Origin: Anaerolineae bacterium | GTDB taxonomy: Bacteria > Chloroflexota > Anaerolineae > Anaerolineales > E44-bin32 | DNA: 64,000 nucleotides | Direction of reading: 5' to 3' | Assembly (NCBI GenBank): GCA_030605795.1 | Contig: JAUWHR010000045.1 | Coordinates: 3,665 to 67,664, forward strand | In this document: positions 1-64,000 of the stretch, one piece after another | Position numbering within the stretch: position 1 is the first letter of the stretch | How the letters are laid out: each line of letters opens with the position of its first letter | Made by a program: the position numbers and the translations under genes | Notes under the pieces: generated by a model | What the model was told of the DNA's origin: nothing | What the model saw: only the letters and a program-made list of their open reading frames with translations | Database searches by the model: none

Positions 1-873
1 CTCAGGGCAAATGCGGCGCTCTTTGCAGAGAACCCGATTGGCCTGGTCGGTTTGGCCATCATCTTTTTTTTCTTTTTGATGGCTTTAGCCCACCCGATCT
101 TGATGGCGACGGTCTGGGATAGGAACGTCTACCATCCAGTGGTGGGAATCGATCAAACCATACCCTTTCATCCTTCGCCACCATCCCCAACCCATCTTCT
201 TGGCACAGATCCGCTAGGCCGAGACATTCTAAGCCAATTAATGTGGAGCGCGAAGTCGGAGTTCTTTTTAGGCACAGTGGCAGCCCTGGTCACGCTTGTC
301 ATCGCGACCACTGTCGGTGCTGTGTCAGCCTTCTATGGCGGAATTGTGGATAGCCTCTTCATGCGCTTGGCAGATCTGATCATTATGACGCCGGTTGTGA
401 CCCTGCTGATCGTGCTCTCTACGCTGATGAATGTAACATTGATCGAATTGGCCTTTCTGGTTGGAATCTTATCTGGGTTCGGTGGAGCGACCATCATCAT
501 CAAGTCTCAGGCGTTAACGATCAAGGTGCGTACCTTCATCGAGGCGGCGCGAGTGGCTGGCGGCAGCAACACACATCTCATTGTAAAGCACATCATCCCC
601 AACTTGCTGCCGTTGTCGTTCTTGTACATGATGTTCACTGTCACCAATGCCATCTTTTTGGAAGCAGTACTTTCTTTCTTTGGTCTGCTTAACATACGCA
701 TGTCGTGGGGGCTGATGATCCACACTACGGAATATTGTGGATACCTGCTCGACCTCAAGAGGTGGTGGTTGATATTTCCTGCTAGTCTATCGATAACATT
801 TTTATGTGCCGCGTTTTACCTGGTAGGTCGCGCGCTTGACGAGATCGTCAATCCCCGTCTGCGAAGACGATGA
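1..873 (+). CDS. ABC peptide transporter permease (OppC/DppC family); 5' end lies outside the window
   Basis: The frame is open from nt 1 (..ENPIGLVGLAI.. precedes the tracked Met at 52). It is collinear with the paralog at 4651-5625 (TVWDR..YHP.VG.D, LGTD..GRD.LSQL, C-terminal VNPRL). Multiple hydrophobic TM segments. Confidence 0.85.
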   Translation, partial: LRANAALFAENPIGLVGLAIIFFFFLMALAHPILMATVWDRNVYHPVVGIDQTIPFHPSPPSPTHLLGTDPLGRDILSQLMWSAKSEFFLGTVAALVTLVIATTVGAVSAFYGGIVDSLFMRLADLIIMTPVVTLLIVLSTLMNVTLIELAFLVGILSGFGGATIIIKSQALTIKVRTFIEAARVAGGSNTHLIVKHIIPNLLPLSFLYMMFTVTNAIFLEAVLSFFGLLNIRMSWGLMIHTTEYCGYLLDLKRWWLIFPASLSITFLCAAFYLVGRALDEIVNPRLRRR

Positions 874-933
874 CAGTTCGCGGGCGAAATGCCGTGCTGA
901 ATTCGATGAATTTAGACCCTTTGGAGTACAAGC

Positions 934-1908
934 GTGGAAGAAAAAATTTTACGAGCGGAAGATCTTACAATGCACTACACCACCCGAGCAGGAGAGGTAT
1001 CAGCGGTCGATAATGTTTACTTCTCGGTGGGAAAGGGCGAGTCGCTAGGGTTGGTGGGAGAGTCTGGTTGCGGTAAAACCTCTGTCGCCATTTCTATACT
1101 GAGGTTGTTGCCGGAGAACGCCGAAATAAAGGGTGGCCACGTATTCCTCGATGGCACCGACCTAATCTCCTTGGATGAGGAGGAGATGCGCAAAGTCCGC
1201 TGGGGGCGCATCTCGATGATCTTTCAGGCAGCGATGAACGCGCTCAACCCGGTGTACAAGGTTGGTGACCAGATCATCGAGGCGCTCGAGACGCATATGC
1301 CCTCCATGTCTGTTAAGGAGTCACGCGAGCGGGTAGAGGAACTATTCAGTTTGGTAGGCCTCGATCCCAAATTAATGGACCAATACCCCCATGAATACAG
1401 CGGCGGGATGCGCCAGCGGGCGGTGATCGCTATGGCTTTGTCCTGTAACCCAGATCTCATCATCGCTGACGAGCCTACCACTGCCCTAGACGTTATTGTG
1501 CAGGATAATCTGCTGCGGGAGATAATGGCTCTACAAGAACAGCTTGGCATGTCGATGATCTACATTTCGCATGATATCGCGGTCATTGCTGAGGTAAGCG
1601 AAAGAATCGGAGTGATGTACGCTGGCAGATTAGCTGAACTTGCTGACGCGGCTGAGATCTTTCACCGTCCGATCCACCCTTATACTTTTGGCTTAATGTC
1701 CGCGTTCCCTAGTATTGTGGGACCAAAACGAGAACTGACTATGCTCCCTGGTGAGCCGCCCGATCTGATTGATCCGCCGACCGGCTGCCGTTTTCACCCT
1801 CGCTGTCTATACTCTAAAGAGATCTGTGTTGAGCAGGCTCCGGAATTCAAGGATCATGGAGGGGGACACTTTGCAGCTTGCTGGTACCCATTGGAGGCCC
1901 GCGGATGA
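934..1908 (+). CDS. ABC transporter ATP-binding protein, OppD/DppD-like
   Basis: Walker A GESGCGKT, signature SGGMRQR, Walker B LIIADEPTTALD, and the oligopeptide-type C-terminal Cys motif CRFHPRC. GTG start. Confidence 0.9.
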   Translation: MEEKILRAEDLTMHYTTRAGEVSAVDNVYFSVGKGESLGLVGESGCGKTSVAISILRLLPENAEIKGGHVFLDGTDLISLDEEEMRKVRWGRISMIFQAAMNALNPVYKVGDQIIEALETHMPSMSVKESRERVEELFSLVGLDPKLMDQYPHEYSGGMRQRAVIAMALSCNPDLIIADEPTTALDVIVQDNLLREIMALQEQLGMSMIYISHDIAVIAEVSERIGVMYAGRLAELADAAEIFHRPIHPYTFGLMSAFPSIVGPKRELTMLPGEPPDLIDPPTGCRFHPRCLYSKEICVEQAPEFKDHGGGHFAACWYPLEARG

Positions 1909-2897
1909 CTACCCAAGAACCCCTGGTTAAAGTTGAGGGTTTGCAGAAACTTTTTCCACTAGCTGGTGGACTTTTCACTGAATCCCGTTCCGCGATCCAC
2001 GCCGTGGACGGAATCAACTTCGTCATCCCTCCCGGTGAAAGCCTGGGTTTGGCCGGTGAGTCCGGTTCCGGCAAGACAACGACAGGCAAGCTCCTGGTGC
2101 GGTTGATTGATCCAACGGATGGCCATATCTATATAATGGGGGAAGGTGGTGAGGCAGACATCGCCCACCTTCGGGGGAAGGCTCTAAAAAGGTTCCGCCG
2201 TAATGTCCAGATGATTTTTCAGGACCCCTATGAGTCTCTCAACCCCCGGCGCACGGTTTTTGATACAGTTGCCGAACCTTTGGAGGTGCAAGGGGTTGGG
2301 AACGTCTTGGAGCGAGAGCAGCGAGTCGCTCAACTCATGGACGTGGTAGGCCTCAGCCCGCCGAAGACGTTTTTATTCCGTTTTCCCCACGAGTTGTCGG
2401 GAGGACAACGCCAGCGGGTTGCTATCGCGCGGGCTTTGATCATCGAGCCAACATTCGTAGTGGCAGATGAACCGACGTCGATGCTTGACGTTTCGATCCG
2501 CACCGGCATCATGAACCTGATGCAAGAGCTAGCGGATCGGTTGGGCGTGACTTACCTTTACATCACCCACGACTTGGCTGTGGCGCGCTACATGGTCGAT
2601 CGTTTGGCCGTGATGTACTTGGGTAAGATTGTAGAGATGGGCGATATGGAAGAGGTATTGCATCATCCTTTGCATCCGTATACCAAGGCGCTGATATCGG
2701 CGGTGCCCGTGCCAGATCCTACGTTTGAGCGCGTTTTGCCCGACATCAAAGGGAGTATCGCCAAACCGATTGATCCGAAGTCGAGATGCCGTTTCTACGA
2801 TCGATGTCCGATTAAAGAGAAGATCTGTGAGGGGAGCGATCACCCGAACCTGGAGGATAAGGGAGCAAAGCATTACATAGCTTGTTATCTCGTTTAA
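1905..2897 (+). CDS. ABC transporter ATP-binding protein, OppF/DppF-like
   Basis: Walker A GESGSGKT, LSGGQRQR, VVADEPTSMLD, CRFYDRCP. The ATG at 1905 overlaps the upstream stop (ATGA coupling) and is preferred over the tracked start at 1878. Confidence 0.9.
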   Translation: MTTQEPLVKVEGLQKLFPLAGGLFTESRSAIHAVDGINFVIPPGESLGLAGESGSGKTTTGKLLVRLIDPTDGHIYIMGEGGEADIAHLRGKALKRFRRNVQMIFQDPYESLNPRRTVFDTVAEPLEVQGVGNVLEREQRVAQLMDVVGLSPPKTFLFRFPHELSGGQRQRVAIARALIIEPTFVVADEPTSMLDVSIRTGIMNLMQELADRLGVTYLYITHDLAVARYMVDRLAVMYLGKIVEMGDMEEVLHHPLHPYTKALISAVPVPDPTFERVLPDIKGSIAKPIDPKSRCRFYDRCPIKEKICEGSDHPNLEDKGAKHYIACYLV

Positions 2898-3110
2898 TCC
2901 CCTTGAGTGTTCCTTAGTTACTTCCGAATTATTGAACTGTCATTTAACGGACCCAAGCTAATTGACACAGCCTACCCAGTTTGATGCCAGGACCCTTTGC
3001 TAACCGAGCGGGGGGTGGCCATGGGATGTATAAGGGGTACCGAGGCGGGTTATTTGGAGGATAGTAACGTCTATCGCAACCTGTACTGTTAGTGAGTACA
3101 TTTTTTCCTT

Positions 3111-3139
3111 GCAGGGCCATCGGGCCCTGCTGGATTTTA
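3111..3139 (+). terminator. Possible hairpin terminator downstream of the oppDF-like genes
   Basis: GCAGGGCC-ATCG-GGCCCTGC stem-loop followed by TGGATTTTAT. The T-tract is weak, and the hairpin lies ~210 nt after the stop codon. Confidence 0.3.
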
Positions 3140-3247
3140 TATAAGGGGAGTGTTCAGTCTTCCTGGGTATAATATTGATGAATGATCCATCCCAGTCAAG
3201 CCCAGTCCAGTAAATCTGGACGAGCGGTCAAGCTGGATGGACGACTG

Positions 3248-3325
3248 GATGAACGATCCCGTCTCGCTCTGCTCGTGGGATGAACGATCCCGTCTCGCTC
3301 TGCTCGCGGGATGAACGATCTTCGG
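3248..3325. repeat. Tandem direct repeat, 2.5 x 31 nt (GATGAACGATCCCGTCTCGCTCTGCTCGYGG)
   Basis: Units at 3248-3278 and 3279-3309 differ by 1 nt. A partial third unit spans 3310-3325. A related GATGAATGATCC occurs at ~3177. The repeat lies in the 580-nt gap upstream of the oppB-like gene. Confidence 0.9.
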
Positions 3326-3478
3326 TGGTTGCGTGTTTTAGATGCATAAGGGTTCAATTGTTTTATATGGGCATAGGTAAAACTGTGATCTTCGTTTTTA
3401 CACCGGGGTACGTCTCCTGTTCCTGCCCGGTTTCATTCTGGGCATAATGGTGAAGGTCGTCGGGACGTCTTATATTCC

Positions 3479-4636
3479 ATGTACAAGTACATTACTCGCC
3501 GCCTCGTAAGGGCTCTCATAACCCTGATCGTATTTCAGACGATACTCTTCATGTTGATCCAGGCTTTACCTAGGGACTATGCGAGCCTGGTTAGAATATC
3601 ACCCGCGCATCGGGATGCTATACGCGCCATGCTTGGGCTGGACCAGCCGGTTTGGAAGCAATACCTCAAGTGGATCGGACGATTTCTAGGAGGCGACCTG
3701 GGTTTCTCTTTTGCCTACCGTACCGTGCCGGTCAGCAGGATTTTGACCACAAGGGCACCGCGGACGTTGCTGCTATTTCTTCCGGCAGCCCTGGGGGGCT
3801 TTGCATTGGGTCTATGGCTCGGTAAGCACATCGCTTGGCGTCGTGGAAGCTGGCTGGAACTAGGAGCCACATTGGTTGGTACAGCCTCGTACACGTCATT
3901 TGCGCCATGGCTGGCCTTCATGATGATCAATGTATTTGCTCTGTCCTTGGGTTGGGCGCCTCCTGAGAATGTGGTTAACCCCAATGTTTGGATTCGGCAA
4001 AGGGTGTTACCTGAAACCGTCATCATCCGGTTATTTCAGACCATGGTTATGGTTGGTCTGCTGCTCTTGTTGTTGTGGCTAGTAACCCGGACAGCAGTCG
4101 CTCACTGCACCTATGCCCGTCTAGCTGGCGGCGGCCTCATCATCGGGGTGGTTATCCTCCTCTGGCTCCGTTCTGGCTGGATCCGGTTGGCGCTCGATAT
4201 TCTCCATCATATGGTTTTGCCGTTGATGACGCTCATGCTGCTTTCGTTTGGCGAGACGATGTTGCTCATGCGAACGACGATGGTCGATGTGCTCGGCAGC
4301 GACCATGTGCTTACGGCCCGGGCTAAAGGCATTCCGGACGGCGCCATTCGTGACCGGCATGTTGCCCGCCTTGCGCTGCTTCCGGTCCTCACCCATTTCA
4401 TCGTTCATTTACCGTTTGTGATCATCGGCAGCTTTGTCGTCGAAATGGTTTTCTCCTGGCGCGGCATGGGACAAGCGCTGTTTGATGCAGCAGATATGTA
4501 TGATCTTCCGGTGTTGATGGGTATCCTATCTGTGTCTGGGGTGGTTATCCTGTTCGCCCATCTGGTGCTCGACGTTTTAAATGCCTGGCTGGATCCACGG
4601 GTGCGAGATGAACACTTTCAAGCGATGGCGGGTTAA
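3479..4636 (+). CDS. ABC peptide transporter permease (OppB/DppB family)
   Basis: 385 aa and polytopic. N-terminal YI.RRL......L pattern, and a C-terminal LDPRVR motif typical of the BPD_transp_1 OppB family. Confidence 0.85.
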   Translation: MYKYITRRLVRALITLIVFQTILFMLIQALPRDYASLVRISPAHRDAIRAMLGLDQPVWKQYLKWIGRFLGGDLGFSFAYRTVPVSRILTTRAPRTLLLFLPAALGGFALGLWLGKHIAWRRGSWLELGATLVGTASYTSFAPWLAFMMINVFALSLGWAPPENVVNPNVWIRQRVLPETVIIRLFQTMVMVGLLLLLLWLVTRTAVAHCTYARLAGGGLIIGVVILLWLRSGWIRLALDILHHMVLPLMTLMLLSFGETMLLMRTTMVDVLGSDHVLTARAKGIPDGAIRDRHVARLALLPVLTHFIVHLPFVIIGSFVVEMVFSWRGMGQALFDAADMYDLPVLMGILSVSGVVILFAHLVLDVLNAWLDPRVRDEHFQAMAG

Positions 4637-4650
4637 GGAAGGGTCGGAGG

Positions 4651-5625
4651 ATGAACCACGACAATGATATGCCGTTGTCAGGGTACCATGGAAAGGACCT
4701 CCACTGCACACAAGTTTCCCACATATACTGCAAACGTCCGCTGTTAGCCTGGCGTAGGGATTGGAGCTTGTTCATCAGTAACCCGGTCGGGCTGCTGGGC
4801 CTAGGCCTCATCGTGATTTTCGCCTTGATGGGACTGACACACTCGATCCTGCTCTCCACGGTCTGGGATCGGACAACGTACCATCCCATGGTTGGTTTCG
4901 ACTACGATAACACGCCACATCCGAACCAACCCTCTTGGAAGCACCCGCTCGGCACAGATTCGATGGGGCGTGATGTGTTGAGCCAGCTGCTGTATTCATC
5001 CCGCACATCCTTCGGTGTTGGCTTGACAGCCAGCATTGTGGCTACTATCCTGGCAACAGCTGTCGGCGTGCTTTCAGTCTATTATGGCGGGAAGGTCGAC
5101 ACCCTTTTTATGGTCGTGGCTGATGCCTTCGTGCTTATGCCACCTCAGGTGGTCCTTCTAGTCGTGGGTCTGCTCATAGATATGGATTGGCTCCGGTTAG
5201 GTTTGGTCTATGGCGTCTTCGCCGGTCTGGGTACACTCGCACTCATTGCGAAGTCGCATGCGCTGTCGATCAGGGTAAAGCCCTATATTCAAGCAGCCCG
5301 GGTGGCTGGTGGAGGGGATTGGCACATCATACGCACGCATTTCTTGCCCAACATGCTCTCCCTCATTATCATGAATATGATGTTTACAGTGACCGGATCC
5401 GTGCTAATCGAGGCATTACTCTCCTTCTTTGGACGCACAAGGATCCGAATGAGTTGGGGGACGATGATCTGGTTCACACAATCGATCTTTCGGCTGTCTC
5501 CGTTTGGCGAGCAGTGGCATGTTATCCTCCCCCCCGCGTTCGCCATCATGCTTTTCTGCGGTGCGTTCTATATGGTTGGCCGAGCATTGGATAGTGTAGT
5601 CAACCCCCGCCTTGCTCAACGATAG
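4651..5625 (+). CDS. ABC peptide transporter permease (OppC/DppC family)
   Basis: 324 aa. Carries the OppC N-terminal motif (HPLGTDSMGRDVLSQL), TM segments and a C-terminal VNPRL. Paralog of 1-873. Confidence 0.85.
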   Translation: MNHDNDMPLSGYHGKDLHCTQVSHIYCKRPLLAWRRDWSLFISNPVGLLGLGLIVIFALMGLTHSILLSTVWDRTTYHPMVGFDYDNTPHPNQPSWKHPLGTDSMGRDVLSQLLYSSRTSFGVGLTASIVATILATAVGVLSVYYGGKVDTLFMVVADAFVLMPPQVVLLVVGLLIDMDWLRLGLVYGVFAGLGTLALIAKSHALSIRVKPYIQAARVAGGGDWHIIRTHFLPNMLSLIIMNMMFTVTGSVLIEALLSFFGRTRIRMSWGTMIWFTQSIFRLSPFGEQWHVILPPAFAIMLFCGAFYMVGRALDSVVNPRLAQR

Positions 5626-6555
5626 AATAAGCTGGGTAAAGGTATCGAATAGCCTCCATAGGCTTGGTTGGTTCGGGTCATTATTAATGGCACCTTACCT
5701 GTCATAACCTCGGTGCCGCAACCTCGCTCTTATCCATACCAGTTACAGTCGCCACCGCAACTGTCTCCATGTTCTAATCAGCTCTGGTTTAACAGCATCA
5801 CGCGGTTTGTGTGGACTGTAGCTTATCTGCACGTAGTTCTCGGTCAGAAATTTCACTTCACCAGCAGCAGGAACCAAAGCGCGTCCCCAGCGAGTCTCTC
5901 TAGCCGTAGGCGTCACACACTTGACGAGAGCCTCAGAAAGTTCATAAGCTGTATCTCCATTGTGGATGGGGGCCCGCAGGCGCTTACCGTGGCGTCGCAA
6001 CTGGTGGAAAATCTTCGTCGCGACTCCCGCCGTGGATAAATGTATAAGGCGCCAGCGGTCAATGACTAACCAGGCCACACCTCCCGACGCCAGACCAGCG
6101 AGGCTAACCAACATCAGCAATTACCAGTTTCGGTCCTGCTCAGCGCTCCTTATTTCTACCCCTGGCCGCTCTAGACGCAATTCGACTTCGGTCTGAGCTT
6201 CGCTCAGATGCCGGAGTTTACCCCTTCGGCAAACTCAGGACAATGCCTGAGCGGTTATCATAAGAACCTCAGCAGAACCTGCCACAGCCTGCTGAAGATA
6301 TCAGGATTAGCTCATACGAGGTAAGTCGAAGGGCTCAGGATGCAAATATAAAGTGGTTGCACTCTGTGCAGAACCACTCGACATAGCCTATCCTTTCGAC
6401 GGAGACGAAGGTCCCGAGCAATGTCGAGGGTTAGGGACGAAACCTGAGTGTTGCCAAAAGACTCGAAATAAACTCCGCGCAGTCGAAGTTCGCTACCGCG
6501 TATGCACCGTCAAGGGACGATTGCCAATCTCTGAGCCTATGTTAGAATTCAAAAT

Positions 6556-7701
6556 ATGAGCATCCCGCGCATCCTATTGGTGGATGATCAGCGCGAAGTC
6601 AGTCGCATGCTTCGTTCGAGTCTGGAGCTCTCCGGTCGGGACTACGTAGTCGTGGATGTACCCTCCGGGGAGGAAGCTTTGCTTGAACTCGGCCGCGGTC
6701 CGGTCGATCTGCTGGTGACTGATCTACGGCTGCCGGGCATTTCCGGATTGGAGTTGGTGGAGAAGGTTCGCCAACTCAACCCGGATGCACGTGCGATTCT
6801 AATCACCGGGCACCCTTCTGAGGAGGCACAATCGCAGGCAGATAATCTCGGAGTGGTTGCATTCCTGCAAAAGCCAATCGGCACCAGTATCTTTCTTGAA
6901 GCAGTTGATCATGCTATCAGGTTAAGGGGTCCCGCGGGCTCACCGGTGCACGTTCATAAGGAGGCAAAGTCGCGCATCGCTGATCGCCTGGGTGCTGTTC
7001 GGCGTGAACTAGGCGCAAAGGCAGCTATCCTAATCGACGACCGCAGCGAAGTAATCGTTCAGGCCGGAGACCTGATAGATCTTGACCTGGAAGCCGCTAT
7101 TCCATCGCTGATGGCCGCATTCAGCGCTGGGCTCAAGGTCAGCAGCTTGACGGGAGCCCTGCTGCCTGGCAACTTACAATACTTCGATGGAGATACGCAT
7201 GACCTTTACCTGACTAATGTGGGTTCGTTCTATGCCTTGCTGTTTGTCTTTCGCGGGAAACATGGAGTCGGGCAAATGGGGGCTGTTGTGCACTATGGAC
7301 GCCGGGCAGCTGAGGATATTATGGATATACTTTCTGCTCTAGGTGAAACTGATGCCGTCGAGTATGACCAAGGTGAGGAGCAGGTAACTAAGGTGGAGTG
7401 GATTGAGCGTGCAGGTCAGTCCTCCGCGCAGGCTAAGGAGGGGGGAGTAGATCCCGCTGGGGAGGAGAGTCGGGAACCATCAAAAGCCGAGGGGGACAAT
7501 GAAGGGCAAGATATAGATATTACCGACCAAGATGTTAAGCGCGAAGACGCGGAACAGTTCTGGGATCAGGCAGTATCAGACTCACCAGCTTTGAAAAAGT
7601 CAGAGGGTGATATTCTTACCTATGAAGAGGCGCGCGATCAGGGTTTACTAACTGACCAGGCTGACGATGAACCCTCGGAGGAAGGGAGGTTAGGAGGTTG
7701 A
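6556..7701 (+). CDS. Orphan response regulator: CheY-like receiver + Roadblock/LC7-like domain + acidic tail
   Basis: Receiver motifs are ILLVDDQ, ..DLLVTDLRLPG.SG and ..ILITG...KP. The middle region (aa ~140-260) reads LGAKAAILIDDRSEVIVQAGD...DLYLTNVGSFYALLFVF and resembles Roadblock/LC7 (MglB-like). The C-terminal ~110 aa are E/D-rich and low-complexity. Confidence 0.75.
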   Translation: MSIPRILLVDDQREVSRMLRSSLELSGRDYVVVDVPSGEEALLELGRGPVDLLVTDLRLPGISGLELVEKVRQLNPDARAILITGHPSEEAQSQADNLGVVAFLQKPIGTSIFLEAVDHAIRLRGPAGSPVHVHKEAKSRIADRLGAVRRELGAKAAILIDDRSEVIVQAGDLIDLDLEAAIPSLMAAFSAGLKVSSLTGALLPGNLQYFDGDTHDLYLTNVGSFYALLFVFRGKHGVGQMGAVVHYGRRAAEDIMDILSALGETDAVEYDQGEEQVTKVEWIERAGQSSAQAKEGGVDPAGEESREPSKAEGDNEGQDIDITDQDVKREDAEQFWDQAVSDSPALKKSEGDILTYEEARDQGLLTDQADDEPSEEGRLGG

Positions 7702-7851
7702 GTTTTTTTAAAGCGGGTTTGACCTCAACCAAAAGGGGGATCATCAACGACCAGTCATTCTGATTAGCAGGAGCCAAGTAGCAATTCCGCGTCAAGCATC
7801 ATTCTAAGCATATGATACAATTCAACCTGCCCATCCTGGATACGGGGCCAT

Positions 7852-7924
7852 TGGGGCGTGGTGTAACGGCAGCACACCGGACTTTGGATCCGTGAATCCA
7901 GGTTCGAATCCTGGCGCCCCAGCC
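7852..7924 (+). tRNA. tRNA-Gln (anticodon UUG)
   Basis: Hand-folded cloverleaf. Acceptor stem TGGGGCG/CGCCCCA with the U1-A72 pair typical of bacterial tRNA-Gln. D stem GTGT/GCAC. Anticodon arm CCGGA-CTTTGGA-TCCGT. T arm CCAGG-TTCGAAT-CCTGG. Discriminator G followed by CC; the terminal A is not encoded. Confidence 0.85.
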
Positions 7925-8203
7925 TGAATTCTGATTAATGAATTAACTATCTGTGCAAGACGACGATCCTCCACTAGCTTCTCTCCAGCAACCTTTGAGG
8001 TATTATGCTTGGGCAATCCTAAAGGGCAATTAAAGATCCATTTCGGATTGCTTGAGGCGGTATGCATTGTGACGATCTACTGATCTTGGGTTCTCCCTTA
8101 CCCCAGGGGGGTGTCTTGCGTCAATGAGTTGAACACATCTCGGAGACATTTTGGGTGATTTTGTCTACCATTTGGTGTCCTCCTAGACGCCGAGGAGAAG
8201 ACG

Positions 8204-9556
8204 ATGAAAATTGAGGCTGTGATCCTGGCTGCTGGCTTGGGAACACGAATGGAATCCAAACTTCCAAAGGTACTTCACCTACTTGGTGGTCGTCCGTTGA
8301 TCGCATGGACTGGGGCGGCTTGCCAGGAAGCCACCAACCGCAGGCCGTATGTTGTGATTGGACCTGATGCGGAAAAAATCCGACATGTGGCGAGCGCGGA
8401 GGTCAACTTCGTCGAGCAAGTCGAACGACTAGGGACCGGTCATGCCCTACTCCAAGTGGCTGATCAACTGCGTGGCAAGTCCAACCTGGTGTTGGTTGTA
8501 AATGCAGATTTACCGCTTCTGCGACCGGAATCACTGCGATGCTTGATTGAACAGCAAGAGAGCAATCCAGGCCCATTCACTCTTATGTCAGCCATTTCGG
8601 AACTATCGCGCGGCTTCGGTCGAGTTGAACGGGACCGGGATGGACTTGTGGTAGGGATTATCGAGCAGGCGCATGCCACCCCTGAGCAACTCACCATTAG
8701 TGAGCTGAATGTGGGGGCCTACTGTTATCAGGCCGATTGGCTCTGGGATCATCTCCCTAAATTGCCACTTTCCCCCAAGGGAGAGTATTACTTGACCGAT
8801 CTAGTGGCGATGGCAGTTGCCGAGGGTGGGGAGGTGTCGGTCAGCTCGGTAGAGGACCTGGATGAGATCATTGGCATCAACACCTGTGAACATCTGGCGC
8901 AGGCCGAGGCTGCTCTTCGAAGACGGATCAACCGGGGTTGGATGCTGGCTGGCGTGAGCATGCTCGACCCGGAGTCCACATATATTGGTCCGGAGGTTCA
9001 GTTGGGGTCGGACACTGTCTTGCTACCCAACACTCACATTGAGGGTCGTACGATTGTCGGAGTGTCCTGCCGGCTAGGTCCAAATACGGTTGTGCGCGAT
9101 TCGACGATTGGCGATTATTGTCGGGTGGAAGTCTCGGTGGTAGAAGGAGCGATTTTAGAAGATGAGGTGGATGTCGGTCCTTTTGCTCATCTCCGCCGAG
9201 GAGCTTACTTGGGGCGAGGTGTCCATATGGGCAACTTCGGCGAGGTTAAGGACAGCACACTGGGGCCTGGTGTGAAAATGGGTCATTTTTCTTATGTCGG
9301 AGACGCCACGATTGGTGAGGGGGCTAACATTGGGGCTGGCACAGTCACCTGTAATTACGATGGCGAGCGTAAGTACAAAACCGAGATCGGGCCGGGCGCC
9401 TTTATCGGCAGTGACACGATGCTTGTGGCGCCGGTGAGGGTAGGGCGCGGTGCACGCACCGGCGCGGGTGCGGTTGTTACCCGCGACGTACCCGACGGGA
9501 GCGTGGCGGTAGGGGTTCCGGCACGGGTCATACGGAAGGTGAAGAAAAATGATTGA
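8204..9556 (+). CDS. glmU: Bifunctional UDP-N-acetylglucosamine pyrophosphorylase / GlcN-1-P N-acetyltransferase
   Basis: 450 aa. N-terminal LAAGLGTRM nucleotidyltransferase motif. The C-terminal half is left-handed beta-helix hexapeptide repeats. SD GAGGAG lies 8 nt upstream. Confidence 0.9.
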   Translation: MKIEAVILAAGLGTRMESKLPKVLHLLGGRPLIAWTGAACQEATNRRPYVVIGPDAEKIRHVASAEVNFVEQVERLGTGHALLQVADQLRGKSNLVLVVNADLPLLRPESLRCLIEQQESNPGPFTLMSAISELSRGFGRVERDRDGLVVGIIEQAHATPEQLTISELNVGAYCYQADWLWDHLPKLPLSPKGEYYLTDLVAMAVAEGGEVSVSSVEDLDEIIGINTCEHLAQAEAALRRRINRGWMLAGVSMLDPESTYIGPEVQLGSDTVLLPNTHIEGRTIVGVSCRLGPNTVVRDSTIGDYCRVEVSVVEGAILEDEVDVGPFAHLRRGAYLGRGVHMGNFGEVKDSTLGPGVKMGHFSYVGDATIGEGANIGAGTVTCNYDGERKYKTEIGPGAFIGSDTMLVAPVRVGRGARTGAGAVVTRDVPDGSVAVGVPARVIRKVKKND

Positions 9557-9680
9557 GTTGTTCACTGGGCGGGTTTGTCTATGAACAACTGGGCAAGGCG
9601 CCCTTACCAGGCGAGGTGGTAGAGGTGGGTGGATCGCAGCTTGTGGTTGAGGAAGTAAGCGGTCGGCGTACCCGCGGTGT
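9553..9680 (+). pseudogene. Remnant of the C-terminal CorC_HlyC (transporter-associated) domain of a CBS/hemolysin-family gene
   Basis: The translation GGFVYEQLGKAPLPGEVVEVGGSQLVVEEVSGRRTRGV matches the extreme C-terminus of CorC/TlyC-type proteins. No upstream part exists, because the glmU stop abuts the fragment. Confidence 0.5.
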
Positions 9681-9700
9681 CGAAAGTCCTCCGACGGAGA

Positions 9701-10120
9701 ATGAGAGAAATGGAAATCACCACGCAACAGCGTAATGAACTTATCAACCGTGCTTTGGAAGCGCGTAGGTTTGCCTATGCACCGTACTCGGGATACACCG
9801 TTGGCGCGGCGCTGCTTTCGATATCGGGAGAGATCTACCATGGCGTAAATATCGAAAACGCTGCCTATCCCACCAGTATGTGCGCTGAGCGGACGGCGGT
9901 CTTCAAGGCGGTGTCAAACGGTGAACTTGCTTTCTCGGCCATCGCCATCGCTACCGAGAATGGCGGCTCACCCTGTGGCGCCTGTCGTCAGGTCCTTTCG
10001 GAGTTTGGGCTGGAGACATTGGTGCTGGTGGTTGATAACCAAGGGGAGGTAACTTTAGAGACGACAGTCGGCAACTTGTTACCGGAAGCTTTTAGTCCAT
10101 CGGATTTAACACGCGGATAA
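9701..10120 (+). CDS. cdd: Cytidine deaminase
   Basis: Zinc motifs CAERTA and PCGACRQ, and size typical of a homotetrameric Cdd. ATG 9701 is chosen within the tracked ORF 9677-10120; the start is uncertain. Confidence 0.85.
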   Translation: MREMEITTQQRNELINRALEARRFAYAPYSGYTVGAALLSISGEIYHGVNIENAAYPTSMCAERTAVFKAVSNGELAFSAIAIATENGGSPCGACRQVLSEFGLETLVLVVDNQGEVTLETTVGNLLPEAFSPSDLTRG

Positions 10121-10175
10121 TTGACCCCTTTTCCTCTCCAAGGTGGATATTACAGTTCAGGTTTGCTTGAAGTTA

Positions 10176-10204
10176 GGGGCGTTCAATTGAACGCCCCGAT
10201 TTTG
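10176..10204 (+). terminator. Rho-independent terminator after cdd
   Basis: GGGGCGTTCA-AT-TGAACGCCCC perfect stem followed by GATTTTG. Confidence 0.7.
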
Positions 10205-10316
10205 CGCCTTAATCGTCTCTTGCGCTAACCGACGACCGGGTTCATTGCAGAATGCATTGATCATATCGGTCAAATCGTTGAACTTTTGTTACGACGAAAT
10301 TCCATAATGTGACTGC

Positions 10317-10422
10317 ACTGAAAAATACCCAGCGCGAGAAGGGGAATGGTATGAGTGGGGAGTGGGCTTTGCCAACACCTCACATATATCACCTTTTCCT
10401 GCTGGCGGTTGTTGCTTTCAGT
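10317..10422 (+). repeat. Long-hairpin intergenic repeat, copy 1
   Basis: Shares CACTGAAAAA...GGGAATGGTAT..GTGGGCTTTGCC..CACATATA..TTTCCTGCTGGCGG..TTTCAGT with the copies at 22005, 27746 and 42866. Folds into one extended imperfect hairpin. Confidence 0.85.
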
Positions 10423-10553
10423 AGAATCATGACATCGATTGGTGAAGATCACAGCAGGGGCGGCTGCTTATGACGCCCCCGCTGTATATCCGGTGGGTTA
10501 AGCATCCAGAACATATTACTTATCAGTGCTGGAAAGATGGGTGATAGAGACTT

Positions 10554-12146
10554 TCACTCTATGTCGATTTTATCAGTGAGGTCCATGAACATGTATGGCC
10601 TCCGGTATTCGGAATAATAAATCTTGTCCGGTAGCAACTCATAGCCGCCGCCGAAGTAATGATTGAAAACCACCCTGAAGGAGTTCACCGGTGTGATTGT
10701 GGGATATAACAGCGTTGCGCCAGCATCGGGCAGATAATAGGCGTTCAGAATCGTCATCCGCTGCTGAACATATGAGACGGTAGAGCTCTTTCCATCTGGG
10801 CCATGGTCGGACTGGAGAATGATGATTGGAGGGGTTTTTGATTTCGTCAGGATGGCGTCAATCACCTCCTGCAATCGACTGTTGATATAGATCAACTGCT
10901 CTCGGTAACCTTCAAGGTATTTCTCTGCGCTCTCCGGTTCGTCGCTGGCAAATGTGAACCCTAGTGTGAAAGTCTGATCTGGTATCAAAAGCTGGCCATT
11001 CCGGCCAAAGACAAACGGCGGGTGGGGTGAGATGATGTGAGCGAATACAAATTTAGGCCCCTCGAGATCGGGCAGTTCTTCCAGATGTTCAAAGATGTTG
11101 AGAATCTTGGACTGGTGTAGACGGTAGGGGTATTTCAGGTCTGGAAAGAAGCGTGGAAGAGCGACCGATGTATCGGTAAGGATCAGACCGGCAGAGGTTC
11201 GGATCAGCATCCCCTCGAAGGAATTGGCTGCGCCCAGCCTGACAAGTTCGTCCGCCGACCCGGCGTTGAAGTAGATGTCGGCGTCCAGGATTTCGGTTCC
11301 GCGCAGCCCTGTAGAAAATGCTACGCTCTTGTAGCCGAGGTCTTCAAAGTTCCTGTGGGTTTGACTGTGTTGCAACAAGTTCCATAGTTGGGCGCGGTTG
11401 GTGCTTTCCGTATCGACTTCGTTGATCAGGTTCTGTATGTAATCGAAGTTTAAAGATGAGGTTATGGATAGAGATGACTGTGCATAGTTGGATCGACTGC
11501 CATCGGCAATGTAGAAACCCGCATTCGTAAGGTACTCGATGAAAGGTGTGTTGTCGTAGTGGAAGACCTCTTCGAGGATGTCGGCCCTGGCGTATGCGTC
11601 GACGATGATGTAGTAGACGTCTGGTGGTTCCTCACCCTCCGGGATGCTGAGTTGATTGCTTGGATCGTGTTGGACTGCCGTCACCGGCGACAGGTTGGTG
11701 GTAAATTGAAACTGGTAGGCGGCTATTGTGTAAAGGGGGAGGATGAGGGATGCGATCGCCACGACGTTCAGGAAGGAATTGGCGATCTGGAGCCTTGCTC
11801 GCGTTCGTAGGATCCACCAACTACCCGCGACGGTTAGCGTGATCCACAGCGGGATCAGGTAACGGTGGCGCCCGATGGCAAAACCCAGGTCGACGGATCG
11901 CAGGAGCGAGTAGACATGGCCGTAGGAGAAGAAGGACAACACGAAGAGCGTAAAAATCAGGCTGGCTTTGTCCCAGTATTTGATGAGCAACCTTATGGAG
12001 AGCAGGAGTATGACGGTGCTGATGAGCACGACCAGTAGCGATCTCACTGCATCCGATACAGGGATCCAGTTGATATTGTGTGCCAGGAGGGCGAGGACTG
12101 GATAGACAGCAAATAACAGGGGATGAACAATAAGAATTCGTTTCAT
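10554..12146 (-). CDS. Membrane-anchored sulfatase / LTA-synthase-like (alkaline-phosphatase superfamily) protein
   Basis: 530 aa. About 5 N-terminal TM helices are followed by an extracytoplasmic domain with PDVYYIIVDAYARAD (the metal-binding D-x-x motif context) and ILQSDHGP. Confidence 0.7.
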   Translation of the reverse strand: MKRILIVHPLLFAVYPVLALLAHNINWIPVSDAVRSLLVVLISTVILLLSIRLLIKYWDKASLIFTLFVLSFFSYGHVYSLLRSVDLGFAIGRHRYLIPLWITLTVAGSWWILRTRARLQIANSFLNVVAIASLILPLYTIAAYQFQFTTNLSPVTAVQHDPSNQLSIPEGEEPPDVYYIIVDAYARADILEEVFHYDNTPFIEYLTNAGFYIADGSRSNYAQSSLSITSSLNFDYIQNLINEVDTESTNRAQLWNLLQHSQTHRNFEDLGYKSVAFSTGLRGTEILDADIYFNAGSADELVRLGAANSFEGMLIRTSAGLILTDTSVALPRFFPDLKYPYRLHQSKILNIFEHLEELPDLEGPKFVFAHIISPHPPFVFGRNGQLLIPDQTFTLGFTFASDEPESAEKYLEGYREQLIYINSRLQEVIDAILTKSKTPPIIILQSDHGPDGKSSTVSYVQQRMTILNAYYLPDAGATLLYPTITPVNSFRVVFNHYFGGGYELLPDKIYYSEYRRPYMFMDLTDKIDIE

Positions 12147-12367
12147 TTTTTATAGTTTTGGGTTATTTGAGGCAATTTTACTGGATTTGGATTGGAATTT
12201 CATTGATACTTCATCCTTGGTTGTCGTTCTCGTCGGTTATTTAGATGCGGTCATATTTTATAGCATTCACAGAAACAAGACAAAATAAGGATTATGTCTG
12301 GGCTAGACTGTCCTGCATCATCGTACCCTACATCCTGCGCTTGTACCAGCACTGGTATAATCCCAGC

Positions 12368-13162
12368 ATGTCCTCCCGAGAACGAGTATATCGCACCGAG
12401 GCGGTTGTGTTGCGTCGGCAGGATCTGGGTGAGGCGGATCGCCTGCTGGCGGTCTACTCCTTGGATCGCGGTAAACTACGCCTGATAGCCAAGGGGGTGC
12501 GACGCCCGCGCTCACGTAAGGCAGGTCACTTGGAGCCATTCACCCGGGTGCAATTACTGTTGGCGCGCGGCCGCGAATTGGATATCATCACCCAGGCTGA
12601 AGCGATCGAGATGTACTCTGGTGTGCGAGAAGACTTGATTCACCTCGGTCAGGCAGCGTATGTAGTCGAACTATTGGACCGTTTCACCGTCGAGCGCGAG
12701 GCGAATCAGGCGCTGTATCACCTGCTGGTCCGCACGCTTGAGCGCCTAGTCGCAGGTGTGGAGCCGACAGCGGTCATCCGTTACTATGAATTACGACTGC
12801 TTGATCAGATTGGCTACCGCCCTGAATTGTACCGCTGCTTAGGTTGTGGTGCTGAGGTGCGTCCCCAGGATCAGTTCTTCTCACCGGCTGAGGGTGGAGT
12901 ACTCTGTCCTGACTGCGGTCCGGGACGAAAGGATGCTCAGCGCATCTCTCTCGCCGCGCTCAAGGTTTTGCGTCATTACCAACGCAGCACCTTTGATGTC
13001 GCGACATCGGCGCGGATACGACCGCAGGTCTTCGCCGAAATCGAACAGGTGATGGAGGACTATATGAGTTATCTCCTGGAGCGTAAACTAAATACCCCTG
13101 CATTTCTTCGGCGTGTGCGTCGGATGATGCATGAGAGACTCAAGCCTGACACCGTTGTCTAA
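12368..13162 (+). CDS. recO: DNA repair protein RecO
   Basis: N-terminal OB-fold pattern [21 protein letters not shown]...GKLRLIAKG. Zinc-finger CLGCG...CPDCG. ATG 12368 is preferred over the tracked start at 12245. Confidence 0.85.
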
Positions 13163-13184
13163 AAGAATACCTGAGGGATTGATC

Positions 13185-16184
13185 TTGTCAAAAAAGCCAC
13201 TAATCACTCTGCAATCCGTGATCCTGACACTGCAGCAATATTGGGCTGACCAGGGTTGCGTGATCTGGCAACCATACCACACGGAAGTCGGGGCTGGAAC
13301 TATGAACCCGGCGACCTTTCTACGTGTCCTCGGTCCGGAACCATGGTGGGTGGCTTATGTTGAACCCTCCATCCGACCCACCGACGGCCGTTATGGTGAG
13401 AACCCCAACCGGTGGCAACATTTTTACCAGTTTCAGGTGATCTTGAAGCCAGATCCAGGTGACCCGCAGGAACGCTATCTTAAATCGCTGGTGGCGCTTG
13501 GTATCGATCCTAGCGAGCACGACATCCGTTTTGTAGAAGACAACTGGGTAGCCCCAGCGCTGGGCGCCTGGGGTTTAGGCTGGGAGGTCTGGCTGGATGG
13601 GCAGGAGATCACTCAGTTCACTTATTTTCAGCAAGCAGGCGGACAGACGCTCGACCCGGTATCGGTTGAGATAACCTACGGTCTGGAACGAATCTTGCTA
13701 GCTGTACAGGGGGTGGATAGCTTTATCGACATCCAGTGGAACGAGCAACTCACCTATGGCGACATTTATTTAAAGGCTGAGCAAGAGCACAGCCGTTACA
13801 ATTTTGAGGTGGCAGATATCGAGCGGCTACGGGTTATGTATGACGAGTTTGAGGCGGAAGCTGAGGGTTGCTTGGCAGCTGATTTAGTGCTTCCTGCGCA
13901 TGATTACGTTCTTAAATGCTCCCACACCTTCAATCTTCTCAACGCACGCGGCGCGGTTGGGGTCACCGAGCGAGCCGCTCTCTTCGGTCGCATGCGGGAT
14001 CTGGCACGACAGGTTGCCGAAGCTTACCTGGCCGAGCGTGAAGCGTTGGGATATCCATGGCGAGAATATTGGCAAATCTTTACGCCCGAGTTGCCTCAGG
14101 TGCGTGAGGAAATCCCGCCTCCCGAAGCACCGGCACCCTTCCTGTTGGAAATCGGCACCGAAGAGCTGCCGGCGGGTGATCTAGACACTGCTTTGGAGCA
14201 GTTGCCCAAGCTGGTTGATCAGATGCTGGTTGATAGCCGGCTTGATCATGGGCAGGTTCGGGTAATGGGCACCCTACGAAGGCTGGTGGTCTATGTTGAT
14301 GACCTAGCTCCTATGCAGACAGAGCAGGTAACGCTGGTGAAGGGGCCACCGGCTGATCGCGCCTTCGACGACGAGGGTAATCCCACGCCTGCGGCGGAAG
14401 GCTTTGCTCGTAGCAAAGGGGTCTCGGTGGAAGAGCTGGAGGTAATTGAGCAGGATGGTGGACGGTATGTAGTAGCCGAGGTCCGCCAGCCAAGTCTGCC
14501 GGCCGATGAGGTGTTGTGCGAGATGCTTTCCGCCTTAATCGCCAATGTGGTTTTTGAGAAATCCATGCGATGGAATCAGACCGGAGTGATCTTTTCCCGC
14601 CCGATCCGGTGGCTTCTGGCGCTCCACGGGGAGCATGTTGTTCCATTTGAGTATGCTGGGCTGAGGACTGGTCGTACTACGCGTACCCTTCGCTTTGATG
14701 ATTCTGAGATGCAGAACGTAGCCAACCCGGAGGCTTATTTCGAGGCACTTGAGGGGAGGGGGATCCTGTTGGAGGTCGAGGTGCGCAAGGCGTCGATTGA
14801 GGAGCAGATTGCGCAATTGGCCAAGGAGGTCGGGGGTGAGGTGCCCGGCGACCCGAGGTTGCTAGCTGAAGTTGCCAACTTGGTCGAGAAACCGACCGCG
14901 CTGCGGGGGAGTTTTGATAAGACCTTTCTCGACCTGCCGGGGCAAGTATTGATCTCGGTGATGAAAAAGCACCAGCGTTGCTTCCCAGTACAGCGGGATG
15001 GCGAGTTACTTCCATATTTTATCGCCGTGCGTAATGGCGGAGCAGAGCATCTGGAGGTGGTGACCCGGGGCAACGAGCATGTCATCCGGGCTCGTTTTGT
15101 AGACGCGGTTTATTTCATTGATCGTGACTTACAGCAGCCATTGGAATCCTATCTGCCTAGGCTAGCCACAATGACCTTTCAGGCCAGTCTGGGCTCGATG
15201 CTGGATAAGGTCGAGCGGGTCGAGCATTTGACTGCAATCCTGGCGGATGATTTAGGTTTGAGCCCTCAGGAAAAGCAGTTCGCCCTACGAGCGGCGCACT
15301 TATCGAAGGCTGATTTGGCGACGCAGATGGTCGTCGAGATGACCTCCCTGCAAGGGGAGATGGGTCGTGAGTACGCGCAGCGATCGGGTGAACCGAGTGA
15401 GGTAGCCGAGGCGATCTTTGAGCATCATCTTCCTCGTTTCGCAGGGGATCGTCTCCCTCAATCCCAACCGGGGTTGGTGGTCGGTGTAGCGGATCGATTG
15501 GATACATTGATGGGGCTATTTGCCGCTGGGTTGCGATCGACCGGCGCCGGTGATCCGTTTGCCATGCGCCGGGTTGCGATTGGCTTGGTGCAGATGCTCA
15601 TAACAAAGAGTATTCGTTTTGACTTGCGCTATGGGTTGAAGCAAGCCGCGGTGGGTTTACCAATCGAAGCGGCGAATGATTCGGCGGAAGCATGCCTGAG
15701 GTTCATCGTCGCCCGACAGCAAGCTCACCTGCTGAGCGAGAGCTATCGGTACGATGTGGTTGAAGCTATTCTGGCTGAGCAGGGTCACGACCCGGCTGGC
15801 GCCGCGCAAGCCGTGGAAGCCCTCCAGCAGTGGGTGGAGCGGGATGATTGGCCTGAAACCCTCCAGGCTTATGCCCGTTGCGTTCGGATCACACGTGACG
15901 AGACCGTAGTACATACTCTTGACCCCGACCGTTTGGTTGAGGGGGAAGAACGGCATTTGTATGCTGCGCTTCAAGCGGCTGAGGGCACATCATGTACCTC
16001 GGGATCGATAGATGATTTCGTCTCCACCTTTCGGCTCATGATCCCCGCGATTAGTACTTTTTTTGATGAGGTCTTGGTTATGGATGAGGATCAGAACCTT
16101 CGCGCCAATAGGTTGGGATTATTGCAGCGAATTGCTGCTTTAAGTGGTGGGGTAGCTGACCTATCGAAGTTAGAAGGTTTCTAG
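13185..16184 (+). CDS. glyQS: Glycine--tRNA ligase, fused alpha+beta chain
   Basis: The alpha part reads [51 protein letters not shown]. It continues in frame into a ~700-aa GlyS-like beta part. TTG 13185 sits 6 nt after GAGGGA; the tracked ATG 13131 would overlap recO. Confidence 0.9.
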
Positions 16185-16312
16185 GTTGTTAGTTGATCGG
16201 TGCAGTGCTAAAGAGCAGAGCGACAGGAGTTGCTCCAGATATAGCCGGGGGCTATAATCTACCCCCCCCACATGTGATCAGCCATCACAGACTCGTTCTC
16301 AACCGGCAAAGG

Positions 16313-18265
16313 ATGGCAGCAAGACCGATGAGCGTGATAGATGAGGTCAAGGATCGAATCGACATCGTCGAGGTAATTGGCGAGTCGGTCAAACTACGGA
16401 AATCGGGCAAAAATTACTCAGGCTTTTGTCCTTTCCACCCCAATACACGCACCCCAGCCTTCGCCGTCTTCCCCGAGAGCGGTACCTGGCGTTGCTTTGG
16501 CGCCTGCAACGAAGGTGGAGACGTTTTTAGTTTCTTAATGAAGAAAGAGGGATGGGATTTCTCCGAGGCGCTACGAATCCTGGCTGAACGGGCTGGGGTT
16601 GAACTCAGACCACATGGCTCCGCAGAGCAGGCGGTCGACGAAGCTCATCAGCGATTGCGTACATTATTAGAGGCTGTGATTCCTTTCTACCGACACAATC
16701 TGCTCCAGACGCCTGCAGGCGCTCCCGTGCTGGATTACCTACTAGCCCGAAATTTGAGCGAGCAAGCCCTGGAGAAGTTTGAAATTGGTTACGCCCCAAA
16801 CTCCTGGGACGCCACTTCGAGTTACCTAATGGACAAAGGTTATCGCCAGCAGGAGTTAAAAGACTCGGGGATGGTCTCGGAACGTGAGTCGGGTGGCGTC
16901 TACGACCGTTTTCGCCACCGGATAATGATCCCCATCCGTGACGTTAGGGGGCGGATGGCAGGGTTTGGGGCGAGAGTGGTCGACCCAGAGGATGTCCCAA
17001 AATTCCTGAACTCACCGCAAACCGCGCTGTTCGATAAAGGACGGATGTTATATGGCCTGGACAAGGCTCGTAAAGCGATCAGGACGGCTGATCAAGCGGT
17101 GATTGTTGAGGGATACATGGATGTGATAGCCCTGCACCAAGCTGGGTTCGCCAATGTGGTTTCACCCATGGGTACCGCGATCTCTGAGAGCCAATTGCGG
17201 TTGCTCAAACGCTATAGCCGCCGCATGGTCCTCGCCCTAGACGCGGACGCAGCTGGAAGTCGGGCCACCCTGCGCGGATTGACGGTGGCGCGTGAGACAC
17301 TTGAGCGACAGCCTGACCCGATATTTAATGCTCGCGGCCTGGTGCGCCACGAAGGTCGCATCGATGCAGATATCCGGGTTGTCACCCTTCCCGAGGGGGT
17401 TGATCCCGATGAAGTGGTGGCCCACGATCCGGCGGTTTGGACGGTCCTGATTGATGGCGCCCAGACGGTGGTCAACTACGTTTTAGAGGTCCTCACTGCT
17501 GATCATGATCTCGATGATCCAAAGGCCAAGTCGGAGATTGCTCGCCAAGTGTTACCGCTGATCGAGGATGTTGCGGACCCGGTTGAGAGGGAAACATACC
17601 GCCAGAATCTGGCCCGGCGGCTTAAGGTGGACGAACGGGCGCTGATAGCTTGGCGTCCTAGGTCTCCTAGGCGCCGACCTCGTCGGGACATTTCGACTGA
17701 GGCGCGAGTGGAAGGTGCAGTGAGCCAGCGGGTGGAATCCCCGATTGAGCGGTTCAGCTTAGGTGTATTGTTGTACGACCCAGAACTCCTTTACCGTGTT
17801 GATCGGAATCTGCAAGCGCTCTCTCTGGGGAGATTGTCACCCCAGGACTTTACCGGAACGGAGCATAAGGTTATTTTTCATGCTGTGCGGGAAGCGTTGG
17901 CCCAGGAAGAGGAAGAACCGGCCCGTCACTGGCGGAGTTGTATTGAGACGCCTCTGCTGGCATTGTCTGATTCCTTGCTAGCTGAAGTTATAGACTTCGA
18001 TTTCACCCAGCCCAGGGTAATCGAGGAGATCATGGCCAACTTTCTACGTCTACGAAAGCGCAAACTAGAGTTGACCTTGACCCATCTGAGGTTTCAACTT
18101 CAAGCGGTTCAGGAAGGCGAGTCTTTTGAGGAGGAACAAGAGGGAGATGTGTGGCATCACACGCGTGAAGTGCAACGCATTGCCTCTGAGAAGGACCGAT
18201 TGGATCGAGCCCTAGCTGGTCATGGTGGACCTAATCAAACGACACTGATCGCTGAGGGATGGTGA
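16313..18265 (+). CDS. dnaG: DNA primase
   Basis: Zinc-ribbon CPFHPNTRTPAF..W.CFGC, and a TOPRIM region (VIVEGYMDVIALHQAG...ALDADAAG). The start is 16313 or 16328. Confidence 0.9.
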   Translation: MAARPMSVIDEVKDRIDIVEVIGESVKLRKSGKNYSGFCPFHPNTRTPAFAVFPESGTWRCFGACNEGGDVFSFLMKKEGWDFSEALRILAERAGVELRPHGSAEQAVDEAHQRLRTLLEAVIPFYRHNLLQTPAGAPVLDYLLARNLSEQALEKFEIGYAPNSWDATSSYLMDKGYRQQELKDSGMVSERESGGVYDRFRHRIMIPIRDVRGRMAGFGARVVDPEDVPKFLNSPQTALFDKGRMLYGLDKARKAIRTADQAVIVEGYMDVIALHQAGFANVVSPMGTAISESQLRLLKRYSRRMVLALDADAAGSRATLRGLTVARETLERQPDPIFNARGLVRHEGRIDADIRVVTLPEGVDPDEVVAHDPAVWTVLIDGAQTVVNYVLEVLTADHDLDDPKAKSEIARQVLPLIEDVADPVERETYRQNLARRLKVDERALIAWRPRSPRRRPRRDISTEARVEGAVSQRVESPIERFSLGVLLYDPELLYRVDRNLQALSLGRLSPQDFTGTEHKVIFHAVREALAQEEEEPARHWRSCIETPLLALSDSLLAEVIDFDFTQPRVIEEIMANFLRLRKRKLELTLTHLRFQLQAVQEGESFEEEQEGDVWHHTREVQRIASEKDRLDRALAGHGGPNQTTLIAEGW

Positions 18266-18271
18266 GGAAGG

Positions 18272-19843
18272 ATGAGCAAACGTACGCCATCATCAGATGA
18301 ACATCCTCGAAAATTCGAGTTCGAACCTAAAGACAAACTACTGGTTAGTACAGAGGATGCGGTCGATGTGGTTGGGGGCAAATCCATCGAGATCGAACCT
18401 GACTTTGAGGAGTTGGTCACGCATATGAAAGGGGTAGCGGACGAGGGCCATGATGTTGAAGAGGTACCCCTGGTGATTGAGTTGAGTGATGACCCGGTCA
18501 GGTTGTATCTTAGGGAGATTGGACGTGTCAAGTTGCTCAACTCTGACCAGGAGATGTGGTTGGCTATCTGCATGGATGCTGCTCGTCGGTTGGAGTTGCT
18601 CGAGTCCGGACGCGCTTCTCGTCGAAAGTCTGCGGAAACAGCCATCGCTGTGCAGCAAGTGTTGTTTGACGATATGCGCACTGCATGGAAACGGGTTGTT
18701 GAAGATGCACGCAGGCTGCACCAGACAGTACCAGACCTAAGGCTCATTCTTGAAGAAGCCCGTCAACTCCGACAAACCTGGAGTATCGAAACCGTCTCCT
18801 ATCTGCGGACGTGGCTCGATAACGAGATGTGGGGGTCTGATCCAACCTGGGAACAGGTAGCCCGTAACGCGCTGGAAGTTTTCCTTGCGCTCTACTTGTT
18901 CCCGGTGGATGTACAGGGGCGTCTCTCTGAACGGATGGAGAACGGCAAGCGCCTACCCATCGGTAGAACCTTCAAACGTTGGTTGCCGGATCCGAAGGAA
19001 TTAAAAGCTGAGACGCGGATCATTGTTGATCGGGCTGATGAAGCGCAAGCGGCATTGATCCGGGCTAACCTGCGCCTGGTGGTTAGTGTGGCGAAGCGCT
19101 ACATGGGTCGAGGGATAGCTTTCTTGGACCTGATACAAGAGGGGAATATTGGCTTGCTACGGGCGGTTGAGAAATTCGATCCTGCAAAGGGCTATAAATT
19201 CAGCACCTATGCAACGTGGTGGATCCGTCAGGCGATTAGCCGGGCGATCGCCGACCAGGCCCGCACTATCCGTATTCCAGTGCATATGGTTGAAACAATC
19301 CATCGCTTGATGCGCGTTCAACGGCGGTTGGTTCAGGAGCTTGAACGTGATCCGACCTCTGAAGAGTTGGCTCTAGAGATGGAACTGCTCGAACCCGAAG
19401 AAATTGCGGCGATCAAATCACGAATTGAAAGCGAACCACTCAACCCGGACCTGGAGCGCAGGTGGCGCCGAGCCGCTGCTAGGGTACGTCGCATTATCCG
19501 CATCGCCCAGGAACCAATGTCGCTTGAAACTCCGGTGGGCGCAGAGGAATCCAGCCAATTAGGCGACTTTATTGAAGATGACACAATGCCTGAACCGGTG
19601 GACGCGGCTGCTCGAGAGTTGCTTAAAGAACAGGTTAAAAGCGCTCTATTGGTGCTTACCGAGCGCGAACGCCAGGTGCTTGAAATGCGCTTTGGGTTGC
19701 GAGACGGCAGGGACTACACACTGGAGGAGGTTGGTAGGCATTTCAAGGTCACTCGCGAGCGAATCCGCCAGATTGAGGCAAAGGCATTACGTAAGCTCCG
19801 TCATCCAACTCGTAGCCGTCACCTGCGAGATTACCTCTACTAA
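18272..19843 (+). CDS. rpoD: Primary RNA polymerase sigma factor (RpoD/SigA) with long N-terminal region
   Basis: Region 2 reads [50 protein letters not shown]. Region 4 reads [27 protein letters not shown]. Confidence 0.92.
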
Positions 19844-19852
19844 ATTCTTTCT

Positions 19853-21664
19853 TCATTCCATAATTGTCTTCCATCGTTCCCAATGTCCTGAGAGGTACCG
19901 GCAACCGTCCTTCCACATTTCTTGGAGAACGACTTGAGCCACCGATATCCACCGGAATCGATGGCCATGCATCGGAAGCTCCAACTCCCGTTTGTCACAG
20001 ACCGTGCTTAAATTGGACGTTTCCACTTGAGCTTTAAGATCCTTGAGACGCGCCTGCCTTTCGGGCAAGCTATCGATGGTCAAGATGCGGTCGATCTCTT
20101 TGTCGAGGGCGATTGCCCGTGCGATCCTCTTATCTGTCGCGGCTGCGATATGGGACTCTATCAAACCAAATTCTCCCTTTAAAAGGTTCAACCTTCGCCC
20201 TGCTTCATATGTTGCCGACACGATAGCATTGCGATCCATCCATTTCGTCTCATAATTTAACGCGTGTTTCCAGCTAGGGGCTAACAAGGCTTGGCGATGT
20301 TCTTCCAGCGTGCGACAATGTAGATGATACCCATGACGCTCCGGCTCTTCAAAAGCCCGGCTGCCAGGGTCCAAGAATGGAGCCAGGGGGGAGATAAAGG
20401 GAGCTAGTCGTTTATCGCTATTGGAAGTGTAGCGGCTTATTAATTGACCACAGTAGTCGACTGTGGCCATGACGGATTCGAAGGTCTGTTTAGGCAAACC
20501 CACCATGAAAAATACATCAAGTCTGCGGCAGCCGGCGTCGAGCGCGCTGGCGATGGTTCGTTCGATAGCTTCGGTACTATAGGGGCGACCGAAGGCTTTT
20601 CGCACCAGATCATTGTGAGATTCGAGCGAGATTTCTATAGTGAAGTCGGGTAGTGCTCGTGCGATGCGGGTGAGGAACTTGGGTTGTGCAGTATTAAATA
20701 ATTCAAGAATAACCGGTTTTTTGAAGCCCGTGATTGCGTCCAGGAAGCGATTAGCGTACTCTTCTCCAGCCTGACGGATATCTCCTAGTACGAAAATAGG
20801 CCCTCGACTAAACCTTGAGACACGCCGTATGTCATTTGCTAGTTCTTCTGGCTTACGAAAGGATGGCTGCTGGCGTCCATGGAGCTTTCGGAAGGCGTAA
20901 GCGGATCCTCCACATGTAAGGCAGTTGTGGGTACATCCGCGGACGCTTAGAGCCGCGGTGATAGGATAACTGATCCATGTACGGAAGGGAAGAAAATTGG
21001 CCAGATCGCGGTAGCGTACAACCGATTTGAGGACATGGCTGTAATCCAATAGAAGTCCGTCAAGATTTTGGGGGCAGTGGCTTAGGGGGTTCACATGAAC
21101 TTGTTGCTCAGAATCCTTCCATACTAAATTCGGGACAGCTTTGAGTTGTCGGTGCTCTGCAGATCCGACGTGTGGCTGTGCTTGTCCTCCTGAAAAAATG
21201 TATTTCATTAGTTCTAGGATTGGACCTTCGGTGGAATCGCCGCGCATTACAAAGTCGACCTCATGCCGCTGGGCCAGTTCTCGATGGAAGTATGTTGAGG
21301 AGAATCCACCGAAAAGGATCGGTCGATTGGGATGCAACCGCTTCACAACACGGGCAATTTCAAGCGCGCCGTGAGCGTGAGGTAGCCAGTGAAGATCAAT
21401 CCCAAAGACGGCAGTGTCCATTTGGGCTATGCTGGCTTCAACATCAAAATTGGGGTCGTTGAGCATTCGCAGAGCTAGATTGGCGATACGAACACGGTAT
21501 CCATTCCGTTCCAGATATTCGGCGATGCTGGTAAAACCGATTGGATACATCTCAAATACCGGTGTCGAGGGAACCAGATCGCTAATGGGCCCATAGAGGA
21601 TAGATTTATGCCGAAAATCATACACGCTAGGCGCATGTATGAGAATCAAACCACAACTACTCAA
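19853..21664 (-). CDS. B12-binding domain-containing radical SAM protein
   Basis: 603 aa. N-terminal Rossmann-like B12-binding region, CTHNCLTCGGS (CxxxCxxC) cluster motif, and a large C-terminal extension. Confidence 0.75.
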   Translation of the reverse strand: MSSCGLILIHAPSVYDFRHKSILYGPISDLVPSTPVFEMYPIGFTSIAEYLERNGYRVRIANLALRMLNDPNFDVEASIAQMDTAVFGIDLHWLPHAHGALEIARVVKRLHPNRPILFGGFSSTYFHRELAQRHEVDFVMRGDSTEGPILELMKYIFSGGQAQPHVGSAEHRQLKAVPNLVWKDSEQQVHVNPLSHCPQNLDGLLLDYSHVLKSVVRYRDLANFLPFRTWISYPITAALSVRGCTHNCLTCGGSAYAFRKLHGRQQPSFRKPEELANDIRRVSRFSRGPIFVLGDIRQAGEEYANRFLDAITGFKKPVILELFNTAQPKFLTRIARALPDFTIEISLESHNDLVRKAFGRPYSTEAIERTIASALDAGCRRLDVFFMVGLPKQTFESVMATVDYCGQLISRYTSNSDKRLAPFISPLAPFLDPGSRAFEEPERHGYHLHCRTLEEHRQALLAPSWKHALNYETKWMDRNAIVSATYEAGRRLNLLKGEFGLIESHIAAATDKRIARAIALDKEIDRILTIDSLPERQARLKDLKAQVETSNLSTVCDKRELELPMHGHRFRWISVAQVVLQEMWKDGCRYLSGHWERWKTIME

Positions 21665-21760
21665 GTCTTACTCCTTGTCAAAATCGTTTCCTTTAGAGGG
21701 CGAAAATCGATAAAGATCCACAATTCGGAAACACGTCGCGCTTCTCCAACTCAGCTCGTC

Positions 21761-21976
21761 TTATGAGTCAAGAACAACCACATCCTCTGCTCGAGGGCCT
21801 TTAGGTCCCTCGGAGACGATAAATTCCACTTTCTGACCCTCGTCTAACGATTGAAAACCCGAATCGCGAATAGCGCTATGGTGCACAAAAACGTCTCCCC
21901 CTACATCGCGCTCGATGAATCCATAACCTCTTGAAACGTTGAACCACTTGATCGTGCCAGTTTCGCGCTCTGCCAT
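21761..21976 (-). CDS. Cold-shock protein (CspA family)
   Basis: GTIKWFN..RGYGFI (RNP1) and DVFVHHSAI (RNP2). 71 aa. Confidence 0.92.
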
Positions 21977-22004
21977 TGTAAACTCGCCTCCTTAATAATT
22001 AAAG

Positions 22005-22114
22005 TACTGAAAAAAGCTCAAATGCAAGAAAGGGAATGGTATATGTGGAGTGTGGGCTTTACCCACACTCCACATATACCCCTCTTTCCTGCTGGCGGCT
22101 GTCTTTTTAAACAG
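22005..22114 (+). repeat. Long-hairpin intergenic repeat, copy 2
   Basis: Apical stem GGTATATGTGGAGTGTGGGC-TTTA-CCCACACTCCACATATACC. The lower stem pairs GCAAGAAAGGG with CCCTCTTTCCTGC. Begins 29 nt upstream of the csp start codon. Confidence 0.85.
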
Positions 22115-22346
22115 ACTCAATAATACATTCCTTTGTGGCAGATCGTTCCGAAGCGACTTCAGATATGAGACTCATCATCTGAATAAGAACGGCTGCCAGC
22201 AATGAACGCACTCTAGCATGGCCTGAGGTTTGTGTCAACGCTGGATGAAATGGTAGAAAGGTCCCCAACGGCTTACCGGGTCATTGGGTAAGCAGCCAGC
22301 TTGTTGTATAGTTGGGAAGGTGAGGAGACAATATTGGAGAAGGAAA

Positions 22347-22640
22347 ATGGCCACAACGCGAGCACACCTGTGGATCTCCGGCCGTGTGCAGGGCGTGAAC
22401 TTTCGCTACTACACCCGCCAGCAGGCGCTTTGCCTAGGGCTCACCGGCTGGGTGCGCAATCTATGGGATGGAAGGGTGGAAGTGGTTCTAGAAGGGGAGG
22501 AGGCAATCGTCCGTCAGATGGTCGATTGGTGCCGTACCGGTCCGCCAGCAGCATATGTGGTTGAGGTGGAGATCGAGTGGGAATCACCCTGTGGAACCCT
22601 AAATAATTTTGATATCCGAATGACAGCCAGCGGGAGGTAG
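22347..22640 (+). CDS. acyP: Acylphosphatase
   Basis: SGRVQGVNFRYYT and GWVRN..DGRVE motifs. SD GGAGAAGGA lies before ATG 22347, so the tracked 22284 start is rejected. Confidence 0.85.
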   Translation: MATTRAHLWISGRVQGVNFRYYTRQQALCLGLTGWVRNLWDGRVEVVLEGEEAIVRQMVDWCRTGPPAAYVVEVEIEWESPCGTLNNFDIRMTASGR

Positions 22641-22645
22641 TCTTC

Positions 22646-22996
22646 ATGGCTAAGCCCAAGATCGATGCTTATAATTTCGGTCGGATCGTGATCGACGGAC
22701 AGGTCTATCAACGAGATGTGATTCTCCTCCCGGATCGTGTGTTACCCAATTGGTGGCGCGTCGAAGATCACTCGCTGGCTCTTGAGGATCTGCAGCAGGC
22801 TCTTGGTTGCTCGCCGCAGGTGCTGGTGATTGGATTGGGAAAGTATAGCCGGATGAAGGTGCCAGAGGAGACCCTGAAGCAGATTGAAGCCGCTGGAATC
22901 CGGCTGATAGCTCTGGAGACTAGTGAGGCTTGTGAAACTTATAACCAATTGCGTGAGCAGGAGCACGTAGTTGCTGCCTTGCACCTTACTTGTTAA
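22646..22996 (+). CDS. Mth938-like (DUF498) domain protein
   Basis: 116 aa. F.G.I.IDG..Y..DVI......V..W pattern and ..VLVIGLG... typical of the family. Confidence 0.6.
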   Translation: MAKPKIDAYNFGRIVIDGQVYQRDVILLPDRVLPNWWRVEDHSLALEDLQQALGCSPQVLVIGLGKYSRMKVPEETLKQIEAAGIRLIALETSEACETYNQLREQEHVVAALHLTC

Positions 22997-23226
22997 GGAA
23001 CGCACAAAAGGTTGTTCTCTTCCAACTCAGGGTGATCGAGTGCAGGTGAGGTTGTCCGCTTTCGGAGGTAAGGAGTTATGCCCATCGACTTTTGGTGTTT
23101 CTTATCATGGAAAAGGATGAAGTGCCTGATCCATTCAACATAACATCTTTCGGTATGATATGAATAGTGCTTGCGCTGGATGGCATCTCGGACCAGATCT
23201 AGCAGCTTGTTAGGACGTTGAGACAT
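22993..23226 (-). pseudogene. Integron-integrase-like tyrosine recombinase, N-terminal fragment only
   Basis: LLDLVRDAIQRKHYSYHTERCYVEWIRHFILFHDKKH..MG parallels the IntI N-terminus (LDQLRERIR.LHYS.RTEQAYV.WVR.FI.FH..RHP..LG). Similarity stops after ~50 aa, and the catalytic domain is absent. Confidence 0.65.
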
Positions 23227-23325
23227 CTGTTTAACCCTCTTGGTTGATGGTTACTGGGAATTGTTATATGCTCTAGTTGGAGTGTAGGGTCGATAGGGAA
23301 TATTGCATGTAGCACCCCCTTTAGG

Positions 23326-24264
23326 ATGACAGTACAGAATTCACGCCAGATAATCCAGTATAAAGAGACCTTTGATGAATTTCAGCATCTCATACTGTTG
23401 ATAGAGAAAGCCTTACGGCCACAGGGGGCGAATGTTACTGAGTCGAAAGAACTACTTGATCACATTCTCAGTGAAGAACGAGAGGTTGATATTGTGATCG
23501 AGTTCATCGACGGCATTCATCATGTGACGATTGGTGTGGAATGCAAAGGTGGTGGAAAGAAACCCAGAAGAGCAACAGTAGAATGGGTTGAACAAATGTG
23601 GGGAAAACACCTGACCTTGCCAACAGATAAACTAATCCTTGTTGCCAAGGCTGGATTCACCTCATCAGCGGAAAAGAAAGCTGCATTCTGGAACATTAAG
23701 ACGCTCAGTTTATCCCAGGCCGAAAATTCTGATTGGACCTCAGTTATTCGCAAGCTTAACTCGATTAATGTGGTAAATTTTCTTCTTCCGTACGCTACCC
23801 GCGCAACAGTGGTATTATGGATTGGCCCAAACGAAGATGAAGTTGATATGACCAAGATTGACTTGCAAAACTCAATGCTGTACGACGCAGCGGGCTCTAA
23901 AATCTCTACACCTCAGATACTTGTAGAAAGATGGCTCAGCGATCCAGTATTACTTCGAGAGATAGAAAAATTGGCTTATACAGACAGTGGCACAATTATC
24001 GAATTCGAGCGGAACCTAAAACCCGGAGAGTATTTAGTTGATGAAACTGGAAAAAAGCGGTCAGTCGTTGCAATCAAAGTCGAAGCAAAATGTAAAAAAG
24101 AAGTAACCACCGTTGAAATGTCGCAGGGATCGTACGGGGAAGCTGCGCTTTCATACGGAAAAGCCCGCTTCTTTAGAAAGTCGATGCAGTTTCTGGCAGT
24201 TCAACAACCGGATGATGATCCACGCCTCATTGTTTCAGTGAAGCAGCCAAAATCCAACAAATAA
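23326..24264 (+). CDS. PD-(D/E)xK restriction-endonuclease-like protein with unknown C-terminal domain (integron cassette ORF)
   Basis: The motif ..REVDIVIEF..(13 aa)..IGVECKGGG fits D...(D/E)xK of Mrr/NucS-like nuclease folds. The ~180 C-terminal aa carry no recognisable motif. Low GC. An attC follows immediately. Confidence 0.6.
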   Translation: MTVQNSRQIIQYKETFDEFQHLILLIEKALRPQGANVTESKELLDHILSEEREVDIVIEFIDGIHHVTIGVECKGGGKKPRRATVEWVEQMWGKHLTLPTDKLILVAKAGFTSSAEKKAAFWNIKTLSLSQAENSDWTSVIRKLNSINVVNFLLPYATRATVVLWIGPNEDEVDMTKIDLQNSMLYDAAGSKISTPQILVERWLSDPVLLREIEKLAYTDSGTIIEFERNLKPGEYLVDETGKKRSVVAIKVEAKCKKEVTTVEMSQGSYGEAALSYGKARFFRKSMQFLAVQQPDDDPRLIVSVKQPKSNK

Positions 24265-24289
24265 AATGAAAGGCATAGCTTGATCGCCA

Positions 24290-24408
24290 TATAACAAATT
24301 GCTCAACCGGACGCCAAGAGCCGCGCTTTTAAGCGAAGGCTTTGTGCGTAAGGAGTAGAATTTTGGTGAAGCGCTACGAGCGCGCCGGTTAGCTCAAAGC
24401 CGTTATGT
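24290..24408 (+). mobile_element. Integron attC recombination site
   Basis: Left end ATATAAC-AAATT-GCTCAACCGGAC, right end GCCGGTTAGCTC-AAAGCC-GTTATGT. This is an imperfect palindrome with the R''/L''...L'/R' layout and unpaired bases, closely resembling classical attC ends (..TAACAATTCGTTCAAGCCGAC...GGCTTAACTCAAGCGTTAG..). Confidence 0.75.
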
Positions 24409-24508
24409 CGCTCATTTAATTAGGATATTCGGGAAATTCGTTCTTGGTATGGCAATTTATTTAGCTATCACGTGCTTCTCTAGAAATGTAAGCGGGAGAG
24501 GGTAGATC

Positions 24509-24994
24509 ATGAGACTGCGATTGAGGATCATCGCTTTTCCATTAGCCAGCATCACCCTTATTTCCTGCTGGTTCGTATTCTTCCTCTTCCTTCGTACTTC
24601 TCCCAGTAAGCCCCTTTTCATCATAGGGAATATCCTCATAGTAATCGGACTGCTGCTGATAATTCTTGCTATGTCTGCCTTACGAACACAGGGGATGACT
24701 CAAGATAAGCAGGACTTCACCGCAACAACAACGATCGTGAAGAGTGGGATCTACTCGATTGTCCGACACCCCCTTTATTTGGGCTGGCTTTTGATGTACC
24801 CCGCAGCTATGTTAGTGAGTCAACACTGGTTAGTATTAATATTAGGGGTAGTTGGTATGCTAAGCATGTATGTGATCACGATAGAAGCTGAGGACCGGCT
24901 AATAGATAAGTTTGGATTGGAATATCAGACGTATATGCAGGAAGTGCCAAGGTTCAATATCATCTTAGGCTTATGGTGCAAGTTACGGAGCTAG
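24509..24994 (+). CDS. Isoprenylcysteine carboxyl methyltransferase (ICMT/PEMT) family membrane protein
   Basis: 161 aa and polytopic. The GIYSIVRHPLYLG motif is typical of the ICMT/PEMT family. SD GGGAGAGGG. Confidence 0.7.
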   Translation: MRLRLRIIAFPLASITLISCWFVFFLFLRTSPSKPLFIIGNILIVIGLLLIILAMSALRTQGMTQDKQDFTATTTIVKSGIYSIVRHPLYLGWLLMYPAAMLVSQHWLVLILGVVGMLSMYVITIEAEDRLIDKFGLEYQTYMQEVPRFNIILGLWCKLRS

Positions 24995-25226
24995 AATGAT
25001 GATAATGTGAGCGGCATAATCACTCGCCAGACTGGATAAAAATTCAGCTAAAAGACTAATGGTGGGGGGAAATCGGTAAGAATTGTTTGGAAATAATGGA
25101 TAGCTCCCGTGGTTCAAACATTAATGGGGTTATAAATAGGGAGCTGTCCAGTGATTTTGAATATGGTTAACTTTTTTGGGCCCTCGCTGTAGCTCATTGG
25201 ATGAAACCCAAGCTGGTGTTGAAGAC

Positions 25227-25292
25227 CGGCTCCCTGCTGATTTATCTCTGGGGCTGGGTCCCCCTAATGCCCAGGGGACCAGCAGGGAGCCG
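25227..25292. repeat. Strong bulged hairpin in a 760-nt non-coding stretch
   Basis: CCGGCTCCCTGCTG[14-17 nt bulge]CTGGGTCCCC - loop - GGGGACCAGCAGGGAGCCG. About 21 bp are paired in total. Confidence 0.6.
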
Positions 25293-25757
25293 ATACTAAC
25301 TAATCATTGTGCCTTACCTGCTCAGTGCGCCAGGAGCACCACCATCGACTTGGAGATCTACCTTGCTCAACTCGGCTTGGATAAGGTTCTCGGAGCTCAT
25401 CACTATAGCTGACAGAAGATCCTCTCACCTCACACCACCTCGGACAACCTTTTATCTTGGACATAGCTTAGCAAGGCAGCGTTCTGCCAGTGTGGGATGG
25501 ATCGTTTATTCAGCGTGTTTTCTGAGGCAGATTGATGGACTCGCGAAAAAAAGAATAATCTGGAGGGGATTCTTGGGTTAAATAAATGTCCCTTGAGTTG
25601 GGCTAGACTGTTTCTCGTGTTCTGAAGTAATATGCGCGGTTGAAACAGGCTGCATAATGTGTACTTACTGATGCTATACTGTTATGAGCCATTCAGCTCG
25701 TGACAAAGCTCTGCTTTAAATCGAACACAATAACCCGCCCCGGGGGATGGTAAAGAA

Positions 25758-27704
25758 ATGTTAGAAATCCGCTTGCTTGGGGAATTCGACGTTCGTCTAG
25801 AAGGGCAACCGATCGAGATCCCTTCGCGCCCGGCGCAGTCGCTACTGGCTTACCTTGTTCTAAACGCAGAAACCCGTCATCGTAGGGAGAAGTTAGCAGG
25901 TTTGCTGTGGCCGGAATCGGAGGAATCCAACGCCCGCAGCAACCTGCGCCACGCGCTGTGGCGACTCCGTAAGGCGATCGGGGAGAAGTATTTTCTCGCT
26001 GATAAAGTTTCCATCGCTTTCATACCCACCGAAGATTGCGAACTCGACGTCTCTTACTTTGGAGATGAGAGGACTGAGACGGAATCGACCATGGATCTGA
26101 TCCGCGAAGTCTCCGTCTACGGGGGTGAACTCCTACCAGGCTTCTACGAAGGCTGGGTTGTTTTGGAACGAGAACAGCTGCGAGCTACTTTTGAGCATAC
26201 GATCCAGAGGCTGTTAGATTTGTTGATTGAAAAGCAGTCTTGGTTGGAGGTCCTTGAATGGGGAGAGCGGTGGATCGCGACGGGATATGTGCCTGAGCCC
26301 GCATACCGAGCATTGATGATCGCGTATCGCGGTCTGGGGGATTCCTCAGGGGTGGCTGCGGTATACCAGAGATGTTGTGAAGCGCTACACAGCGAGTTGG
26401 GTGTCGAGCCGTCGGAACAAACGCGGTCGATATTTGATAGGCTCTCCAAAGGTGGAGAGCCCTCGGTGGTTGCACGAGTTTACCCAGAAAGAGAGAGGGT
26501 TGATGCCTCAGTAGACGCGGTAAGGATGCTGCTTAAGCACTGGCGGCAAAAGGGTGTGAAGATTTTGGATCTGGCTAGCCTAGCTATGGTTTATGCTGCC
26601 AGGCCGGATGACCCGTTTGACCCAGAAGATGCTGCTTTGCTTATCCGTAGTGCACTACAGCACGAAGTCGATATTGAACCGTGGCTTAAGCGCGCTGGCT
26701 CACCGCAGGTCGTGGTGGCAACACTAGATGAAGTATTAGGCACATATCCAAAGCCTCGGATTAGGAAGAGGATCGTCCAAGCGCTTAAAGGCTTGGAGTA
26801 CGAGGAAGTGGATAATGTATTGCTGCATGTTGTCGAGAGTGACGATTCGGCCGAGATCCGGGCCGAAGCTGCGGTGACACTTGCCCAAAGGGGAAAACAG
26901 GATGTTGTAGTAGAACTTTTGCTGGACCAGATAAACTTAAGTGATAATGCAGCGGCAATTGCGGCTTTCGTTGCGGTTGTTGATGAAGTGGGTCTCTCCA
27001 AGGAGGTTGGTCCTTATCCCAAGCTCCCCGTCCTAGCAGCGCTTGCCGAGAGGCGTTGGAAAGATGGACGGCGATTGCTATTGAGGCAGGTGGGGCGGGT
27101 AAGCCTTGGGGCGGTAATCATATCCGCTTTGCATGGCAGCGCCGCGCCATTCTATATAGCACTCTCGCTTCCAGATAGTTATCACGATACGCTACAAGTT
27201 CTATCTCTACCCACATGGATGCTCAGTGGAGCCCTGGGTATGATGCTAATCGGTGGGGCTCAGGGTTTGGCTTCCAGTTTCGCAATTGGATTGGCCGATG
27301 TTTTCTTGAGGGGTCGAACGCGGAGATTCTGGCGCCATATACTAGGAAGTCTGGCGGGTTTAGCTCACGCTGGATTTCTCATTGTATATACGATAATGGG
27401 TAATATGGAACCCACGTCTGAGTCCACAGTTTATATATCTGTATGCGTTTTTTATAGTTTACTTCTTGGTGCTGCGTTGTCGATTGTCTTTCCGCAACTC
27501 GGGACTTCATCCTCTACTCGGCAACAACTCAAACGCGCGGCGTGGGGGGCGGCAGCGGCTGCCCTGGCGACGACCCCATATGTCATTGGCTATCTATTTT
27601 ACTTTAGCGAGGCCCCAGGCACGGTACCGGAACGCCTGGTATTTTCAATCTTACTTACACTGGGGATCGCGCTCGCACTTAGAAATCCTGGCGTAGAAAT
27701 CTAA
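25758..27704 (+). CDS. SARP-family (OmpR-type wHTH + BTAD) regulator fused to HEAT-like repeats and a C-terminal ~6-TM domain
   Basis: The N-terminus reads LEIRLLGEFDVRLEGQPIEI..RPAQSLLAYLVL......REKLAGLLWPE....ARSNLRHALWRLRKA. BTAD reads ..YRALMIAYRGLGD...AAVYQRC...L..ELGVEPS..T. The middle has DDSAEIRAEAAVTLAQRG (HEAT-like). The last ~210 aa contain six hydrophobic helices. Confidence 0.75.
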   Translation: MLEIRLLGEFDVRLEGQPIEIPSRPAQSLLAYLVLNAETRHRREKLAGLLWPESEESNARSNLRHALWRLRKAIGEKYFLADKVSIAFIPTEDCELDVSYFGDERTETESTMDLIREVSVYGGELLPGFYEGWVVLEREQLRATFEHTIQRLLDLLIEKQSWLEVLEWGERWIATGYVPEPAYRALMIAYRGLGDSSGVAAVYQRCCEALHSELGVEPSEQTRSIFDRLSKGGEPSVVARVYPERERVDASVDAVRMLLKHWRQKGVKILDLASLAMVYAARPDDPFDPEDAALLIRSALQHEVDIEPWLKRAGSPQVVVATLDEVLGTYPKPRIRKRIVQALKGLEYEEVDNVLLHVVESDDSAEIRAEAAVTLAQRGKQDVVVELLLDQINLSDNAAAIAAFVAVVDEVGLSKEVGPYPKLPVLAALAERRWKDGRRLLLRQVGRVSLGAVIISALHGSAAPFYIALSLPDSYHDTLQVLSLPTWMLSGALGMMLIGGAQGLASSFAIGLADVFLRGRTRRFWRHILGSLAGLAHAGFLIVYTIMGNMEPTSESTVYISVCVFYSLLLGAALSIVFPQLGTSSSTRQQLKRAAWGAAAAALATTPYVIGYLFYFSEAPGTVPERLVFSILLTLGIALALRNPGVEI

Positions 27705-27745
27705 ACAGCTTCAAATCCGCGAATTTAGGTTTCCAATGGTTGAGT

Positions 27746-27855
27746 GCACTGAAAAAAAAACTACCCGCGCGGAGTGGGGAGGGATATAGGTGCGGGCGCA
27801 GCCCGCGCCCCCACATATATCCCGGTCCTCTTCTTGCGGTTGACCCTTTTTCAGT
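27746..27855 (+). repeat. Long-hairpin intergenic repeat, copy 3
   Basis: CACTGAAAAAAAAA...GGGATATAGGTGCGGGCGCAGCCCGCGCCCCCACATATATCCC...CCCTTTTTCAGTG. The terminal inverted CACTGAAAAA/TTTTTCAGTG is intact in this copy. Confidence 0.85.
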
Positions 27856-27901
27856 GGATTAATTGTAATAATCCTGCATCATAATAAGGAGGCTTGTTTC
27901 G

Positions 27902-28117
27902 ATGAATGATAAATCACGATGGGGCAAAGTCGCTCAGTTGATTGACGATGCGCTAGCGGATGAGTCTCTGAGGAAGAAATTACAAGAGGGGAGTCGTGAG
28001 GAAAAATTGGAGATTCTTACCGAACGAGGTTTCACCGAGGAAGATAGAGTGAACCTCGAAAAAGACCTTCAACTGCTCACCCCGGACGCGAGTGCCGCGA
28101 TAAGATTTTGGCTCTAA
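27902..28117 (+). CDS. Nif11-like leader-peptide-domain protein (candidate RiPP/pheromone precursor)
   Basis: Strong SD AAGGAGG. KVAQLIDDALADESLRKKLQEG..EEKLEILTERGFTEEDRVNLEKDL follows the Nif11/NHLP leader pattern. The short tail TPDASAAIRFWL ends the protein. Confidence 0.65.
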   Translation: MNDKSRWGKVAQLIDDALADESLRKKLQEGSREEKLEILTERGFTEEDRVNLEKDLQLLTPDASAAIRFWL

Positions 28118-28343
28118 GGTTGGGGGGAGTTATTGAACCCTATGTTACGTTGAATAATCCTTGCAACTGAACTGTTCTTATCCATTGGATCTGTTCGATC
28201 AATTTACTCATCTTGTGAATCCGGTGTGCTACCAATAGCAGGGTTCGATTTCACCATTTCCCATGTCTAAACGATTTTTTTGTTACGAGTGGCCAGAAGG
28301 GGCTGTGATGTCTCGCGGCCTATAGTCTTTTTGGATAGCATCG

Positions 28344-29324
28344 ATGAAGCTTGAACTAACTCAAGATAGCCGAGCGGCGAGACTGTTGGAATCTCTCGAT
28401 GCTAAGTATTTTCAATTTGCGGATGATCTTCCACCTCCATTTAGAGATATGGCGCTGATGGAAAGCACGATAGTGGGTCAGCCTATCGACGAGCCTTTCC
28501 AGGGTCCATCAAAAATGAACCCTCTCATTGCCTGCACGCCCTGGCTTTTCTGGGAAACGTATTGCGAGTTGGACGATGAGACCTTCCTGTATATTGCTGA
28601 GGCAGGCGCATTTATATCGTTGGCTTCGGTCCTGATGGATCACCTAGTCGATGGGCAGGCCGAGCAGCCAGAAGCCATGGCCCTATTTCAGCGTGCCGTC
28701 TATGATCATGGGGTTGCTGGTTTCCGAGCAATGTTTCCCAAGACATCGACCTTTTGGAGGGATTTCGAACGTTTATCGAGGGAATACTTGACGGCTCTGG
28801 GGGCGGAGATCGATGCTCAGTCTAATCCTGAGCGATTTACTCAACAAGCCTTTTTCGCTTCTGCAGCTGGCAAAGTATCTCCAATTGCGATCACGATCGC
28901 TGCGCTGTCAGAGGCCTCGGGTCAGCCATCCATATTGGAACCAATAGAGATTTCATTTAGACACTCGTTTATAGCCGGTCAGATCCATGACGATGTCCTG
29001 GATTGGCGATCCGATTTCGGAAATCGGCATCTCACCTTCTTTCTGACACGGCTGGCTCCGCCGGAAATATGGCCCGCGGCTGAATGGCCATCGGTTGATG
29101 AGCTTGAAGCGATTAACGACACCAATTGGGTTGATGTCAATTACTTTGATTTAGTTATTGATTATTTTGACCGATGTATTGAAGCCGTTGAGGGCATTCA
29201 ATGTGCGGGTTGGATAGAGTATTTAGTGGAATATAGAGCAGTGGCTGAAGAGCATCAAAAAGCGGCTGTGGCCCGACACCTGCTGCGTGTCCTTGGGCCA
29301 GTCATTCAGCCGCCGAGCGATTAA
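28344..29324 (+). CDS. Divergent polyprenyl-synthase-fold (isoprenoid synthase superfamily) protein, ComQ-like candidate
   Basis: Two Asp-rich motifs at FARM/SARM-like spacing: LMD99HLVD103 and FIAGQIHD216DVLD220. The SARM context matches FQ..DD..D. A GK(V/T) motif lies between them. Confidence 0.6.
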   Translation: MKLELTQDSRAARLLESLDAKYFQFADDLPPPFRDMALMESTIVGQPIDEPFQGPSKMNPLIACTPWLFWETYCELDDETFLYIAEAGAFISLASVLMDHLVDGQAEQPEAMALFQRAVYDHGVAGFRAMFPKTSTFWRDFERLSREYLTALGAEIDAQSNPERFTQQAFFASAAGKVSPIAITIAALSEASGQPSILEPIEISFRHSFIAGQIHDDVLDWRSDFGNRHLTFFLTRLAPPEIWPAAEWPSVDELEAINDTNWVDVNYFDLVIDYFDRCIEAVEGIQCAGWIEYLVEYRAVAEEHQKAAVARHLLRVLGPVIQPPSD

Positions 29325-29421
29325 TCAGCCCTTGATGTTGGCTCGTACAATAAGGAAAACGGCGCCTGGATCACGGCGCCGGTCTAGTTGATTAGGAAAA
29401 CCCTGTTTAATAAAACCTCTT

Positions 29422-29646
29422 CTATATCCCACAAGATGAGCAATTTTGACTAGTGCAAGCTGAGCAGGCAACCCCTGCTCCAGCTACGATACGGCCGTCG
29501 CTGTGAGCGGAGAAGAGCGAGATCGTGCGCGAGGTGTGATCGCTATCGCAATCCTCGCAGCGGATAGGGGTGTCAGCGTCGCGCATAGAGCGAAGTGCAT
29601 CGAATTGAGTCTCGCAATCCAGGCAGACATACTCATAAATAGGCAT
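29422..29646 (-). CDS. FmdB-family zinc-ribbon protein
   Basis: MPIYEYVC..C...F.......D....C..C N-terminal CxxC...CxxC signature of the FmdB/CxxC_CxxC_SSSS family. Confidence 0.8.
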   Translation of the reverse strand: MPIYEYVCLDCETQFDALRSMRDADTPIRCEDCDSDHTSRTISLFSAHSDGRIVAGAGVACSACTSQNCSSCGI

Positions 29647-29787
29647 GGGTATCCTTGGTATTATCTATTCGATATTTAATTCTATCGCTTGAGGAACCAG
29701 CGGTCAATGGGATGGTTGTTGGCGGGTATATATCAGGGTGTCCAAGCACAAGTGAGTTCCACCCATTCCGGCGTCTGTTTCTCTACT

Positions 29788-30708
29788 TCATTCTATACGT
29801 TGTATCTTGAACCGGTCAAAATCTCTTGCAACGGTGACATTAGGGAAGATTGCGCTAGCTTCTTCACGAACCTCCCTTTCCCGGTAGCGGCGTGAGATAT
29901 GGGTCAAGTAGAGGTGCCCCACTCCGGCTTGGAGGGCAAGCTCAGCGGCTTGGCGGGCGGTAAGATGGCCGAACGTGCGTGCTAGGTCGGCTTCAGGCTC
30001 TAGGTAAGTCGCTTCGATGATCAACCCATCAGCTTGACGGCATATCTCGACCAGGTTTTCCGTGCGACCACAGTCCCCAACATGAACCAAGCGGGTGCCG
30101 CGGCGGGGTGGACCCAGGATGTCGTCAGGTGTTATGATCCGACCATCCGGCAGGGTCACCTGATTTCCGTTCACCAACTCGCGCCGGATAGGCCCAGTGG
30201 GAACCCCGAGTTCTTCAGCGCGCTCGGGGAGAAACGGGCGGTGGGGAAGTTCCTCAAATATGAAACCAAAGCAACCCGAACCGCGATGTATTACGGGGAA
30301 GGTTGAGAGCCGTAGGCCATCTTCCTCAACAAGAAGGCCGGACTTGATGGGCTTCATATGAATCTCCATTGGGGGGCGTGCGCCGCGTAAAACGACTCCA
30401 AACAATAAGTCACGAATGCGCTCCATCGCCCAATCGCCGGCCCAAATTTCTAGTTGGTCGATCGCTTCCCAGCGGGAGAATGTTGATATCAATCCAGCTA
30501 AACCGAGGATGTGGTCCAGGTGGCCATGGGTGATGAAAATTCGATTTAGACGACGGAAACCAATGCCTGATTGTAAGATCTGCCGTTGGGTACCTTCACC
30601 ACAGTCGATTAAGAAGCGGTGGTTGCGATAGCTGACCACCTGTGCGGTGAGACCTCGGTGGATGGAGGGTGCTGAAGCAGAAGTACCTAAAAAAATTATT
30701 TCGAACAA
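29788..30708 (-). CDS. rnz: Ribonuclease Z (metallo-beta-lactamase fold)
   Basis: FLGTSASAPS..R......V.......FLIDCGEGTQRQ and ITHGHLDHILGL (HxHxDH motif). 306 aa. Confidence 0.85.
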   Translation of the reverse strand: MFEIIFLGTSASAPSIHRGLTAQVVSYRNHRFLIDCGEGTQRQILQSGIGFRRLNRIFITHGHLDHILGLAGLISTFSRWEAIDQLEIWAGDWAMERIRDLLFGVVLRGARPPMEIHMKPIKSGLLVEEDGLRLSTFPVIHRGSGCFGFIFEELPHRPFLPERAEELGVPTGPIRRELVNGNQVTLPDGRIITPDDILGPPRRGTRLVHVGDCGRTENLVEICRQADGLIIEATYLEPEADLARTFGHLTARQAAELALQAGVGHLYLTHISRRYREREVREEASAIFPNVTVARDFDRFKIQRIE

Positions 30709-30780
30709 AGGGATCCCCGGTTTGATATGAGTCCAGCCAAGCGGCCGGGTGGTTCATTGTACCTTAAACACCGAGGTTCA

Positions 30781-31242
30781 TCAGGTGGAGCGAGGAGTTG
30801 TGTACCAGGAGGCAGCACCTGCCAGGCTCGCAGCCGCGGCGACAAGGGTCGGAACCAGCGCCTGGGTGGTCAGAGATAAGCTGAAACCCCAAAGGGCGGA
30901 TAGGGCCATCGTGGCAGCGAAATATCGGTGTCTGAAGGCGCGTTGCCAGACAACCTTTGGGATCCAGATAGGTTGGATGGCGCTCAGAGCGGCTACGGTC
31001 AGTCCCGTTCCCATCAGAATAAGGCGACCCAGGAGCGACCATTCCGGGTAGCTAAGGACCAGGATTGAAGCCGGAAGGAAGAGCAACAAACCGTGCGCAG
31101 CTGCCAAATCACGGTCGAGTGTTTGGCGGTGGATGGGCCAAGTGTGCCTAAGTAAAACGCCCATGACGCCACTGAATCCGAGGTAAAGCGCCGAAACGCC
31201 AAGCCACAAAGTTATATTTAAGAGCAACATTGCAACCCTCAT
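30781..31242 (-). CDS. Hypothetical polytopic membrane protein
   Basis: 153 aa with 4-5 hydrophobic helices. Same strand as rnz, directly upstream of it. No recognisable motif. Confidence 0.45.
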   Translation of the reverse strand: MRVAMLLLNITLWLGVSALYLGFSGVMGVLLRHTWPIHRQTLDRDLAAAHGLLLFLPASILVLSYPEWSLLGRLILMGTGLTVAALSAIQPIWIPKVVWQRAFRHRYFAATMALSALWGFSLSLTTQALVPTLVAAAASLAGAASWYTTPRST

Positions 31243-31337
31243 AGATCAAGTCCGAGATCGACTTAGGGTGTGCAAGTTGTGTGCCTAAGCGGGGTTATAT
31301 AAATCCAGGTTTGTTTGAGTGATCGTGGCGATATCTT

Positions 31338-32429
31338 TTAGGTTTCAGGTTGTGGCGGTGTAGGTGTTGGCGTTTCGGTTGGCGTCCCCTCCGGGGTGAA
31401 CTCTCCAGTCGAGGTTCCCTCAAGCGTTGGGGTTTCGGTGGGTTCGGGCGGAGGCGGTGGGGGGGCAGTAGCTGTCTCGCAAGCTATAGCTGCCTCGGTC
31501 GCAGTAGGCGCCTGGGTGCCGTTCTCCCAGGCGGATAAAGACCTATCATATTGGTCTTTCGCTCCGCAGGGGTCATCGGCTGCCCATAGTTGGTCGCCGT
31601 ACTTCCAGGCTGCTTCGGCGTATTTGGGGCAGGAGTCCAGGGTGGCCCCCTGCTGGCAAAGAGGATTGAACAATTCGGCCGCTCGGGACCAGTTCAATCC
31701 GAAGAAGCTGTTGGCCCACAGATATTGCTCCGCCAACGTACGCCGGAATCCGGCTTCCCGATCCAGTGGCCCAAAGCGCTCGGCAAGGCTGAGGTCATAA
31801 AGCCCTTCTTCCATCTGGCCTTGGGCGATAAGCTCCATCCCTCGGTTGCGAAGGGCGATGTACATCATTCCGTCCGCTTCGACCGAGCGATAGGATGGAT
31901 CCTTTGAACGCAGGGTCAGCAACTTGTTGATCACGGTGGTCCAGTCGCTATTGGCGAGAGCTGTGCGGGCTTGGTCGAAGAGTTCCTCTGGTGGCGCCGG
32001 GTCAGGCGTCATCGTCGGTCTTGGGGTGGGGGTAACAGTCGGAACATTTAACGCCAGGTAGATTTCGATGAGTATTTCTTCAGCGCCAGGGAAATTTGGA
32101 TCATAGCGCACGATGGCTTCGAACCGCTGTCTGGCCAACTCGTATTGTCCTGCGTCAAGATCTCGAAGTCCCAATTCAAACTGTTCTTGCAGGAATTGAG
32201 CAACTTGATCCTGACTTTGTACCAGATTGGCTCGACGGCCTTGAGTGAAAGCCAATAGGCCTACCACTAGGATAGCTACCAGGTAGAGAAGGACGAACCA
32301 CAGCCATCGCCGCCGTGATAATCTTCGAGGAGTGGGTTCCGCATCTGGGATGGCGGTGATGGGTTGGGAAGTAGCCTTGATAGGTTGGGTATCATCAGGT
32401 GTGCCGGATGGTGGTTGACCTGAAAGCAT
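31338..32429 (-). CDS. Single-pass membrane protein with TPR-like ectodomain and Pro/Thr-rich C-terminus
   Basis: Basic N-terminus plus a TM helix (RRRWLWFVLLYLVAILVVGLL). Helical repeat region. C-terminal PPPPPPEPTETPT...TPTPTPPQPET. Confidence 0.6.
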   Translation of the reverse strand: MLSGQPPSGTPDDTQPIKATSQPITAIPDAEPTPRRLSRRRWLWFVLLYLVAILVVGLLAFTQGRRANLVQSQDQVAQFLQEQFELGLRDLDAGQYELARQRFEAIVRYDPNFPGAEEILIEIYLALNVPTVTPTPRPTMTPDPAPPEELFDQARTALANSDWTTVINKLLTLRSKDPSYRSVEADGMMYIALRNRGMELIAQGQMEEGLYDLSLAERFGPLDREAGFRRTLAEQYLWANSFFGLNWSRAAELFNPLCQQGATLDSCPKYAEAAWKYGDQLWAADDPCGAKDQYDRSLSAWENGTQAPTATEAAIACETATAPPPPPPEPTETPTLEGTSTGEFTPEGTPTETPTPTPPQPET

Positions 32430-32526
32430 GGGGGGGATTATACCCTAATTGCTGTTCTTGACGGTGGTTGGGATGGGGTGGTAAGATGCAGTGCTCTCCC
32501 CTTTGTGATTAGATTTATTAAATACG

Positions 32527-33798
32527 ATGTATCTCAGCGGCAGTAAGTGGAATTTGCGTAAGAAGCGACGGCGCTCCAACCCCTGGCGCGTACTTCTACT
32601 TCTGATTCTGATTGCTCTGGCTGTTTATCTATGGCAGTTTTATGTTCCCACTGTGCCGCCGCTTTTTATCCCCACCCCTACACCGACCCGCAGCCCAGCT
32701 TCATTCGTGCTTGAGGCTGAGAGCCTGTTCCAGGCTGGCAAGTTAGACCAGGCAGAGGCATCCTATTTAAAAGCGATCGCGGTTAATCCAAGAGAGGCAG
32801 CATACTATATCGAGTTGGCCCGGGTGCGGGTATTCGCCGGGAAGTATGAGCAGGCTGAGATTGCAGCACGCGACGCTTTGGTGATTGACACTGACTCCCC
32901 TCTGGCACATGCGGTGCTCGGTTGGTCGCTTGACTTTCGGGCGAGTCAGGTGCAGGAGCTTACAATTAAATATGAGCTTCTTGGCGATGCGCTGGACGAA
33001 GTCGAAAAGGCAATGAAGCTAAACCCCGACTCAGCTTTGATTCGCGCTTATTATGCCGAAATATTAATCGATAACGACAACACCAGGTATGAGCAGGCGC
33101 TCGGCGAGGCTCAACTTGCAGTGCAAATGGACCCGGACTTGCTGGAAGCTCAACGGGCGTTAGGCTATGTATGGGAGCTGACCGGTAACCGTCAACAGGC
33201 TCTCGAAGCCTATCAAGCAGCTATGCAAATCAATCCCAATCTCCCGAGGTTGCATATCGATATTGGGAATATGCTGCGAGCCCTGGGGGACGTAGATGGT
33301 GCACGCGCCAGTTATCTAAACGCGATCGCCCTCGCCCCGACCAACACCGAGCCGCTCACACTTATTGCCCAGCTCTATGCCGGAACTGGGGAGTTTGGTA
33401 AGGCAAGCCAATTTGCGAAAGACGCAGTGGATTTGGATCCCTCCAATCCCCGCCTGCACGGCAATCTGGGTCGGATGTACTACCATAACAATGTCTATGA
33501 CGAGGCGATTATCCAATTGGAGCTTGCGATCCGGGGAGGGCCGGCGGAGGATGGTGTTTGGGTTGATGGGCTTCCTTTGAACCCTGCCGATGGTCGGATA
33601 GTCGAGTTCTACTACACATACGGGCTGGCTTTGGCCAAGCAAGGTCGGTGCGAGGAAGCGGTACCGATATTTGAGGCGTTGCTGCGTGGTGTGCCAGAGG
33701 ACGAGATCGCGGTCTTCAACGCCCAAGAAGGTTTGATTCTGTGTAGCCAACTCGAGCCTACCCCTACGCCCGAGGGCACGGCCAGTCCTTCTCCATGA
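32527..33798 (+). CDS. Membrane-anchored TPR repeat protein
   Basis: RKKRRRSNPWRVLLLLILIALAVYLW anchor, PTPTPTRSP linker, then more than 8 TPR-like units (A..Y..AI..NP....Y..LA). Confidence 0.7.
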   Translation: MYLSGSKWNLRKKRRRSNPWRVLLLLILIALAVYLWQFYVPTVPPLFIPTPTPTRSPASFVLEAESLFQAGKLDQAEASYLKAIAVNPREAAYYIELARVRVFAGKYEQAEIAARDALVIDTDSPLAHAVLGWSLDFRASQVQELTIKYELLGDALDEVEKAMKLNPDSALIRAYYAEILIDNDNTRYEQALGEAQLAVQMDPDLLEAQRALGYVWELTGNRQQALEAYQAAMQINPNLPRLHIDIGNMLRALGDVDGARASYLNAIALAPTNTEPLTLIAQLYAGTGEFGKASQFAKDAVDLDPSNPRLHGNLGRMYYHNNVYDEAIIQLELAIRGGPAEDGVWVDGLPLNPADGRIVEFYYTYGLALAKQGRCEEAVPIFEALLRGVPEDEIAVFNAQEGLILCSQLEPTPTPEGTASPSP

Positions 33799-33819
33799 TA
33801 GCCTAAATGTGAGTATGCG

Positions 33820-35475
33820 ATGCGGTTGACAGGTGAACGACTGCGTCTGAGTCGGAATGGGAAACATTCCAATCCTTGGCGCATTTTGATCTATATAATC
33901 CTTATTGCTGGTGGTGTGTTGCTTCTCCAGTTGGAGAAGGTCGGTCAGGTGCAGCCTCTTTTCCTACCTGCTCCCGGACCGACTCGGAGCGCGCAATCTT
34001 ATGCTGGGGAAGGGGAAGTTCACTTCTCAGCTGGGGACCTGGAGAAAGCCATTGGGGCCTATAAACTTGCCGCTTCCATCGAACCAGACAATGTTGATTT
34101 GTGGTACAAGTTGGCGCGCATCCAGACCTATTCCAGCGATCTACTCACCACGCTCGAGGCTCGCAGGACCCGCCTAGCTGAGGCCAGGGAGTCCATCGAG
34201 CGGGCGATCGAGGTTGATCCCGAAAACACCACCGCCTATGCCATCCGTGCCCTGGTCTACGATTGGTCCGCCACTGCTGAATTAAAAGACTCGATCTGGG
34301 TTGGGGATGTTGTCAGGATACAAGCCGTCATCGATGAGGGCGGTGGGTTAACGGCGCGGATCATCGAGTTGGCTGACAGCGCTGAGCTAGGTGAGAGCAT
34401 GACGGAACAGGAGACGATGTATATCTTCTCCGGGGTAGTAGAGGACATCAGCCAAGACGCGTGGCGAGTGAACGGACGGACGGTTATCAGGAACTCCCAG
34501 ACCTTGATCCGAGACCCGAATAGGCGGGAGGAGTTTCTGACCGAAGCTGAAGCCTCTGCCACACAAGCTCAGCGATTGGACCCGAATAATAACCTTGCGC
34601 TGGCCTTTTACGCGGAGGTCCTAGTCGACATGCAGAAGTTTGCCCAGGCGCTCGATTTATCTCAGCGAGCAGCGGAGGTGGTGGATCAGGCTGGAGATCA
34701 ATACGAATACAGCATGGATATCTACCGTGTATACGGTACCGTTCTCGAGAATCACGGTTACTACTTGCGGGCGATCGAAGAGTATCAGAAAGCGGAGCGA
34801 TTGAGCCCCAACCTTACCTTTCTCTCGCTGAGTATTGGGGCTAATTTTCGACGACTTCGGGATGTTGGGAGAGCTCTCGAGTACTTTGATAAGGCGGCGC
34901 AAATTAACCACCAACTTGGGATAATGGATCCCACACCTTACTTGGCTATTGGCAAGACCTACCAGCAGCAGGGGGAATTTTTCATCGCGGCGATCAACAT
35001 CGAACGTGCCCTGGCCATCGACCCAGGGAACCCCGACATCTACGGTCGGCTGGGCATTGCTTACTTTCAAGCCCGTAATTGGGAGAGCGCAATGGCGATT
35101 TTGAAATGCGCCGTCAGAGGTTGCACAGTCGAGGAGAGCCGAGAATCCTTATGCAGGTTCGTCTATCGGTCTGATGATTTAGAGTGTGAAGAGGGGCAGA
35201 AATTTGACCAGGGGGTACGAGGGCTCGAGCTAGGCTCTAACAGCCTGGAGTATTACTATACCTATGGTTCCGTGCTAGCGGCCTATAATGGCCATGAAGA
35301 CTACCCTAACGTTTGCTCTGAGGCTGAGGATGTCTTCGATGAGCTGATGGCTCAATATGGCGATGATCCTATCGTGTCGGCAATTGTGATCGAGGGGCGG
35401 GCGATTTGCGCCAGCCCGGGCTCAACCCCTGATCTTCTCTCAACCCCCACCCCGTTTCCTGACGAATCCTCTTGA
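33820..35475 (+). CDS. Membrane-anchored TPR repeat protein
   Basis: Same architecture as 32527-33798: SNPWRILIYIILIAGGVLLL anchor, TPR units, and a C-terminal STPTPFPDESS. Confidence 0.7.
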   Translation: MRLTGERLRLSRNGKHSNPWRILIYIILIAGGVLLLQLEKVGQVQPLFLPAPGPTRSAQSYAGEGEVHFSAGDLEKAIGAYKLAASIEPDNVDLWYKLARIQTYSSDLLTTLEARRTRLAEARESIERAIEVDPENTTAYAIRALVYDWSATAELKDSIWVGDVVRIQAVIDEGGGLTARIIELADSAELGESMTEQETMYIFSGVVEDISQDAWRVNGRTVIRNSQTLIRDPNRREEFLTEAEASATQAQRLDPNNNLALAFYAEVLVDMQKFAQALDLSQRAAEVVDQAGDQYEYSMDIYRVYGTVLENHGYYLRAIEEYQKAERLSPNLTFLSLSIGANFRRLRDVGRALEYFDKAAQINHQLGIMDPTPYLAIGKTYQQQGEFFIAAINIERALAIDPGNPDIYGRLGIAYFQARNWESAMAILKCAVRGCTVEESRESLCRFVYRSDDLECEEGQKFDQGVRGLELGSNSLEYYYTYGSVLAAYNGHEDYPNVCSEAEDVFDELMAQYGDDPIVSAIVIEGRAICASPGSTPDLLSTPTPFPDESS

Positions 35476-35500
35476 CATGCTCCCTGCTTTTAGGTAAACT
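35472..35500 (+). promoter_or_regulatory. Sigma-70-type promoter of groES-groEL
   Basis: TTGACA (35472-35477), 17-nt spacer, TAAACT (35495-35500), immediately upstream of CIRCE. Confidence 0.6.
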
Positions 35501-35511
35501 TGCGGAGCAAT

Positions 35512-35538
35512 TTAGCACTCACGAGTGGAGAGTGCTAA
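35512..35538 (+). promoter_or_regulatory. CIRCE operator (HrcA binding site)
   Basis: Perfect TTAGCACTC-N9-GAGTGCTAA, 52 nt upstream of the groES start. Confidence 0.92.
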
Positions 35539-35589
35539 ATTGCAATGCATATCCGAATTGTATCAATCTAATGTATGAGGAGGGTCCGA

Positions 35590-35886
35590 ATGTCACTCAA
35601 GCTCAAACCGTTAGCCGATCGACTGGTTGTCAAACCTCTTGAAGGGGAGGAAGTGACGCCGAGCGGCATCGTGCTGCCCGAAACGGCGAAGGAAAAGCCA
35701 CAGAAGGGTGAAGTTTTGGCTGTGGGACCGGGCGCCCGCAACGATGAAGGCGAGCGGGTTGCCATGGATGTGTCTGTTGGGGATAAAGTCCTATTCGCCA
35801 AGTATGGAGGGACTGAGATCAAAATCGATGACGACAAGCTGCTCATCCTACGGGAGAGCGACATCTTGGCAATCATTGAGGACTGA
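35590..35886 (+). CDS. groES: Co-chaperonin GroES
   Basis: LKPL.DR.VVK..E.E..T.SGI.LP..AKEKPQ.GEV.AVG.G. SD GAGGAGG before ATG 35590. Confidence 0.93.
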
Positions 35887-35953
35887 TGTCGCCAGTATTT
35901 AGACCATTGAAACCTGAGAGAATTATAAAAAACTTATTAGGAGCAAGTGAGCA

Positions 35954-37585
35954 ATGACTGCAAAGCAACTCGCATTCTCAGAGGATGCACGGAGGCGCCT
36001 AAAAGCTGGCGTCGATATACTAGCCACTGCAGTGGCTACTACTCTCGGCCCGAAAGGCCGCAACGTGGCTCTCGACCGCAAGTTCGGTTCCCCCACTATT
36101 ACCCATGATGGCGTGACGGTGGCGAAAGAGATCGAATTAGAAGACCCATTTGAGAACATGGGAGCTCAACTGCTTAAGGAGGCTGCCACTAAGACCAATG
36201 ACATCGCCGGAGACGGCACAACCACCTCAACCGTGTTAGCCCATGCTATCGTGACCAACGGTATAAAAAGCTTGGCTGCAGGCTCCAATCCAATGCTGCT
36301 CAAACGCGGCATCGAGGCGGCTGCTAAGGCTGCTTCTGAGGCCATCGACAAGCAGTCAATTGAAGTCACTACCAAGGAGGAGATCGCCTCGGTTGCCGCC
36401 ATCTCCGCCCAGGACCGCGAAATCGGCGAATTGATCGCTGAGGTGATGGACAAGGTCGGCAAAGACGGGGTGATCACGGTCGAGGAGTCCAAGGGATTGG
36501 AATTCGAGACGGAATACGTCGAAGGCATGCAATTTGACCGTGGCTATATCTCACCATACTTCGTCACCGATCCGGAGCAAATGGAGGCGGTGATCGAGGA
36601 ACCGTACGTCTTGATCCACGATAAGAAGATTTCAGCCGCGACCGACATCGTACCCATTCTGGAAAAATTGGTTCAGGTCGGCAAGCGCGAGCTCGTCGTG
36701 ATCGCTGAGGATATTGACGGCGAAGCGCTGGCGACTCTGGTCCTCAACAAGCTGCGCGGCATGCTCAACGTGGTGGCGGTTAAGGCTCCTGGTTTCGGCG
36801 ACCGCCGTAAGGCTATGCTGCAGGACATCGCCATCTTAACCGGTGGCACGGTCATCACAGAGGAATTGGGTCGCAAACTAGAGTCGGTCACCATCAACGA
36901 CTTGGGTAAGGCTGGCAAAGTGGTGGTCAATAAAGAAGACACCACCATTATCGAGGGTTCGGGTAAAACCGAGCGTATCAAGGGTCGAATCGAGGAGATC
37001 AAGGTTGAAATCGATCGATCGACCAGCGATTACGACACGGAAAAGCTCCAAGAGCGGCTGGCGAAGCTCGCCGGCGGCGTGGCTGTGATCGGAGTCGGCG
37101 CAGCTACTGAGACCGAGCTCAAGGAGAAGAAGCACCGCGTCGAGGATGCCCTCTCAGCCACACGAGCGGCCGTCGAGGAGGGCATTGTCCCTGGGGGTGG
37201 CGTGGCGCTGATTAATGCCTTAAAATCGATGAAGAAGCTCAAGATGGACGATGATGATGCGAATATTGGCGTCAAAATCGTGCGCGAGGCTCTCGAGATG
37301 CCAATGCGGGGCATCGTTGAGAACGCCGGTAAGGACGGCGCAGTAGTAATTGAGACGGTCCGCCGCAAGCAGATCGAGGAGAAGAACAAGAATATCGGCT
37401 TCGATGTGCTCAAAGAGGAGTACGTTGATATGTTGGAGGCGGGGATAGTCGATCCGGCCAAGGTCACCAAGGGTGCTCTACAGAATGCCGCATCAATCGC
37501 GGCTATGATACTGACCACTGAGGCGCTGATCACTGACATACCCGAGCCTGAAGCGTCCCCTATGCCGCCAATGCCCCAATACTAG
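35954..37585 (+). CDS. groEL: Chaperonin GroEL
   Basis: [36 protein letters not shown], and a C-terminal Met/Pro-rich tail. Confidence 0.97.
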
Positions 37586-37607
37586 TAACTGGCGGTAGGA
37601 GTGTGAG

Positions 37608-37641
37608 ATCAGCCCCTCGGTTTGGAGGGGCTGATTTGATT
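37608..37641 (+). terminator. Rho-independent terminator after groEL
   Basis: ATCAGCCCCTC-GGTTTG-GAGGGGCTGAT followed by TTGATT. Confidence 0.7.
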
Positions 37642-37710
37642 CCTATCGGATTGCGACCAGTTTGCTGTCACGCTATCTGGCACAAGCAACGGCATAATTG
37701 GTGAAGGGTC

Positions 37711-37890
37711 TCAGATATACCTAGTGACGATGAACCATACGATCGCCGCAATCGCCAAGAGAGAGATGCATCCGCAGGTGAAAAAGCGGGTTGTAAACCG
37801 GAGCAAGAACTTTAGAACAATCCAGATGATCCCCAGGCCCACTAAGATCAGAGCAGCGTGTAGAAGATTAAAGCCATCCGGAAGAGCCAT
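37711..37890 (-). CDS. Small (59 aa) two-TM membrane protein, absent from the ORF track
   Basis: The ATG is preceded by GAGGAGG at a 5-nt spacing. Translation: MALPDGFNLLHAALILVGLGIIWIVLKFLLRFTTRFFTCGCISLLAIAAIVWFIVTRYI. Confidence 0.5.
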   Translation of the reverse strand: MALPDGFNLLHAALILVGLGIIWIVLKFLLRFTTRFFTCGCISLLAIAAIVWFIVTRYI

Positions 37891-38122
37891 AGGACCTCCT
37901 CTTCTTCTTGTGTATATACAATCTTACCCTTTTTATAGTTCTTGATACAAGATTGGTGCCAAAGCGATAAACTAGGCGTCGGTAATCAGGTGCTTCCAGG
38001 AGCACCAGGTCGGCCCGCTTTCCGGGTTGTAGGCTTCCCACTCGGTCAGCCCGAGTGATAGCCGCGTCCGTGTTGATGCGCTTGTCAGGCGCAGTATGTA
38101 TGCATCCGAGGTTCCTGATCAT
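37868..38122 (-). pseudogene. C-terminal fragment of an imidazolonepropionase-like amidohydrolase
   Basis: ..INTDAAITRADRVGSLQPGKRADLVLLEAPDYRRLVYRFGTNLV matches the HutI-type C-terminus. No catalytic core lies upstream of it. Confidence 0.55.
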
Positions 38123-39356
38123 TCTCTACACTTTCCGCATGGGCTACCGAAAGTGGATCGGTTCTGCGGGTGGCTGAATCGAGGACCCGGAGCAGTTTGG
38201 GAACGAACCGGTAAGGAACGGCGCCGGCCGACGCTTGGTCGACGGTACCGCAGAGTAACAGGTCTAGCTCCGGGCAGTAGAATAACCAGGAACCGGTCGA
38301 GCCGGTGTGACCGATCACCGCCGGCATCGGATGCAGCGGCGTGAACACGCGCGGCAAACGGAAGCGCATCATTCCCAGACCATACTCAATTGGCCAACCG
38401 GGCGAGCGCAGCGCTGCCGGGTCGAGTGCGAAGCCGAAGCGGTTCCAGCGTTGTTGCATCAGGGCGAGCGTCGCCGGTTCGTCGAAGGCCTCACCACGGA
38501 GGAGCGCGCGCAAGAAAGCCAGGCTGTCCTCGGCCGTACTGTAAACGCTCAGGAACGAATGTAGCGCCAGCGGGAGGTTCAGTGGCTGATCGTCAAACCA
38601 GAGCGTCGCCGGCTCGGGCGTGGGTTCGAGCGGCTGGGAATGGCCGAGAAGATAGGTATGTTGCAGATCCAGGGGACGAAACAGCAACTCCTCGAATGCC
38701 TGGTGTAGTGGCTGCGCGGTCACTGCTTCGATGATGGCGGTGAGCAACTGATAGTTGGTGTCAGAATAGCGTGTCTTCTGTCGCTTCGCGTCGACAGGCT
38801 GCGGTGGGAAATGCGGGGTCAGCTCGTCGCGGACGATGCGGACCAGGTCGTCGATGGTCCACGCCATGTCCCCCTCGTAAAACAGCCGCTCCATCAGGCT
38901 CCGACCACCTTTGGGGCGGTCCTCGAAGCAGTCCGCCAGGCCGGAGGTGTGGCCGAGCAGGTGCCGGACCGTGATCATGTCGGTGTAGTCGACTCCATCA
39001 AGGCGGTGTAGCCCGCTGAACAGCGTCTGCGGGAGGTAGTTCGAGATGGGCTCGTCGAGACCGACGTGGCCACGTTCGTGCAGCTTCATCACGATGGACG
39101 CGGTATATAGCTTGTCGATGCTCGCGATGTGAAAGGGAATGTCTGCCCGCATCGGCGTGCCGTCCGGGTTCGCGTCCCCCGCGGCACCGAACCAGCGGAA
39201 GTCCCTGTCATCGCTCTCGACGGCGACGATGGCGTGTTTCACCTGTTTCTTCGACATGAGGTGCCGCAATAGATCTTGCAGGCGCTCGGCGGCACCACCT
39301 GCCCCTGCAGTCGGTCCACCTGCCCGCACCGGCTTCGTCTGATCATCTAAAGGCAT
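38085..39356 (-). CDS. Beta-lactamase-family serine hydrolase (class C / esterase type)
   Basis: SxxK motif in FHIASIDKLYTA, YSDTNY (Y-x-N). 423 aa. GC is markedly higher than the flanks, with many shadow ORFs in the track. Confidence 0.8.
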   Translation of the reverse strand: MPLDDQTKPVRAGGPTAGAGGAAERLQDLLRHLMSKKQVKHAIVAVESDDRDFRWFGAAGDANPDGTPMRADIPFHIASIDKLYTASIVMKLHERGHVGLDEPISNYLPQTLFSGLHRLDGVDYTDMITVRHLLGHTSGLADCFEDRPKGGRSLMERLFYEGDMAWTIDDLVRIVRDELTPHFPPQPVDAKRQKTRYSDTNYQLLTAIIEAVTAQPLHQAFEELLFRPLDLQHTYLLGHSQPLEPTPEPATLWFDDQPLNLPLALHSFLSVYSTAEDSLAFLRALLRGEAFDEPATLALMQQRWNRFGFALDPAALRSPGWPIEYGLGMMRFRLPRVFTPLHPMPAVIGHTGSTGSWLFYCPELDLLLCGTVDQASAGAVPYRFVPKLLRVLDSATRRTDPLSVAHAESVENDQEPRMHTYCA

Positions 39357-39549
39357 CTACACTTCCTCCGGAGAACAGTGTTTTCAATGGTGTCTTCCCT
39401 TCCAAGTGCAACCACACTGGAACTGAACTTGAAGCTGATTGCGCCTAATTATTATTTAATGGCTCATCGTTGTTTTGTATGGGTAGAGTACACAAATGAC
39501 GTTTCGAGTGCAACCAAGGATTGCTTTTCCGCCGTCCGTTGATTTGCTA

Positions 39550-39771
39550 TCATCTTGCGGAGTTCTGTTGGTCTGTGGTCGGGGTTGTAGTCTCGGCCCT
39601 CGTTCCGATTGGGAGGATGTCCTCACCAGTGATCGCCACGGCGCTATATTCGATAAGTTCTAATTTTCCAAGGTCTGGCCCTCGTTGAGGACTACCGGTC
39701 AGGGTCAAGATCTGAGCTGCAGGGTGGATCAGGAGGTCAGCCTTCATGAATCGCTCCCTGATTGAAGACAT
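39550..39771 (-). pseudogene. N-terminal fragment of the same imidazolonepropionase-like amidohydrolase
   Basis: ADLLIHPAAQILTLTGSPQRGPDLGKLELIEYSAVAITGEDILPIG matches the HutI-type N-terminus. The frame ends after ~58 homologous aa. Confidence 0.55.
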
Positions 39772-40087
39772 GCGAGGTTATATTCAGCCTGTACACTCGC
39801 GATAATTACTCTGAGTATGTCGAAATCCCAGCAAAAGTGATGGTTCCATTGGTAAACACCAATTAGCTCCGCTTGCGTGTCGATTTGCGTCTGATCAAAT
39901 TTAACTTTCTTTATGGGGTGGTATTAAACTTTTACATAAAACAGTCGGTGAAAGGACCAATTTGGCTAGCAATCGAAAATGAGGTATTATTCAGGTATAT
40001 GAAATAGTATTCAAATACATGAAAAATTTAATAAACCTTTCACCATTCTCCGGCGCTTCATGCAACGATGACGATCGCTCATAAGGT

Positions 40088-40867
40088 ATGTGTTTGATGA
40101 CCAAATTGGTGAAATCATCGGCGCGCACACTGGATATTCTTGAGCTTATCGCTGCTCATCCAGGCGAACTAGCGCTTTCAGAAATAGCTAAAAAATTAAT
40201 GATCCCTATAAGTAGTATGCACGGGCTCGTCCTCACACTCAAGACTCGAGGATACTTAGTTCGCGATCCCGCATCTCTCTGCTATCGAATGGGTCCAAAG
40301 TTTGCTCAATTAGCTGTAGTTCATGGCACCTTGGTTGAATTAATTGCTCATGTTGCGCCTGTTATGGATCGGATAGGGACTGCTTGTAAAGAAGCGGTCA
40401 CTATGTCCGTTCTTCAAGGAGACAAGATCGTTTTTATCAGCAATCGACCGGCCACCTCCATTGTGCAGGCAGTAAATGCTATAGGCACTAGTCTTCCCGC
40501 CCATGCGACTGGGTCGGGGAAGATTATGCTCGCCTATCTAACCGATGAGGAATTCGAACGCACCTACCCCAATAACAAGCTACCTCGGTTAATGGCCAGT
40601 ACTATCAGCACGAAAGTTGAACTAAAGCAGGCTGTCCTCGAAGCGAGACGGAGGGGCTACGCCTACGATGATGAGGAATCAGAGAGAGGTGTTTGGGCGG
40701 TTGCTGGCTGTATCAGAAACTCCGTTGGCAGACCTATGGCTGCCCTATCCGTCGTTGTGCCGGTCATTCGTGTCCAGGCGAATGATATTCCGTATTGGAC
40801 AAGCCTCGTCGTCGAAGGTGCGGCAGAGATAAGCTCCAAACTCGGTTTTGTATCTAGCACAGAGTGA
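40088..40867 (+). CDS. IclR-family transcriptional regulator
   Basis: N-terminal wHTH (SSARTLDILELIA......LSEIAKKL.IP.SS.HGL..TL...GYL). C-terminal IclR effector domain pattern (..G...A..L...). Confidence 0.85.
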   Translation: MCLMTKLVKSSARTLDILELIAAHPGELALSEIAKKLMIPISSMHGLVLTLKTRGYLVRDPASLCYRMGPKFAQLAVVHGTLVELIAHVAPVMDRIGTACKEAVTMSVLQGDKIVFISNRPATSIVQAVNAIGTSLPAHATGSGKIMLAYLTDEEFERTYPNNKLPRLMASTISTKVELKQAVLEARRRGYAYDDEESERGVWAVAGCIRNSVGRPMAALSVVVPVIRVQANDIPYWTSLVVEGAAEISSKLGFVSSTE

Positions 40868-40931
40868 GGAAAAGGTCTACCCCTTCTTCCCTGACCAGTT
40901 TAATGGGGGTAGGCATTAAGGACGATAAGCT

Positions 40932-41624
40932 ATGAGACATTGGAACAGGATTGGGTTGCTGGTGCCATCCAGCGATACTGTCATGGAGCCGGACTTATGG
41001 CGGCGGCTTCCTCCCCAGGCCTCTATCCATGTAGCCAGGATGTACCTAGAAGACACAACCGTGGCTGGGGAAGAGAAGATGCTGCTTGAGGAACTGGCGC
41101 CGGCAGCGCGTAGGCTGGCTTCCATCAATCCTGAGTTGATCATCTTTGGTTGCACCTCAGCTGCAGCTTTACACGGTATGGATGGTGATGCAGCCATAGC
41201 AAATCGTGTGCAGGAAATTACTGGATGCGACGCAATTACATTGACCCAGGCTTCGATAAGTGAAATCAAGAAGCTTCAGGTAAAGCGATTGTTCCTTTTC
41301 ACACCCTATGTTGCTGAACTAACCGAGCGACTGGCAAATACTTTTAGAGAAGCCGGGTTGCCCGTGATTGGATCGGAAGGCCTGGGTCTGGATAACGATC
41401 TCGCTATTGCGGCCGTATCTCCTGAAGAAATCCGGGATTATGTGGCTGCTGCAGTAAAACGCTGCCACCTACATCCTGATGCCGTGTTTGTTTCTTGTAC
41501 GACTTTCCGCGCCTTTGATGCGGTGGAGGCAATTGAAAGGGAGCTCGGCATCCCGGTGGTGACCAGCAATCAGGCTGCGTTTGAATTTCTTCTTCACCAT
41601 CTTAGTCTTGAAAAGCACGAATGA
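40932..41624 (+). CDS. Asp/Glu/hydantoin racemase-superfamily protein (maleate isomerase / arylmalonate decarboxylase-like)
   Basis: RIGLLVPSSDTVMEPD, ..IIFGCTSAA and ..VFVSCT: two Cys-containing motifs typical of the family. Confidence 0.7.
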   Translation: MRHWNRIGLLVPSSDTVMEPDLWRRLPPQASIHVARMYLEDTTVAGEEKMLLEELAPAARRLASINPELIIFGCTSAAALHGMDGDAAIANRVQEITGCDAITLTQASISEIKKLQVKRLFLFTPYVAELTERLANTFREAGLPVIGSEGLGLDNDLAIAAVSPEEIRDYVAAAVKRCHLHPDAVFVSCTTFRAFDAVEAIERELGIPVVTSNQAAFEFLLHHLSLEKHE

Positions 41625-41665
41625 AGCAGTCGCAGGAACATGGCTGCCTGTAAAGGGACCTGGAA

Positions 41666-42841
41666 ATGGCGAACACGAAGAGGTATGTGCTTGATGAAAA
41701 AGGGTTGTTGGATTCAGTGCGGGAGGAATCGGTCGTCAAACTTTTACAGAAGGTCATCCGAATAGAGAGTACCAATCCGCCTGGAAACGAGCTGGACCTG
41801 GCCAAGATGCTGGCGGATTACTTTACAAGAGCGGGGCTTGGACCCGAATTGTTGGAGTATGAGGTGAAGCGAGCCAATTTGATCACCCGCATACCTGGGA
41901 CAGGAGAGCGACCGGGCTTGATCTTTAGTGCTCATATGGACACCGTACCAGCCGGAGAAGTGCCATGGATGTTTCCGCCCTTCTCAGCAACCCTACATGA
42001 GGGAAGGATCTACGGTCGAGGAGCGGCTGACATGAAAGGCGGCTTAGCGGCCATGACGGAGGCAATGGTAATCCTGGCCCGAAAAGGTTTCTCGCCAAAG
42101 GGAGATCTTATTGCAGCCTTCACCTATGATGAAACACATGGACTTCAAGGGGCAAAGCGGTTGGTGGAGGAAGGGCACCTGGAGGGCGCCGGGGCGGTGT
42201 TGATAAGCGAACCCAGCACCTTGGAGGTGTTTGTTGCGGAGAAGGGGGCTCTATGGCTCAGGTGTCGGGCGGAGGGAAGGACGGGTCATACATCCATGCC
42301 ACACCTGGGTCAGAATGCCATCTTTGAGATGACCCGCTTTTTATGTCGACTCGAAGCGGAATTGGACATCAGCACCCATGAGCATTCTCTGCTTGGGACC
42401 GCTACCTTCACAGTGGGCACAATCCAGGGAGGGGTGACCATCAATGTTATCCCCGACGCTTGTGAAGCAGAAATAGATATTCGCCTTGTTCCTGGGCAGG
42501 ATTATCAGGATGTCATCCTGAAAGTGCGGGATTTAGCTGGGGAAGGTGTATCGGTTGAGTTGATTGATTGGAAGGAGCCGGTGGAGAGCGACTCTGAGAC
42601 GGACATCGTTAAACTCGCACTGGCGGTTGTCCAGGAAATCACTGGCCAACCGCGCTCCCCCAAGGGGGTGGCTTACTACACCGACGGCGCGATTTTAGCG
42701 AATCGTCTCCAAATCCCTATGGTCAACATCGGCCCTGCCGACACTGGCATGACGCACCAACCAAACGAAAATGTCGAGGTTGAACGTCTGGTGCAAGCGG
42801 TCAAGATTTTCTTGCTGATCGCTAACCGGTACCTTACCTAA
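41666..42841 (+). CDS. M20-family metallopeptidase/deacylase (ArgE/DapE/YgeY-like)
   Basis: SAHMDTVP, GRGAADMKGG and ..DEE/DET.. metal-ligand motifs. 391 aa. Confidence 0.8.
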   Translation: MANTKRYVLDEKGLLDSVREESVVKLLQKVIRIESTNPPGNELDLAKMLADYFTRAGLGPELLEYEVKRANLITRIPGTGERPGLIFSAHMDTVPAGEVPWMFPPFSATLHEGRIYGRGAADMKGGLAAMTEAMVILARKGFSPKGDLIAAFTYDETHGLQGAKRLVEEGHLEGAGAVLISEPSTLEVFVAEKGALWLRCRAEGRTGHTSMPHLGQNAIFEMTRFLCRLEAELDISTHEHSLLGTATFTVGTIQGGVTINVIPDACEAEIDIRLVPGQDYQDVILKVRDLAGEGVSVELIDWKEPVESDSETDIVKLALAVVQEITGQPRSPKGVAYYTDGAILANRLQIPMVNIGPADTGMTHQPNENVEVERLVQAVKIFLLIANRYLT

Positions 42842-42865
42842 TTGCAGGTGGGTAATGATGACTGA

Positions 42866-42973
42866 ACTGAAGAAAGCCAACGTGCTAGCAAGGGAACAGT
42901 ATATATGGGGTTTGGGCTTTGCCCACACCCCACATATACTCCCTTTTTCCCACTGGCAATTGCTTTTTTCGGT
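42866..42973 (+). repeat. Long-hairpin intergenic repeat, copy 4
   Basis: ..CTGAAGAAAGCCAAC..AGCAAGGGAACAGTATATATGGGGTTTGGGCTTTGCCCACACCCCACATATACTCCCTTTTTCCCACTGGCAATTGCTTTTTTCGG. It overlaps the spurious N-terminal extension of the tracked ORF 42905. Confidence 0.85.
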
Positions 42974-43009
42974 AGACCCTCTGATAGAAAGGGATTCAAA
43001 AGACAAATC

Positions 43010-44782
43010 ATGAATTTGCATATCGAAGAAGAGCTTTGCTGTGATGTGCTGGTCATTGGGACGGAGGGAACTGGTGCCAGGGCAGCCCTCGAAGCAGCTG
43101 AACATGGTGCTGACGTTCTTGCGGTTACCAAGGGGTTCATGGCCCGAAGCGGCGCTACGCTGACGGCTGATGGCGAGATCGATGTTGATAGCCGCAGCGC
43201 GCGCAATCTATTTGGGGTTGATGGATCTCCGGATGACAGCCCAGAACAGTTCGCCAGGGACATGATATTAGAGGGGGATTATCTAGGGGACCAGCGGTTG
43301 GTGGCCATTCATACCGAAGAAGCTCCCGCGCGGGTGAAGGAACTCGTGGATTGGGGAGCTCAGTTGGAAGGTTTCATCCAGGCTCCAGGCCATACCTATC
43401 CCCGAGGTTTGTGGATCCCTGGCTTGAAGTTGGCTAGATTGTTAGCCAGGCGGATGGTAAAAAGAGGCATCTCGATCCTGGAAAATACAATGGTGCTGGA
43501 ATTGTTGCATGACGATGACGGCGTATTGGGTGCTGTTGCCCTGCACCTCCCCACGGGCAGGCTGTTACTCTTGAGAAGCCGGGCTATTGTGATGGCCACC
43601 GGAGGAGCGATGCGAGTTTTTCCATTAACCACCGCTCCTGAGGAATTGACCGGGGATGGCATGGCGATGGCTCTTCGGTGTGGGGCTGCCTTACAGGATA
43701 TGGAATTTCCCATGTTCTTGCCATATTGTTTCCTGACCCCTCCATCCCTCAGAGGGGTAATTTTCCCCTATGATGTAAGCACATTAATGGAGGTGCATGC
43801 TCTCAATCGGAATGGGGAACGTTATATGGCGCGGTGGGATCCCGAGCGTATGGAGAGGACAACTCGGGATATTAACTCAGTAGCCGCGGCGATGGAAATT
43901 CGAGCGGGGAGGTGTTCTAAGGCTGGAGGGACATACTTGTCCTTCAAACACCTACCGCGCAACCTGGTGGACTTCTCAGCAGAATGGTTCCCGGGGAATC
44001 TCCGTAACTGGCGCGCTTCGGGTTTCAACCTGCGCAACTTTTTCCTCTACATAGGAGAAGAGGCATGGGAGGTTGCGCCGGCCAGCCATTTTTGGAACGG
44101 CGGCATAAGGATCGATGAGCACTGCGCGACAGGTGTACCGGGTCTTTTTGCCGCCGGTGAAGGGACGGCCGGCATCCACGGGGCCAATCGTCTGGCAGGA
44201 AATGCCCTGACGATGACTCAGGTGTGGGGAAAACGGGCGGGCTTATTCGCCTCCCGTTTTGCTAAAAATAAGAAGCTTCGCAAACCACCCAACGTAGAAG
44301 TAGAGCATGTAGTTCAAACAATTGCTCGCCTCAAGACCGAATCCTCGGGCCCTACAGTCATAGAGGTGCGTCGAGAGATCAGGCGCATCGCTGGTGACCT
44401 GGTGGGGATCATCCGAGAAGAAAAAAAATTACAGCAGGCACTTAAAGCCATCGCTGACCTTCGTCGTGATCTGGCGCGCCAACATGTAGTCAATCAAGAT
44501 CCTCGCTTCAATCGGGAATGGGTGGAAGGTTTGCAGAATGAGAACTCGCTGGACGTGCTGGAAGCGATCGTGCGCCCAAGCATTGCACGGCAGGAAAGCC
44601 GCGGCGCGATGTATCGGGTAGATTATCCTGCCACTGACGACGATCGCTGGTTATGTAATTTAATCCTTAGGCGTAAAGATGATCAATGGGAGATGCAAGA
44701 GGCGCCTGTGAATTCTATTTATCTTTCTCTCCCTACAGGCACGCGCAGATACGGCAGGAAGGGGGAAAGTAATCGTGGATAA
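43010..44782 (+). CDS. FAD-dependent oxidoreductase, succinate dehydrogenase/fumarate reductase flavoprotein-like
   Basis: CDVLVIGTEGTGARAALEA (dinucleotide fold), GLFAAGEGTAGIHGANRLAGNAL, ESRGAMYRVDYP. ATG 43010 is preferred over the tracked 42905. Confidence 0.8.
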   Translation: MNLHIEEELCCDVLVIGTEGTGARAALEAAEHGADVLAVTKGFMARSGATLTADGEIDVDSRSARNLFGVDGSPDDSPEQFARDMILEGDYLGDQRLVAIHTEEAPARVKELVDWGAQLEGFIQAPGHTYPRGLWIPGLKLARLLARRMVKRGISILENTMVLELLHDDDGVLGAVALHLPTGRLLLLRSRAIVMATGGAMRVFPLTTAPEELTGDGMAMALRCGAALQDMEFPMFLPYCFLTPPSLRGVIFPYDVSTLMEVHALNRNGERYMARWDPERMERTTRDINSVAAAMEIRAGRCSKAGGTYLSFKHLPRNLVDFSAEWFPGNLRNWRASGFNLRNFFLYIGEEAWEVAPASHFWNGGIRIDEHCATGVPGLFAAGEGTAGIHGANRLAGNALTMTQVWGKRAGLFASRFAKNKKLRKPPNVEVEHVVQTIARLKTESSGPTVIEVRREIRRIAGDLVGIIREEKKLQQALKAIADLRRDLARQHVVNQDPRFNREWVEGLQNENSLDVLEAIVRPSIARQESRGAMYRVDYPATDDDRWLCNLILRRKDDQWEMQEAPVNSIYLSLPTGTRRYGRKGESNRG

Positions 44783-45119
44783 TCCGAAGTTAATTTCTGT
44801 TCAAGTGCGGCGCGGTGACAAGAATGAAAGCGAGCTGGTAGCTTATGAGGTGCCTTTAGAAGATGGTCAAAGCGTACTTGGAGTTCTTCAGTACATTTAT
44901 GACCATCTTGATCCCAGTATTGGATTTACCTGCTCCTGTCGGATTGGTTTATGTTCATCATGTCTTATGCGCGTGAATGGGAAGGTGGTGCAGTCCTGTA
45001 CTACCTTAGCTGATGGCGACATGGTTATTGAGCCTTATAAAGAAGATACTCTGGTGAGAGATTTGGTGACGGAACTCCCGCTAATTAGTCGGGCAAGTCT
45101 CAGCAAACCCAATATTTAA
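44775..45119 (+). CDS. Small 2Fe-2S ferredoxin-like subunit (SdhB N-terminal-domain-like only)
   Basis: CSCRIGLCSSCLMRVNGK..QSC cluster motif. 114 aa. The GTG start overlaps the flavoprotein gene by 8 nt. Confidence 0.7.
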   Translation: MDNPKLISVQVRRGDKNESELVAYEVPLEDGQSVLGVLQYIYDHLDPSIGFTCSCRIGLCSSCLMRVNGKVVQSCTTLADGDMVIEPYKEDTLVRDLVTELPLISRASLSKPNI

Positions 45120-45261
45120 AATCATTGCCGGGATGAAGAAGTATGATTTGAGTCCTTTTCAGGACTCGCTTAGTTGCCTTCAAGTCAATCATCTGACGGA
45201 ATTCGTAATTTCTTCTAGTGGTTTTAAGAAAATTCTGCCCTTTTTGCAGGAGGATGAGAGG

Positions 45262-46320
45262 ATGAGAACCAAGAGTTTGAAAGGCCGCGACTTCCTGGCT
45301 GTTACTGATTTCACTCGGGAGGAGATAGAGATCATCCTTGATGTGGCAGAGGATCTCAAGCGCGAACGAGCGAAGGGGATATATCACGATGATCTACTCC
45401 GTAGCAAGACGCTCTTCATGATATTTTACAATCAATCTCTGCGCACACGGAATTCCTTTGAGGCTGGAATGACGCAGCTTGGTGGCCATGCACACTATCT
45501 CGATCCATCGAAGATTTACACACCAGTTATGGAAGGCCGGGAGGTGGCCTATAGCACAGAGCGTGTTTCTGATGTCGCACGTGTTCTCGATCGGATGGGA
45601 GATGCCATTGCCATCCGATGCTATGGCGACCCGGTCGATTGGGAATACGGTGCGGCGCATGCCATGCTGAGAGAGTTCGCCCGATGGACTGACATCCCGG
45701 TGATCAATATGGAAGATGACATATATCACCCTTGCCAGGGTTTGGCGGATATACTTACCGTGAAAGAAAAGTTTGGGGGTTTCTCCGGTATCAAGTTCGT
45801 CATTTCCTGGGCTTACTCGCCCAGTGTGCATAAGCCGAGAGCCGTACCTCAATCAGCCATTCTCTACGCCACGATGATGGGTATGGACGTGACGCTTACC
45901 CATCCGAAAGGGATGGATCTCGCACCTGATATCCTATCTCAATGTAAAGAATACTCTAAGGCGACCAATGGCTCGTTTGAGATCGTTCACGATTTTGAAA
46001 GCGCATTTGAAGGCGCTCATGTTGTATATCCCAAAGCCTGGTGCGCCACGCCCCTCTTCCAACCCCCGATCGGAGAAGCCAGCGAAGAGAAGACACAGGA
46101 AATCTTTGAGAAGCATAAAGATTGGATCTGCACTAAGAAGATCATGGACCTGGCTGACAAGCATGCCATCTATATGCACTGCCTTCCAGCAGATAGGGGA
46201 TATGAAGTTGCCAACGATGTAATGGATAAGACTGAAGGTTCTGGTTGGACTTCGGTAATCTTCGATCAAGCTGAGAACAGGCTCCATGGGCAGAATGCTG
46301 TTATGACATTGGTTATGTGA
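45262..46320 (+). CDS. YgeW-like (knotted) carbamoyltransferase
   Basis: SLRTRNSFE (S-x-R-T-R), HPCQGLAD, WAYSPS..KP..VPQS, HCLPADRG. The arrangement recalls E. coli YgeW. ATG 45262 has an SD GGAGGA. Confidence 0.7.
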   Translation: MRTKSLKGRDFLAVTDFTREEIEIILDVAEDLKRERAKGIYHDDLLRSKTLFMIFYNQSLRTRNSFEAGMTQLGGHAHYLDPSKIYTPVMEGREVAYSTERVSDVARVLDRMGDAIAIRCYGDPVDWEYGAAHAMLREFARWTDIPVINMEDDIYHPCQGLADILTVKEKFGGFSGIKFVISWAYSPSVHKPRAVPQSAILYATMMGMDVTLTHPKGMDLAPDILSQCKEYSKATNGSFEIVHDFESAFEGAHVVYPKAWCATPLFQPPIGEASEEKTQEIFEKHKDWICTKKIMDLADKHAIYMHCLPADRGYEVANDVMDKTEGSGWTSVIFDQAENRLHGQNAVMTLVM

Positions 46321-46509
46321 ATAACGCGGCACGACGAGTTAGTGAGGTCTGAAGAATTTCTGATTTAAGAAAGGGAATATAAGCAATGACTACTCAGGCC
46401 AGACCCTAGTGTAGGTGCTCGAAGTTGGAGAAGTTCTCTCACTTCGCTCGGATAGATGATTTCCGTTAAAAATTTTGGAATGGTCGTTGAACAAAAGAGG
46501 AGATTAAAT

Positions 46510-48435
46510 ATGTATCAGGGCGGATATACAGGTAGGACGGCATGGATCGATCTGACAAAGAAAACAGCAAGTATCGAGCCTACTGACCATGAACTTACAC
46601 GGCTTTTTATGGGTGGAGCAGGTTTTGGTGTTAAGCTGCTCTATGACCTTGTTCAACCTGGAACTGATCCATTAAGCCCGGACAATGTGCTTGTGTTTGC
46701 CCCAGGTCCGCTAACGGGCACAAGTGCACCTTGTAGTAGTCGTATCACAGTAACCGGTCGCTCCCCTCTTACAGGCGCAGTTGGGATGGCTACCTCAGGT
46801 GGGCAGTTCCCGGCAGAGATGAAATTCTCCGGTTTCGACATTATTGTGGTTCAAGGGCAGGCTACTGATCCTGTCTATCTGGTAATCGAGAACGGGGAAA
46901 TACGTTTTCGCTCGGCTAAGAAAATTTGGGGCGCTAATACCACGGATTGTCAACTGTTTATCAAGCAGGAGCTTCGCAATCATAATTTCCGAGTGGCATG
47001 TATTGGCCAAGCAGGCGAGCGGCAATCTCTAACAGCCTGCATCATTAACGAGCGGCGTGCCATGGGGCGCAAGGGCTTAGGAGCGGTGATGGGCGCGAAG
47101 CGACTTAAAGCGATCGCGGTGCGCGGGGACTGCAAACCGGCAATCGCCGAGCCGCCGCGGTTCCAGGCGGAACGGCAACAGCTTCTGGCAAGGTTCAAGG
47201 CCCACCCGGCCCTTTATTCTGAGTTCAGTAGGTATGGCACATCCTCACTGATCGATCTCACCTCTGAGATGGGCATCTTTCCGGCTCGCAACTACGCCGA
47301 TACTGGCAAATTCACGCCCATTGAGCAGATTGGATATCAAGCTCAGGCGAAGGATATTATCCATAATAATCCCTGCCACACATGTCCGGTGGCGTGTAGC
47401 CAGGTTCGTATCGCTCGATCAGGTGAATACCAGGGTACTTTGACTGAAGGTCCAGAATTTGAGACCTCATGGGCGTTTGGCGGGGATACAGGAGTTTCCC
47501 ATGTTTCGGCGATTTATCACGCTGATCGACTATGCGATGAGTATGGATTGGACACGATTACTGTCGGGGCGACGATCGCTTTCGCAATGGAATTATTTGA
47601 GCGCGATATTCTTACCATAGATGAGACGGATGGATTGGAACTTCGCTTTGGAAACCACAAGGCGATGATCGAGATGATCCATCGGATTGCTCGAAGGCAG
47701 GGGTTTGGCGAAGTGCTGGCTGATGGCGCACTCAGAGCGAGTCAGCAGATCGGACGCGGGTCAGAGCGCTATGTTATGCATATTAAGGGCTTAGAGCTGC
47801 CCGGCTATGATGTACGTGCTGCAAAGGCGCAAGGACTGAACTACGCTACCGCGTTTACTGGTGGCGATCATAATCGCGGCTACGCGTTTCAGGAGATCTA
47901 TGGCGTACCGGTTCCAATACAGGTTGACCGGTGTGATCCGGAAGGTAAGCCAGAGCTGACGATGTGGAACCAAGTTATGGAAGCAGCTTTGTGTGATTGT
48001 CCGACATTTTGTTCGTTCATGATCAGTGATGGTCTTCTGAGGGATACCGAGCAAGGGATGTCGAAGGAATTATCTGAGCAAAGGGTGGGCACGGTCTCTG
48101 AAATGGTCAGTGCGGCGACGGCGATTGAGTTCAGCCCCAGCGAGCTAATTTTGCTTGGTGAACGAGTTAACACGCTGGCAAGATGCTTCAACCTGCGGGA
48201 AGGTTTTTCTCGAAAAGACGACTATCTGCCTGTTCGACTGTCTGAAGAACCCATCCCTGCCGGTCCATCAGAAGGGTATCTCACTTCGCGGGAGGAGCAG
48301 GATGGACTCCTGGACCAATATTATGAAGTCTATGGTTATGATCAACGAGGAGTTCCTACCCGTGAGCGATTGCGTCGGCTTTCATTGGAAAGTGTGGCAG
48401 ATGATCTCGAGGCGCTCGGACTGGACCTAGAATAG
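46510..48435 (+). CDS. Aldehyde:ferredoxin oxidoreductase family (tungsto/molybdopterin) enzyme
   Basis: N-terminal GY.G....IDLT........, GG.G.G..L, the C..CP..C 4Fe-4S ligand region (CHTCPVAC), and an AOR C-terminal domain. SD GAGGAG before ATG 46510. Confidence 0.8.
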   Translation: MYQGGYTGRTAWIDLTKKTASIEPTDHELTRLFMGGAGFGVKLLYDLVQPGTDPLSPDNVLVFAPGPLTGTSAPCSSRITVTGRSPLTGAVGMATSGGQFPAEMKFSGFDIIVVQGQATDPVYLVIENGEIRFRSAKKIWGANTTDCQLFIKQELRNHNFRVACIGQAGERQSLTACIINERRAMGRKGLGAVMGAKRLKAIAVRGDCKPAIAEPPRFQAERQQLLARFKAHPALYSEFSRYGTSSLIDLTSEMGIFPARNYADTGKFTPIEQIGYQAQAKDIIHNNPCHTCPVACSQVRIARSGEYQGTLTEGPEFETSWAFGGDTGVSHVSAIYHADRLCDEYGLDTITVGATIAFAMELFERDILTIDETDGLELRFGNHKAMIEMIHRIARRQGFGEVLADGALRASQQIGRGSERYVMHIKGLELPGYDVRAAKAQGLNYATAFTGGDHNRGYAFQEIYGVPVPIQVDRCDPEGKPELTMWNQVMEAALCDCPTFCSFMISDGLLRDTEQGMSKELSEQRVGTVSEMVSAATAIEFSPSELILLGERVNTLARCFNLREGFSRKDDYLPVRLSEEPIPAGPSEGYLTSREEQDGLLDQYYEVYGYDQRGVPTRERLRRLSLESVADDLEALGLDLE

Positions 48436-48714
48436 GTGAAAGTTAAGCTCCGTTGTTTTGGTGGAATAAGGACCGCAGTAGGATCCAGAGAAATCATTTT
48501 GGAGGTTCCAGAGCAGATCACTCTCCATGGATTATTTCGGTTAGTTGAATCAGAATACCCCCAAATACCGCTTAGTGTTTATGAGGAAGATGGATTCCGC
48601 AGGCGTTTCCGGGTGCTGATTAACGGCCGAGATACTTTCACCCTCCAGGGGACAGATACGGTCCTGGTAAATGGCGATATAGTTGCCGTCTTTCCTCTCA
48701 TCGTAGGTGGTTAA
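48436..48714 (+). CDS. MoaD/ThiS-family ubiquitin-like sulfur-carrier protein
   Basis: 92 aa ending ...VAVFPLIVGG (C-terminal Gly-Gly). GTG start directly after the AOR stop. Confidence 0.7.
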   Translation: MKVKLRCFGGIRTAVGSREIILEVPEQITLHGLFRLVESEYPQIPLSVYEEDGFRRRFRVLINGRDTFTLQGTDTVLVNGDIVAVFPLIVGG

Positions 48715-48796
48715 TGGATTATGACACGATGGATAACAATTTTATATATGTCCCGCATCACGTCGGTGATGGATCAACAGCCTTCTGATTGATAGG

Positions 48797-49978
48797 TCAT
48801 TGCCGAGGATTGAGAACCACGACTCCAAGGGGACAAACGCCTACACATAATCCGCAGCCGTCACATTTGTCGGAATCGACGCGTGCAACTTCTTCTTCTC
48901 CATACATTGTGATCGCCTGGTATCCCCCCGAATCACAGGCTTTGACGCAAATACCACAACCGTTGCAACCCTGCTCATCGATTCTTGCCACCAGCTTTAT
49001 GGAGAGATCCAAATCAGGGAATCCGCTGATATAAGTCAGTGCTTTGCCGATCATGTCCTCTGACGCACTGAACCCGTGTTTCTCAAGGTACTTGGATAAA
49101 CCCTTGGTAAGCTTATCGATAATAGAGATGCCGTTCCACATCACGGCGGTACAGATCTCAACCAGAGATGCGCCACACAACAAATACTCGACTGCGTCTT
49201 TCCATGTTGATACCCCGCCACAACCAAGAATGGGGATTTCCAAGGCGTTGGCTATGCTAGCAGTACAACGAAGCGAAACCGGCTTTAAAGCCGGACCACC
49301 GTAACCACCGAAGATGCCTATTCCGCCAACATTGGGCAAAGGGGCAAAGGTGTCAAGGTCGATTCCCGCTAAACCAGATAGACTGTTGGTTGTGGTTACT
49401 GCATCAGCGCCTGCTTCGGCTGCTGCACGGGCAAGCACGACGATATCAGTCACATTCGGAGTGAGCTTTACGATCACTGGCAGTTCCGTCGCTTCTCGTA
49501 CCCATCCGACTGCCAAACTTAGTGATTGCGGATCCTGACCTAATTTGCTACCTCTCTCTTCAGCGAAATTGGGACAGCTGGCGTTCATTTCAAAGCCATC
49601 GACGCCATGTGGTTCCAGACGGCGGACAACCTCTTGCCAGTCGAATGGATCGCCGCCTCCCATGATGCTGGCGATAATCGGCCGGTCGGGAAAGGAGGCA
49701 CGAATGAGATCGATTTCTTTTTCCCATCGGTCAACCGTCATGTCGCTAATTAATTCGATATCAACCATACCTCTCTTATCTCGCCCCGATTTGATCACAT
49801 ATACGCGTGGGCTTGGATGTTTTGTTGGCACCAAACCTATGGTCTTTAGCACAGCCCCTCCCCAACCAGTTTTAAAAGCTTCGATGACCATCGCACCATT
49901 CGCGGTTGGTGGACCGGCGGCGAGAAGAAATGGATTTGGAAAATTGATGCCTAGAAAATCAGTGCTTAATGTTGACAT
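48797..49978 (-). CDS. Dihydroorotate/dihydropyrimidine dehydrogenase-family protein with C-terminal 2x[4Fe-4S] domain (PreA-like)
   Basis: FPNPF.LAAGP......M, GWGG.V.KT, class-1 DHOD/DHPD TIM-barrel pattern. C-terminal CNGCGICVKAC ... CDGCGLCVGVCP. Confidence 0.75.
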   Translation of the reverse strand: MSTLSTDFLGINFPNPFLLAAGPPTANGAMVIEAFKTGWGGAVLKTIGLVPTKHPSPRVYVIKSGRDKRGMVDIELISDMTVDRWEKEIDLIRASFPDRPIIASIMGGGDPFDWQEVVRRLEPHGVDGFEMNASCPNFAEERGSKLGQDPQSLSLAVGWVREATELPVIVKLTPNVTDIVVLARAAAEAGADAVTTTNSLSGLAGIDLDTFAPLPNVGGIGIFGGYGGPALKPVSLRCTASIANALEIPILGCGGVSTWKDAVEYLLCGASLVEICTAVMWNGISIIDKLTKGLSKYLEKHGFSASEDMIGKALTYISGFPDLDLSIKLVARIDEQGCNGCGICVKACDSGGYQAITMYGEEEVARVDSDKCDGCGLCVGVCPLGVVVLNPRQ

Positions 49979-50032
49979 GATGATCTCCACATTCGTAAAA
50001 TTGCAGCCGGTAAAGTTATTGAATAATTCTTA

Positions 50033-50716
50033 TCAAGTATCTTTTTTCTTTCGGAAGTAATCTAGAACTACATTAGCAGCTACCTGAAGGTGGTTTCTCA
50101 TCGCCGCCGCGCCAGCCTCACCATCATGGTGGCGAAGGGCTTCCAGGAATTCTTGATGATCAGAAATGCCGGCGGCCATATCGTCGTAGAGTTGGGTTTG
50201 CACGGCCAGATACATTCTAATTTGAGTCGTGATGCCTTCGAGTACTCCCATCAGCCGTTTGTGATCCGCCATTGCCCAGATGTGGCTGTGAAATTGGAAA
50301 TCCAGTTCGGTTACTTTCGATGATTCACCCGCTTTCGCGGCGGTTATCATCGCCTCTAATGTTCTTTCTAAACTATCTATGTCTTCAGTTGTGACCCGCT
50401 TAGCGGCCAATCGAATGGTCTCTTCTTCGAGGATGCATCGAAGAGAATAGACCTCGCGAATATCCCGTTCGGAGATTGTGGAAACAAAACTGCCGCGACC
50501 TGGATGACTGTCCAGAAGCCCCTCGGTTTCCAGTATGCGGAACGCCTCCCGTAGGGGGCCTCGACTGACGCCCAATTGACGGGCTACTTCGACCTCGACT
50601 AGGCGCGTTCCGGGAGGGATTTCACCTGTCGCGATTGACTCACGCAATAGAGCAGCCACATCAAAGGCTAGATTTGATCTTTCTAGTTCGCCAAGATTTT
50701 GAAGGCCCGTTCCCAT
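50033..50716 (-). CDS. GntR-family regulator (FadR/FCD subfamily)
   Basis: wHTH (..G.RLVEVEVARQLGVSRGPLREAFR.LE.EGL), and a C-terminal all-helical FCD-like domain with conserved His residues. Confidence 0.85.
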   Translation of the reverse strand: MGTGLQNLGELERSNLAFDVAALLRESIATGEIPPGTRLVEVEVARQLGVSRGPLREAFRILETEGLLDSHPGRGSFVSTISERDIREVYSLRCILEEETIRLAAKRVTTEDIDSLERTLEAMITAAKAGESSKVTELDFQFHSHIWAMADHKRLMGVLEGITTQIRMYLAVQTQLYDDMAAGISDHQEFLEALRHHDGEAGAAAMRNHLQVAANVVLDYFRKKKDT

Positions 50717-50871
50717 TTGTCCATTTTCTTTCTATTTACGCATCAGCGGCTTATGGAAGTAATCATGCCATTCCTTGCGGTTGATAATCAAGTATTTTAT
50801 AGAACAGCCCGATCGTCAAAGAAAGCATGTGCTTCTGAGCGTTCGTATATATCCTAGCTCATAATCGTAGA

Positions 50872-50900
50872 AATTGTCAACAGTAATATTGTTGACAATT
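50872..50900. promoter_or_regulatory. Perfect palindrome, candidate GntR operator overlapping a TTGACA box
   Basis: AATTGTCAACA-GTAATAT-TGTTGACAATT lies between the divergent GntR gene (start 50716) and the enolase-like gene (start 51125). It contains the GT..AC core typical of FadR-type GntR operators. Confidence 0.55.
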
Positions 50901-51124
50901 TATCTTTCTACTGCTAGGATAAAAGTAATATTCTAAAAAAACTTTGTTCACTATAGGCGCACAGCGCAAGCCCATTTTTATTATGGGTCATATCGTAAGT
51001 TCCGTAGATTACCGGTATTGTCGCTGTATTGTGAATTCCATCATTAATTCCGGAACCGATATCCATCAGGGCTGGGGAAGGGCCAGAGGGGAAATTACGC
51101 TGTAACATGCTATGAGGATCAACT

Positions 51125-52396
51125 ATGACATTTAAGATAACCGACATACGAGCTAGAGAAATTATTGATTGCCGAGGTTTCCCTACTGTAGAAGTCGACG
51201 TTTGGGTCAATGGCGAGCTTTGTGGACGGGCGGATGTTCCCGCGGGTCGGTCAACTGGCAAACGCGAAGCAGTAGAGTTGCGGGACGGTGGGAAGCGATG
51301 GGGCGGGTTAGGTACGACTGTTGCTGTCAAGAACGTAGTCGATATTATTCGACCCGCGCTTGTCGGCTGGGACCCGCGAGAACAGCGGGCGATCGACATG
51401 CTGCTTTGCCAATTGGATGGCACCAAGAATAAATCTAACCTTGGCGCTAACGCTATCGTAGGGGTATCCCTTGGCGTGGCTAAGGCAGCCGCGAAAGTAT
51501 CTGGCCTCCCATTTTATAAATATATCAATACCAATGCACATATCATCCCCGTTCCTCTTGTAAACTTGATCAATGGTGGGAAGCTCACATCGAACGATCT
51601 TGAGATCCAAGAGTTCATTGTGATGCCAGTGGGGGCAAACGATCTCAAACATGGATTACAAATTTGTTATGAAATAAATCTGCTTTTGCGTGACTTAATC
51701 GTCGATAAATACGGCAAGATCGCGGTAAATGTCGGCGACGAGGGCGGTTTTGCCCCACCTATGACTGGAATAAACGAACCGATGAAAATGTTATCAAAGG
51801 CAGTGAAGGCATCTGGTTACGCAGATATGATCATTTATGGGATGGATGCAGCGGCAAGTCATTGGTACGACTGGGACAAGTGTGTTTATTGCATGGAAGG
51901 TGAGGAGATGACACGCGACGATGTCATCGATATGTATGTCAAGCTGTGTCGCGATTACCCTATAGGGTCGATTGAAGATCCACTCATGGAGGATGATTTT
52001 GAGGGGCACGCTATTCTTACCAAGAAACTTGATGGCGTGCAAATTGTTGGTGATGATCTGTTTACGACAAATGTGGAGTACATCAAACGTGGAATTGAAG
52101 TCGGAGCTGGAAATGCGATCTTGTGGAAGTTCAACCAGGTTGGCACGTTGACCGAAGCTTTGGATGCCGCGGATCTTGCCTATCGCGCTGGTTTTGGCGT
52201 CCAGGTCTCTGAGCGGTCAGGTGAGACAGAAGACACATCTATCGCCGATTTGTCGGTAGCATTGAATGCGGGCCAGATAAAGACCGGCACGACGCGCAGT
52301 GAGAGGACGAGTAAGTACAATCAACTGTTGCGTATCGCCGAAGAACTTGGATCGCAAGCTTATTACCCTGGCCGTAATTTTCGGAGACCCTTCTAA
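51125..52396 (+). CDS. Enolase-family protein (divergent paralog)
   Basis: I.AREI.D.RG.PTVEVDV, VGDEGGFAP, SIEDP, VGDDLF.TN, NQ.GTLTE, SERSGETED (canonical SHRSGETED), QIKTG...RSER..KYNQLLRI. Confidence 0.8.
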   Translation: MTFKITDIRAREIIDCRGFPTVEVDVWVNGELCGRADVPAGRSTGKREAVELRDGGKRWGGLGTTVAVKNVVDIIRPALVGWDPREQRAIDMLLCQLDGTKNKSNLGANAIVGVSLGVAKAAAKVSGLPFYKYINTNAHIIPVPLVNLINGGKLTSNDLEIQEFIVMPVGANDLKHGLQICYEINLLLRDLIVDKYGKIAVNVGDEGGFAPPMTGINEPMKMLSKAVKASGYADMIIYGMDAAASHWYDWDKCVYCMEGEEMTRDDVIDMYVKLCRDYPIGSIEDPLMEDDFEGHAILTKKLDGVQIVGDDLFTTNVEYIKRGIEVGAGNAILWKFNQVGTLTEALDAADLAYRAGFGVQVSERSGETEDTSIADLSVALNAGQIKTGTTRSERTSKYNQLLRIAEELGSQAYYPGRNFRRPF

Positions 52397-52406
52397 GGAA
52401 AGCAAC

Positions 52407-53807
52407 GTGGGTAGAAAACGCAAACAGTACATCCGCAATCGCGATCGATTGACTTCCCACGGAAACTCATCCTTGCGCAATGCGGCCACCGAAATCATCG
52501 AGCATGCCTTGGAGGCGGCTGATCCGTACACAGCCGTGAATCGTCTCGTGCGTCTCCAGAACGAGAGGTTGACAGTAGGGGATCTGACCCTTGATCTGAA
52601 GGATTACGATCGCATTTTCATCCTCGGCGCGGGGAAGGCATCTGGTGGAATCGCCCAGGCCTTAGAGGAAAAACTAGGTAACCGGATCTCAGATGGGTTG
52701 TTTGTGCTTAAGCACGGGGATGAGGCTGCCTTACACCGTACGCGGGTCATCTACGCCGATCATCCCATCCCGGATGAAAACAGCTATCGGGGGGGCCAGC
52801 TTATGGCCTCCATGGCGGAGACATTTACCGATAAGGACCTCGTCTTCGCCGGGATCACCGGCGGCAGCTCCGCTCTGCTCGCGTTGCCGGTGGAAGGAAT
52901 AACTCTTGAAGACATCCAACAGGTCAATCAACGTCTCATGCTCAGTGGCGCAGATATCGTCCAAATTAATGCCATCCGAAAGCATCTGTCTCGAATCAAG
53001 GGTGGTTGGCTCGCAAAAATGATCCTGCCCGCAACCCTGATCAACCTCACCGTTTCAGATGTGGTTGGAGATATGTTGGACTATATTACCGGGCCAACCG
53101 TTCCCGACACATCAACTTTGGAGGACGCGCGCTGTGTGATGGATGAATACAATCTTTGGGATAGCTTTCCAGCTTCAGCCAGTGAGTATTTGCGTAGAGG
53201 TGGAAGTGCGGAGGAGACGCCAAAAGACTTCAGGAATTTACCCTTGCATTCATTCGTTGTCGTCGCTGGCGATGTTGCTTGTGTTGCTGCTGCGGAGCGG
53301 GCAGGTGAGCTGGGCTTCAAGTCGATGATCTTGACATCCATGATCAAGGGGGAGGCCAAGGAAGCCGGCTCGTTTCTTGCCTCGATTGCACAGGAAGCAT
53401 TGAGATTCGGACGACCCATTGCTCCACCATGTGCTATCATCGCTGGTGGGGAAAATGTGGTAACCATCGGATCGAAGGATCGAGGGAGCGGTGGCCCGAA
53501 TCAGGAGTTCGCACTTTCTGCTAGTATTGACGTCGCAGGGCTGGAAAACGTCGTGATCGCTGCAATTGATACGGATGGTTTCGACGGTTCCACTGAGTCT
53601 GCAGGTGCCATAATCGATGGCAGCACCAAAGCATCTGCGGAGGCCCAAGGTTATAACCCCAAGGAGGTATTACGGAAACATGATGTTGATGGGATGTTGC
53701 ATGTGATTGGAGATGCTGTCATCACTGGGCCGACAGGCACAAATGTGAATGATCTTAAGATTTTGCTTGTGATAGAAGCTAGATTCAACGCACAAGTGCA
53801 ACTTTGA
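52407..53807 (+). CDS. Glycerate 2-kinase / hydroxypyruvate-reductase-like (DUF4147 + MOFRL) protein
   Basis: I...GAGKASGGIAQALE, ..GGSSALL, ..ISGGE-like IIAGGE..V.....GSGGPNQE, AIDTDG.DG. GTG 52407 sits 6 nt after AAGGAA. Confidence 0.7.
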   Translation: MGRKRKQYIRNRDRLTSHGNSSLRNAATEIIEHALEAADPYTAVNRLVRLQNERLTVGDLTLDLKDYDRIFILGAGKASGGIAQALEEKLGNRISDGLFVLKHGDEAALHRTRVIYADHPIPDENSYRGGQLMASMAETFTDKDLVFAGITGGSSALLALPVEGITLEDIQQVNQRLMLSGADIVQINAIRKHLSRIKGGWLAKMILPATLINLTVSDVVGDMLDYITGPTVPDTSTLEDARCVMDEYNLWDSFPASASEYLRRGGSAEETPKDFRNLPLHSFVVVAGDVACVAAAERAGELGFKSMILTSMIKGEAKEAGSFLASIAQEALRFGRPIAPPCAIIAGGENVVTIGSKDRGSGGPNQEFALSASIDVAGLENVVIAAIDTDGFDGSTESAGAIIDGSTKASAEAQGYNPKEVLRKHDVDGMLHVIGDAVITGPTGTNVNDLKILLVIEARFNAQVQL

Positions 53808-53875
53808 GGGTCGAAAAGAGAGGTAAGTTGCGCTAATTTCAGTGCCTCTCATGCAGCTAAGTCAAAAGAGTACAG

Positions 53876-54259
53876 ATGATTTACCATATTCAACCCAAGA
53901 CCGTTCCAGAGTCGGCGGCCCCTTATAGCCCGATCGTCAAGGACGACACTTATGCTCATCTTGCAGGTTTAGTGGCTGCTGACTTTCCCGAAGGTCAAGC
54001 GGTGCTCGGAGACGTTGCGGAGGAAACCCGCGCTGTGTTGACTGCTATCCGCAGTATGCTTCAGGAAATTGGACTTGATATGGATCGTATTGTGCGAACC
54101 GATGTGCATCTGGTTAGCCTTGATGACTTCGACACCATGGACGCCGCCTACCGTGAGTTTTTTGATATCGGTCATTACCCGGCAAGAACCACAACGGAGT
54201 CTGCTCGGTTATTTGGCGGGAGTCGAGTGGAGATCACTTGTATGGCAAGGCTTTTGTAA
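53876..54259 (+). CDS. RidA/YjgF/TdcF-family protein
   Basis: 127 aa. ..APYSP.V......H.AG......, R.TT....L.....VEI....A pattern. Confidence 0.75.
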   Translation: MIYHIQPKTVPESAAPYSPIVKDDTYAHLAGLVAADFPEGQAVLGDVAEETRAVLTAIRSMLQEIGLDMDRIVRTDVHLVSLDDFDTMDAAYREFFDIGHYPARTTTESARLFGGSRVEITCMARLL

Positions 54260-54502
54260 AAGGTGATAGATCTACTTTTCCGACAGGGCCTGCTCACTTC
54301 AGACCAATAAAGGAGTTTTTGGGGCGGCTATTCAAGATCGAATTGGCCCTATTCATCTAAAGCCGAAGTAAAGACAGGTATACTTCGACCGGGTAGATAT
54401 CTACAGTGGGTTTGCTCAATATATAATTTAGCATCTTGGTTGATAGAAACACAGTTCAAGAACTTACACTCTTATTTCCACGCAATTAATGGAGGGCTAA
54501 AC

Positions 54503-55642
54503 ATGGGAAATGAAACAAAAAAAACGGTGGTTAATTCTTGGAACGAATGGGATCCGCTAAAACATGTGATTGTCGGCCGGGCTGACGGCACGATGATCCA
54601 AGCGCCTGAACTTGCTGTTCAACGCGAATGGCCAGAGCACGGTTTCACTTCGGGAAAATACGGGCCTTACCCGAAGGAGATGGAAGAGAAGGCTAATGAA
54701 CAGTTAGATAATCTTGCTCGAATCCTTGAGCAGCGGGGCATTCGGGTTGACCGGCCGACTCCGATCGATTTCAGCCAGGCTGTACAGACACCTGATTGGG
54801 TGCAAGAAACGATGTTCGGCTGCATGCCACCGCGAGACCTATTGCTGACAGTTGGCAATGAAATCCTGGAAGCCACCATGTCCTACCGCAGCCGGTGGTA
54901 TGAGTATCTCTGCTACCGCCCGTTGCTTGAACAGTACTTCAAGCAGGATCCGAACTTCCGTTTTGAGGCGGCGCCCAAACCGCGTTTGACAGAGGGTACG
55001 TACAAGAGAGACTTCTGGAAGAATTGGAAGTCTTTGAGTGAAGAGGAAAAGTGGAAGAAGGCTGAGGAGAACGATTGGATCCCGACCGAGAAGGAACCGC
55101 TGTTTGATGCTGCCGATGTTGTGCGTTGCGGAAAGGACCTTTTTGTCCAAAAGTCAATGGTTACCAATGATGCTGGTATTGACTGGTTGCAACGCCATTA
55201 CCCTGACCATCGAATCCATAAAGTTTGGTATAAAGAGCTTACGCCATGGCATATGGACACGACCATCGTTCCTCTTCGCCCTGGTCTAGTATTCTTCAAT
55301 CCAGTGCGAACCCCTCTAGAAAAGGCACAAAGGGAACTGTTCGAGAAGAATGATTGGGAAATTATGGAGGCGCCGGAAACGGTTCTAGAAAAGAAGAGGC
55401 CGATGACCTTCTGTAGCCTGTGGCTCAATATAAACCGTCTCGTACTTGACCCCAAGACTGTCTGTGTTGAAGCCAGTGAGACTCCGGTTATCGAGATGCT
55501 CGATAAACATGGATTTGAGGTCATTCCGGTTCCCTTCTATGAAGTGTCGCCATTCGGCGGCGGTCTACACTGTGGGACAGCAGATGTACTCCGGGAAGGG
55601 ACGCTTGAGGATTACTTCCCCAAACAGGTGGAGGGATTCTAA
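54503..55642 (+). CDS. Amidinotransferase-family enzyme (glycine/inosamine amidinotransferase-like), paralog 1
   Basis: VNSWNEWDPLKHVIVG, PWHMDT (His), GGGLHCGTADV (catalytic Cys context). SD GGAGGG before ATG 54503. Confidence 0.75.
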   Translation: MGNETKKTVVNSWNEWDPLKHVIVGRADGTMIQAPELAVQREWPEHGFTSGKYGPYPKEMEEKANEQLDNLARILEQRGIRVDRPTPIDFSQAVQTPDWVQETMFGCMPPRDLLLTVGNEILEATMSYRSRWYEYLCYRPLLEQYFKQDPNFRFEAAPKPRLTEGTYKRDFWKNWKSLSEEEKWKKAEENDWIPTEKEPLFDAADVVRCGKDLFVQKSMVTNDAGIDWLQRHYPDHRIHKVWYKELTPWHMDTTIVPLRPGLVFFNPVRTPLEKAQRELFEKNDWEIMEAPETVLEKKRPMTFCSLWLNINRLVLDPKTVCVEASETPVIEMLDKHGFEVIPVPFYEVSPFGGGLHCGTADVLREGTLEDYFPKQVEGF

Positions 55643-55829
55643 TTCAGACATAATCAATTTATGAATATGAGCTGTACGAACGGGACAACACTCGTATTTA
55701 AATAAAACAAAAAAGTGGTGGGATGAAGATAAGGTTGTGGTGTAGCTTCATTTACTGCTCTATGAATAATAGTTACTTTGGGAGGAAATTACCTTTGGAA
55801 TAAGCGGATTATCAAAAGCTCTTGAATAT

Positions 55830-56255
55830 TAGTGATGATTCGGGCGGCTAGCGATTGGCGACATGACGACCTGCAGGCATCCTTTCCTGATGATCGTGTC
55901 TACTTCTCAGTCGCCCAGGCGCTGACGAGTGACGACGATGTCAGGCCACTCATCGATGCTAACCCGGTTAAGCCACTTGCCACGCCTATCATAGCTGCCA
56001 TAACGCTTTCCACGCTTTTTCCATGGTCAGCCTGCCCTGGCAGTCCAGGGGATCTTCGACTGGAAGCGCAGGTACCAGTATTCTCCAGCACGTTTGTCCG
56101 CCAAGATGTACTGGTAGATCCATTCATGGCTAGCACGAAGTTCAAAGTTCGACCCTAGCCAGCCCGAGATATGCTCAGGGCTCCAGTCCTGGCGGATCAG
56201 GAACTCGATTAAAGTCCGGGCAGAGAGATCGAATGCAAGTCGAAGGCTTGACTTA
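55830..56255 (-). pseudogene. IS30-family transposase remnant
   Basis: Minus-strand frames give ..LIEFLIRQDWSPEHISGWL...SHEWIYQYILADKRAGE. After a frameshift the reading continues KKRGKRYGSYDRRGKWLNRVSIDEWPDIVVTRQRLGD*EVDTII, with TGA replacing the W of GDWE.DT. The fragment is truncated at both ends. Confidence 0.7.
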
Positions 56256-56363
56256 TAAAATAGTTTTTATATATAATATATTATATTATTTTTCATTTAG
56301 CATGGAATTGAAGATCTTGCGGGAGCCTTCCTCTCCGGGGAGTTCGTTGTAAGGAAAAATGAT

Positions 56364-57092
56364 ATGGCAAATGAATTGATGCCTCTTATCAGCGAGCACA
56401 AATCATTGGCGGAGCTAGCGCATGAGGCGATCCGAGAAAGGATCCTCTCAAGCTACTTCAAGCCAGGAGATTGGCTTCGGCAAGAGGAATTATCTCAACA
56501 GCTTGCTGTCAGCCATACGCCTGTGCGAGAGGCATTAGATCGGCTTGTAGCAGATGGGCTTGCCGAACGGGTACCACATAGGGGGGTTCGTGTCTCCACC
56601 ATTGATGATAATGGTATTGCTGAGGTTTATTGTCTCCGGCTGCTTCTAGAACCTCTGGTTGGGCGTTTAACCACCATGAATATTACGAGAGGGGAACTAA
56701 GACCCCTTAAGACCATCGTAGACCAAGCCGAAAAATTGACCTTACTGGACGATATGCCTTCTCGAAGGAAGTTGAACAGGGAATTCCACAGCATGATCTG
56801 TAAGGCCTGTGGAAGTGCAATACTTAAGCGGCTGCATGAGATCATATGGAATAGGTTCCCGGATTGGATGCTCTATGAAGGTCTTTACCGTCAGCCAACT
56901 TCCTTGAAGTCACGGCTTCAACGGGAGATTAAGGAGCATCGGGCTTTGCTCGAAGCGATCGCTAATAGGGACGTCAGTCTCGTAGAACAGATATCCGCCA
57001 GCCATATCAAAGGTATGAAAGATGATCTAAAGGAGGTTTTTGGATTTTCCAGCCACATCCTCGAAGAGAAGCAACAGCAGATGGGGTTATGA
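56364..57092 (+). CDS. GntR-family regulator (FCD subfamily)
   Basis: wHTH (..G..L.QEELSQQLAVSHTPVREALDRLVADGL) and a helical C-terminal domain. AT-rich promoter with TTGACT upstream. Confidence 0.85.
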   Translation: MANELMPLISEHKSLAELAHEAIRERILSSYFKPGDWLRQEELSQQLAVSHTPVREALDRLVADGLAERVPHRGVRVSTIDDNGIAEVYCLRLLLEPLVGRLTTMNITRGELRPLKTIVDQAEKLTLLDDMPSRRKLNREFHSMICKACGSAILKRLHEIIWNRFPDWMLYEGLYRQPTSLKSRLQREIKEHRALLEAIANRDVSLVEQISASHIKGMKDDLKEVFGFSSHILEEKQQQMGL

Positions 57093-57202
57093 CTGATATT
57101 TAGTCTGAAGGTTAAAATTCTGGTCTAGGCTGTTGATCGACCTTCGCGAGCTACTGATTTAGAACACTAAAGGTAGAGAAATAAAAAAAAAGAGGTGCTG
57201 CT

Positions 57203-58366
57203 ATGGCAAAGATCGTTAATTCCTGGAACGAATGGGATCCGTTGAAGCGAGTGATCCTCGGACGACCGCAAGGTACTCAGGTGCCGGCTCCTGAACCTGG
57301 TTGGGATCATGATTATCCTGACCACGGCTATCCTTTAGGAACCTATGGCCCATTTCCTCAGGAAATGGTGGATGCGGCTACCGAACAGATGGACAATTTT
57401 GCTAAAATCTTGGAGGACCATGGTGTCACTGTAGATTGGGTAGAAGTGCACCCGGCGCTTGCCAATGTGCGGGCATTTTCAACGCCCGATTGGACTCAAT
57501 TGAATGCTCGCGGCATCAACAACCCGCGTGATCTTTTCCTGGTAGTAGGTAACGAGATCATTGAAGCTCCAGGAGCCCTCCGCTCACGCTGGTTCGAGTA
57601 CCTGCACCTGAGGCCACTCTTCGAACGTTATTTCAAGGAAGATCCTGAATTCTTGTGGAGAGCAGCACCAAGACCACGTCTCACCGATGAGTCTTATAAG
57701 AAGAATTATTTCTACAACTTCAGAAACGTCTGGACGGACGAAGAGAAAGAACGGCGAATGCATGAGTGGAAATATCATTTGTCGGAAAAAGAGCCATTGT
57801 GGGACGCCGCCGATGCTTTGCGTTGTGGCAAAGACATTTTTTGGCATTGTTCGGCGGTTGTCAATAAGAGTGGTCTGGACTGGGTGAAGCGCCACTTTGC
57901 GACTCGGGATATCCGGCTACACCCGGTACAATTCGACGGTGATGTCCTTCCATGGCACATTGACTATCTATTTGCTGCGCTTCGGCCTGGCTTGGCGGTT
58001 CACAACCCGAATTGGCATCCTACCACGGAAGATTTTAAGGAGCTGTTCAGGATTAACGATTGGGAATTGATACCCGCAGCTCAGCCTACCCATCATCAAA
58101 AGGATTCGGTGAATATTATCGGTCGAAAGATCGAAGGACCGCAGCAATGTCAGATGAATACCCTCTCGCTTGGTCCGAATAAAATATGTGTTGAAGCACA
58201 TGAGCTGAGGTATATCGATCAGCTGACCAAACTCGGGTTTGAGGTGATTGAAGTACCTTATAACCATGTATACCCCTTTGGTGGCATGCTTCATTGCACA
58301 ACGCTTGATGTCTATCGAGAAGGCACGATGGAGGATTATTTCCCAATGCAGCTTCATGGCTATTAG
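57203..58366 (+). CDS. Amidinotransferase-family enzyme, paralog 2
   Basis: VNSWNEWDPLKRVILG, PWHIDY, GGMLHCTTLDV. Roughly 45% identical by eye to paralog 1. Confidence 0.75.
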   Translation: MAKIVNSWNEWDPLKRVILGRPQGTQVPAPEPGWDHDYPDHGYPLGTYGPFPQEMVDAATEQMDNFAKILEDHGVTVDWVEVHPALANVRAFSTPDWTQLNARGINNPRDLFLVVGNEIIEAPGALRSRWFEYLHLRPLFERYFKEDPEFLWRAAPRPRLTDESYKKNYFYNFRNVWTDEEKERRMHEWKYHLSEKEPLWDAADALRCGKDIFWHCSAVVNKSGLDWVKRHFATRDIRLHPVQFDGDVLPWHIDYLFAALRPGLAVHNPNWHPTTEDFKELFRINDWELIPAAQPTHHQKDSVNIIGRKIEGPQQCQMNTLSLGPNKICVEAHELRYIDQLTKLGFEVIEVPYNHVYPFGGMLHCTTLDVYREGTMEDYFPMQLHGY

Positions 58367-58440
58367 GATTTTCTACGGGAGTGGAACTTGCGCTTCGATA
58401 GAGGACATGTTGTTATGTATACATGTCCTAACTAATCCGA

Positions 58441-59461
58441 TGTGCATGTTTCAGTTGGTCAGCAGTTCCGAGAAACGTAAAGGAGAAATACCTTGCTGCT
58501 GACAGAACAAGAGTGCAAGTGTATGACTCAAAACCTTGCGGAGCCAACGGAACCAGAAATGCCAGGCATCCCGAGCCCAAACACGCTTGGCATGGAACCG
58601 ATCGATCACTGTCCGATCACTGTCTCCCTGGACAGTCCGCCAGGACAGGCAATCCGGCGCCGATTCTGAACCAACCAGAGAGGCCAAGGCTTGGTTTCCC
58701 TCTTGCTGGACTTATAAGGCTCCAGCAGATGCAATCTCTGATTCTATAGGCTCTTAACCAACTTAGGGCTCCAATAGTTGCGGTCGCCCAATGCCCATCC
58801 ACCGGCTCCATCAAGAAGTGTTTCAGCAACCGGCAGTTCATGCACATTAGCTGGTGCCAGATCCAGTCCCACGATCACACCCGGACAGCACACACGCAGA
58901 CGCGCTCGGAAACCATAGAAGGTTTGTCGGGCCACTTCGTCATGGCCAAAGGCCTCCATACCCCTCATCCGCTGGCAGTGATAGGTCCGAGCGAAGCGAC
59001 ATCGCGAAGCATGCCCTTCGGGCGACGGGAACCGGAAAGCTGTCCACTAACGAAATCGCAGGATCGAAGCGGATATGCCAGAGCACATGGCGCCAAAGCT
59101 GATCCTTGACCGACCACAGATTGGCCGAATGGCGCACAAAGATCGTACGGTGAACCTCCCGCAGCATGGGAAACCAATCGCCGTAATGGCGGCGGAAGTA
59201 GGTGTAAATCCCTTTGTCGGTGTTGATTCCCAGGAATGCCCCCATGACTTCGATCGTCAGCACTTCACTGTCTGCCAACTTCGGCTGTGGTCCACGCTGG
59301 CGGAGACGCTTTCCTTTGAGCTAATCGCTGATCAAGCAGAACACTTTGATCATGAAAGTGGTATGATCCATGGTGAAGCCCCCTTTCGCTTCGATTGGTT
59401 TTGCCATCATGAAGCGTACGGGGGCTTCAACTTTTAGACAAGTGTCAGAAAAACTTACACA
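58441..59461 (-). mobile_element. Decayed IS982-like insertion sequence (transposase with in-frame stop and at least 2 frameshifts)
   Basis: Minus-strand reading: MIKVFCLISD*LKGKRLRQRGPQPKLADSEVLTIEV..GIYTYFRRHYGDWFP..SLVDSFPVPV. After a frameshift: CRFARTYHCQR..FGHDEVARQTFYGFRARLRV..LAPANVHEL..GDRNYWSP. After further shifts: ..ETVIGQ and IDRFHAKRVWARDAWHFW. Possible terminal IRs TGTGCATGTTT / AAACTTACACA. Confidence 0.7.
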
Positions 59462-59780
59462 GTGGAGGAGATCGCAGTGCCGTACAGCCGTTCAGTGATG
59501 GCGGCCGCATTGCAGGTTGTGACGCTCTGCGCGTACATCTCAGCTAGCGCTAACATGATGGATCGCTCACTGCGCAACCTAAGATCGCGAATCTCTTGCT
59601 GGAGTTGACACCGTGAGTGAGCTGAAAACCAACTGGATTCTAGCGATCAGGATAGATCATATTGGTATAGTAGAAACTTCCCTCCGGTTCTCTTTTTTCT
59701 CAGGTGGAGGTCGATTGCATCGTGGGGAGCGATATGCAGCACATCTACACCACAATACGGATCGCGGACGCCCTGGTGTT
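59462..59780 (-). pseudogene. IS256/Mutator-like transposase N-terminal fragment, cut by the IS982-like element
   Basis: The minus-strand frame gives ..RSERSIMLALAEMYAQSVTTCNAAAITERLYGTAISSTV (compare IS256 ERALMLALAEMY.QGVSTRKV..ITE.LCG..S.S.VS). It ends exactly at the IS982-like end. Upstream frames are degenerate with stops. Confidence 0.45.
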
Positions 59781-60084
59781 CGCCAGCCTGATCTACTGGT
59801 TCACGGTCTCGGCCTAGACCAAGATCACCTTGGACCGCTGCTATGTGCTGGGAGGGAGTGAACCTTGGGGCCACGGCTTGTGAGTGGTAGAGATCAGGAG
59901 CGTGGTGGCCTACGAAGATATGGATCATTTCGTATCGAGCATGGTGAACGCGTTGTGTACCTTTCAGGATACCTTTCGCTACCTTGAGGCTGAGATGATG
60001 GGAATGGCATACGGCACTGCCGGGCACCTGGGTGAGATTCGGAGCAACCAGCCCATAAAGGACATCTCGGTTGAACGAAATGCC

Positions 60085-61485
60085 CTATGCGGGTTCACGT
60101 GAACCACTTTCCACCCCGCGTAGTAGTTCACATACAGCAGCTATAGTGCCTTCACTTTCTAGGTTCTTGATGCGAGCTAATAACTTCTTGATCTGATCCG
60201 AGGTCAAAACCGCCTGACTGGCCTGACGGAATTTTCTCTCCAACGCACCTTCCGGCAATGGGTTGGAGGGAGATCCACTGGCGACAGGGACCATGGCGCT
60301 ATAGCTAGCGCCGGTATGCGTCGTGATGATTGCCCTGGCCGCCCATAAATTTTCCTCCCTATACAGACGATTCATCTCATCGGTCGTATGTAACCTAACG
60401 AGAGAGGCAAGGCGCCGCACTTCGGGGTCGGCCATCCGTTCTGGGGCGTACCAATCCGGGCCTGGCGGAATGCGTAGCAGGGCCATCGCGACCGGATAGG
60501 GAAGGCTGAATTCGGCATCAACCAGGTTAGCCGGAGCATAGTCCATGAATTGGTAGTCCTCCAACAGGTGGAAGGTCTCGATATCAACCGCGGCGATATC
60601 GGATACGTCTATGGGATGTTTCTGAATGATGATGCCGACGGCATCTAAGGCGGCATGACTCCATCGGCAAGCAGGATATGGTTTGAACTCCGAATCCATA
60701 ATCTTGAAATCGTTGCCCAGCCCAGCGGTTAGCGCGTCAGGTTCAAAGTGATCGGATCCACTCATGATCCAAAAACTGTGCGGGCCATCCAACACGGCTC
60801 GGGGTCCAATGAATCCTGCCCGCGCCAATCGGGCTGCCGTCAGGCCGGCCCAAGCCGGCCAATGAACTGAATCCTTGTGCCAGGAGAGGGGGCGTGCTTC
60901 AAAATTCCAGCACAGGCCGGAAGGAAGTGGGGCACTGACCCCGGCCAAGCCGAGCGCGTGCAAGAAATCGTCGCCTTGCAATCTCATCAGCTTCGAGGCC
61001 GCGACGGCCGCGCCAAAGACCTGATGCGTACCCACGCCCCACACTTGCGCGAACCGCTCAGGTGAGGGGTTGACGGCTTCGCCCACTCGGGCGACGATAT
61101 CATAGGCGGCCACCACCGCGGCGATCATCGCTCGGCCGCTAGCCTCCACCTCTTCGGCGACTGCCAGGGCTGTGGATACGATGGTCGATCCAGGATGACC
61201 GTAGAAATTGTCATCCCCAAAATCCAGGGCATTCACTGCGGCGGCGTTGCGAAACGCGCACCACGCCGGGCTACTTTTCTCAGACCGGCCGATCAGCGTG
61301 CAAATGGGATGTCCTCCCTCCTGGCGGATCATCGTATCGATGACTCGGACCAGTTCCGTTTGCGAGCCGCCCAGGGCACATCCGATGGTATCGAGAATAA
61401 TATACTTGGCTTTATCCACCACCGACGGTGGGAGGTCCTCAAAGGTTAATTGTTGTGCATATTCAGCTAAGGCCATAGTGGTCAT
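60085..61485 (-). CDS. MmgE/PrpD-family protein (2-methylcitrate-dehydratase-like)
   Basis: 466 aa. N-terminal LA.Y......DLP..V...AK..ILD..GCALGG pattern and overall length typical of PrpD/MmgE. Confidence 0.75.
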   Translation of the reverse strand: MTTMALAEYAQQLTFEDLPPSVVDKAKYIILDTIGCALGGSQTELVRVIDTMIRQEGGHPICTLIGRSEKSSPAWCAFRNAAAVNALDFGDDNFYGHPGSTIVSTALAVAEEVEASGRAMIAAVVAAYDIVARVGEAVNPSPERFAQVWGVGTHQVFGAAVAASKLMRLQGDDFLHALGLAGVSAPLPSGLCWNFEARPLSWHKDSVHWPAWAGLTAARLARAGFIGPRAVLDGPHSFWIMSGSDHFEPDALTAGLGNDFKIMDSEFKPYPACRWSHAALDAVGIIIQKHPIDVSDIAAVDIETFHLLEDYQFMDYAPANLVDAEFSLPYPVAMALLRIPPGPDWYAPERMADPEVRRLASLVRLHTTDEMNRLYREENLWAARAIITTHTGASYSAMVPVASGSPSNPLPEGALERKFRQASQAVLTSDQIKKLLARIKNLESEGTIAAVCELLRGVESGSREPA

Positions 61486-61541
61486 GATGATGGTCTCCTT
61501 GATTCTGAATGCAGGGTTTGTCTTACCCTTCGCAGCGATGG

Positions 61542-61847
61542 CTAACGTTCGATCGTAAGGTCGATCTCATTGGGGTTATCTGATTCCAGGCTCACCTTTG
61601 CGCCGGGTAGATAGGTGGCCGTCATGGCGCGATACACCTCCCGGTAGAACGGCTCCACCAAGTCGGAAAGGTCATAATCCAGCAACGCCTGGATGACAGG
61701 CGATTTGGTAACCCGGAACGAATACCGATCCGGTTTCACTTCTAACTCCTCGATTTCACACACATACTGGCAGGGAAGATCGGAATAGCGGATCATATTG
61801 GCTGGTTGGGGTTCGATTTCCAGTTCTTGATGCGCTTCACGCATCAT
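61542..61847 (-). CDS. Hypothetical protein
   Basis: 101-aa ORF on the same strand as its neighbours, tightly spaced between them. No motif recognised. Confidence 0.4.
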   Translation of the reverse strand: MMREAHQELEIEPQPANMIRYSDLPCQYVCEIEELEVKPDRYSFRVTKSPVIQALLDYDLSDLVEPFYREVYRAMTATYLPGAKVSLESDNPNEIDLTIER

Positions 61848-61883
61848 CCAGCCCCGCTCGGCTCCCCATTGACACAGCCCATG

Positions 61884-62606
61884 CTAGGTTGATGCCAAGC
61901 CCTGGGCGCCAAAATCCTCCCGCGCCTGGGTGGCGAAGGCTTGATAGACGCCACCCACCAGCCGATGGCCTCGTTTTAGCGCGTATAATGCGCCCTCCAA
62001 TTCATTCTTGGCCTGGTAGCTTTCCGCCAAACGGATCCCTAACGCTGTCGGGGGATCAAACTTGCATGGTGTTTCCCGGGGCGGCATCACCCAATGGAAG
62101 CTGCAGATCTTATCGCCCTTCATCTTGTTTTGATGAATGACAACATGGCCATCCGGGTGATAAGTACCGGCGCAGGCTTGATGGAACTCGTCGCAATACA
62201 CATGTCCCCATCGGTAAGAGCCCCGCTCTCTCCAGACATCGGCTACTGGGCATAGGGTAATATCGTGAACGACGTAATGCGGGGAAAAATAGCCTTTCTG
62301 CACGCTATCTTGCGCGAGGTAGACGCTGGCTGCATCCCAGTTACGTATCAGGGTCTCCATGTGGATCTCTTTCCCCAAAGCGAGATGCGCCTGCCGCATT
62401 TCCTCGCCCCGCCATCGTCCATAGCGACGAGTCGCATAGCGAACCGTCATCTCCCCATCATAACCAAAATGATCGAGTGTAGCGGTGACCAAATAATAAT
62501 AAAGCAGGCCTTCGATGCGTTCGATCCGATGTAAGGCCTGCACCAGCTCGTTAAGTTCAAGTTGATCCAGCATTTTGAGTAGCTTGAATTTCTCCTCATT
62601 GTCCAT
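61884..62606 (-). CDS. Hypothetical Cys/His-rich protein (possibly L-2-amino-thiazoline-4-carboxylate-hydrolase-like)
   Basis: Motifs ..ITLCPVADVW....YRWGHVYCDEFHQACAG..HPD...IH.....GD.ICSFHW. Start chosen at Met-89 of the tracked ORF (61884-62870); the start is uncertain. Confidence 0.4.
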   Translation of the reverse strand: MDNEEKFKLLKMLDQLELNELVQALHRIERIEGLLYYYLVTATLDHFGYDGEMTVRYATRRYGRWRGEEMRQAHLALGKEIHMETLIRNWDAASVYLAQDSVQKGYFSPHYVVHDITLCPVADVWRERGSYRWGHVYCDEFHQACAGTYHPDGHVVIHQNKMKGDKICSFHWVMPPRETPCKFDPPTALGIRLAESYQAKNELEGALYALKRGHRLVGGVYQAFATQAREDFGAQGLAST

Positions 62607-63299
62607 GGGCTTGGATGTTGGTGTGCCTGATCCTATTAATTTCCTTCGCATTATAACTCGGAACGTACAAAGCACTAAAATCCTGGTCGATGCAGAAAAC
62701 CCTGCCATCCGGCGCTCCTCCGTTCTATCCCGGATCATCTTGGGAACGAGTCTCGAACGAAAGATTTTACGCACCTCATTCGCCAAACTTACCCGAAGCA
62801 ACCGGGTTTCGCACCCAGCACAGTGTAGGAAATCCGCATTGTTGTGGAGAGTCGCGGGGTATTCCACCATAACAAATATCGTCTTACGTTTTTAAACAAG
62901 CAAGGGGGCAATGGAGGGATGCATAACATAATTGCTGAGGCAAGGGAAATGAGGTAACGCACTCTCACTGTTTATATGACAGACAAGAAACTCGAAGTGG
63001 ACAAAATTACATAACCGGGTAATTAAGTGGATGAAAAAGAACCCGAATATGCCAGCACCATAAGTGTAGTAAAGTGATAAAATATCAACCAGCTCACGCT
63101 TTACCGTTCCCGTGCGCGGATCTAAGAGTCAGTCAAGTAGGAATGCAATTGAATAACAATATTGAAAATAGCATCAGGCACTTGGTAATAACCATACACA
63201 ATCTTCCCAAGATCGAATTGCCGCTCGCAAATGAATCGACATCTTCAACTGCTGAGAATAGCTGAAGGAGTATCCTGAGTTTCTAGGAAGGAGGCAAAG

Positions 63300-64000
63300 A
63301 TGTGGCCCAACGGCATTAGATGCGCGGTTTGTATTACATTTGACCTGGATGCAGAGACTGCTTGGCAAGAAGACCCAAGACTTGTGAACAATCCTGGAGT
63401 TCAATCTCAAGGTAGGTATGGACCAAAGATTGGTGTTCCTATTATTCTTGACTTGCTGAAACGTCAAGACATTGAATCTACATTCTTTATTCCTGGAAAG
63501 GTTGCTGAAGATTATCCACACACAATTAGGGCAATAATTGACGCGGGACATGAAATTGCCAACCACAGCTATTCTCATACCCCTTTATATAATTTGTCCT
63601 TAGAAGAAGAGGAGGAAGAATTAGTCCGGACAAAAGCTATTCTTGAAAGATTTGGCGTTCGAATAGTCGGCTTTAGATCTCCCTGGGAAGTTAGTGAAAA
63701 CACATTGCTTCTTCTAGAAAAACATAAATATCTTTATTCCAGTAACTTGATGGATGACATTCGGCCATATCGACATTCTGATGCTGAATTGATTGAACTT
63801 CCACTTCAATGGATCACGGAGGATTGGGCTCATTTTGCCTATGGTCAGGGCCTCTTCATAAAAAAGATTGCAACTAACACAGAGGTGAGAGAAATTTGGA
63901 GTGACGAATTCGAAGGGATATTTGAATTTAGTGGATTGTTCAACCTTGTCCTTCATCCTCAGGTCATTGGGCGCCCTTCAAGAATAAAGATGCTTGATGA
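63300..64000 (+). CDS. Polysaccharide-deacetylase (NodB-homology / PuuE-like) family protein; 3' end outside the window
   Basis: Not in the ORF track, because no stop falls inside the window. SD GGAAGGAGG before ATG 63300. Translation MWPNGIRCAVCITFDLDAE...YGPKIGVPIILDLLKRQDIESTFFIPGKVAEDYPHTIRAIIDAGHEIANHSYSH carries the D-x-D...H-x-x-x-H NodB motifs. Open to nt 64000. Confidence 0.75.
   Translation, partial: MWPNGIRCAVCITFDLDAETAWQEDPRLVNNPGVQSQGRYGPKIGVPIILDLLKRQDIESTFFIPGKVAEDYPHTIRAIIDAGHEIANHSYSHTPLYNLSLEEEEEELVRTKAILERFGVRIVGFRSPWEVSENTLLLLEKHKYLYSSNLMDDIRPYRHSDAELIELPLQWITEDWAHFAYGQGLFIKKIATNTEVREIWSDEFEGIFEFSGLFNLVLHPQVIGRPSRIKMLD

Follow-up and report, generated by a model that had tools for sequence, protein, structure and literature searches.

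The window, that is, the whole 64-kb stretch of DNA analysed here, carries four repeats that were scanned for both as a pattern (against 100 shuffles) and with a covariance model (filters off). The derived pattern matched the window four times, against 0.00 matches expected from the 100 shuffles, and the covariance model, run over the whole window, returned exactly four repeats and nothing more above noise. The four related hairpin repeats of the original prediction, each ~120 bp, are thus present where they had been placed, but the proposed extents of ~105-110 nt miss the edges, as the true copies are a few bases wider. The repeats and the features beside them are:

10311..10428, minus strand in the frame of subfamily B (weakly indicated): copy 1, subfamily A, degenerate, with 19 differences from the A consensus
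21994..21999, no strand: left copy of the target-site duplication of copy 2, AATAAT
22000..22118, minus strand: copy 2, subfamily A (78.2 versus 48.8 bits with the covariance model, 62.9 versus 47.7 with the HMM)
22119..22124, no strand: right copy of the target-site duplication of copy 2, AATAAT
22210..22238, minus strand: promoter-like site, TTGACA-17-TAGAGT with TG before the second hexamer, in a region ~99% conserved among orthologous loci
27742..27861, plus strand: copy 3, subfamily B (75.8 versus 43.9 bits with the covariance model)
42860..42979, minus strand: copy 4, subfamily A (64.9 versus 43.8 bits with the covariance model)

Copy 1 lies between the convergent genes cdd (9677-10120, plus strand) and a gene of 530 amino acids (10554-12146, minus strand), and identical copies of it are carried by the loci L142 and L143. 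Copy 2 separates the divergent genes csp (21761-21976, minus strand), whose Shine-Dalgarno sequence is 8 nt from the element end, and an acylphosphatase gene (22284/22347-22640, plus strand); L001-L008, L037 and L129 carry it at this position too, and its apical arms (22038-22056 and 22062-22080) pair perfectly over 19 bp. The promoter-like site is context and lies outside the element; if used, it would place copy 2 inside a csp 5' UTR of ~225 nt, as judged from the sequence. Copy 3 has lost part of its left apical arm and departs from the B consensus by 21 differences. It is preceded by a BTAD-domain regulator gene (25758-27704, plus strand) that stops 38 nt before the element and followed by an ORF of 71 amino acids (27902-28117, plus strand) that starts 41 nt past it. 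Copy 4 lies between genes for an M20 peptidase (41666-42841, plus strand) and a FAD-binding flavoprotein (43010-44782, plus strand). It is overlapped by a mechanical ORF (42905-44782), for which homologues of 585-590 amino acids place the real start at 43010, and all four copies are therefore intergenic, as had been proposed. Relatives with flavoproteins 98% and 87% identical share copy 4 at the same site, so this insertion is old.

The four copies belong to a dispersed, non-coding repeat family of 118-122 bp that has no coding capacity, its only overlaps being with mechanical ORFs. Pattern scans of GTDB MAGs found 11 true loci in Anaerolineae / Anaerolineales, metagenome contigs contained at least 120 stretches with the family pattern, and viral contigs gave no match to it. 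The copy set compared here consists of 125 distinct full copies among the matches listed, from Anaerolineae MAGs and sediment metagenomes, all sequences being metagenome assemblies; several contigs terminate within the element (L006-L008, L009, L145). Two subfamilies were distinguished, A (13 copies compared), to which copies 1, 2 and 4 of the window belong, and B (112 compared), to which copy 3 belongs. Features thought to be common to the four copies follow this division in part: copies 1 and 2 do share the lower stem and the AATG bulge, copy 4 has them loosely and copy 3, of the other subfamily, does not, and the shared ends CACTGAAAAA/TTTTTCAGTG are exact only in copy 3. At the Rfam gathering score a single tRNA alone passes within the window, and at E <= 1 the elements match generic miRNA hairpins below threshold (24-32 bits versus cut-offs of 60-103). 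As no MITEs of Anaerolineae or Chloroflexi were described in the literature searched either, the motif does appear, as far as checked, to be undescribed.

The element is bounded by terminal inverted repeats of 16 bp, the left end reading GAGTGCACTGAAAAAA and the right end, once reverse-complemented, GACTCCACTGAAAAAA, with agreement at 14/16 positions and at least 90% conservation in 116 copies; in the window copies the inverted ends extend to GAsTsCACTGAAAAAA. A search for target-site duplications, proposed earlier as a check, found perfect flanking duplications in 62 of the 125 copies (40 of 6 bp and 22 of 7 bp) and one-mismatch duplications in 27 further copies, whereas a control pairing the flanks of different copies leads one to expect ~1.1 perfect repeats. 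Position-wise flank identity is ~0.6 across exactly 6 positions and is at the background of 0.26 at the seventh. End bases that depart from the consensus are duplicated too (for instance GTATAT, TGATAT and CTTCATT), and hence belong to the target rather than to the element. The duplicated sites are AT-rich with the consensus A-T-N(2-3)-A-T, and copies with intact duplications are closer to the family consensus (median 10 versus 13.5 differences, p = 0.026). Among the window copies only copy 2 has a perfect duplication; the flanks of copy 3 (ATGGTT / ATTGTA) and copy 4 (AATGAT / TCTGAT) match at 4/6 positions, and that of copy 1 is unrecognisable (left TAATGT, right ATGACA). In L049, the orthologue of copy 3 is flanked by a perfect duplication, ATGGTT. 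The variable length of 6 or 7 bp gave no IS-family assignment.

The element is nearly palindromic, and the single polarity ascribed to all four copies does not hold: once B is reverse-complemented, the A consensus aligns with it almost gap-free and better than in the direct comparison (score 67 versus 54), so that the subfamily of copies 1, 2 and 4 is the reverse complement of that of copy 3. An HMM built from B only scores 11/13 A copies higher in reverse, and an A-only HMM does so for 104/112 B copies. Taken individually, copies 2 and 4 run clearly opposite to the B frame, whilst copies 1 and 3 are near ties, copy 1 scoring 52.9 bits on the minus strand versus 41.2 on the plus strand with the covariance model and nearly tying in the HMM orientation test. 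Across the family, orientation is unbiased with respect to local GC skew (40:45) and shows no preference relative to the direction of flanking tandem genes (19:15); the 69 copies with classifiable gene contexts comprise 34 tandem, 24 divergent and 11 convergent cases. Inverted repeats, duplications of 6-7 bp, dispersed copies and this lack of orientation preference together bear out the proposal of a MITE.

The family also includes decayed derivatives, namely solo arms, truncated copies, internal deletions of 76 and 81 bp and inter-subfamily chimeras. A B left arm is joined to an A right arm in L002, L005, L007 and L132, and in L031 the left arm is of type A and is followed by a B arm in reverse, which indicates that exchange between copies occurs. 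Two short derivatives (L099:165 and L036:4048) are without the apical hairpin and keep the inverted repeats and flanking repeats, hinting that the hairpin is dispensable; these deletions could post-date insertion. No autonomous element with matching inverted repeats was found in the window, where the ~40 Pfam-scanned ORFs are all housekeeping, or among related loci totalling 0.85 Mb. A search for empty sites gave none either, all orthologous loci retrieved, a sampling biased to occupied sites and very close relatives, being occupied. The synteny of L151 differs, and it is no true empty site. Transposition is therefore inferred from the structure of the copies.

Each window copy folds better than its own shuffles (z -3.7 to -8.5, plus strand). 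As was originally observed, the apical stems differ between copies and stay complementary: 93.1% of cells are paired across 116 copies, and 91 cells carry double changes versus 37 in shuffles, the observed number being reached by 0/500 of them. The apical ~20 bp are usually a perfect palindrome, with perfect apical stems in 76/125 copies, and the 3-nt loops come in reverse-complement pairs (GCA 38/TGC 32, GTA 7/TAC 5, ACA 5/TGT 3, TTT 6/AAA 3). Loop orientation is independent of the stem and outer-arm haplotype, is ~1:1 on every stem haplotype and appears to be at equilibrium across the family. Over 317 nt the loop is all that distinguishes L019 from L133, GCA in one and TGC in the other, and the same flip is found among the 7 differences in 298 nt between L021 and L042. 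Such flips to the exact reverse complement between orthologous copies point to template switching at the DNA level rather than to selection on RNA, and one-sided apical changes, with 39 wobble versus 59 unpaired cells, show no enrichment of wobble pairs, which argues against filtering at the RNA level as well. Template switching is known to yield multi-base compensatory changes and inverted loops in RNA hairpins (PMC8794818), and template-switch mutation has been described for human mutation clusters (PMC5453318). A single event of this kind produces compensatory changes at several bases, a perfect stem and an inverted loop, and the three patterns are all seen here; those studies dealt with rare events on RNA-gene phylogenies, whereas the present family offers more than 100 paralogous copies together with near-identical orthologous loci. 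The patterns suggest that the compensatory stem changes arose mainly by intramolecular template switching or hairpin-templated correction, perhaps with some contribution from ectopic gene conversion among the copies or from selection for a hairpin that is recognised at the DNA level.

Another reading is that the element is a MITE whose apical palindrome is kept by selection, a transposase or a host protein recognising the DNA hairpin or cruciform, with loop flips and chimeras both produced by ectopic conversion between copies instead of template switching. The chimeras are in keeping with it, as are the higher divergence of the element than of its flanks at orthologous sites (4.9% versus 2.2%) and the constant asymmetry maintained in the lower stem, which implies that homogenisation is restricted to the apical part. 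However, flips occur on rare haplotypes, as in L019/L133 with their short G-run, where the rest of the 317 nt is unaltered, so that a donor would need a conversion tract of at most ~19 nt; the short derivatives that lack the apical hairpin also hint against it, and this explanation is considered rather unlikely.

The possibility of a structured RNA family, either an sRNA or a cis-acting mRNA hairpin whose stems are held by selection on RNA pairing and which was spread or retained for function, draws on the strong folds and on covariation above shuffle and slide controls. Positional evidence can be added, since copies 3 and 4 are just downstream of gene stops, and copy 2, which separates the csp ribosome-binding site from the promoter-like site and is kept in all relatives, has an apical hairpin scored as terminator-like on both strands. 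This is nevertheless very unlikely, because strand relative to genes shows no preference, the Rfam matches are generic sub-threshold miRNA hairpins alone, copy 3 has no terminator-like call, and the inverted repeats and duplications indicate dispersal by transposition; furthermore, a process acting on DNA fits both the inverted loops and the fact that single changes leave more unpaired than wobble cells, and covariation is partly inherited among copies of one mobile element. Pairing selection on the hairpin, as once proposed, is unneeded for the compensatory changes given the exact loop flips at orthologous sites. An intrinsic bidirectional terminator was rejected as a role for the element, as 24 of the 69 classifiable copies are between divergent genes, where it would have no terminator role, orientation is unbiased and copy 3 gave no call. 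In copy 2 the apical stem is followed by a T-rich tail that is only weak.

A REP/REPIN-type hairpin doublet moved as ssDNA by a RAYT (Y1/HUH), or an IS200/IS605 palindrome derivative, is extremely unlikely: the ~110-nt long hairpin resembles REP doublets in shape, length and stems that evolve while paired, the copies are intergenic and multi-copy, and the apparent single polarity would have suited a strand-specific ssDNA mechanism, but that polarity itself fails, GC-skew orientation reveals no replication-strand bias, and half or so of the copies (the 62 above) have perfect duplications, whereas HUH/Y1 transposition (IS200/IS605, RAYTs) makes none. REPINs and REPs are without duplications or transposon-type inverted repeats, are linked to RAYTs and are often clustered; the copies described here are solitary, and the cognate RAYT/Y1 transposase that had been suggested was sought among the ~40 window ORFs scanned against Pfam, where no Y1 transposase domain was found. 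The inverted repeats, the duplications and the GC-skew result likewise speak against an IS200/IS605-derived palindromic element.

It is therefore very probable that the hairpins represent old and in part decayed insertions of a MITE dispersed in the chromosomes of uncultured Anaerolineae (Chloroflexota), the stem changes of which result mainly from DNA template switching. A DDE-type transposase encoded elsewhere would bind the 16-bp inverted repeats and insert the element by a staggered cut into AT-rich A-T-N(2-3)-A-T sites, and repair of the cut would duplicate 6 or 7 bp of target. During DNA replication or repair, one hairpin arm would then be copied onto the other, with inversion of the 3-nt loop as a side effect. 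RNA-level selection for stem pairing is not required in this scheme, and single copies may incidentally affect neighbouring genes, copy 2 probably being part of the csp 5' UTR. A more ambitious proposal, which is quite unlikely, is that the perfect apical palindrome of an orphan MITE is quickly and actively renewed by hairpin-templated copying, with the hairpin or cruciform serving as an obligatory recognition feature for the transposase, or the element being co-opted as an RNA hairpin, for instance in the csp 5' UTR. A supporting sign for active renewal would be loop flip-flop at a ~1:1 equilibrium in natural populations.

Long-hairpin MITEs are known from other bacteria, including Correia in Neisseria, RUP in Streptococcus pneumoniae, Nezha in cyanobacteria and ERIC/IRU in enterobacteria. 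These MITEs, whose general plan the Anaerolineae element shares, are 100-160 bp long, non-coding, bounded by inverted repeats and foldable as a whole into a long imperfect hairpin; they number tens to hundreds between genes, include subfamilies and chimeras, and occasionally affect neighbouring transcripts. The Anaerolineae element differs in its host and in lacking sequence similarity to any of them. Correia, RUP and Nezha duplicate TA and are of the IS630 type, in contrast to the 6-7 bp at A-T-N(2-3)-A-T found here, where there is also no parent IS found. A further difference is the apical ~20-bp perfect palindrome with its loop in both orientations at ~1:1, of which we know of no report for Correia, RUP, Nezha or ERIC.

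The finding of a MITE is in itself ordinary, adding a mobile-element family to the poorly studied uncultured subsurface Anaerolineae, and the element explains assembly breaks in which contigs end inside it. Of wider relevance is that the family gives clear covariation in the usual tests although, as its loop inversions show, DNA copying can generate such a signal; taken alone, covariation would therefore mislabel repeats of this kind as structured RNAs. With its more than 100 paralogues and its near-identical orthologous pairs, the family also makes up an unusually clean natural data set from which template-switch mutation can be measured in bacteria. If the palindrome is indeed actively renewed, the family would provide a natural system in which compensatory template-switch evolution can be followed locus by locus.

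Four related sequences, each about 120 bp long, were read in the window at the sites indicated by the original prediction, and all four are intergenic, as had been stated. The sites hold, but the reported ends do not, the conserved ends running a few bases farther out:

10311-10428: copy 1, between cdd and a convergent gene for a 530-aa protein
22000-22118: copy 2, beside the cold-shock gene csp
27742-27861: copy 3
42860-42979: copy 4, beside a gene for a FAD-binding flavoprotein

A pattern of their shared bases (ACTGAARAA..GGGANNNNTAT..CACATATA) has four exact matches in the window and none in 100 dinucleotide-preserving shuffles, and each copy is a single long hairpin with a fold energy 3.7 to 8.5 SD below that of shuffled sequence. 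A covariance model of 116 family members, run over the whole window with filters off, placed only these four copies above noise, and the existence of four related hairpin repeats is thus borne out. An ORF start at 42905, overlapping copy 4, is a mechanical artefact, since homologues of 585-590 aa put the true start at 43010. The window copies are old and differ from their own subfamily consensus at 17-21 positions. According to a homologue search and look-ups, copy 4 is kept at the same site in relatives down to 87% identity of the neighbouring flavoprotein; copy 2 was found in every relative retrieved, and an ATGGTT duplication is still perfect around the orthologue of copy 3 in a related locus (L049). 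Two GC-rich terminator-like hairpins bracket copy 1, at 10176-10197 (after cdd) and at about 10455-10485 (after the 530-aa gene, on the opposite strand), so that two convergent transcripts apparently end on either side of copy 1. A truncated subfamily-B arm (L038:840-880) was also observed about 120 nt past the stop of a distant homologue of this 530-aa gene, which could be chance, a hot spot, or one insertion that both inherited long ago.

The window has a G+C content of about 52%, a steadily positive GC skew and genes mostly on the plus strand. Look-ups of exact protein matches, together with DNA pattern scans, assign the window to uncultured Anaerolineae (Chloroflexota) represented by metagenomes only. 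Core functions and other features of the window are as follows:

oligopeptide ABC transporter
GlmU-like transferase, cytidine deaminase and RecO
fused GlyQS, DnaG and a sigma-70 factor
B12-radical-SAM protein, cold-shock protein, GroEL and enolase
7852-7922: tRNA gene, the sole Rfam match in the window
13131-16184: glycyl-tRNA synthetase alpha and beta subunits fused in one 1017-aa ORF

Two other inverted repeats were noted. One, GCAATTTAGCACTC-N9-GAGTGCTAAATTGC at 35507-35543, lies just 5' of a 103-aa ORF (35575-35886) and GroEL (35954-37585); it is a weak chance match to the hairpin covariance model and includes the CIRCE/HrcA operator consensus TTAGCACTC-N9-GAGTGCTAA. The other, a near-perfect palindrome (AAATTGTCAACAGTA / TATTGTTGACAATTT) at 50871-50901, adjoins the gene of a GntR/FCD-family regulator (50033-50716, minus strand) and may be its operator.

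Outside the window, the pattern matched 12 loci in bacterial and archaeal contigs sampled at one genome per species, 11 of them true elements, all in Anaerolineae or Anaerolineales MAGs, and the remaining one (L017) a chance match. In metagenome contigs it matched at least 120 stretches, and in viral contigs none. These contig scans yielded, among the matches listed, 125 distinct full-length copies with a 121-bp consensus, GAGTGCACTGAAAAAACTACCCTCGAGGAGtAGGGAGGGGTATATGTGGGGGTGCGGGCgcaGCCCGCACCCCCACATATACCGGTCCTCTTCTCGCGGTTGACCTTTTTTCAGTGGAGTC, which fall into two subfamilies: B, with about 105 copies including window copy 3, and A, with about 13-17 copies including copies 1, 2 and 4. The subfamily-B left arm contains GGGGAGGGGTATATGTGGGGGTGCGGG (for example in L097:2301-2421, minus strand, and in part at window 27775-27800), in which loops of 1, 7 and 3 nt separate four G-runs; this is a canonical G-quadruplex motif, confined to one strand and missing from the opposite arm. 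Several metagenome contigs (L006-L008, L009, L145 and L146) end within or right beside an element, which is what a high-copy repeat that interrupts assembly would produce.

The ends of the element are inverted repeats (left GAGTGCACTGAAAAAA; right, as the reverse complement, GACTCCACTGAAAAAA). Target-site duplications, for which the original prediction had proposed a search, were found at 6-7 bp: among the 125 copies, a perfect direct repeat lies directly outside the ends in 40 (6 bp) and 22 (7 bp), with one mismatch in 27 more, when random pairing of left and right flanks across copies would give only about 1.1 perfect repeats. Position by position, the flanks agree at about 0.6 for exactly six bases, and by base seven the value is back at background. 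The targets that become duplicated are AT-rich and follow the consensus A-T-N(2-3)-A-T, and where the first or last base is other than A or T the same departure appears on both sides (GTATAT, TGATAT, CTTCATT); the repeat is therefore a duplicated target outside the element proper. Copies with an intact duplication are slightly nearer the family consensus (median of 10 versus 13.5 differences, p = 0.026), as expected if duplication and sequence both decay with age.

The family also has derivatives. Solo arms occur at L038:840, L063:3288, L029:996 and L092:4495, and internal deletions that lack the apical stem and keep both inverted ends were found at 76 bp (L099:165-240) and 81 bp (L114:11043-11123). 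Another short derivative, L036:4048-4160, likewise keeps both ends with the apical hairpin absent or shortened, and is flanked by a perfect ACCCTT repeat. Chimeras join arms from different subfamilies; one (L031) has an A arm joined to a reversed B arm. At the site of copy 2, three related loci have the csp-proximal half swapped for a B-type arm with 9 extra bp, the distal half and flanks being unchanged, and the same arm combination recurs at another locus in L132. The chimeric orthologues of window 21984-22133 are:

L002:1501-1650
L005:2384-2533
L007:1-70

Solo arms, internal deletions and chimeras are what a transposon family commonly leaves behind. The family is a MITE, and we infer its mobility from the structure of the element. 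The earlier description as "MITE/REP-like" stands in its first half, on inverted ends, duplications, many dispersed copies and the lack of a preferred orientation; the second half is disfavoured, the family failing both as a REP/RAYT element and as an IS200/IS605 derivative, given its duplications and no strand bias.

Searches for a parent element were negative. A search for orphan inverted-repeat ends turned up no autonomous element bounded by the ends of this family, either in the window or across 0.85 Mb of related loci, and the related loci contained no non-MITE pair of ends spaced by 0.6-4 kb. When about 40 window ORFs were compared with Pfam, no transposase came up; blastn of the consensus found no match in plasmids, and the ORFs beside truncated copies in L063 and L038 are host genes. 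No empty site was seen at the orthologous loci retrieved, a k-mer search for joined flanks across all loci found none, and exact-protein look-ups for genes flanking copies 1, 3 and 4 returned the same strain or occupied sites only. The closest known elements are hairpin-forming bacterial MITEs such as Correia, RUP, Nezha and ERIC. The family shares their architecture but differs in its own sequence, its host and its 6-7-bp AT-rich duplication, and no parent was identified. Rfam, at both gathering and permissive thresholds, held nothing relevant to the hairpins, and no prior description of Anaerolineae or Chloroflexi MITEs was found within the limits of the literature searched, in agreement with the view that this is not a described motif. 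Within the same limits, the family is a further hairpin-type bacterial MITE without a prior description.

The four copies had been assigned a single polarity, which does not hold at the level of the family. The A consensus aligns better with the reverse complement of B (score 67, two single-base gaps) than with B itself (54, more gaps), a B-only HMM gives 11 of 13 A copies a higher score in reverse, and an A-only HMM does the same for 104 of 112 B copies, by a median of 10 bits. Relative to the orientation set by subfamily B, copies 2 and 4 clearly run the opposite way; for copies 1 and 3, decay prevents an individual call. Near-palindromy is why both subfamilies can also be aligned in the direction originally proposed. 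Family orientation is divided 40:45 with respect to local GC skew and 19:15 with respect to the direction of flanking tandem genes; given no family-wide bias, the shared polarity is an artefact that arises from near-palindromy and from having only four copies to judge by, and lends no support to a strand-specific mechanism. Single-stranded DNA/RAYT mobilisation was set aside for want of such a bias.

Gene context was classifiable for 69 copies (34 tandem, 24 divergent and 11 convergent), and this spread is not what a terminator would show; with the absent strand bias, the idea of a dedicated terminator was rejected. An outward hybrid promoter, composed of the AT-rich target and a TTGACC conserved at 16-17 nt from the right end, is speculation that the orientation data do not support. 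The csp Shine-Dalgarno sequence is 8 nt from the end of copy 2, and a stretch (22120-22346) about 99% conserved among relatives includes the following site:

22210-22238, minus strand (the csp strand): strong sigma-70-like promoter match TTGACA-17-TAGAGT with upstream TG, about 90 nt beyond copy 2

If active, this site would place the hairpin within a predicted csp 5' UTR, and csp mRNA would carry the whole of it in a leader of about 225 nt.

The compensatory stem changes noted among the window copies are real across the family. In the 116-copy alignment, 93.1% of stem cells pair, falling to 38-59% when the partner column is slid, and pair-keeping double changes occupy 91 cells against 37 in shuffles, with none of 500 shuffles reaching the observed value. 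In 76 of 125 copies the roughly 20-bp apical stem pairs perfectly, and one-sided changes in apical stems show no enrichment of G-U wobble (39 wobble versus 59 unpaired cells). The apical loops occur with their exact reverse complements in near-equal counts (GCA 38/TGC 32, GTA 7/TAC 5), further pairs being ACA 5/TGT 3 and TTT 6/AAA 3, and no common haplotype of the stem or the outer arm lacks either orientation. Two loci (L019:695-811 and L133:1961-2077) are identical over 317 nt except for GCA versus TGC in the loop; L021:103-220 and L042:4324-4441 show 7 differences in 298 nt, and the same loop inversion accounts for three of them; and orthologous copies in different assemblies (L010 and L093) also differ by an exact 3-nt GCA/TGC flip. 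The loop flip happens in place.

Template switching inside a hairpin during DNA synthesis has a published signature of perfect stems, compensatory changes of several bases at once and inverted loops (PMC8794818; PMC5453318). The apical stem changes accordingly seem to arise mainly in this way, with the loop inverted alongside. Ectopic conversion between copies could also produce loop flips, and the A/B chimeras show that such exchange occurs; however, flips on rare stem haplotypes would need conversion tracts shorter than about 19 nt. For this reason the covariation appears to be mainly a DNA-level by-product of the palindrome, as the loop flips and the lack of wobble enrichment also indicate, rather than a sign of selection on an RNA, and the proposed selection for pairing in a structured hairpin is not needed to account for it. 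The loop flip-flop is the one feature of this family that deserves further attention.

Follow-up and report, generated by a model that had tools for sequence, protein, structure and literature searches.

Probable remains of a sedentary chromosomal integron from an uncultured lineage of Anaerolineales

We describe a locus from an uncultured Anaerolineales (Chloroflexota) bacterium that, judging from comparison with related contigs, very probably is what is left of a sedentary chromosomal integron of this lineage after at least 2 deletions disabled it. The recombinase gene is a 50-codon stub, the docking site (the attI core) has been deleted, and one cassette for a predicted nuclease is stranded together with its intact attC. 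The decay is real, yet it is an ordinary kind of genome decay, and the general understanding of integrons is unchanged by it. The locus offers a worked example of integron death: stepwise truncation of intI, microhomology-mediated loss of the attI core, and the stranding of a cassette with an intact attC. It also marks a blind spot in detection, as an N-terminal-only intI remnant with a single attC lies outside published definitions.

Overview of the locus

The window, that is, the whole stretch of DNA analysed, is 64 kb long. An original prediction, made from the letters of this stretch, had proposed a decayed chromosomal integron with an IntI stub, one cassette on a divergent ORF, and one well-formed attC; this core proposal holds, and the attC is correctly oriented. 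The drop in GC content that it pointed to is also present: GC is 0.41-0.48 from ~23.0 to 25.4 kb and 0.50-0.56 on both sides. The features are as follows.

22993-23226, minus strand: intI pseudogene stub, a 77-aa ORF, IntI-derived only at residues ~4-50 (window 23080-23215), with no catalytic domain
23227-23382, no strand assigned: retained intI-proximal attI, 156 nt, 90-98% conserved in all relatives and containing GTTATAT at 23263-23269
23326-23354, plus strand, facing the cassettes: promoter-like ATGACA-17-GATAAT, 10/12 in a consensus scan, the number of such sites in the region being not above chance
23326-24264, plus strand: chimeric 312-aa ORF in which 19 attI-derived codons continue in frame into residues 9-301 of a predicted nuclease
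23375-23382, plus strand: deletion junction, an 8-nt microhomology ATGAATTT common to attI-proximal DNA and codons 6-8 of the native cassette gene
23383-24402, plus strand: gene cassette that has lost its 5' end; contigs L133/L134 carry a complete copy at 97% identity, and on the right the cassette ends with the G of R' GTT in the attC
24289-24408, minus strand (the recombinogenic bottom strand): attC, 120 nt, starting 24 nt past the ORF, identified by covariance model and breakpoints
Parts of the attC: R'' 24289-24295; L'' 24301-24314; variable region; L' 24382-24393; 8-nt spacer; R' GTTATGT 24402-24408
24403-25190, plus strand: unit after the attC, comprising an ORF (24509-24994) for a methyltransferase of the PEMT/ICMT family and a tail low in GC; GC 0.41-0.45

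The integrase stub

The minus-strand ORF had been predicted to resemble IntI over its first ~50 residues, and it is indeed matched by IntI models only. Residues 8-49 match PF13495 (E 5.6e-11), and the integron-integrase models TIGR02249 (positions 1-42, E 4.4e-10) and PRK15417 match as well; no other family does at E<=1, Xer families included. In a PDB search, VchIntI4 (2a3v, E 5.7e-5) was the sole meaningful match, the other listed match being a BceS sensor (E 0.71). As a control, a Xer-like recombinase from L134 scores XerA/C/D well above IntI, the opposite of the stub. As read from these profiles, the ancestry of the stub is IntI-type and not XerC/XerD-type.

By tblastn, the similarity to IntI stops at residue ~50 (window 23080), and the ORF stops inside the 3' end of the convergent DUF498/Mth938-like gene (22646-22996), both as anticipated. 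A tblastn search with full IntI found no further IntI fragments in the window or in any relative, and the 64 kb contain no match to PF00589. The truncation is common to the window and the breakpoint-covering contigs L001, L004, L053, L077, and L102, which are 92-98% identical to the window; in a sister lineage, intI is truncated at codon ~66-68. The stub was also considered as a functional small protein. We reject this reading because the orthologous stubs of relatives bear stop codons or frameshifts, and because every difference between the stub and its closest strains is nonsynonymous.

The attI region and the deletion junction

The attI region was compared by BLAST and alignment among L001, L004, L005-7, L053, L077, L084, and L102. 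In six related contigs, the conserved attI continues ~62 nt beyond window position 23382, to ...CACTAGTTAT, and then the sequences diverge: after the attI GTTAT, the relatives carry differing cassettes, among them an NYN-domain gene, an R-M methyltransferase with IS110, and SRPBCC. The distal ~62 nt, including the crossover ...CACTAGTTAT, are missing from the window, and homology to the window breaks after 23382 in all seven contigs that extend beyond that point. The original prediction had placed a possible attI crossover at GTTATAT 23263-23269. The site exists, but it is ruled out as the crossover: it sits in a stretch conserved in all relatives whatever their cassettes, it reads GTAATAT in L004/L053, and the variable DNA of relatives starts about 180 nt further on. 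The true crossover is the one deleted in the window.

The junction itself can be read from both parental sequences. Relatives read ...ATGAATTT-ACTCCATAAAAATCC... at this point (the attI version), L133/L134 read ...GATCTAATGAATTT-CAGCATC... (the cassette version), and the window passes from the attI version to the cassette version at 23375-23382. The promoter-like site is conserved in relatives and might be an equivalent of Pc. The leader ORF of the attI region is closed by stop codons in the relatives.

The cassette of a predicted nuclease

The divergent plus-strand ORF of the original prediction is present. The native gene of this cassette encodes 301 aa, and the copy on L133/L134 aligns to window 23375-24397. 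On L133/L134, the native 5' end reads G|TTATAAGGC..., followed by a TTG start and MPKRSNEF; in the window this end is missing, such that the cassette is without its 5' UTR and first 8 codons. Homologues of the protein are ~300 aa long and begin with M/L-PKRSNEFQHL. The predicted fixed cassette is not an intact one: the attC is complete, but the 5' UTR and 8 codons are lost and the ORF is chimeric with attI-proximal DNA. The unit remains a promoterless ORF with its own attC that is found in different contexts, although the window copy is 5'-truncated. On L133/L134 it lies behind a different attC 3' end and beside a Xer-like gene; the recombinase next to the L134 copy was considered as IntI-like and ruled out, being Xer-like and unrelated to the stub.

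The cassette protein matches Pfam Mrr_cat at 18.3 bits, under the 21-bit cutoff. An AlphaFold model of the chimeric ORF has a pLDDT of 86.5, with residues 1-13 disordered. Foldseek matched the model to 1y88 (E 2.6e-5) and, more weakly, to the nuclease domains of AspBHI and MspJI (E 0.014-0.025), over ~115 residues. D55 and E72 are invariant, and the lysine following E72-C73 is not. We predict the product to be a PD-(D/E)xK nuclease whose C-terminal domain is beta-rich; in its chimeric form it would plausibly be an enzyme of restriction or defence type. PADLOC returned no match for either ORF searched, the cassette ORF included, and exact-protein look-ups of the cassette, ICMT, and BTAD proteins returned none.

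The attC site

The palindrome that had been predicted to have the layout and unpaired bases of an attC is recognised at 24289-24408 by a covariance model, R2, at 28.1 bits (E 1.7e-4), on the minus strand and over model positions 1-64, its full length. R2 was built in-house from 27 attCs of unrelated integrons, the window's attC excluded, and its E-values are rough. This is the only match in the window with E<1; the next best reaches 12.3 bits (E 1.2), and in a negative control, 464 kb of unrelated contigs, the top score was 17.0 bits. Among attCs not used in training, arr-3 scores 28.7 bits and those of L022 score 34, 30, and 22 bits. An earlier model, R1, was built from 6 Rhodocyclales attCs, seeded by repeat families of Rhodocyclales integrons that had been detected with no attC pattern imposed. 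On plasmids, R1 picked up attCs of class 1 and class 3, and the 27 sites gathered in this way became the basis of R2. The window attC escaped R1 at E<=10; several true attCs of class 1 (SIM-1, dfrA1, arr-3) escaped it too, so that it was too narrow and was replaced by R2. An Rfam scan of the window matched no attC family, one tRNA being its sole match.

The top strand reads R'' ATATAAC, AAATT, L'' GCT-C-AACCGG-A-CGC ... L' GCG-CCGGTT-AGC, TCAAAGCC, R' GTTATGT. The L stem pairs GCT-AACCGG-CGC against GCG-CCGGTT-AGC, leaving two extrahelical (bulged) bases on the bottom strand, G and T; the R boxes ATATAAC/GTTATGT pair at 6/7 positions, with one mismatch. Inverted R cores AAC/GTT, L pairing, and two bottom-strand extrahelical bases are all present, by sequence and by alignment to the covariance model. 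The L'-R' spacer is 2 nt longer than consensus. Folding of the bottom strand, suggested as a check on the original prediction, was no better than shuffles (z = -0.9; top strand -0.55) and does not discriminate. A structure-only attC scanner was dropped as non-specific, as it returned ~10 loosely similar sites in the window, among them an equally 'perfect' chance site at 13683-13853.

Two breakpoints of sequence identity bear on the function of the site. Identity to the second copy of the cassette extends as far as 24397, identity to the sister strains with another cassette sets in at 24398, and both points lie within 5 nt of G24402. Because two independent homology breakpoints coincide there, we infer that the R' G|TT has served as an IntI crossover point, and the sequence evidence as a whole identifies the palindrome as a genuine attC. 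The original prediction was open to challenge had the attC failed a covariance model or had the stub resembled Xer; the attC passes the home-built model, and the stub matches IntI, not Xer.

The right flank and arrays of relatives

Contigs L136-L138, from the same species, align from 24398 onward at 96% identity and carry a different cassette and attC to the left of this point. As these strains resume identity there, the right boundary of the cassette is placed at the R' GTT. The ICMT unit, whose methyltransferase ORF is assigned by Pfam/NCBIfam matches, is common to the window and L136-L138 and begins exactly at the crossover. It is absent from the more distant L139/L140, where homology resumes at 25193; these two contigs have no synteny left of 25193, so the array end is not fixed precisely. 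No candidate for a second attC scored above 7.2 bits in 24380-25800, and neither of the inverted repeats there (25015-25159 and 25097-25150) is built like an attC. The unit is possibly a last cassette that has lost its attC, or simply the array flank, and "one cassette" may therefore be an undercount.

An 18-mer metagenome scan gave 101 contigs, of which 4 are real relatives and 76 others were reused as a negative control. The arrays of relatives contain weak, long attCs of the same subtype as in the window: the long attC-like sites of L053, L077, and L084 resemble the window attC in their long variable region and their L'-R' spacer of 7-8 nt. General models score these sites weakly, and a lineage-specific attC model would be needed to count cassettes in these uncultured bacteria. 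The attC of L136-L138 is 71 nt long, with the usual 6-nt L'-R' spacer.

A proposed history of decay

Comparison with relatives indicates that an ancestral divergent intI-attI-cassette array lay between the DUF498 gene and a BTAD regulator gene, an arrangement that is pieced together, as no contig of any relative joins the left and right flanks. In this array, intI lost all sequence beyond codon ~50. A further deletion, seen in the window strain alone and bounded by two copies of ATGAATTT, took out the last ~62 nt of attI with the crossover ...CACTAGTTAT, any intervening cassettes, and the 5' UTR and first 8 codons of the nuclease cassette, and joined 19 attI-derived codons in frame to the remaining nuclease gene. 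The cassette has kept its attC in full, R and L boxes and the two extrahelical bases of the bottom strand included. Because the integrase and the attI core are gone, the locus would be unable to capture cassettes by itself, and the cassette would be fixed, barring action on the surviving attC by an integrase provided in trans. The chimeric gene may still be expressed from an attI-side promoter as an N-terminally altered PD-(D/E)xK nuclease.

Alternative explanations

The alternative of most weight, which we hold possible though with clearly lower odds than even, is that the orphan array has stayed dynamic: an integron integrase encoded elsewhere in the genome or on a visiting mobile element would service, in trans, both the attC that survives here and the attI that sister strains keep intact. 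The window, L001, L004, L053, L077, and L102 share the same truncation and yet have differing first cassettes past the attI GTTAT; between the window and L136-L138, which are 96% identical, a whole cassette has been swapped, exactly at R'; and the nuclease cassette recurs at 97% identity in another context. However, the picture would be no different if a larger ancestral array had been lost differentially, or if homologous recombination with intI-bearing donors had taken place through the conserved flanks. No intact intI was found in the 64 kb of this genome that the analysis covered, and with its attI core gone, insertion there is impossible in the window. The associated claim, that cassette exchange went on after the resident intI was destroyed and that the array was maintained in trans by another integrase, is tentative, at about one chance in a few. 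If true, this would be a natural orphan attI/attC array kept in trans in an uncultured Chloroflexota lineage, with the deletion-born in-frame fusion as a side product that may give the nuclease a new N-terminus and attI-side expression.

The other readings fare far worse. GTTATAT 23263-23269 fits a GTTRRRY-like pattern, lies 37 nt from the intI start, and is followed by an open ORF (23326-24264), as would suit an otherwise intact single cassette, CALIN-like, between that crossover and the attC; yet 23227-23382 is conserved in all relatives independently of their cassettes, the native 5' end seen on L133/L134 is missing, and one attC is present where at least 2 are needed for a CALIN. The conserved attI stretch and the missing 5' end refute this reading, to which we give very little credence. 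It is also highly improbable that no integron ever resided here and that a lone cassette was placed in trans in a secondary (non-att) site near an unrelated recombinase fragment. IntI-mediated insertion of cassettes outside att sites is described in a preprint (bioRxiv 10.1101/2022.09.11.507474), but target sequence would be expected on both sides, and the attI continuation ACTCCATAAAAATCC is absent after the attC and throughout the window; moreover, relatives have a full attI and multi-cassette arrays beside the stub at the equivalent locus, and the left junction lies inside cassette coding sequence rather than at a GTT. Finally, a tyrosine recombinase of Xer or phage type might have left the stub, and the palindrome might act as a terminator or be a REP-like element, in keeping with the presence of PF13495 in several recombinase families, the folding z-score of only -0.9, and the ~10 loosely attC-shaped sites of the purely structural scan. 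Against this stand a stub matched by IntI families alone, a unique and full-length covariance-model match, and an orientation, a distance to the ORF stop, and homology breakpoints that all fit cassette rules; a locus unrelated to integrons is extremely unlikely. The remnant of a resident integron is the reading we carry forward.

Comparison with known systems

The closest parallel is in Xanthomonas, where chromosomal integrons beside ilvD reportedly have an inactivated integrase, as Gillings et al. are said to have described in 2005. Like the window locus, these are chromosomal, lie between conserved housekeeping-type genes, and combine lineage-wide decay of intI by deletion or stop codons with strain-specific cassettes. 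The window differs in keeping only ~50 N-terminal intI codons, in lacking the attI crossover in its own strain, in having a single attC left, and in its host, an uncultured Anaerolineales bacterium. The chimeric ORF recalls ORF-11 of attI1, an attI-encoded leader ORF coupled or fused to cassette genes: in both, an ORF that begins in the attI region enters the first cassette gene. In contrast to the attI1 leader fusions, the window fusion arose by accident, through a deletion at a microhomology in which attI was destroyed, and does not belong to an intact attI.

With regard to published definitions, a complete integron in IntegronFinder has an intI with the PF00589 catalytic domain and the IntI-specific C-terminal insertion (PMC4889954), and neither is present here. 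At least one attC does lie near intI, 1.06 kb from the stub start; the attI with a crossover GTT beside the intI start has lost its distal ~62 nt and kept 156 nt. A CALIN is defined by at least 2 attC sites (PMC4889954), and a single attC is detectable in the 64 kb, so the CALIN-like label of the original prediction does not apply: with one attC and no intI, the locus satisfies neither definition. It does share with CALIN and single attC sites an attC without a functional integrase nearby (PMC4889954). Cury et al. 2016 proposed intI loss and the genetic degradation of cassettes as origins, and reported 431 single attC sites of unclear relevance (PMC4889954); some of these may be loci of the present type. 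Their pseudogene screen uses the intI_Cterm and PF00589 domains (PMC4889954), and a stub of the window type would escape it because these are exactly the missing parts.

The window attC has the same R''-L''...L'-R' organisation and AAC/GTT cores as the class 1/3 cassette attCs of aadA1, aac(6')-Ib, and blaGES-1 (on L025, L026, and L029), and like them is sited just past an ORF. As in aadA1, its 3-bp and 6-bp L stem is broken by bottom-strand G and T bulges. It differs from the class 1/3 attCs in its 8-nt rather than 6-nt L'-R' spacer, its AT-rich R boxes, and its 67-nt variable region.

The decayed integron locus

The locus is an integron in decay, a further case of a familiar kind of element and of a familiar fate. 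The original prediction of such an integron with a cassette stands in its features and, essentially, in its conclusion; its crossover site, its intact cassette, and its CALIN label do not. The host is an uncultured Anaerolineales (Chloroflexota) bacterium, with isolate E29_bin24 as species representative in the genome collection. Gene order is as follows.

left flank, minus strand: radical-SAM protein
left flank, after the radical-SAM gene, minus strand: cold-shock protein
left flank, after the cold-shock gene, plus strand: acylphosphatase
22646-22996, plus strand: DUF498/Mth938-like gene
22993-23226, minus strand: integrase stub ORF
23326-24264, plus strand: 312-aa cassette ORF
24289-24408: palindrome (attC)
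24509-24994, plus strand: PEMT/ICMT-family ORF
between the PEMT/ICMT-family ORF and the BTAD/SARP gene: ORF-free stretch of ~760 nt
25758-27704, plus strand: BTAD/SARP regulator

GC content is 0.41-0.48 from ~23.0 to ~25.4 kb, against 0.50-0.56 on both sides. Elsewhere in the window, intergenic positions 3190-3310 hold short GC-rich units repeated head to tail (for example GGATGAACGATCCCGTCTCGCTCTGCTCGYGG), with a 42-nt match (90%) inside the cassette array of the related contig L084 (4170-4300); these look like a lineage-specific dispersed intergenic repeat. In the right flank, homology to L136 6527-7447 places a metallo-beta-lactamase-fold gene at ~29780-30700. Its precomputed Pfam matches include the Anti-Pycsar_Apyc1 and Lactamase_B families, and its product is probably an RNase Z-like housekeeping enzyme.

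A dead integrase gene

Residues 8-49 of the 77-residue stub match PF13495, the N-terminal SAM-like integrase domain (E 5.6e-11). Its sole NCBIfam matches are two integron-integrase models, TIGR02249 (positions 1-42, E 4.4e-10) and PRK15417 (positions 12-57), with no XerC or XerD model at E<=1. Across the PDB, Vibrio cholerae IntI4 (2a3v, E 5.7e-5) is the one chain matched at a meaningful E-value. A database entry for the stub protein derives from the source contig (NCBI, 70,222 nt); among named relatives, the nearest is "MAG: integrase [Anaerolineales bacterium]". The control, an authentic Xer-like recombinase encoded on L134, gives the opposite pattern: XerA/XerD/XerC at ~61-64 bits versus only 26 bits for TIGR02249, and no detectable similarity to the stub. 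With a full-length IntI as tblastn query (from L013; 463 bits to TIGR02249), only 23211-23080 matches, and no trace of the catalytic domain is found anywhere in the 64-kb window. The exclusive NCBIfam match to integron-integrase models, the opposite behavior of the Xer control, and the missing catalytic domain together establish that the stub derives from IntI, as predicted, and not from a generic Xer N-terminus, and that the gene is dead.

The truncation beside DUF498 is common to the window and the related contigs L001, L004, L053, L077, and L102. In a sister lineage (L005-7, L084), IntI similarity extends to residue ~66-68 and the left flank is different. Among the orthologous stubs, those of L007 and L053 are interrupted by in-frame stop codons and that of L102 by a frameshift, and the window stub differs from those of its closest strains by nonsynonymous changes only (5:0 and 3:0). 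Judged from these sequences, the stub is a decaying pseudogene; the stops, the frameshift, and the all-nonsynonymous differences rule out a conserved small protein.

Integrase pseudogenes are also common among 16 loci retrieved with the stub N-terminus. The intI frame closes early in about half of them (L009, L016, L017, L018, L019, L021, L022), including loci of a Leptolyngbyaceae cyanobacterium, a Thiosymbion symbiont, Azovibrio, and Azonexus.

The attC site

We built attC covariance models from data independent of the window. A one-genome-per-species scan with the first 49 stub residues returned the 16 loci with IntI N-termini; at three Rhodocyclales loci, a repeat search blind to attC found ~70-nt repeat families upstream of intI, and six of the repeats seeded model R1. 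R1 recovers the attCs of the aadA1, aadA2, aac(6')-Ib, cmlA1, qacL, and blaGES-1 cassettes from class 1/3 integron plasmids and those of a Diaphorobacter integron, all on the expected strand. In the window it does not find the site at 24289-24408, and it likewise misses several true attCs. R2, rebuilt from 27 R1 matches with none from the window, matches 24408..24289 on the minus strand over the whole model (1-64; E 1.7e-4), with exactly the boundaries first proposed. The predicted attC is thus borne out by our home-built model, at 28.1 bits versus a maximum of 17.0 bits in a negative control of 464 kb of unrelated metagenomic contigs. True attCs outside the training set score similarly: arr-3 at 28.7 bits and three L022 sites at 34, 30, and 22 bits.

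The aligned structure has AAC/GTT cores, an L stem of 3 bp plus 6 bp, and extrahelical bottom-strand G and T, the same layout as the aadA1 attC. It departs from the consensus in an L'-R' spacer 2 nt longer, in AT-rich R boxes that contain one mismatch, and in a variable region of 67 nt. The folding energy of the palindrome alone is unremarkable (z -0.9).

The second-best R2 match in the window, 61540-61581 (12.3 bits, E 1.2), lies at the boundary between two minus-strand ORFs, and its resemblance is confined to R-box-like ends (GGCTAAC...GGGTTAT) separated by 42 nt; it is most likely due to chance. In L020, a Fibrobacteraceae MAG, matches of 24.5 and 36 bits (minus strand, 11552-11647 and 12266-12330) lie downstream of a full-length intI on the strand opposite to all other loci, which suggests an integron with inverted integrase orientation.

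A lost attI crossover and a truncated cassette

Related contigs were retrieved via the stub protein, via the DUF498 protein, and by scanning metagenomes with 18-mers. The stub and the adjacent upstream 156 nt are common to all of them, 90-98% identical, and similarity to the window ends exactly at 23382 in every contig reaching past that position. The relatives stay alike among themselves for ~62 nt more (ACTCCATAAAAATCCCCCCAGAGGGGGATACTTGGAAATTTTTCTAGAGAATCACTAGTTAT) and only then diverge, into the following content.

L004/L053: NYN-domain gene
L077: nuclease fragment, DNA methyltransferase, IS110-type transposase
L084: small zinc-ribbon and SRPBCC genes
L102: content different from the other relatives

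Conservation up to a GTTAT and divergence beyond it place the attI crossover of the lineage at this GTTAT, which closes the ~62-nt segment and which the window lacks. The GTTATAT at 23263-23269, proposed earlier for this role, lies within the invariant part of the attI region and not at a junction. The relatives' arrays hold long, weak attC-like sites in correct orientation (L077 16.9 bits, L053 10.9, L084 9.8) that share with the window attC an extended 7-8-nt spacer after AAC.

In the relatives, the distal attI segment that the window has lost (in L053, for instance, 1043-1113 on the reverse strand) contains a small hairpin, CCCCCCAGAGGGGG, that is conserved and sits some 40 nt ahead of the GTTAT crossover; the hairpin may bind the integrase or a host factor, or may act as a terminator. 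In the sister-strain array of L077 (1773-3218 and 3435-4793), the first cassettes near attI are a restriction-modification pair, an N4/N6 DNA methyltransferase gene and a short nuclease-like ORF, and the IS110-family transposase is apparently frameshifted.

Homologues of the 312-aa cassette protein are ~300 aa long and start M/L-PKRSNEFQHL; the window protein instead starts MTVQNSRQIIQYKETFDEF-QHL. The same gene and attC occur on two JGI contigs, L133 and L134, at 97% nucleotide identity across window 23375-24397. There, the gene is preceded by the 3' end of another attC (...GAGCTCGAGGCC G|TTATAAGG...), and the cassette has a ~75-nt leader, then a TTG start. In the window, the switch from attI-proximal to cassette sequence falls inside an octamer, ATGAATTT, present in both parents, the hallmark of a microhomology-mediated deletion. 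The attI core was lost in it, along with whatever cassettes lay in between and codons 1-8 of the cassette gene, and the two reading frames were joined in phase. Since the attI-side frame is closed by stops in the relatives, the fusion is accidental. In the L133/L134 attC, neither R box survives (ATATATC, with GTT gone), and the match is limited to model positions 10-57 at 10.3 bits; of the two copies, the window's thus has its attC in better condition and its gene start in worse. The fixed cassette first described therefore keeps its attC but is not intact: it is 5'-truncated and fused to attI-derived codons.

The cassette end and the unit after attC

Three same-species contigs, L136-L138, align to the window from 24398 onward at 96% identity. 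Immediately left of this point sits another cassette (DUF6506), whose canonical 71-nt attC (38.7 bits) ends GTTATGC versus GTTATGT in the window; both continue CGCTCATTTAAT... The breakpoints of L133/L134 and of L136-L138 agree, and these two independent comparisons place the cassette end at R' G|TT, 24402|24403. Comparative evidence thus suggests that the R' of the window attC has been used for integrase-mediated exchange. Exchange could have gone on in trans once the resident integrase was dead. No other reading carries any novelty; we consider this one unlikely, and differential loss or allelic exchange would leave a pattern inseparable from it on present data.

The ICMT-family unit, 24403 to ~25190, is common to same-species strains. 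A more distant relative, with a BTAD protein 77% identical, lacks the unit: it resembles the window only from 25193 on and shows no synteny left of that position. Because the unit is low in GC and begins precisely at the crossover, it is a conceivable, if somewhat doubtful, last cassette whose attC has been lost; downstream of the ICMT ORF no attC can be detected, and the unit could equally be the original flank of the array. The predicted count of one cassette is perhaps too low, as a second, attC-less unit is possible.

The ORF-free stretch upstream of the BTAD regulator contains, within the part conserved in distant relatives, a perfect 13-nt inverted repeat (CGGCTCCCTGCTG / CAGCAGGGAGCCG; 25227-25292) whose 40-nt spacer itself contains GGTCCCC...GGGGACC. 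At 6.2 bits, it is not attC-like.

Classification

A complete integron has an IntI recognised by PF00589 plus an IntI-specific C-terminal profile and at least 1 attC, In0 requires IntI, and CALIN requires at least 2 attCs (Cury et al. 2016, PMC4889954). The locus fits none of these definitions; with its single attC, the label "CALIN-like" does not apply. An N-terminal-only intI stub would also escape the pseudogene screen of that study. The host is unsurprising, since Chloroflexi are already listed there among integron-bearing phyla.

The cassette protein

An AlphaFold model from a 27-sequence alignment is of high confidence, with a mean pLDDT of 86.5 and the attI-derived residues 1-13 disordered. 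The first ~115 ordered residues are predicted to adopt a PD-(D/E)xK restriction-endonuclease-like fold, in agreement with a sub-threshold Mrr_cat match and with D55 and E72, invariant in the alignment. Foldseek matches 1y88 (E 2.6e-5) and, more weakly (E 0.014-0.04), the nuclease domains of AspBHI, MspJI, and BamHI; no solved structure matches the beta-rich C-terminal half, and PADLOC returns no match for the protein. It is a reasonable inference from the model that the product is a restriction or defence-type nuclease.

A homologue sharing 69% identity with the cassette protein (P0006, on contig L135) lies directly downstream of a PycTM-domain gene (L135 176-724). In Pycsar systems, PycTM serves as the transmembrane effector domain; the neighborhood hints at a defence-island context for this nuclease family.

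Follow-up and report, generated by a model that had tools for sequence, protein, structure and literature searches.

Integron cassettes have been shown experimentally to carry phage defence, as the preliminary description of the present locus had noted for compact anti-phage systems, and the phage-resistance cassettes of mobile integrons (BRiCs) include compact single-gene cassettes with restriction endonuclease-like products, such as Brc142, a 'putative dimeric restriction endonuclease' (bioRxiv 10.1101/2024.07.02.601719). Integrons are present in Chloroflexi (PMC4889954). In class 1 integrons, the attI1 leader ORFs ORF-11, ORF-17 and ORF-18 are short ORFs upstream of the first cassette, and there are recorded cases in which a deletion or fusion has joined a cassette ORF to such a leader or to an adjacent cassette (PMC8876359, PMC4670013). 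Among nucleases, the modification-dependent, type IV-like enzymes MspJI and AspBHI (4F0P, 4OC8) are single polypeptides without a cognate methyltransferase, similar in size to the protein described here, in which, as is proposed for this protein, a PD-(D/E)xK domain is joined to a separate beta-rich recognition domain.

The locus lies in a window of 64,000 nucleotides, the whole stretch of DNA that was analysed (Anaerolineae bacterium, assembly GCA_030605795.1, contig JAUWHR010000045.1, positions 3,665 to 67,664). Like Brc142, it shows a compact single-gene restriction endonuclease-like cassette, but the product is another protein, of ~300 aa as against 142 aa; the BRiCs were experimentally tested and belong to class 1 mobile integrons, whereas the window cassette is a candidate in a decayed Chloroflexota chromosomal integron. 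Its leader also differs from those of attI1, being a putative ORF of 21 codons which ends before the crossover and is followed by a hairpin, and its fusion differs from those of class 1 integrons in that it appears to have arisen when the attI core itself was deleted. The best explanation of the whole, to which we would give slightly less than an even chance, is that the locus contains a single remaining, immobilised deletion-derivative cassette and that the family it encodes is a stand-alone restriction-like anti-phage nuclease.

The integron remnant, the deletion junction and the cassette

The wider window is chromosomal core, with genes encoding an RpoD-like sigma factor, enolase, a cold-shock protein and an acylphosphatase, and the GC content is 0.43-0.45 over positions 23000-25200, as against 0.51-0.55 around. 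An intI remnant (22993..23226, minus strand) encodes the N-terminal ~42-50 residues of an integrase-like protein and is cut off by the abutting DUF498 gene (22646-22996). This remnant matches Pfam Phage_int_SAM_4 (E 5.6e-11) and positions 1-42 of the 315 positions of the NCBIfam model TIGR02249, 'integron integrase' (E 4.4e-10). The same remnant is present in contigs L024 and L031, and L033 shows a longer one of 76 aa, with an IntI match at E 7e-17.

Next to the remnant, the left part of the attI region survives (23227..23382, plus strand); as far as 23382 it shows 93-98% identity with L024 and L031-L034. In these related contigs the attI region runs 58 nt beyond that position and contains the stop of a small ORF, a CCCCCC-AGA-GGGGG hairpin and the core ...CACTAG|TTATGC; the common left flank extends to ...GATGAATTT and is followed by ACTCCATAA-AAATCCCCCCAGAGGGGGAT...CACTAG|TTATGC, past which the contigs diverge and show four different first cassettes. 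The attI core is absent from the window. GTTATAT at ~23261 was considered as the core and rejected, since L031-L034 are conserved for 58 nt past 23382, to CACTAG|TTATGC. The attI leader ORF keeps the first 19 of its 21 codons (23326..23382, plus strand); relatives read MTVQNSRQIIQYKETFDEF-TP*, and in L031-L034 and the L024 tail the ORF ends as ...GATGAATTT ACT CCA TAA. In the window these codons form the N-terminus of a chimeric ORF of 312 aa (23326..24264, plus strand), with 17 non-native residues followed by family residues that correspond to P0001 (301 aa) from codon 7 onward. The ORF is the one pointed out in the preliminary description, and the strings quoted there are indeed found in it: EVDIVIEF at residues 53-60, IGVECKGGG at 69-77 and LILVAKAGFT at 103-112.

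The deletion junction is an 8-nt microhomology, ATGAATTT (23375..23382, plus strand), common to the attI leader ORF and to cassette codons 6-8: homology to the attI-type contigs stops at 23382, and homology to the cassette of the JGI contig L001 begins at 23375. The L001 cassette ORF starts with TTG CCA AAA CGA TCT AAT GAA TTT (LPKRSNEF), a family-typical N-terminus. The simplest reading of the junction would be a ~147-bp microhomology deletion between two ATGAATTT copies. Counted from the sequences, the deletion would comprise 58 + 89 = 147 nt and keep the frame; the 58 nt are the part of attI with the core, and the 89 nt are the cassette 5'UTR and codons 1-6 (MPKRSN). It fused the cassette ORF in frame to the 21-codon leader ORF, so that 17 foreign residues replace MPKRSN. 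The junction is known from a single assembled contig (an Anaerolineales MAG), and an assembly chimera at 23375-23382 is unlikely, the 8 nt common to both sources being too short for k-mer assemblers.

The attC site (24289..24408, plus strand) shows R'' ATATAAC, spacer AAATT, L'' GCTCAACCGG ... L' CCGGTTAGC, spacer TCAAAGCC and R' GTTATGT, with the crossover G|TT at 24402|24403 and an extrahelical base in L''; its bottom strand folds with L'' and L' paired and one G bulged. A strict RYYYAAC/GTTRRRY scan for attC gave no site, and a scan with the outer positions relaxed recovered 24289-24408 as the sole attC-like site in that part of the window. Because this coarse scan also picks out spurious sites in other parts of the window, the cassette status rests on comparative evidence. 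Starting at the R' core, four related Anaerolineales contigs (L027-L030) match the window at 95.8% identity through the ICMT gene and a BTAD/HEAT gene; their homology to the window resumes exactly at GTTATGY CGCTCATTTAAT, and upstream of that junction they contain a different cassette, encoding DUF6506, with its own canonical attC (z = -4.2). The block 23375-24397, containing the ORF and most of attC, is 97.2% identical to L001, which has nothing else in common with the window and in which the block stands after a split tyrosine recombinase; the attC of L001 itself is disrupted 5 nt before R'. A non-canonical crossover at 24397, where the L001 homology ends, was rejected, since the comparison with L027-L030 shows the canonical G|TT. 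The exchange at G|TT and the presence of the block in two unrelated contexts identify it, by comparison of sequences, as a mobile cassette, in agreement with what had first been proposed. Its right boundary is canonical, and its left boundary is non-canonical because it was destroyed by the deletion. The next gene, encoding an ICMT/PEMT-family membrane methyltransferase (24509..24994, plus strand), is outside the cassette and belongs to the conserved right flank.

With intI truncated and the attI core gone, the platform is no longer functional and the cassette is immobilised. The locus is best explained as a degenerate chromosomal integron of Anaerolineales (Chloroflexota) in which one cassette is left, and it offers a clean natural case of integron decay, in which truncation of the integrase was followed by a microhomology deletion which removed attI and fused the first cassette to the leader ORF.

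The cassette product and its two domains

A search of 5.8 billion proteins gave 34 relatives of the window protein, the closest 95% identical, and the best homolog of the window ORF has an E of 1e-178. At E<=1e-30 the family profile recovers 1073 cluster representatives, and at E<=1e-10 it recovers 3466, so the sequence similarity of the window ORF is far above chance level; nearly all members are ~300 aa long and match end to end. The window protein shows no match in NCBIfam, PDB sequences or PADLOC, and PDB profile searches gave none either. The AlphaFold2 model, for which the family alignment was the input, has a pLDDT of 88.1, with residues 1-13 disordered.

The N-terminal domain (23377..23730, plus strand; residues ~18-135) shows a PD-(D/E)xK, Mrr_cat-like nuclease fold according to the AlphaFold2 model, Foldseek comparison with the PDB, Pfam and conservation. 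Its secondary structure elements, H18-30, E36-44, E51-62, E65-74, H85-95 and E102-107, form the alpha-beta-beta-beta-alpha-beta core of restriction-endonuclease-like folds. The best Foldseek match of the N-terminal ~120 residues is AF1548 (1Y88; E 1.2e-5, rmsd 2.7 A over 120 columns), and other PDB matches are Bax1, AspBHI, MspJI, Can2, Cdn1, BamHI and PaqCI, with a probability of ~1.0 for 1Y88, Bax1, AspBHI, MspJI, Can2 and BamHI. Pfam Mrr_cat (PF04471) matches residues 25-121 of the window protein weakly (E 0.0026), the score of 18.3 bits falling below the gathering score of 21 bits; it is found at E<=0.01 in 23 of the 34 relatives, at best with 1.9e-6. By its sequence, the window protein is a divergent Mrr_cat relative rather than a clear member. 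One relative shows a weak match to the Pfam 'NACHT-associated inactive REase' family.

Conservation was scored over 150 diverse full-length family representatives. Residues S40, E53, D55, E72, R81, W87, K94, G110, F111, A115, A119 and W137 are near-invariant, and the N-terminal domain of the window protein keeps the family-conserved Q20, S40, E53, D55, E72, R81, W87, K94, G110 and F111. The D...E-x-K arrangement reported in the preliminary description holds for its acidic, metal-binding residues, all of them present in the window protein (E53 in 149/150, D55 in 148/150 and E72 in 150/150), but not for its lysine, since K74 of the window protein is K in just 9 of 151 family members (T44/R39/I20/V18/K9 at this column). 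Retention of the acidic residues makes catalysis plausible, with a lysine supplied from elsewhere; K94, on the following helix and conserved in 147 of the 150 members, would be a candidate substitute. With the canonical catalytic lysine non-conserved, nuclease activity is a presumed property of the family. The family also shows a near-invariant N-terminal motif, M-P-[KR]-R-[TS]-N-x-F-Q, with P in 144/150, R in 144/150 and N in 141/150.

The C-terminal domain (23737..24243, plus strand; residues 138-306) is beta-rich, with long curved antiparallel strands and two helices, and is modelled with a pLDDT of 91.7. The earlier remark that this part carries no recognisable motif is borne out: its ~170 aa have no match in Pfam, NCBIfam, PADLOC or PDB sequences, Foldseek finds none among PDB structures (best E 0.33, TM<=0.2) and nothing meaningful in BFVD, and a profile search finds the domain in this family alone, with no other domain architectures. 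Among folds that read modified bases, the structural search shows neither SRA nor winged-helix nor any other, and it shows no CARF or SAVED similarity. The AlphaFold and Foldseek comparison that had been suggested for both halves thus yields a PD-(D/E)xK fold for the N-terminal half and no match for the C-terminal half, whose fold, as modelled, is possibly new. Mean pairwise identity in the family is 44% in the N-terminal domain and 16% in the C-terminal domain; the faster evolution of the latter would fit a specificity or sensor module joined to a conserved effector. The C-terminal domain is slightly acidic (mean net charge -3.4), which would argue against a simple, basic DNA-binding domain.

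Three features escaped the preliminary description: the non-conserved lysine of E-x-K, the loss of the native start and N-terminal motif, and the dead integron platform.

Spread and proposed function of the family

The family is spread patchily across the phyla Chloroflexota, Actinomycetota, Verrucomicrobiota, Proteobacteria and Planctomycetota. It is cellular, searches of GenBank phages and IMG/VR having given no relative from a phage or other virus, and a plasmid search gave five matches, to the N-terminal domain only. Across the loci examined there is no conserved partner gene, and defence or mobile-element genes are found at about half of them. Defence or conflict neighbours are present at L003, L013, L017, L037/38, L039/40, L043 and L045, and neutral or housekeeping neighbours at L002, L004, L019-23, L035/36 and L044, both sets being given without a background control. 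In L039/L040 the family gene directly follows SMODS-SLATT genes (two SMODS genes, SLATT_4 and a Type ISP RM enzyme); L017 shows pPIWI_RE, an M78 peptidase, an EAD7-kinase and NACHT; an AbiU2 gene adjoins the family gene in L003 and a STAND-like NTPase gene in L013; L045 contains Ea47 and a 1172-aa helicase, and L041 contains PIN and IS21. At many loci the neighbours are housekeeping genes, encoding TrmD, a Mg-chelatase-like protein, glutamine synthetase or Complex I. A pooled neighbour scan (149 ORFs at 15 genome loci, without per-locus resolution or control) gives a mixed picture. In the p251 array of Vibrio tubiashii, a cassette flanked by VCR-like attC repeats encodes a distant homolog; its alignment with the family spans both domains (hhalign 99.4%, E 1.4e-21), and a PtuA/PtuB-like cassette and a kinase/PP2C pair are found near it.

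A defence role of the family is plausible, because it is cellular only, patchy, without a fixed partner and often found among conflict genes, and a stand-alone restriction-like defence nuclease is the best single explanation, at somewhat less than even odds. The variable C-terminal domain would recognise either DNA that is foreign or modified or a component of the phage; recognition would license Mg2+-dependent DNA cleavage by the N-terminal domain, and no methyltransferase or other partner would be needed. The layout is likened to that of single-chain type IV enzymes, with a PD-(D/E)xK domain and a separate reader domain. The suggestion that a nuclease fused to an unknown domain is a compact defence gene agrees in its architecture with these results, but PADLOC, proposed there as a check, offers no match (PADLOC-DB v2.0 models against the window protein, 0 matches at E<=10), and the contexts of the homologs are mixed, some in clear defence islands and others neutral or housekeeping, so no consistent context emerges. 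A more specific joint reading, which we regard as doubtful, makes the family a new single-protein anti-phage system circulating as a cassette in Chloroflexota and Vibrio integrons: its C-terminal domain, of an unseen fold, would sense a phage component and not a DNA sequence, and its variant nuclease would have an E-x-D...E core, a lysine from elsewhere and an essential N-terminal PxRxN arm.

Whatever the family does elsewhere, the activity of the window copy is doubtful, since three near-invariant N-terminal residues are missing from it (P13, R15 and N17, conserved in 141-144 of 150 relatives). The copy may be a non-functional relic, its fusion ORF open by chance and decaying with the integron, a reading we find unlikely. 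The deletion took the native start, the ribosome-binding region and the conserved N-terminal motif from a locus with a truncated intI and no attI core; AGGA stands directly against ATG 23326, a poor spacing, and the sole promoter-like match (23326-23354, 10/12) would initiate transcription downstream of that ATG, although promoter-like matches are no commoner than in shuffled sequence. The dN/dS of 0.48 against L001 (9 synonymous and 15 non-synonymous changes) suggests moderate constraint only. Against decay, 295 family codons are still open in the window ORF with every conserved residue outside the N-terminal motif intact, including R81, which the sister copy L001 has changed (R81G). The two repeat copies are in the same codon phase, which gives an in-frame product, and the fusion could be expressed from the signals of the leader ORF, as in the parallel case of ORF-11 and ORF-18 fusions in class 1 integrons (PMC8876359). 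For tests of the family, the window ORF is a poor choice, and members that keep the native MP[KR]R[TS]N start should be preferred.

The remaining rivals concern the family itself. A nuclease with a non-defence role, in DNA repair or recombination or as a selfish, addiction-type toxin which stabilises mobile DNA and cassette arrays, is improbable: many loci do lie amid housekeeping genes, some are beside integrases, IS elements, resolvases or PIN toxins, and PD-(D/E)xK domains have many repair and recombination roles, but the loci examined show neither conserved synteny with repair genes nor a conserved adjacent antitoxin-like partner, the distribution across phyla is patchy and includes mobile cassettes, and the very fast divergence of the C-terminal domain is unusual among housekeeping enzymes. 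That the fold is catalytically inactive and the protein a DNA- or ligand-binding regulator or adaptor seems very unlikely; the E-x-K lysine position, mostly occupied by T, R, I or V, and the relative resembling an inactive REase would speak for it, whereas the three acidic residues and K94 are kept almost throughout the family (148-150/150 and 147/150). Inactivated REase domains usually lose the acidic metal-binding residues, and the third motif position also differs among active enzymes, BamHI having E113 there. We give hardly any credence to an effector nuclease switched on by a signal, as Can2/Card1 or Cap4 are, with a C-terminal domain that would bind a nucleotide second messenger from another system. 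The Foldseek matches to the nuclease domains of Can2 and Cdn1, weak matches of a few members to the PADLOC CARF_PDDEXK models and the SMODS-SLATT genes directly before the family gene in L039/L040 point that way, but the CARF_PDDEXK matches are confined to the nuclease core, the C-terminal domain resembles neither CARF nor SAVED, and there is no cyclase near most loci, both integron cassettes included.

If the preferred reading, a stand-alone defence nuclease, is confirmed, it would provide a widespread single-gene system, with >1000 sequence clusters across five phyla, bring in a sensor fold not recognised before, together with an active site that departs from the canonical one, and extend the idea of 'integrons as defence biobanks' beyond Proteobacteria.

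Comparison with known nucleases

PDC-S02, a single-gene defence candidate of PADLOC, shares an Mrr-like nuclease core with the family, and its HMM matches 13 of 135 members and the Vibrio homolog (best E 1.7e-6). The match covers ~57 residues of the nuclease core (HMM positions 252-308 of 346), which places the PDC-S02 nuclease at the C-terminus, with the remainder unrelated; the window protein shows no match to PDC-S02. Membership of the family in PDC-S02 was rejected, the match being to the nuclease core only.

Mrr_cat (PF04471) and AF1548 (1Y88) show the same alpha-beta-beta-beta-alpha-beta core as the family, with D on strand 2 and E on strand 3, and the same 'LILVS-x-GFT-x-x-A' strand-helix signature. 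In Mrr, the nuclease domain is C-terminal, whereas it is N-terminal in the family, which lacks the winged-helix Mrr_N domain, does not conserve the motif lysine and adds the near-invariant N-terminal MP[KR]R[TS]NxFQ motif. The nuclease domains of MspJI and AspBHI are structurally similar to that of the family by Foldseek, but their recognition domains are SRA-like, whereas the C-terminal domain of the family is acidic and matches neither these nor anything in the PDB. The nearest domain layout is that of PvuRts1I and AbaSI. The family is an uncharacterised version of the theme in which a nuclease is combined with a specificity domain.

Cassettes at the shared attI and in other arrays

Four related contigs that share the left flank of the window (L031-L034) have the same attI, and each contains a different first cassette past ...CACTAG|TTAT. 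The intI gene beside this attI is truncated, in L031 as in the window, and in L033 it is a 76-aa remnant. Four different cassettes beside a truncated intI suggest either that an integrase acting in trans exchanged cassettes or that the truncation came after their diversification. In L032, the first genes past the attI junction encode a 96-aa ORF and a 309-aa SPPYW adenine/N4-type DNA methyltransferase (L032:3435-4793, minus strand of the locus; NCBIfam E-value of 5e-18 for the methyltransferase), which together may form a restriction-modification cassette within the integron family of the window. The unrelated contig with the 97%-identical cassette (L001) shows an attC (L001:2090-2295) broken 5 nt ahead of the R' core, with unrelated sequence thereafter, and at the locus of another family member a weak group II intron reverse transcriptase N-terminal domain (RVT_N, L020:3109-3270) is located about 650 nt downstream of the family member gene. 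Group IIC introns that target attC sites might be the cause. The distant homolog in Vibrio tubiashii p251 lies in an integron-like array with VCR-type repeats of about 125 nt (NZ_CP009356.1, 96179-112490), which also contains a PtuA/PtuB-like ATPase and HNH pair, a GNAT gene, and a protein kinase and PP2C phosphatase pair. Its recombinase is divergent and matches generic tyrosine-recombinase models only.

Right flank and neighbouring genes

A 760-nt stretch of the window that separates the ICMT-family gene from the BTAD/HEAT gene (24995-25757) contains no convincing ORF, and GC remains low as far as about 25200. A second attC was not detected; the ICMT-family gene may or may not be an old fixed cassette. 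The gene for family member P0021 directly follows a SLATT_4 gene of the same orientation in two independent contigs (SLATT_4 at L039:6777-7247 and L040:327-968), and in L039 the SLATT_4 gene is preceded by two SMODS genes. This adjacency could reflect a functional link or mere co-location in an island. The window also contains, on the minus strand, a metallo-beta-lactamase/tRNase Z-like gene (29788-30708), whose orthologs bear the precomputed Pfam label 'Anti-Pycsar Apyc1'. It is kept in related strains, and is probably a housekeeping rather than an anti-defence gene.

Leader ORF of the attI region

The top sigma-70-like match of the region (23326-23354, plus strand; ATGACA-17-GATAAT, 10 of 12 positions) is located inside the leader ORF, and the number of such matches in the region equals the shuffled expectation. 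If this match were the cassette promoter, transcripts would begin downstream of the ATG of the fusion ORF. The leader ORF itself has 21 codons and is a conserved part of the attI region within this Anaerolineales integron family (window 23326-23382; L031-L034 and L024, e.g., L034:837-902). It encodes MTVQNS[RL]QIIQYKETFDEF[TA][PL]* and is followed by a CCCCCC-AGA-GGGGG hairpin and then by the attI core. It resembles ORF-11/17/18 of attI1.

Follow-up and report, generated by a model that had tools for sequence, protein, structure and literature searches.

A membrane-integrated SARP regulator from an uncultured Anaerolineales bacterium as candidate one-component receptor for a putatively prenylated peptide

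What would a SARP-type DNA-binding regulator sense through six membrane helices, and why would it be encoded next to a small peptide gene? This is the question raised by a locus in the 64,000-nucleotide stretch of DNA analysed here (hereafter, the window), which belongs to an uncultured Anaerolineales bacterium (Chloroflexota). According to the original prediction, the regulator could be the receptor of the neighbouring peptide, an idea which is supported by the membrane domain and by the linkage of the genes, with the receptor function itself remaining an inference. Taken as a whole, the best explanation would be a one-component membrane SARP that acts as the receptor for its own prenylated peptide, and our confidence in it is somewhat better than even. 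Such a circuit resembles the ComX pheromone circuit of Bacillus condensed into a single protein, and no experimental test of it exists.

The regulator gene (25758-27704, forward strand), whose limits match those predicted exactly, starts with an ATG and encodes a protein of 648 aa. This protein is composed of a SARP domain (wHTH plus BTAD), followed by a HEAT-like solenoid and by six C-terminal transmembrane helices. The SARP domain (25758..26462, forward strand; residues 1-235), an OmpR-type winged helix and then a BTAD, would be the cytoplasmic output, and is the best conserved part of the regulator, with a mean column conservation of 0.67-0.71. BTAD is found in every full-length homologue, and in the window regulator it is matched well above the cut-off (Pfam PF03704, residues 118-228, E 1e-13, 52.4 bits against 22.1). 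The Pfam match to Trans_reg_C (residues 27-77) stays under its cut-off in the window sequence (19.5 bits against 26.2), and lies above it in the homologue P0047 (30.8 bits). In sequence searches, the N-terminal 250 aa match EmbR (2fez, E 2e-5), in an alignment covering residues 2-77, and AfsR (8hvr, E 8e-4), and the AlphaFold model superposes on the SARP domain of AfsR (Foldseek E 3e-7, TM-score 0.71) as well as on EmbR. The output domain is joined to the membrane domain by the HEAT-like alpha-solenoid (26487..26987, forward strand; residues 244-410), which the AlphaFold2 model resolves into around ten paired helices, or hairpins, with a pLDDT of 85-95. HEAT-repeat membership holds for the family, since HEAT_2 is over the cut-off in several homologues (28-43 bits), and is borderline for the window sequence alone (residues 331-398, 26.8 bits, slightly below the cut-off of 27.7). 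Both the SARP N-terminus, by its BTAD and its EmbR and AfsR matches, and the HEAT-like repeats, by the scores of the homologues and the modelled solenoid, had been correctly anticipated.

The membrane module (27021..27677, forward strand; residues 422-640), which we propose to be the peptide-sensing part, is made of an Arg-rich juxtamembrane helix and the six transmembrane helices. The original prediction had noticed six C-terminal hydrophobic helices, and would have been refuted if these did not behave as membrane helices. Hydropathy averaged over 47 homologues reveals six hydrophobic cores (at about residues 447-470, 481-512, 527-548, 556-579, 594-615 and 623-641), and no comparable core in residues 1-420 of the same profile. 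Of the lysines and arginines, about 15 fall in the four segments predicted inside and about 2 in the three loops predicted outside, and the AlphaFold helices, with a pLDDT of about 90 in the membrane region, fit the same assignment, so that the three lines concur and the six-helix behaviour is seen family-wide. The alternation of lysine and arginine across the segments implies an N-in/C-in topology, where the outside loops would have only 8-10 residues. The invariant residues of the module are R433 and W434, in the juxtamembrane helix, and G534, with D514 being kept in at least 90% of the sequences; in the alignment of homologues, the six-helix domain has no invariant His, Cys, Ser, Glu or Asp, that is, no residue of a catalytic type.

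An exhaustive profile search with the six-helix domain across 1.84 billion representatives returned only 98 proteins, where the domain is C-terminal in all and N-terminal in none. The matches shorter than about 350 aa resemble fragments from short contigs, and thus no full-length stand-alone version is evident. Neither profile searches nor Foldseek detected relatives of this domain among known receptors, and Foldseek with the model of the full-length regulator gave significant matches for the SARP part only. The histidine kinase core (HisKA_3/HATPase_c) was found in no family member. The combination of a single transmembrane helix with a periplasmic sensor domain, by which ToxR/CadC regulators are recognised, is not met either, as there are six helices and the C-terminal end is cytoplasmic.

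Full-length homologues of the regulator amount to about 95, all of them from Anaerolineae. In every assessable locus, the regulator gene is followed by one for a peptide of 70-80 aa and then by one for an enzyme of 320-340 aa, as seen in five of five loci retrieved through the regulator and in 18 of the 21 Chloroflexota species-representative loci retrieved through the enzyme, the other three not being assessable, as two reach the end of their contig and one is masked. The three genes remain together even beside unrelated flanking genes, as in L005 and L008. The prediction that the regulator adjoins the peptide and the enzyme in other genomes is thus met wherever it can be assessed. No exporter or leader peptidase gene lies within the conserved block. 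A gene for an ICMT-like methyltransferase (24509-24994), which would carboxyl-methylate a prenylated C-terminus, was considered as a fourth component and rejected; it is restricted to the window's own lineage, is not present in the more distant regulator-homologue loci L004-L008 nor in L035, and is therefore not counted in the system.

The peptide gene (27902..28117, forward strand), located directly downstream of the regulator gene as expected, has an AAGGAGG 8 nt 5' of its ATG and encodes a precursor of 71 aa, with a helical leader and a C-terminal core (about 28094-28114) ending in AAIRFWL, whose Trp is the second residue from the C-terminal end. In all loci, a small ORF homologous to it is found at the corresponding position. 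In the alignment of 19 family peptides only Met1 and Trp70 are invariant, this Trp being always preceded by F or W, and the C-terminal core around this [FW]W motif is hypervariable. The Nif11 label for the leader finds no support, with only one of the 19 peptides matching (E below 0.01) and doing so under the cut-off. The window peptide itself stays under both curated cut-offs, with 21.0 bits versus 23.8 for Nif11 (Pfam PF07862) and 14.8 versus 32.3 for TIGR03798 (NCBIfam).

The third gene (28344..29324, forward strand) encodes a protein of 326 aa with the fold of trans-isoprenyl-diphosphate synthases (IPPS), putatively a peptide tryptophan prenyltransferase, whose 89 homologues are all unnamed and lack a Pfam match. 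Its first Asp-rich motif, DHLVD (28638-28652, forward strand; D99, D103), is a DxxxD instead of a DDxxD, and the second, QIHDDVLDW (28980-29006, forward strand; Q213, D216, D217, D220, W221), is a DDxxD. Across 40 enzyme sequences, D99, D103, D216, D217 and D220 are invariant and K177 and Q213 are present in at least 90%; W221 is counted among the invariant motif residues as well. The best eight matches of a profile search of the PDB are all trans-IPPS (top E 0.003), and the AlphaFold2 model (pLDDT 95) is a compact soluble IPPS fold without any membrane segment. All of its best 50 Foldseek matches in the PDB have the IPPS fold, nearly all being trans-isoprenyl-diphosphate synthases; the Foldseek matches, with TM-scores up to 0.72-0.75, include the indole prenyltransferase Ord1. 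The predicted linkage of an enzyme to the peptide stands, and the identity of this enzyme is now specified as an IPPS fold of the PalQ/StheQ/ComQ type, which would make the locus a ComX-like prenyl-tryptophan peptide system. By analogy with ComQ, PalQ and StheQ, we propose that this enzyme prenylates the conserved near-C-terminal Trp, the prenyl transfer itself being inferred. Its tie to these three proteins rests on fold, motifs and gene context rather than on a direct sequence match: a single-sequence search and a profile search, the latter of 5.8 billion proteins, recovered the Anaerolineae family alone, and a genome scan with enzyme patterns did not reach Sphaerobacter, the patterns being too specific.

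The HEAT and six-helix domains, the peptide and the enzyme are kept together with different N-terminal partners, which can be a SARP, a Ser/Thr kinase, an adenylate/guanylate cyclase, or a SARP plus a kinase. Since this unit persists without the SARP, the conserved functional unit includes the membrane domain and not the SARP domain, and the swapping suggests a sensor module with interchangeable outputs. The divergence of the three genes was compared in 14 locus pairs whose SARP domains share an identity of 0.74 or more. Where the peptide core is nearly identical, the identities are 0.78-0.82 in the six-helix domain and 0.74-0.82 in the enzyme, whereas these values drop to 0.29-0.38 and 0.34-0.43, respectively, in pairs with a different core. 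For SARP identities of 76% or more, the values of six-helix domain and enzyme together are 74-82% with the same core and 29-43% with a different one. The break in divergence falls at regulator residue ~440, where the first transmembrane helix starts, 630 nt inside the gene. Between the window and L004, the flanking orthologues are 72-81% identical, and the block of six-helix domain, peptide and enzyme is far more diverged than the flanking genes on either side. This variable block is contiguous in the DNA, running from the 3' end of the regulator gene through the peptide gene and the enzyme gene. In Bacillus, comparable variability is known for ComQ and ComX as well as for the membrane sensor part of ComP, whereas the output part is conserved (PMC4008528). 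Output swapping and co-divergence, both read from sequence comparison, point to the membrane module as the specificity partner of the peptide.

Upstream of the regulator gene lies an array of four heptamers, CAGCGTT-N4-CAGTGTG-N5-GATCGTT-N4-CAGCGTG (25478..25522, forward strand), spaced 11, 12 and 11 nt from start to start, which is a candidate operator for the SARP domain, for which there are no binding data. With a 40-nt PWM, the array scores 54 bits, versus 5.8 bits for the second-best site in the window. Arrays of three to four CAGCGTG-like heptamers with a spacing of 11-12 nt are found upstream of the regulator, on the same strand, in 13 SARP-type loci, and are absent in the three loci whose receptor has no SARP domain (hypergeometric p ~0.04); they were not found in four SARP-type loci (L006, L008, L021 and L022) nor in two SARP-kinase loci. 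In a footprint alignment of five loci, no more than two islands are invariant, the array being one of them. An extended -10 promoter element, TGCTATACT (25672..25680, forward strand), located 83 nt upstream of the regulator ATG, is also invariant in this alignment and is the sole copy in the window; no recognisable -35 accompanies it. Of the 16 loci having an element of the form TGnTA[TC]A[CA]T, 14 have it 73-93 nt before the start codon. The distance between the array and this conserved -10 ranges from 24 to 276 nt across loci, instead of the canonical 8 bp of SARPs, and direct repeats of 10-12 nt beside the conserved -10 are not significant in most loci. The heptamer boxes that were to be sought upstream of 27902 and 28344 do exist, but upstream of the regulator gene; the two positions named have only short two-copy repeats of the kind expected by chance. 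Rfam gave nothing above noise on the leader and intergenic regions.

In the mechanism that we propose, the regulator-peptide-enzyme operon would be transcribed from the conserved extended -10 promoter, and the enzyme would lipidate the precursor at the Trp of the [FW]W motif. The leader would then be cut off after a pair of small residues, leaving a lipopeptide of 6-9 residues that would either exit the cell or enter the membrane, both processing and export being inferred steps. As only 8-10 residues make up each outside loop of the receptor, the lipopeptide would be sensed within the six-helix bundle or at its surface, a ligand binding that is likewise inferred. The HEAT solenoid may pass the signal on to the SARP domain on the cytoplasmic side; this domain, in turn, would bind the 11-nt-spaced CAGCGTG-like array and activate its own operon, giving rise to an auto-induction loop; here the DNA binding at the heptamers and the sign of the regulation are presumed. 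Whether the combination of HEAT solenoid and six helices represents an undescribed class of intramembrane receptors for prenyl-tryptophan lipopeptides, wired to a SARP, a Ser/Thr kinase or a cyclase and diversifying into pherotype-like classes along with the peptide and the prenyltransferase, is for us an evenly balanced matter.

The six-helix domain could instead be a module for the processing, export or immunity of the peptide, such as an AgrB-like protein or a dedicated exporter, whose fused output would couple regulation to flux. AgrB is also a six-helix protein of about 190 aa and co-varies with AgrD, a partner of this kind would likewise co-diverge with the peptide, and the conserved block comes without a separate protease or exporter gene. 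This reading nevertheless seems unlikely, given that none of the Cys, His, Ser, Glu or Asp residues of the membrane domain is invariant, that no full-length stand-alone version is evident among the 98 matches, and that it is always fused through HEAT repeats to a DNA-binding, kinase or cyclase output, as is typical of sensors and not of peptidases or transporters. An AgrB-like protease role, in particular, was disfavoured because no catalytic residue is conserved.

We also regard as improbable that the regulator is an ordinary pathway-specific SARP of a RiPP cluster, whose membrane domain would only anchor it or sense an unrelated cue and where the co-variation would reflect block exchange. 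SARPs classically switch on secondary-metabolite clusters (PMC10972967, PMC10936776), and the variable block is contiguous, which makes hitch-hiking conceivable. However, the break lies at a domain boundary, at residue ~440 and well inside the regulator gene, and not at the end of the gene; the block is much more diverged than the genes flanking both sides; and the unit of HEAT and six-helix domains, peptide and enzyme survives the replacement of the SARP by a kinase or a cyclase. A further possibility, to which we give very little weight, is that the membrane domain serves as a scaffold, either recruiting the prenyltransferase or providing it with membrane-embedded polyprenyl donors, and co-varying with the enzyme and not with the peptide. 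It is true that enzyme and six-helix identities drop together, and prenyl donors longer than C15 do partition into membranes. Yet the modelled enzyme is compact, soluble and devoid of membrane segments, both StheQ and PalQ are active in vitro in soluble form, with donors that are soluble too, and the fusion to transcription, kinase and cyclase outputs would be left unexplained.

The proposed one-component receptor can be compared with several known systems. In ComQXPA from Bacillus subtilis, as in the window, an IPPS-superfamily enzyme adjoins a precursor of about 55-75 aa with a hypervariable C-terminal core and a conserved Trp, and the cluster also encodes a polytopic membrane sensor. However, histidine kinase and response regulator are both missing from the window locus, where a single polypeptide combines the sensor with the SARP output. 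The sensor of ComP is N-terminal and has 8-10 helices with extracellular loops, in contrast to the six helices, minimal loops and C-terminal location seen here; the gene order is receptor-X-Q instead of Q-X-P-A; and the window enzyme retains the DDxxD second motif that ComQ lacks (PMC10853753). Sequence and profile searches showed no sequence-level homology to ComQ or ComP.

The gene order is shared with PalP-PalX-PalQ from Paenibacillus alvei, which has the same succession of membrane sensor, leader-bearing precursor ending in Trp, and IPPS-fold prenyltransferase. PalX, encoded next to the sensor kinase PalP, has the core DNVRRFFW with a C-terminal Trp, and the residues D89/D93 and D200/D204 of PalQ are equivalent to D99/D103 and D216/D220 of the window enzyme (PMC10853753). 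The differences are that PalP belongs to the histidine kinases, the leader of PalX is of the NHLP type, PalQ uses DMAPP, and the host is a Firmicute. StheQ-StheX from Sphaerobacter thermophilus belongs to the same phylum, Chloroflexota. StheX has 69 aa with WW at -3/-2, and its penultimate Trp is the one farnesylated in vitro, with no receptor or regulator being named and the biological role being stated as unknown (bioRxiv 10.64898/2026.08.29.745113). The window peptide, ending in RFWL, also has its Trp second from the end. The metal ligands D85/D89 (DxxxD) of StheQ match D99/D103, and its K174, Q212 and N215/D216/D219 occupy near-identical positions to K177, Q213 and D216/D217/D220, whereas a pseudo-SARM (NDxxD) is present in StheQ, whose gene precedes that of StheX. 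StheQ was not retrieved by pattern or profile searches from the window enzyme family.

As in ToxR/CadC, an N-terminal cytoplasmic OmpR-type winged helix is tethered to the membrane, and sensing and activation take place in one protein (PMC5430869, PMC7888679). Contrary to those regulators, in which a single helix spans the membrane and the sensor is a folded domain in the periplasm, the window regulator has a BTAD, a HEAT solenoid, six helices and essentially no extracytoplasmic domain. With the SARP family (AfsR, EmbR, ActII-ORF4, DnrI) it shares the fold of wHTH plus BTAD, including the structural match to AfsR, and a candidate operator of direct heptamer repeats at one-helical-turn spacing. 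The direct repeats bound by SARPs have a spacing of 11 or 22 bp, and 8 bp separate the 3' repeat from the -10 (PMC10936776). The window regulator differs from the family in being an integral membrane protein, in belonging to Chloroflexota and not to Actinomycetota, and in an array without this canonical 8-bp offset. To our knowledge, the SARPs described are all soluble, some of them small and others enlarged by NB-ARC/TPR, LAL or FHA domains; we found nothing relevant in the literature on membrane-bound SARPs, and the word "transmembrane" is absent from the 2024 review of the family and from the AfsR structure paper. The agr system of staphylococci (AgrB-AgrD-AgrC-AgrA) comprises a contiguous hypervariable cassette of peptide, modifying protein and a sensor domain of 6-7 helices with short loops, between conserved flanks. 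The window block is likewise a hypervariable peptide, putative modifying enzyme and proposed polytopic sensor with conserved flanks, but agr uses a thiolactone instead of the presumed prenyl-Trp and a histidine-kinase receptor, and there is no homology between them.

We know of no receptor for prenyl-tryptophan peptide signalling defined outside Bacillus, where it is the two-component pair ComP-ComA. Prenyl-Trp chemistry in Chloroflexota is known from the 2026 preprint, and the window locus offers a concrete receptor candidate, which fuses sensing and transcription and whose proposed sensor domain has no detectable relatives among known families. If the proposal is true, ComX-type pheromones would have their first one-component receptor and Anaerolineae, a group abundant but rarely cultured, their first defined system of cell-cell signalling, and the locus would suggest which kind of protein to seek beside the orphan StheQ/StheX pair. 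It extends the SARP family beyond the soluble activators of actinomycetes. The domain swaps among SARP, kinase and cyclase, plus the specificity classes, provide built-in experimental controls, and the three-gene cassette with its candidate operator could be rebuilt heterologously as an orthogonal peptide-sensing switch.

A palindromic REP/MITE-like element (27740..27865, no strand assigned), an inverted repeat with 35-nt arms which lies outside the system, is inserted between the regulator and peptide genes, and has homologues in the window at about 10315-10435 and 22005-22125. This element may carry a promoter (TTGACC-18-TGTAAT) that serves only the peptide gene. It makes up most of the gap of 197 nt between both genes in the window, a gap which is of only about 55 nt in L009, the closest species-level relative.

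The putative regulator exists as a 648-aa open reading frame (ORF; 25758-27704, +), and the architecture assigned to it by the original prediction, a SARP N-terminus followed by HEAT-like repeats and a six-helix membrane domain, is upheld in all its parts. At the N-terminus, residues 118-228 match the Pfam BTAD domain (E 1e-13), residues 27-77 give a sub-threshold Pfam match to the OmpR-type Trans_reg_C domain, and a PDB search matches EmbR and AfsR by sequence with residues 1-250. An AlphaFold2 model calculated from 47 homologues (mean pLDDT 85) superposes on the SARP domain of AfsR (Foldseek E 3e-7, TM 0.71); by fold and domains, this protein belongs to the SARP family. A receptor identity of the ToxR or ComP type was rejected. 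The HEAT_2 match lies slightly under the cut-off here (26.8 vs. 27.7 bits) and reaches 28-43 bits in the homologues, and residues 244-410 of the model form a solenoid of helical hairpins. Family-averaged hydropathy places six hydrophobic cores within residues 447-641 (the 6TM domain), with no comparable core N-terminal to residue 447. Since the Lys/Arg content alternates cleanly between the segments predicted inside and outside, these six cores lead to a topology with both termini inside and outside loops of only 8-10 residues. Conservation in the 6TM domain is lowest at the outer end of TM1 and loop 1 (27138-27197, residues 461-480) and in the stretch TM5-loop 3-TM6 (27528-27647, residues 591-630), both of them possible specificity determinants; the conserved Gly-rich positions are found on TM2-TM4.

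Around 95 full-length homologues of the regulator are known (640-685 aa, 40-96% identity), and those with an organism name all come from Anaerolineae or Anaerolineales metagenome-assembled genomes (MAGs), the closest one (96%) belonging to an Anaerolineales bacterium. The proposed linkage to the downstream genes, in the window a peptide gene (27902-28117, +) and an enzyme gene (28344-29324, +), recurs in other genomes. All five contigs fetched with the regulator, whose regulators are 57-40% identical to that of the window, carry an ORF of 73-141 aa and another of 323-360 aa directly 3' of it, and the pair is kept in loci L005 and L008 despite unrelated flanks. Scanning the GTDB species representatives with the enzyme profile returned 21 Chloroflexota loci, 18 of which have a protein with the solenoid and membrane domain (HEAT-6TM) directly upstream on the same strand; the remaining three could not be assessed, because two lie at contig ends and one is masked. 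The small peptide was found in every locus. In L026, a Chloroflexota MAG labelled 'uncultured Chloroflexia bacterium', the regulator (3622-5632) and the enzyme (5926-6988) are split by frameshifts, either from decay of the locus or from assembly error.

None of the 89 enzyme homologues is named or has a Pfam match. Their invariant residues are D99, D103, D216, D217, D220, and W221, with K177 and Q213 near-invariant. The best eight PDB matches to the family profile are all trans-isoprenyl-diphosphate synthases, with the alignment falling on the second Asp-rich motif. The enzyme model (pLDDT 95) finds the isoprenyl-diphosphate synthase (IPPS) fold in all of its top 50 Foldseek PDB matches, nearly all of them trans-isoprenyl-diphosphate synthases and one of them the indole prenyltransferase Ord1. 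Distant relatives outside Chloroflexota include a 696-aa Nostoc protein with an IPPS-like domain and a squalene-hopene-cyclase-like C-terminal domain (L030, 5686-7776), a 705-aa Bacteroidetes protein with a SPASM domain (L031, 5986-8103), and a 332-aa Silvibacterium protein with a weak polyprenyl_synt match (L032, 5641-6639).

The peptides have a helical leader in common, and their only invariant residues are Met1 and one Trp. The residue before this Trp is F or W, and the rest of the C-terminal core is hypervariable: AAIRFWL in the window, and LGFWRFGI, IQWWSPLA, SVPWWWW, PLKFWWW, ELGWWFW, or APGFWG in other loci. Locus L036 encodes two tandem paralogues (3392-3613, ending in RPGFWY, and 3824-4048, ending in RRGFWY) behind a SARP-kinase receptor; in the peptide of L013 (~1700-2140) the leader is duplicated and RFWF is followed by a tail of 18 aa, and in that of L008 (7983-8408, 141 aa) a tail follows IWF.

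The founding pair for Trp prenylation is ComQ/ComX of Bacillus. In the PalP-PalX-PalQ system of Paenibacillus, the sensor kinase PalP is accompanied by PalX, a precursor with a leader and a terminal Trp, and by PalQ, a prenyltransferase of the IPPS fold in which both Asp motifs are present (PMC10853753). Within Chloroflexota, an August 2026 preprint describes the peptide StheX from Sphaerobacter, which is 69 aa long, has WW at positions -3 and -2, and is farnesylated in vitro at the Trp second from the end (bioRxiv 10.64898/2026.08.29.745113). The functional residues of StheQ (K174, Q212, N215, D216, and D219; same preprint) almost coincide in position with K177, Q213, D216, D217, and D220 of our enzyme. 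Direct sequence homology to ComQ, PalQ, or StheQ could not be shown by sequence and profile searches or the genome scan; by fold, motifs, and context the enzyme fits this group, prenylation itself being inferred.

Several observations point to HEAT-6TM as the partner of the peptide. The 6TM domain is rare: when 1.84 billion representative proteins were searched exhaustively with its profile, only 98 were retrieved, and it is C-terminal in all of them. The N-terminal partner of HEAT-6TM varies: in the majority it is SARP, and the alternatives are a Ser/Thr kinase, an adenylate/guanylate cyclase, SARP and kinase together in either order, and in one case a CarboxypepD_reg domain. Wherever kinase, cyclase, and SARP-kinase forms could be located on a contig (L027, L028, L029, L035, and L036), the Trp-peptide and the enzyme still lie 3' of them. 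A further line of evidence is co-divergence, compared in 14 locus pairs with SARP domains at least 74% identical. Three pairs with a near-identical peptide core (the window with its closest species-level relative L009, L004-L016, and L021-L022) have identities of 0.78-0.82 in the 6TM domain and 0.74-0.82 in the enzyme; one pair of the same motif class with two positions differing (L005-L025) has 0.48 and 0.60; and the ten pairs with different cores have 0.29-0.38 and 0.34-0.43. The contrast is sharpest in L006-L022, with 0.89 in the SARP domain and 0.33 in the 6TM domain. Between the window and L004, regulator identity drops at residue ~440, from 0.6-0.95 before it to 0.15-0.42 after it, and the flanking orthologues (acylphosphatase, DUF498, and RNase Z) are 72-81% identical. 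Hypervariability thus affects a single uninterrupted stretch of DNA, which takes in the 3' third of the regulator gene together with the genes for the peptide and the enzyme. This is the same kind of pattern as in the ComQXPA census, where polymorphism is found in ComQ and ComX, and ComP combines a highly variable membrane sensor domain with a conserved cytoplasmic part (PMC4008528).

On the best-supported reading, the regulator would be a membrane-integrated protein that combines receptor and regulator in one component and responds to its own prenyl-Trp peptide, all functional steps being inferences from sequence comparison. The loop would work like ComQXPA or PalPXQ, except that ComP and ComA would be collapsed into one SARP-HEAT-6TM protein acting as sensor and output. 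The 6TM domain could instead be a processing or export module, or a scaffold for the enzyme, and the protein could be an ordinary cluster activator whose variation arises by hitch-hiking. None of these is excluded, but all fit more poorly with the swapping of output domains and with a break at the domain boundary; a peptidase role is also argued against by the lack of any invariant catalytic-type residue in the 6TM domain across the homologue alignment.

Modified-peptide auto-induction loops are already known as a kind of system; what is new is the proposed type of receptor, along with its sensor domain and the phylum-level setting. The word 'transmembrane' does not appear in the 2024 SARP family review or the AfsR structure paper, the 2014 ComQXPA census makes no mention of Chloroflexi (PMC4008528), and in the StheQ/StheX preprint no receptor is named and the biological role is described as unknown (bioRxiv 10.64898/2026.08.29.745113).

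Upstream of the regulator, a five-locus footprint alignment contains two invariant islands. One is an extended -10 (TGCTATACT, 25672-25680) that occurs once in the 64-kb window; of the 16 loci having such an element, 14 have it 73-93 nt 5' of the start codon. The other, at 25478-25522, is an array of heptamers (CAGCGTT, CAGTGTG, GATCGTT, and CAGCGTG, spaced by 11, 12, and 11 nt) scoring 54 bits with its position weight matrix (PWM), whereas no other site in the window exceeds 5.8 bits. The array is found on the same strand 5' of 13 SARP-type regulators, and the PWM scan found none at the three loci without a SARP domain. SARP operators are one-turn direct repeats with a canonical offset of 8 bp from the -10 (PMC10936776), which is not met here because the distance between array and -10 varies from 24 to 276 nt. 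Autoregulation by the SARP domain through this array is plausible, though not established. Locus L007 has a second array (5183-5222) 792 nt 5' of the regulator, besides the copy at -122; this extra array and the beginning of a called 76-aa ORF overlap.

The gap between regulator and peptide genes is 30-80 nt in most loci, suggesting an operon, and only ~55 nt in L009. That of the window measures 197 nt because of the insertion of a palindromic REP/MITE-like element of ~125 nt (core GGTATATGTGGGGTGTGGGC...GCCCACACCCCACATATACC), present at ~10315-10435, ~22005-22125, and, between the two genes, ~27740-27865. In the stretch separating the peptide gene from the enzyme gene, immediately 5' of the enzyme ATG, is a terminator-like hairpin with a T-run (28300-28330, +) that could set a high peptide-to-enzyme ratio; terminator-like sites in this region are no more numerous than in shuffled sequence.

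An ICMT/PEMT-family membrane methyltransferase, similar to isoprenylcysteine carboxyl methyltransferases, is encoded 760 nt 5' of the regulator (24509-24994, +). Its presence beside a prenyl-peptide system is suggestive; it is restricted to the window's own lineage (L001-L003) and absent from L004-L008 and L035. Further upstream, a 312-aa ORF (23326-24264, +) has a weak, below cut-off match to Mrr-type restriction endonucleases, and positions 3247-3308 hold a tandem duplication of a 31-nt unit, perfect to 97%.
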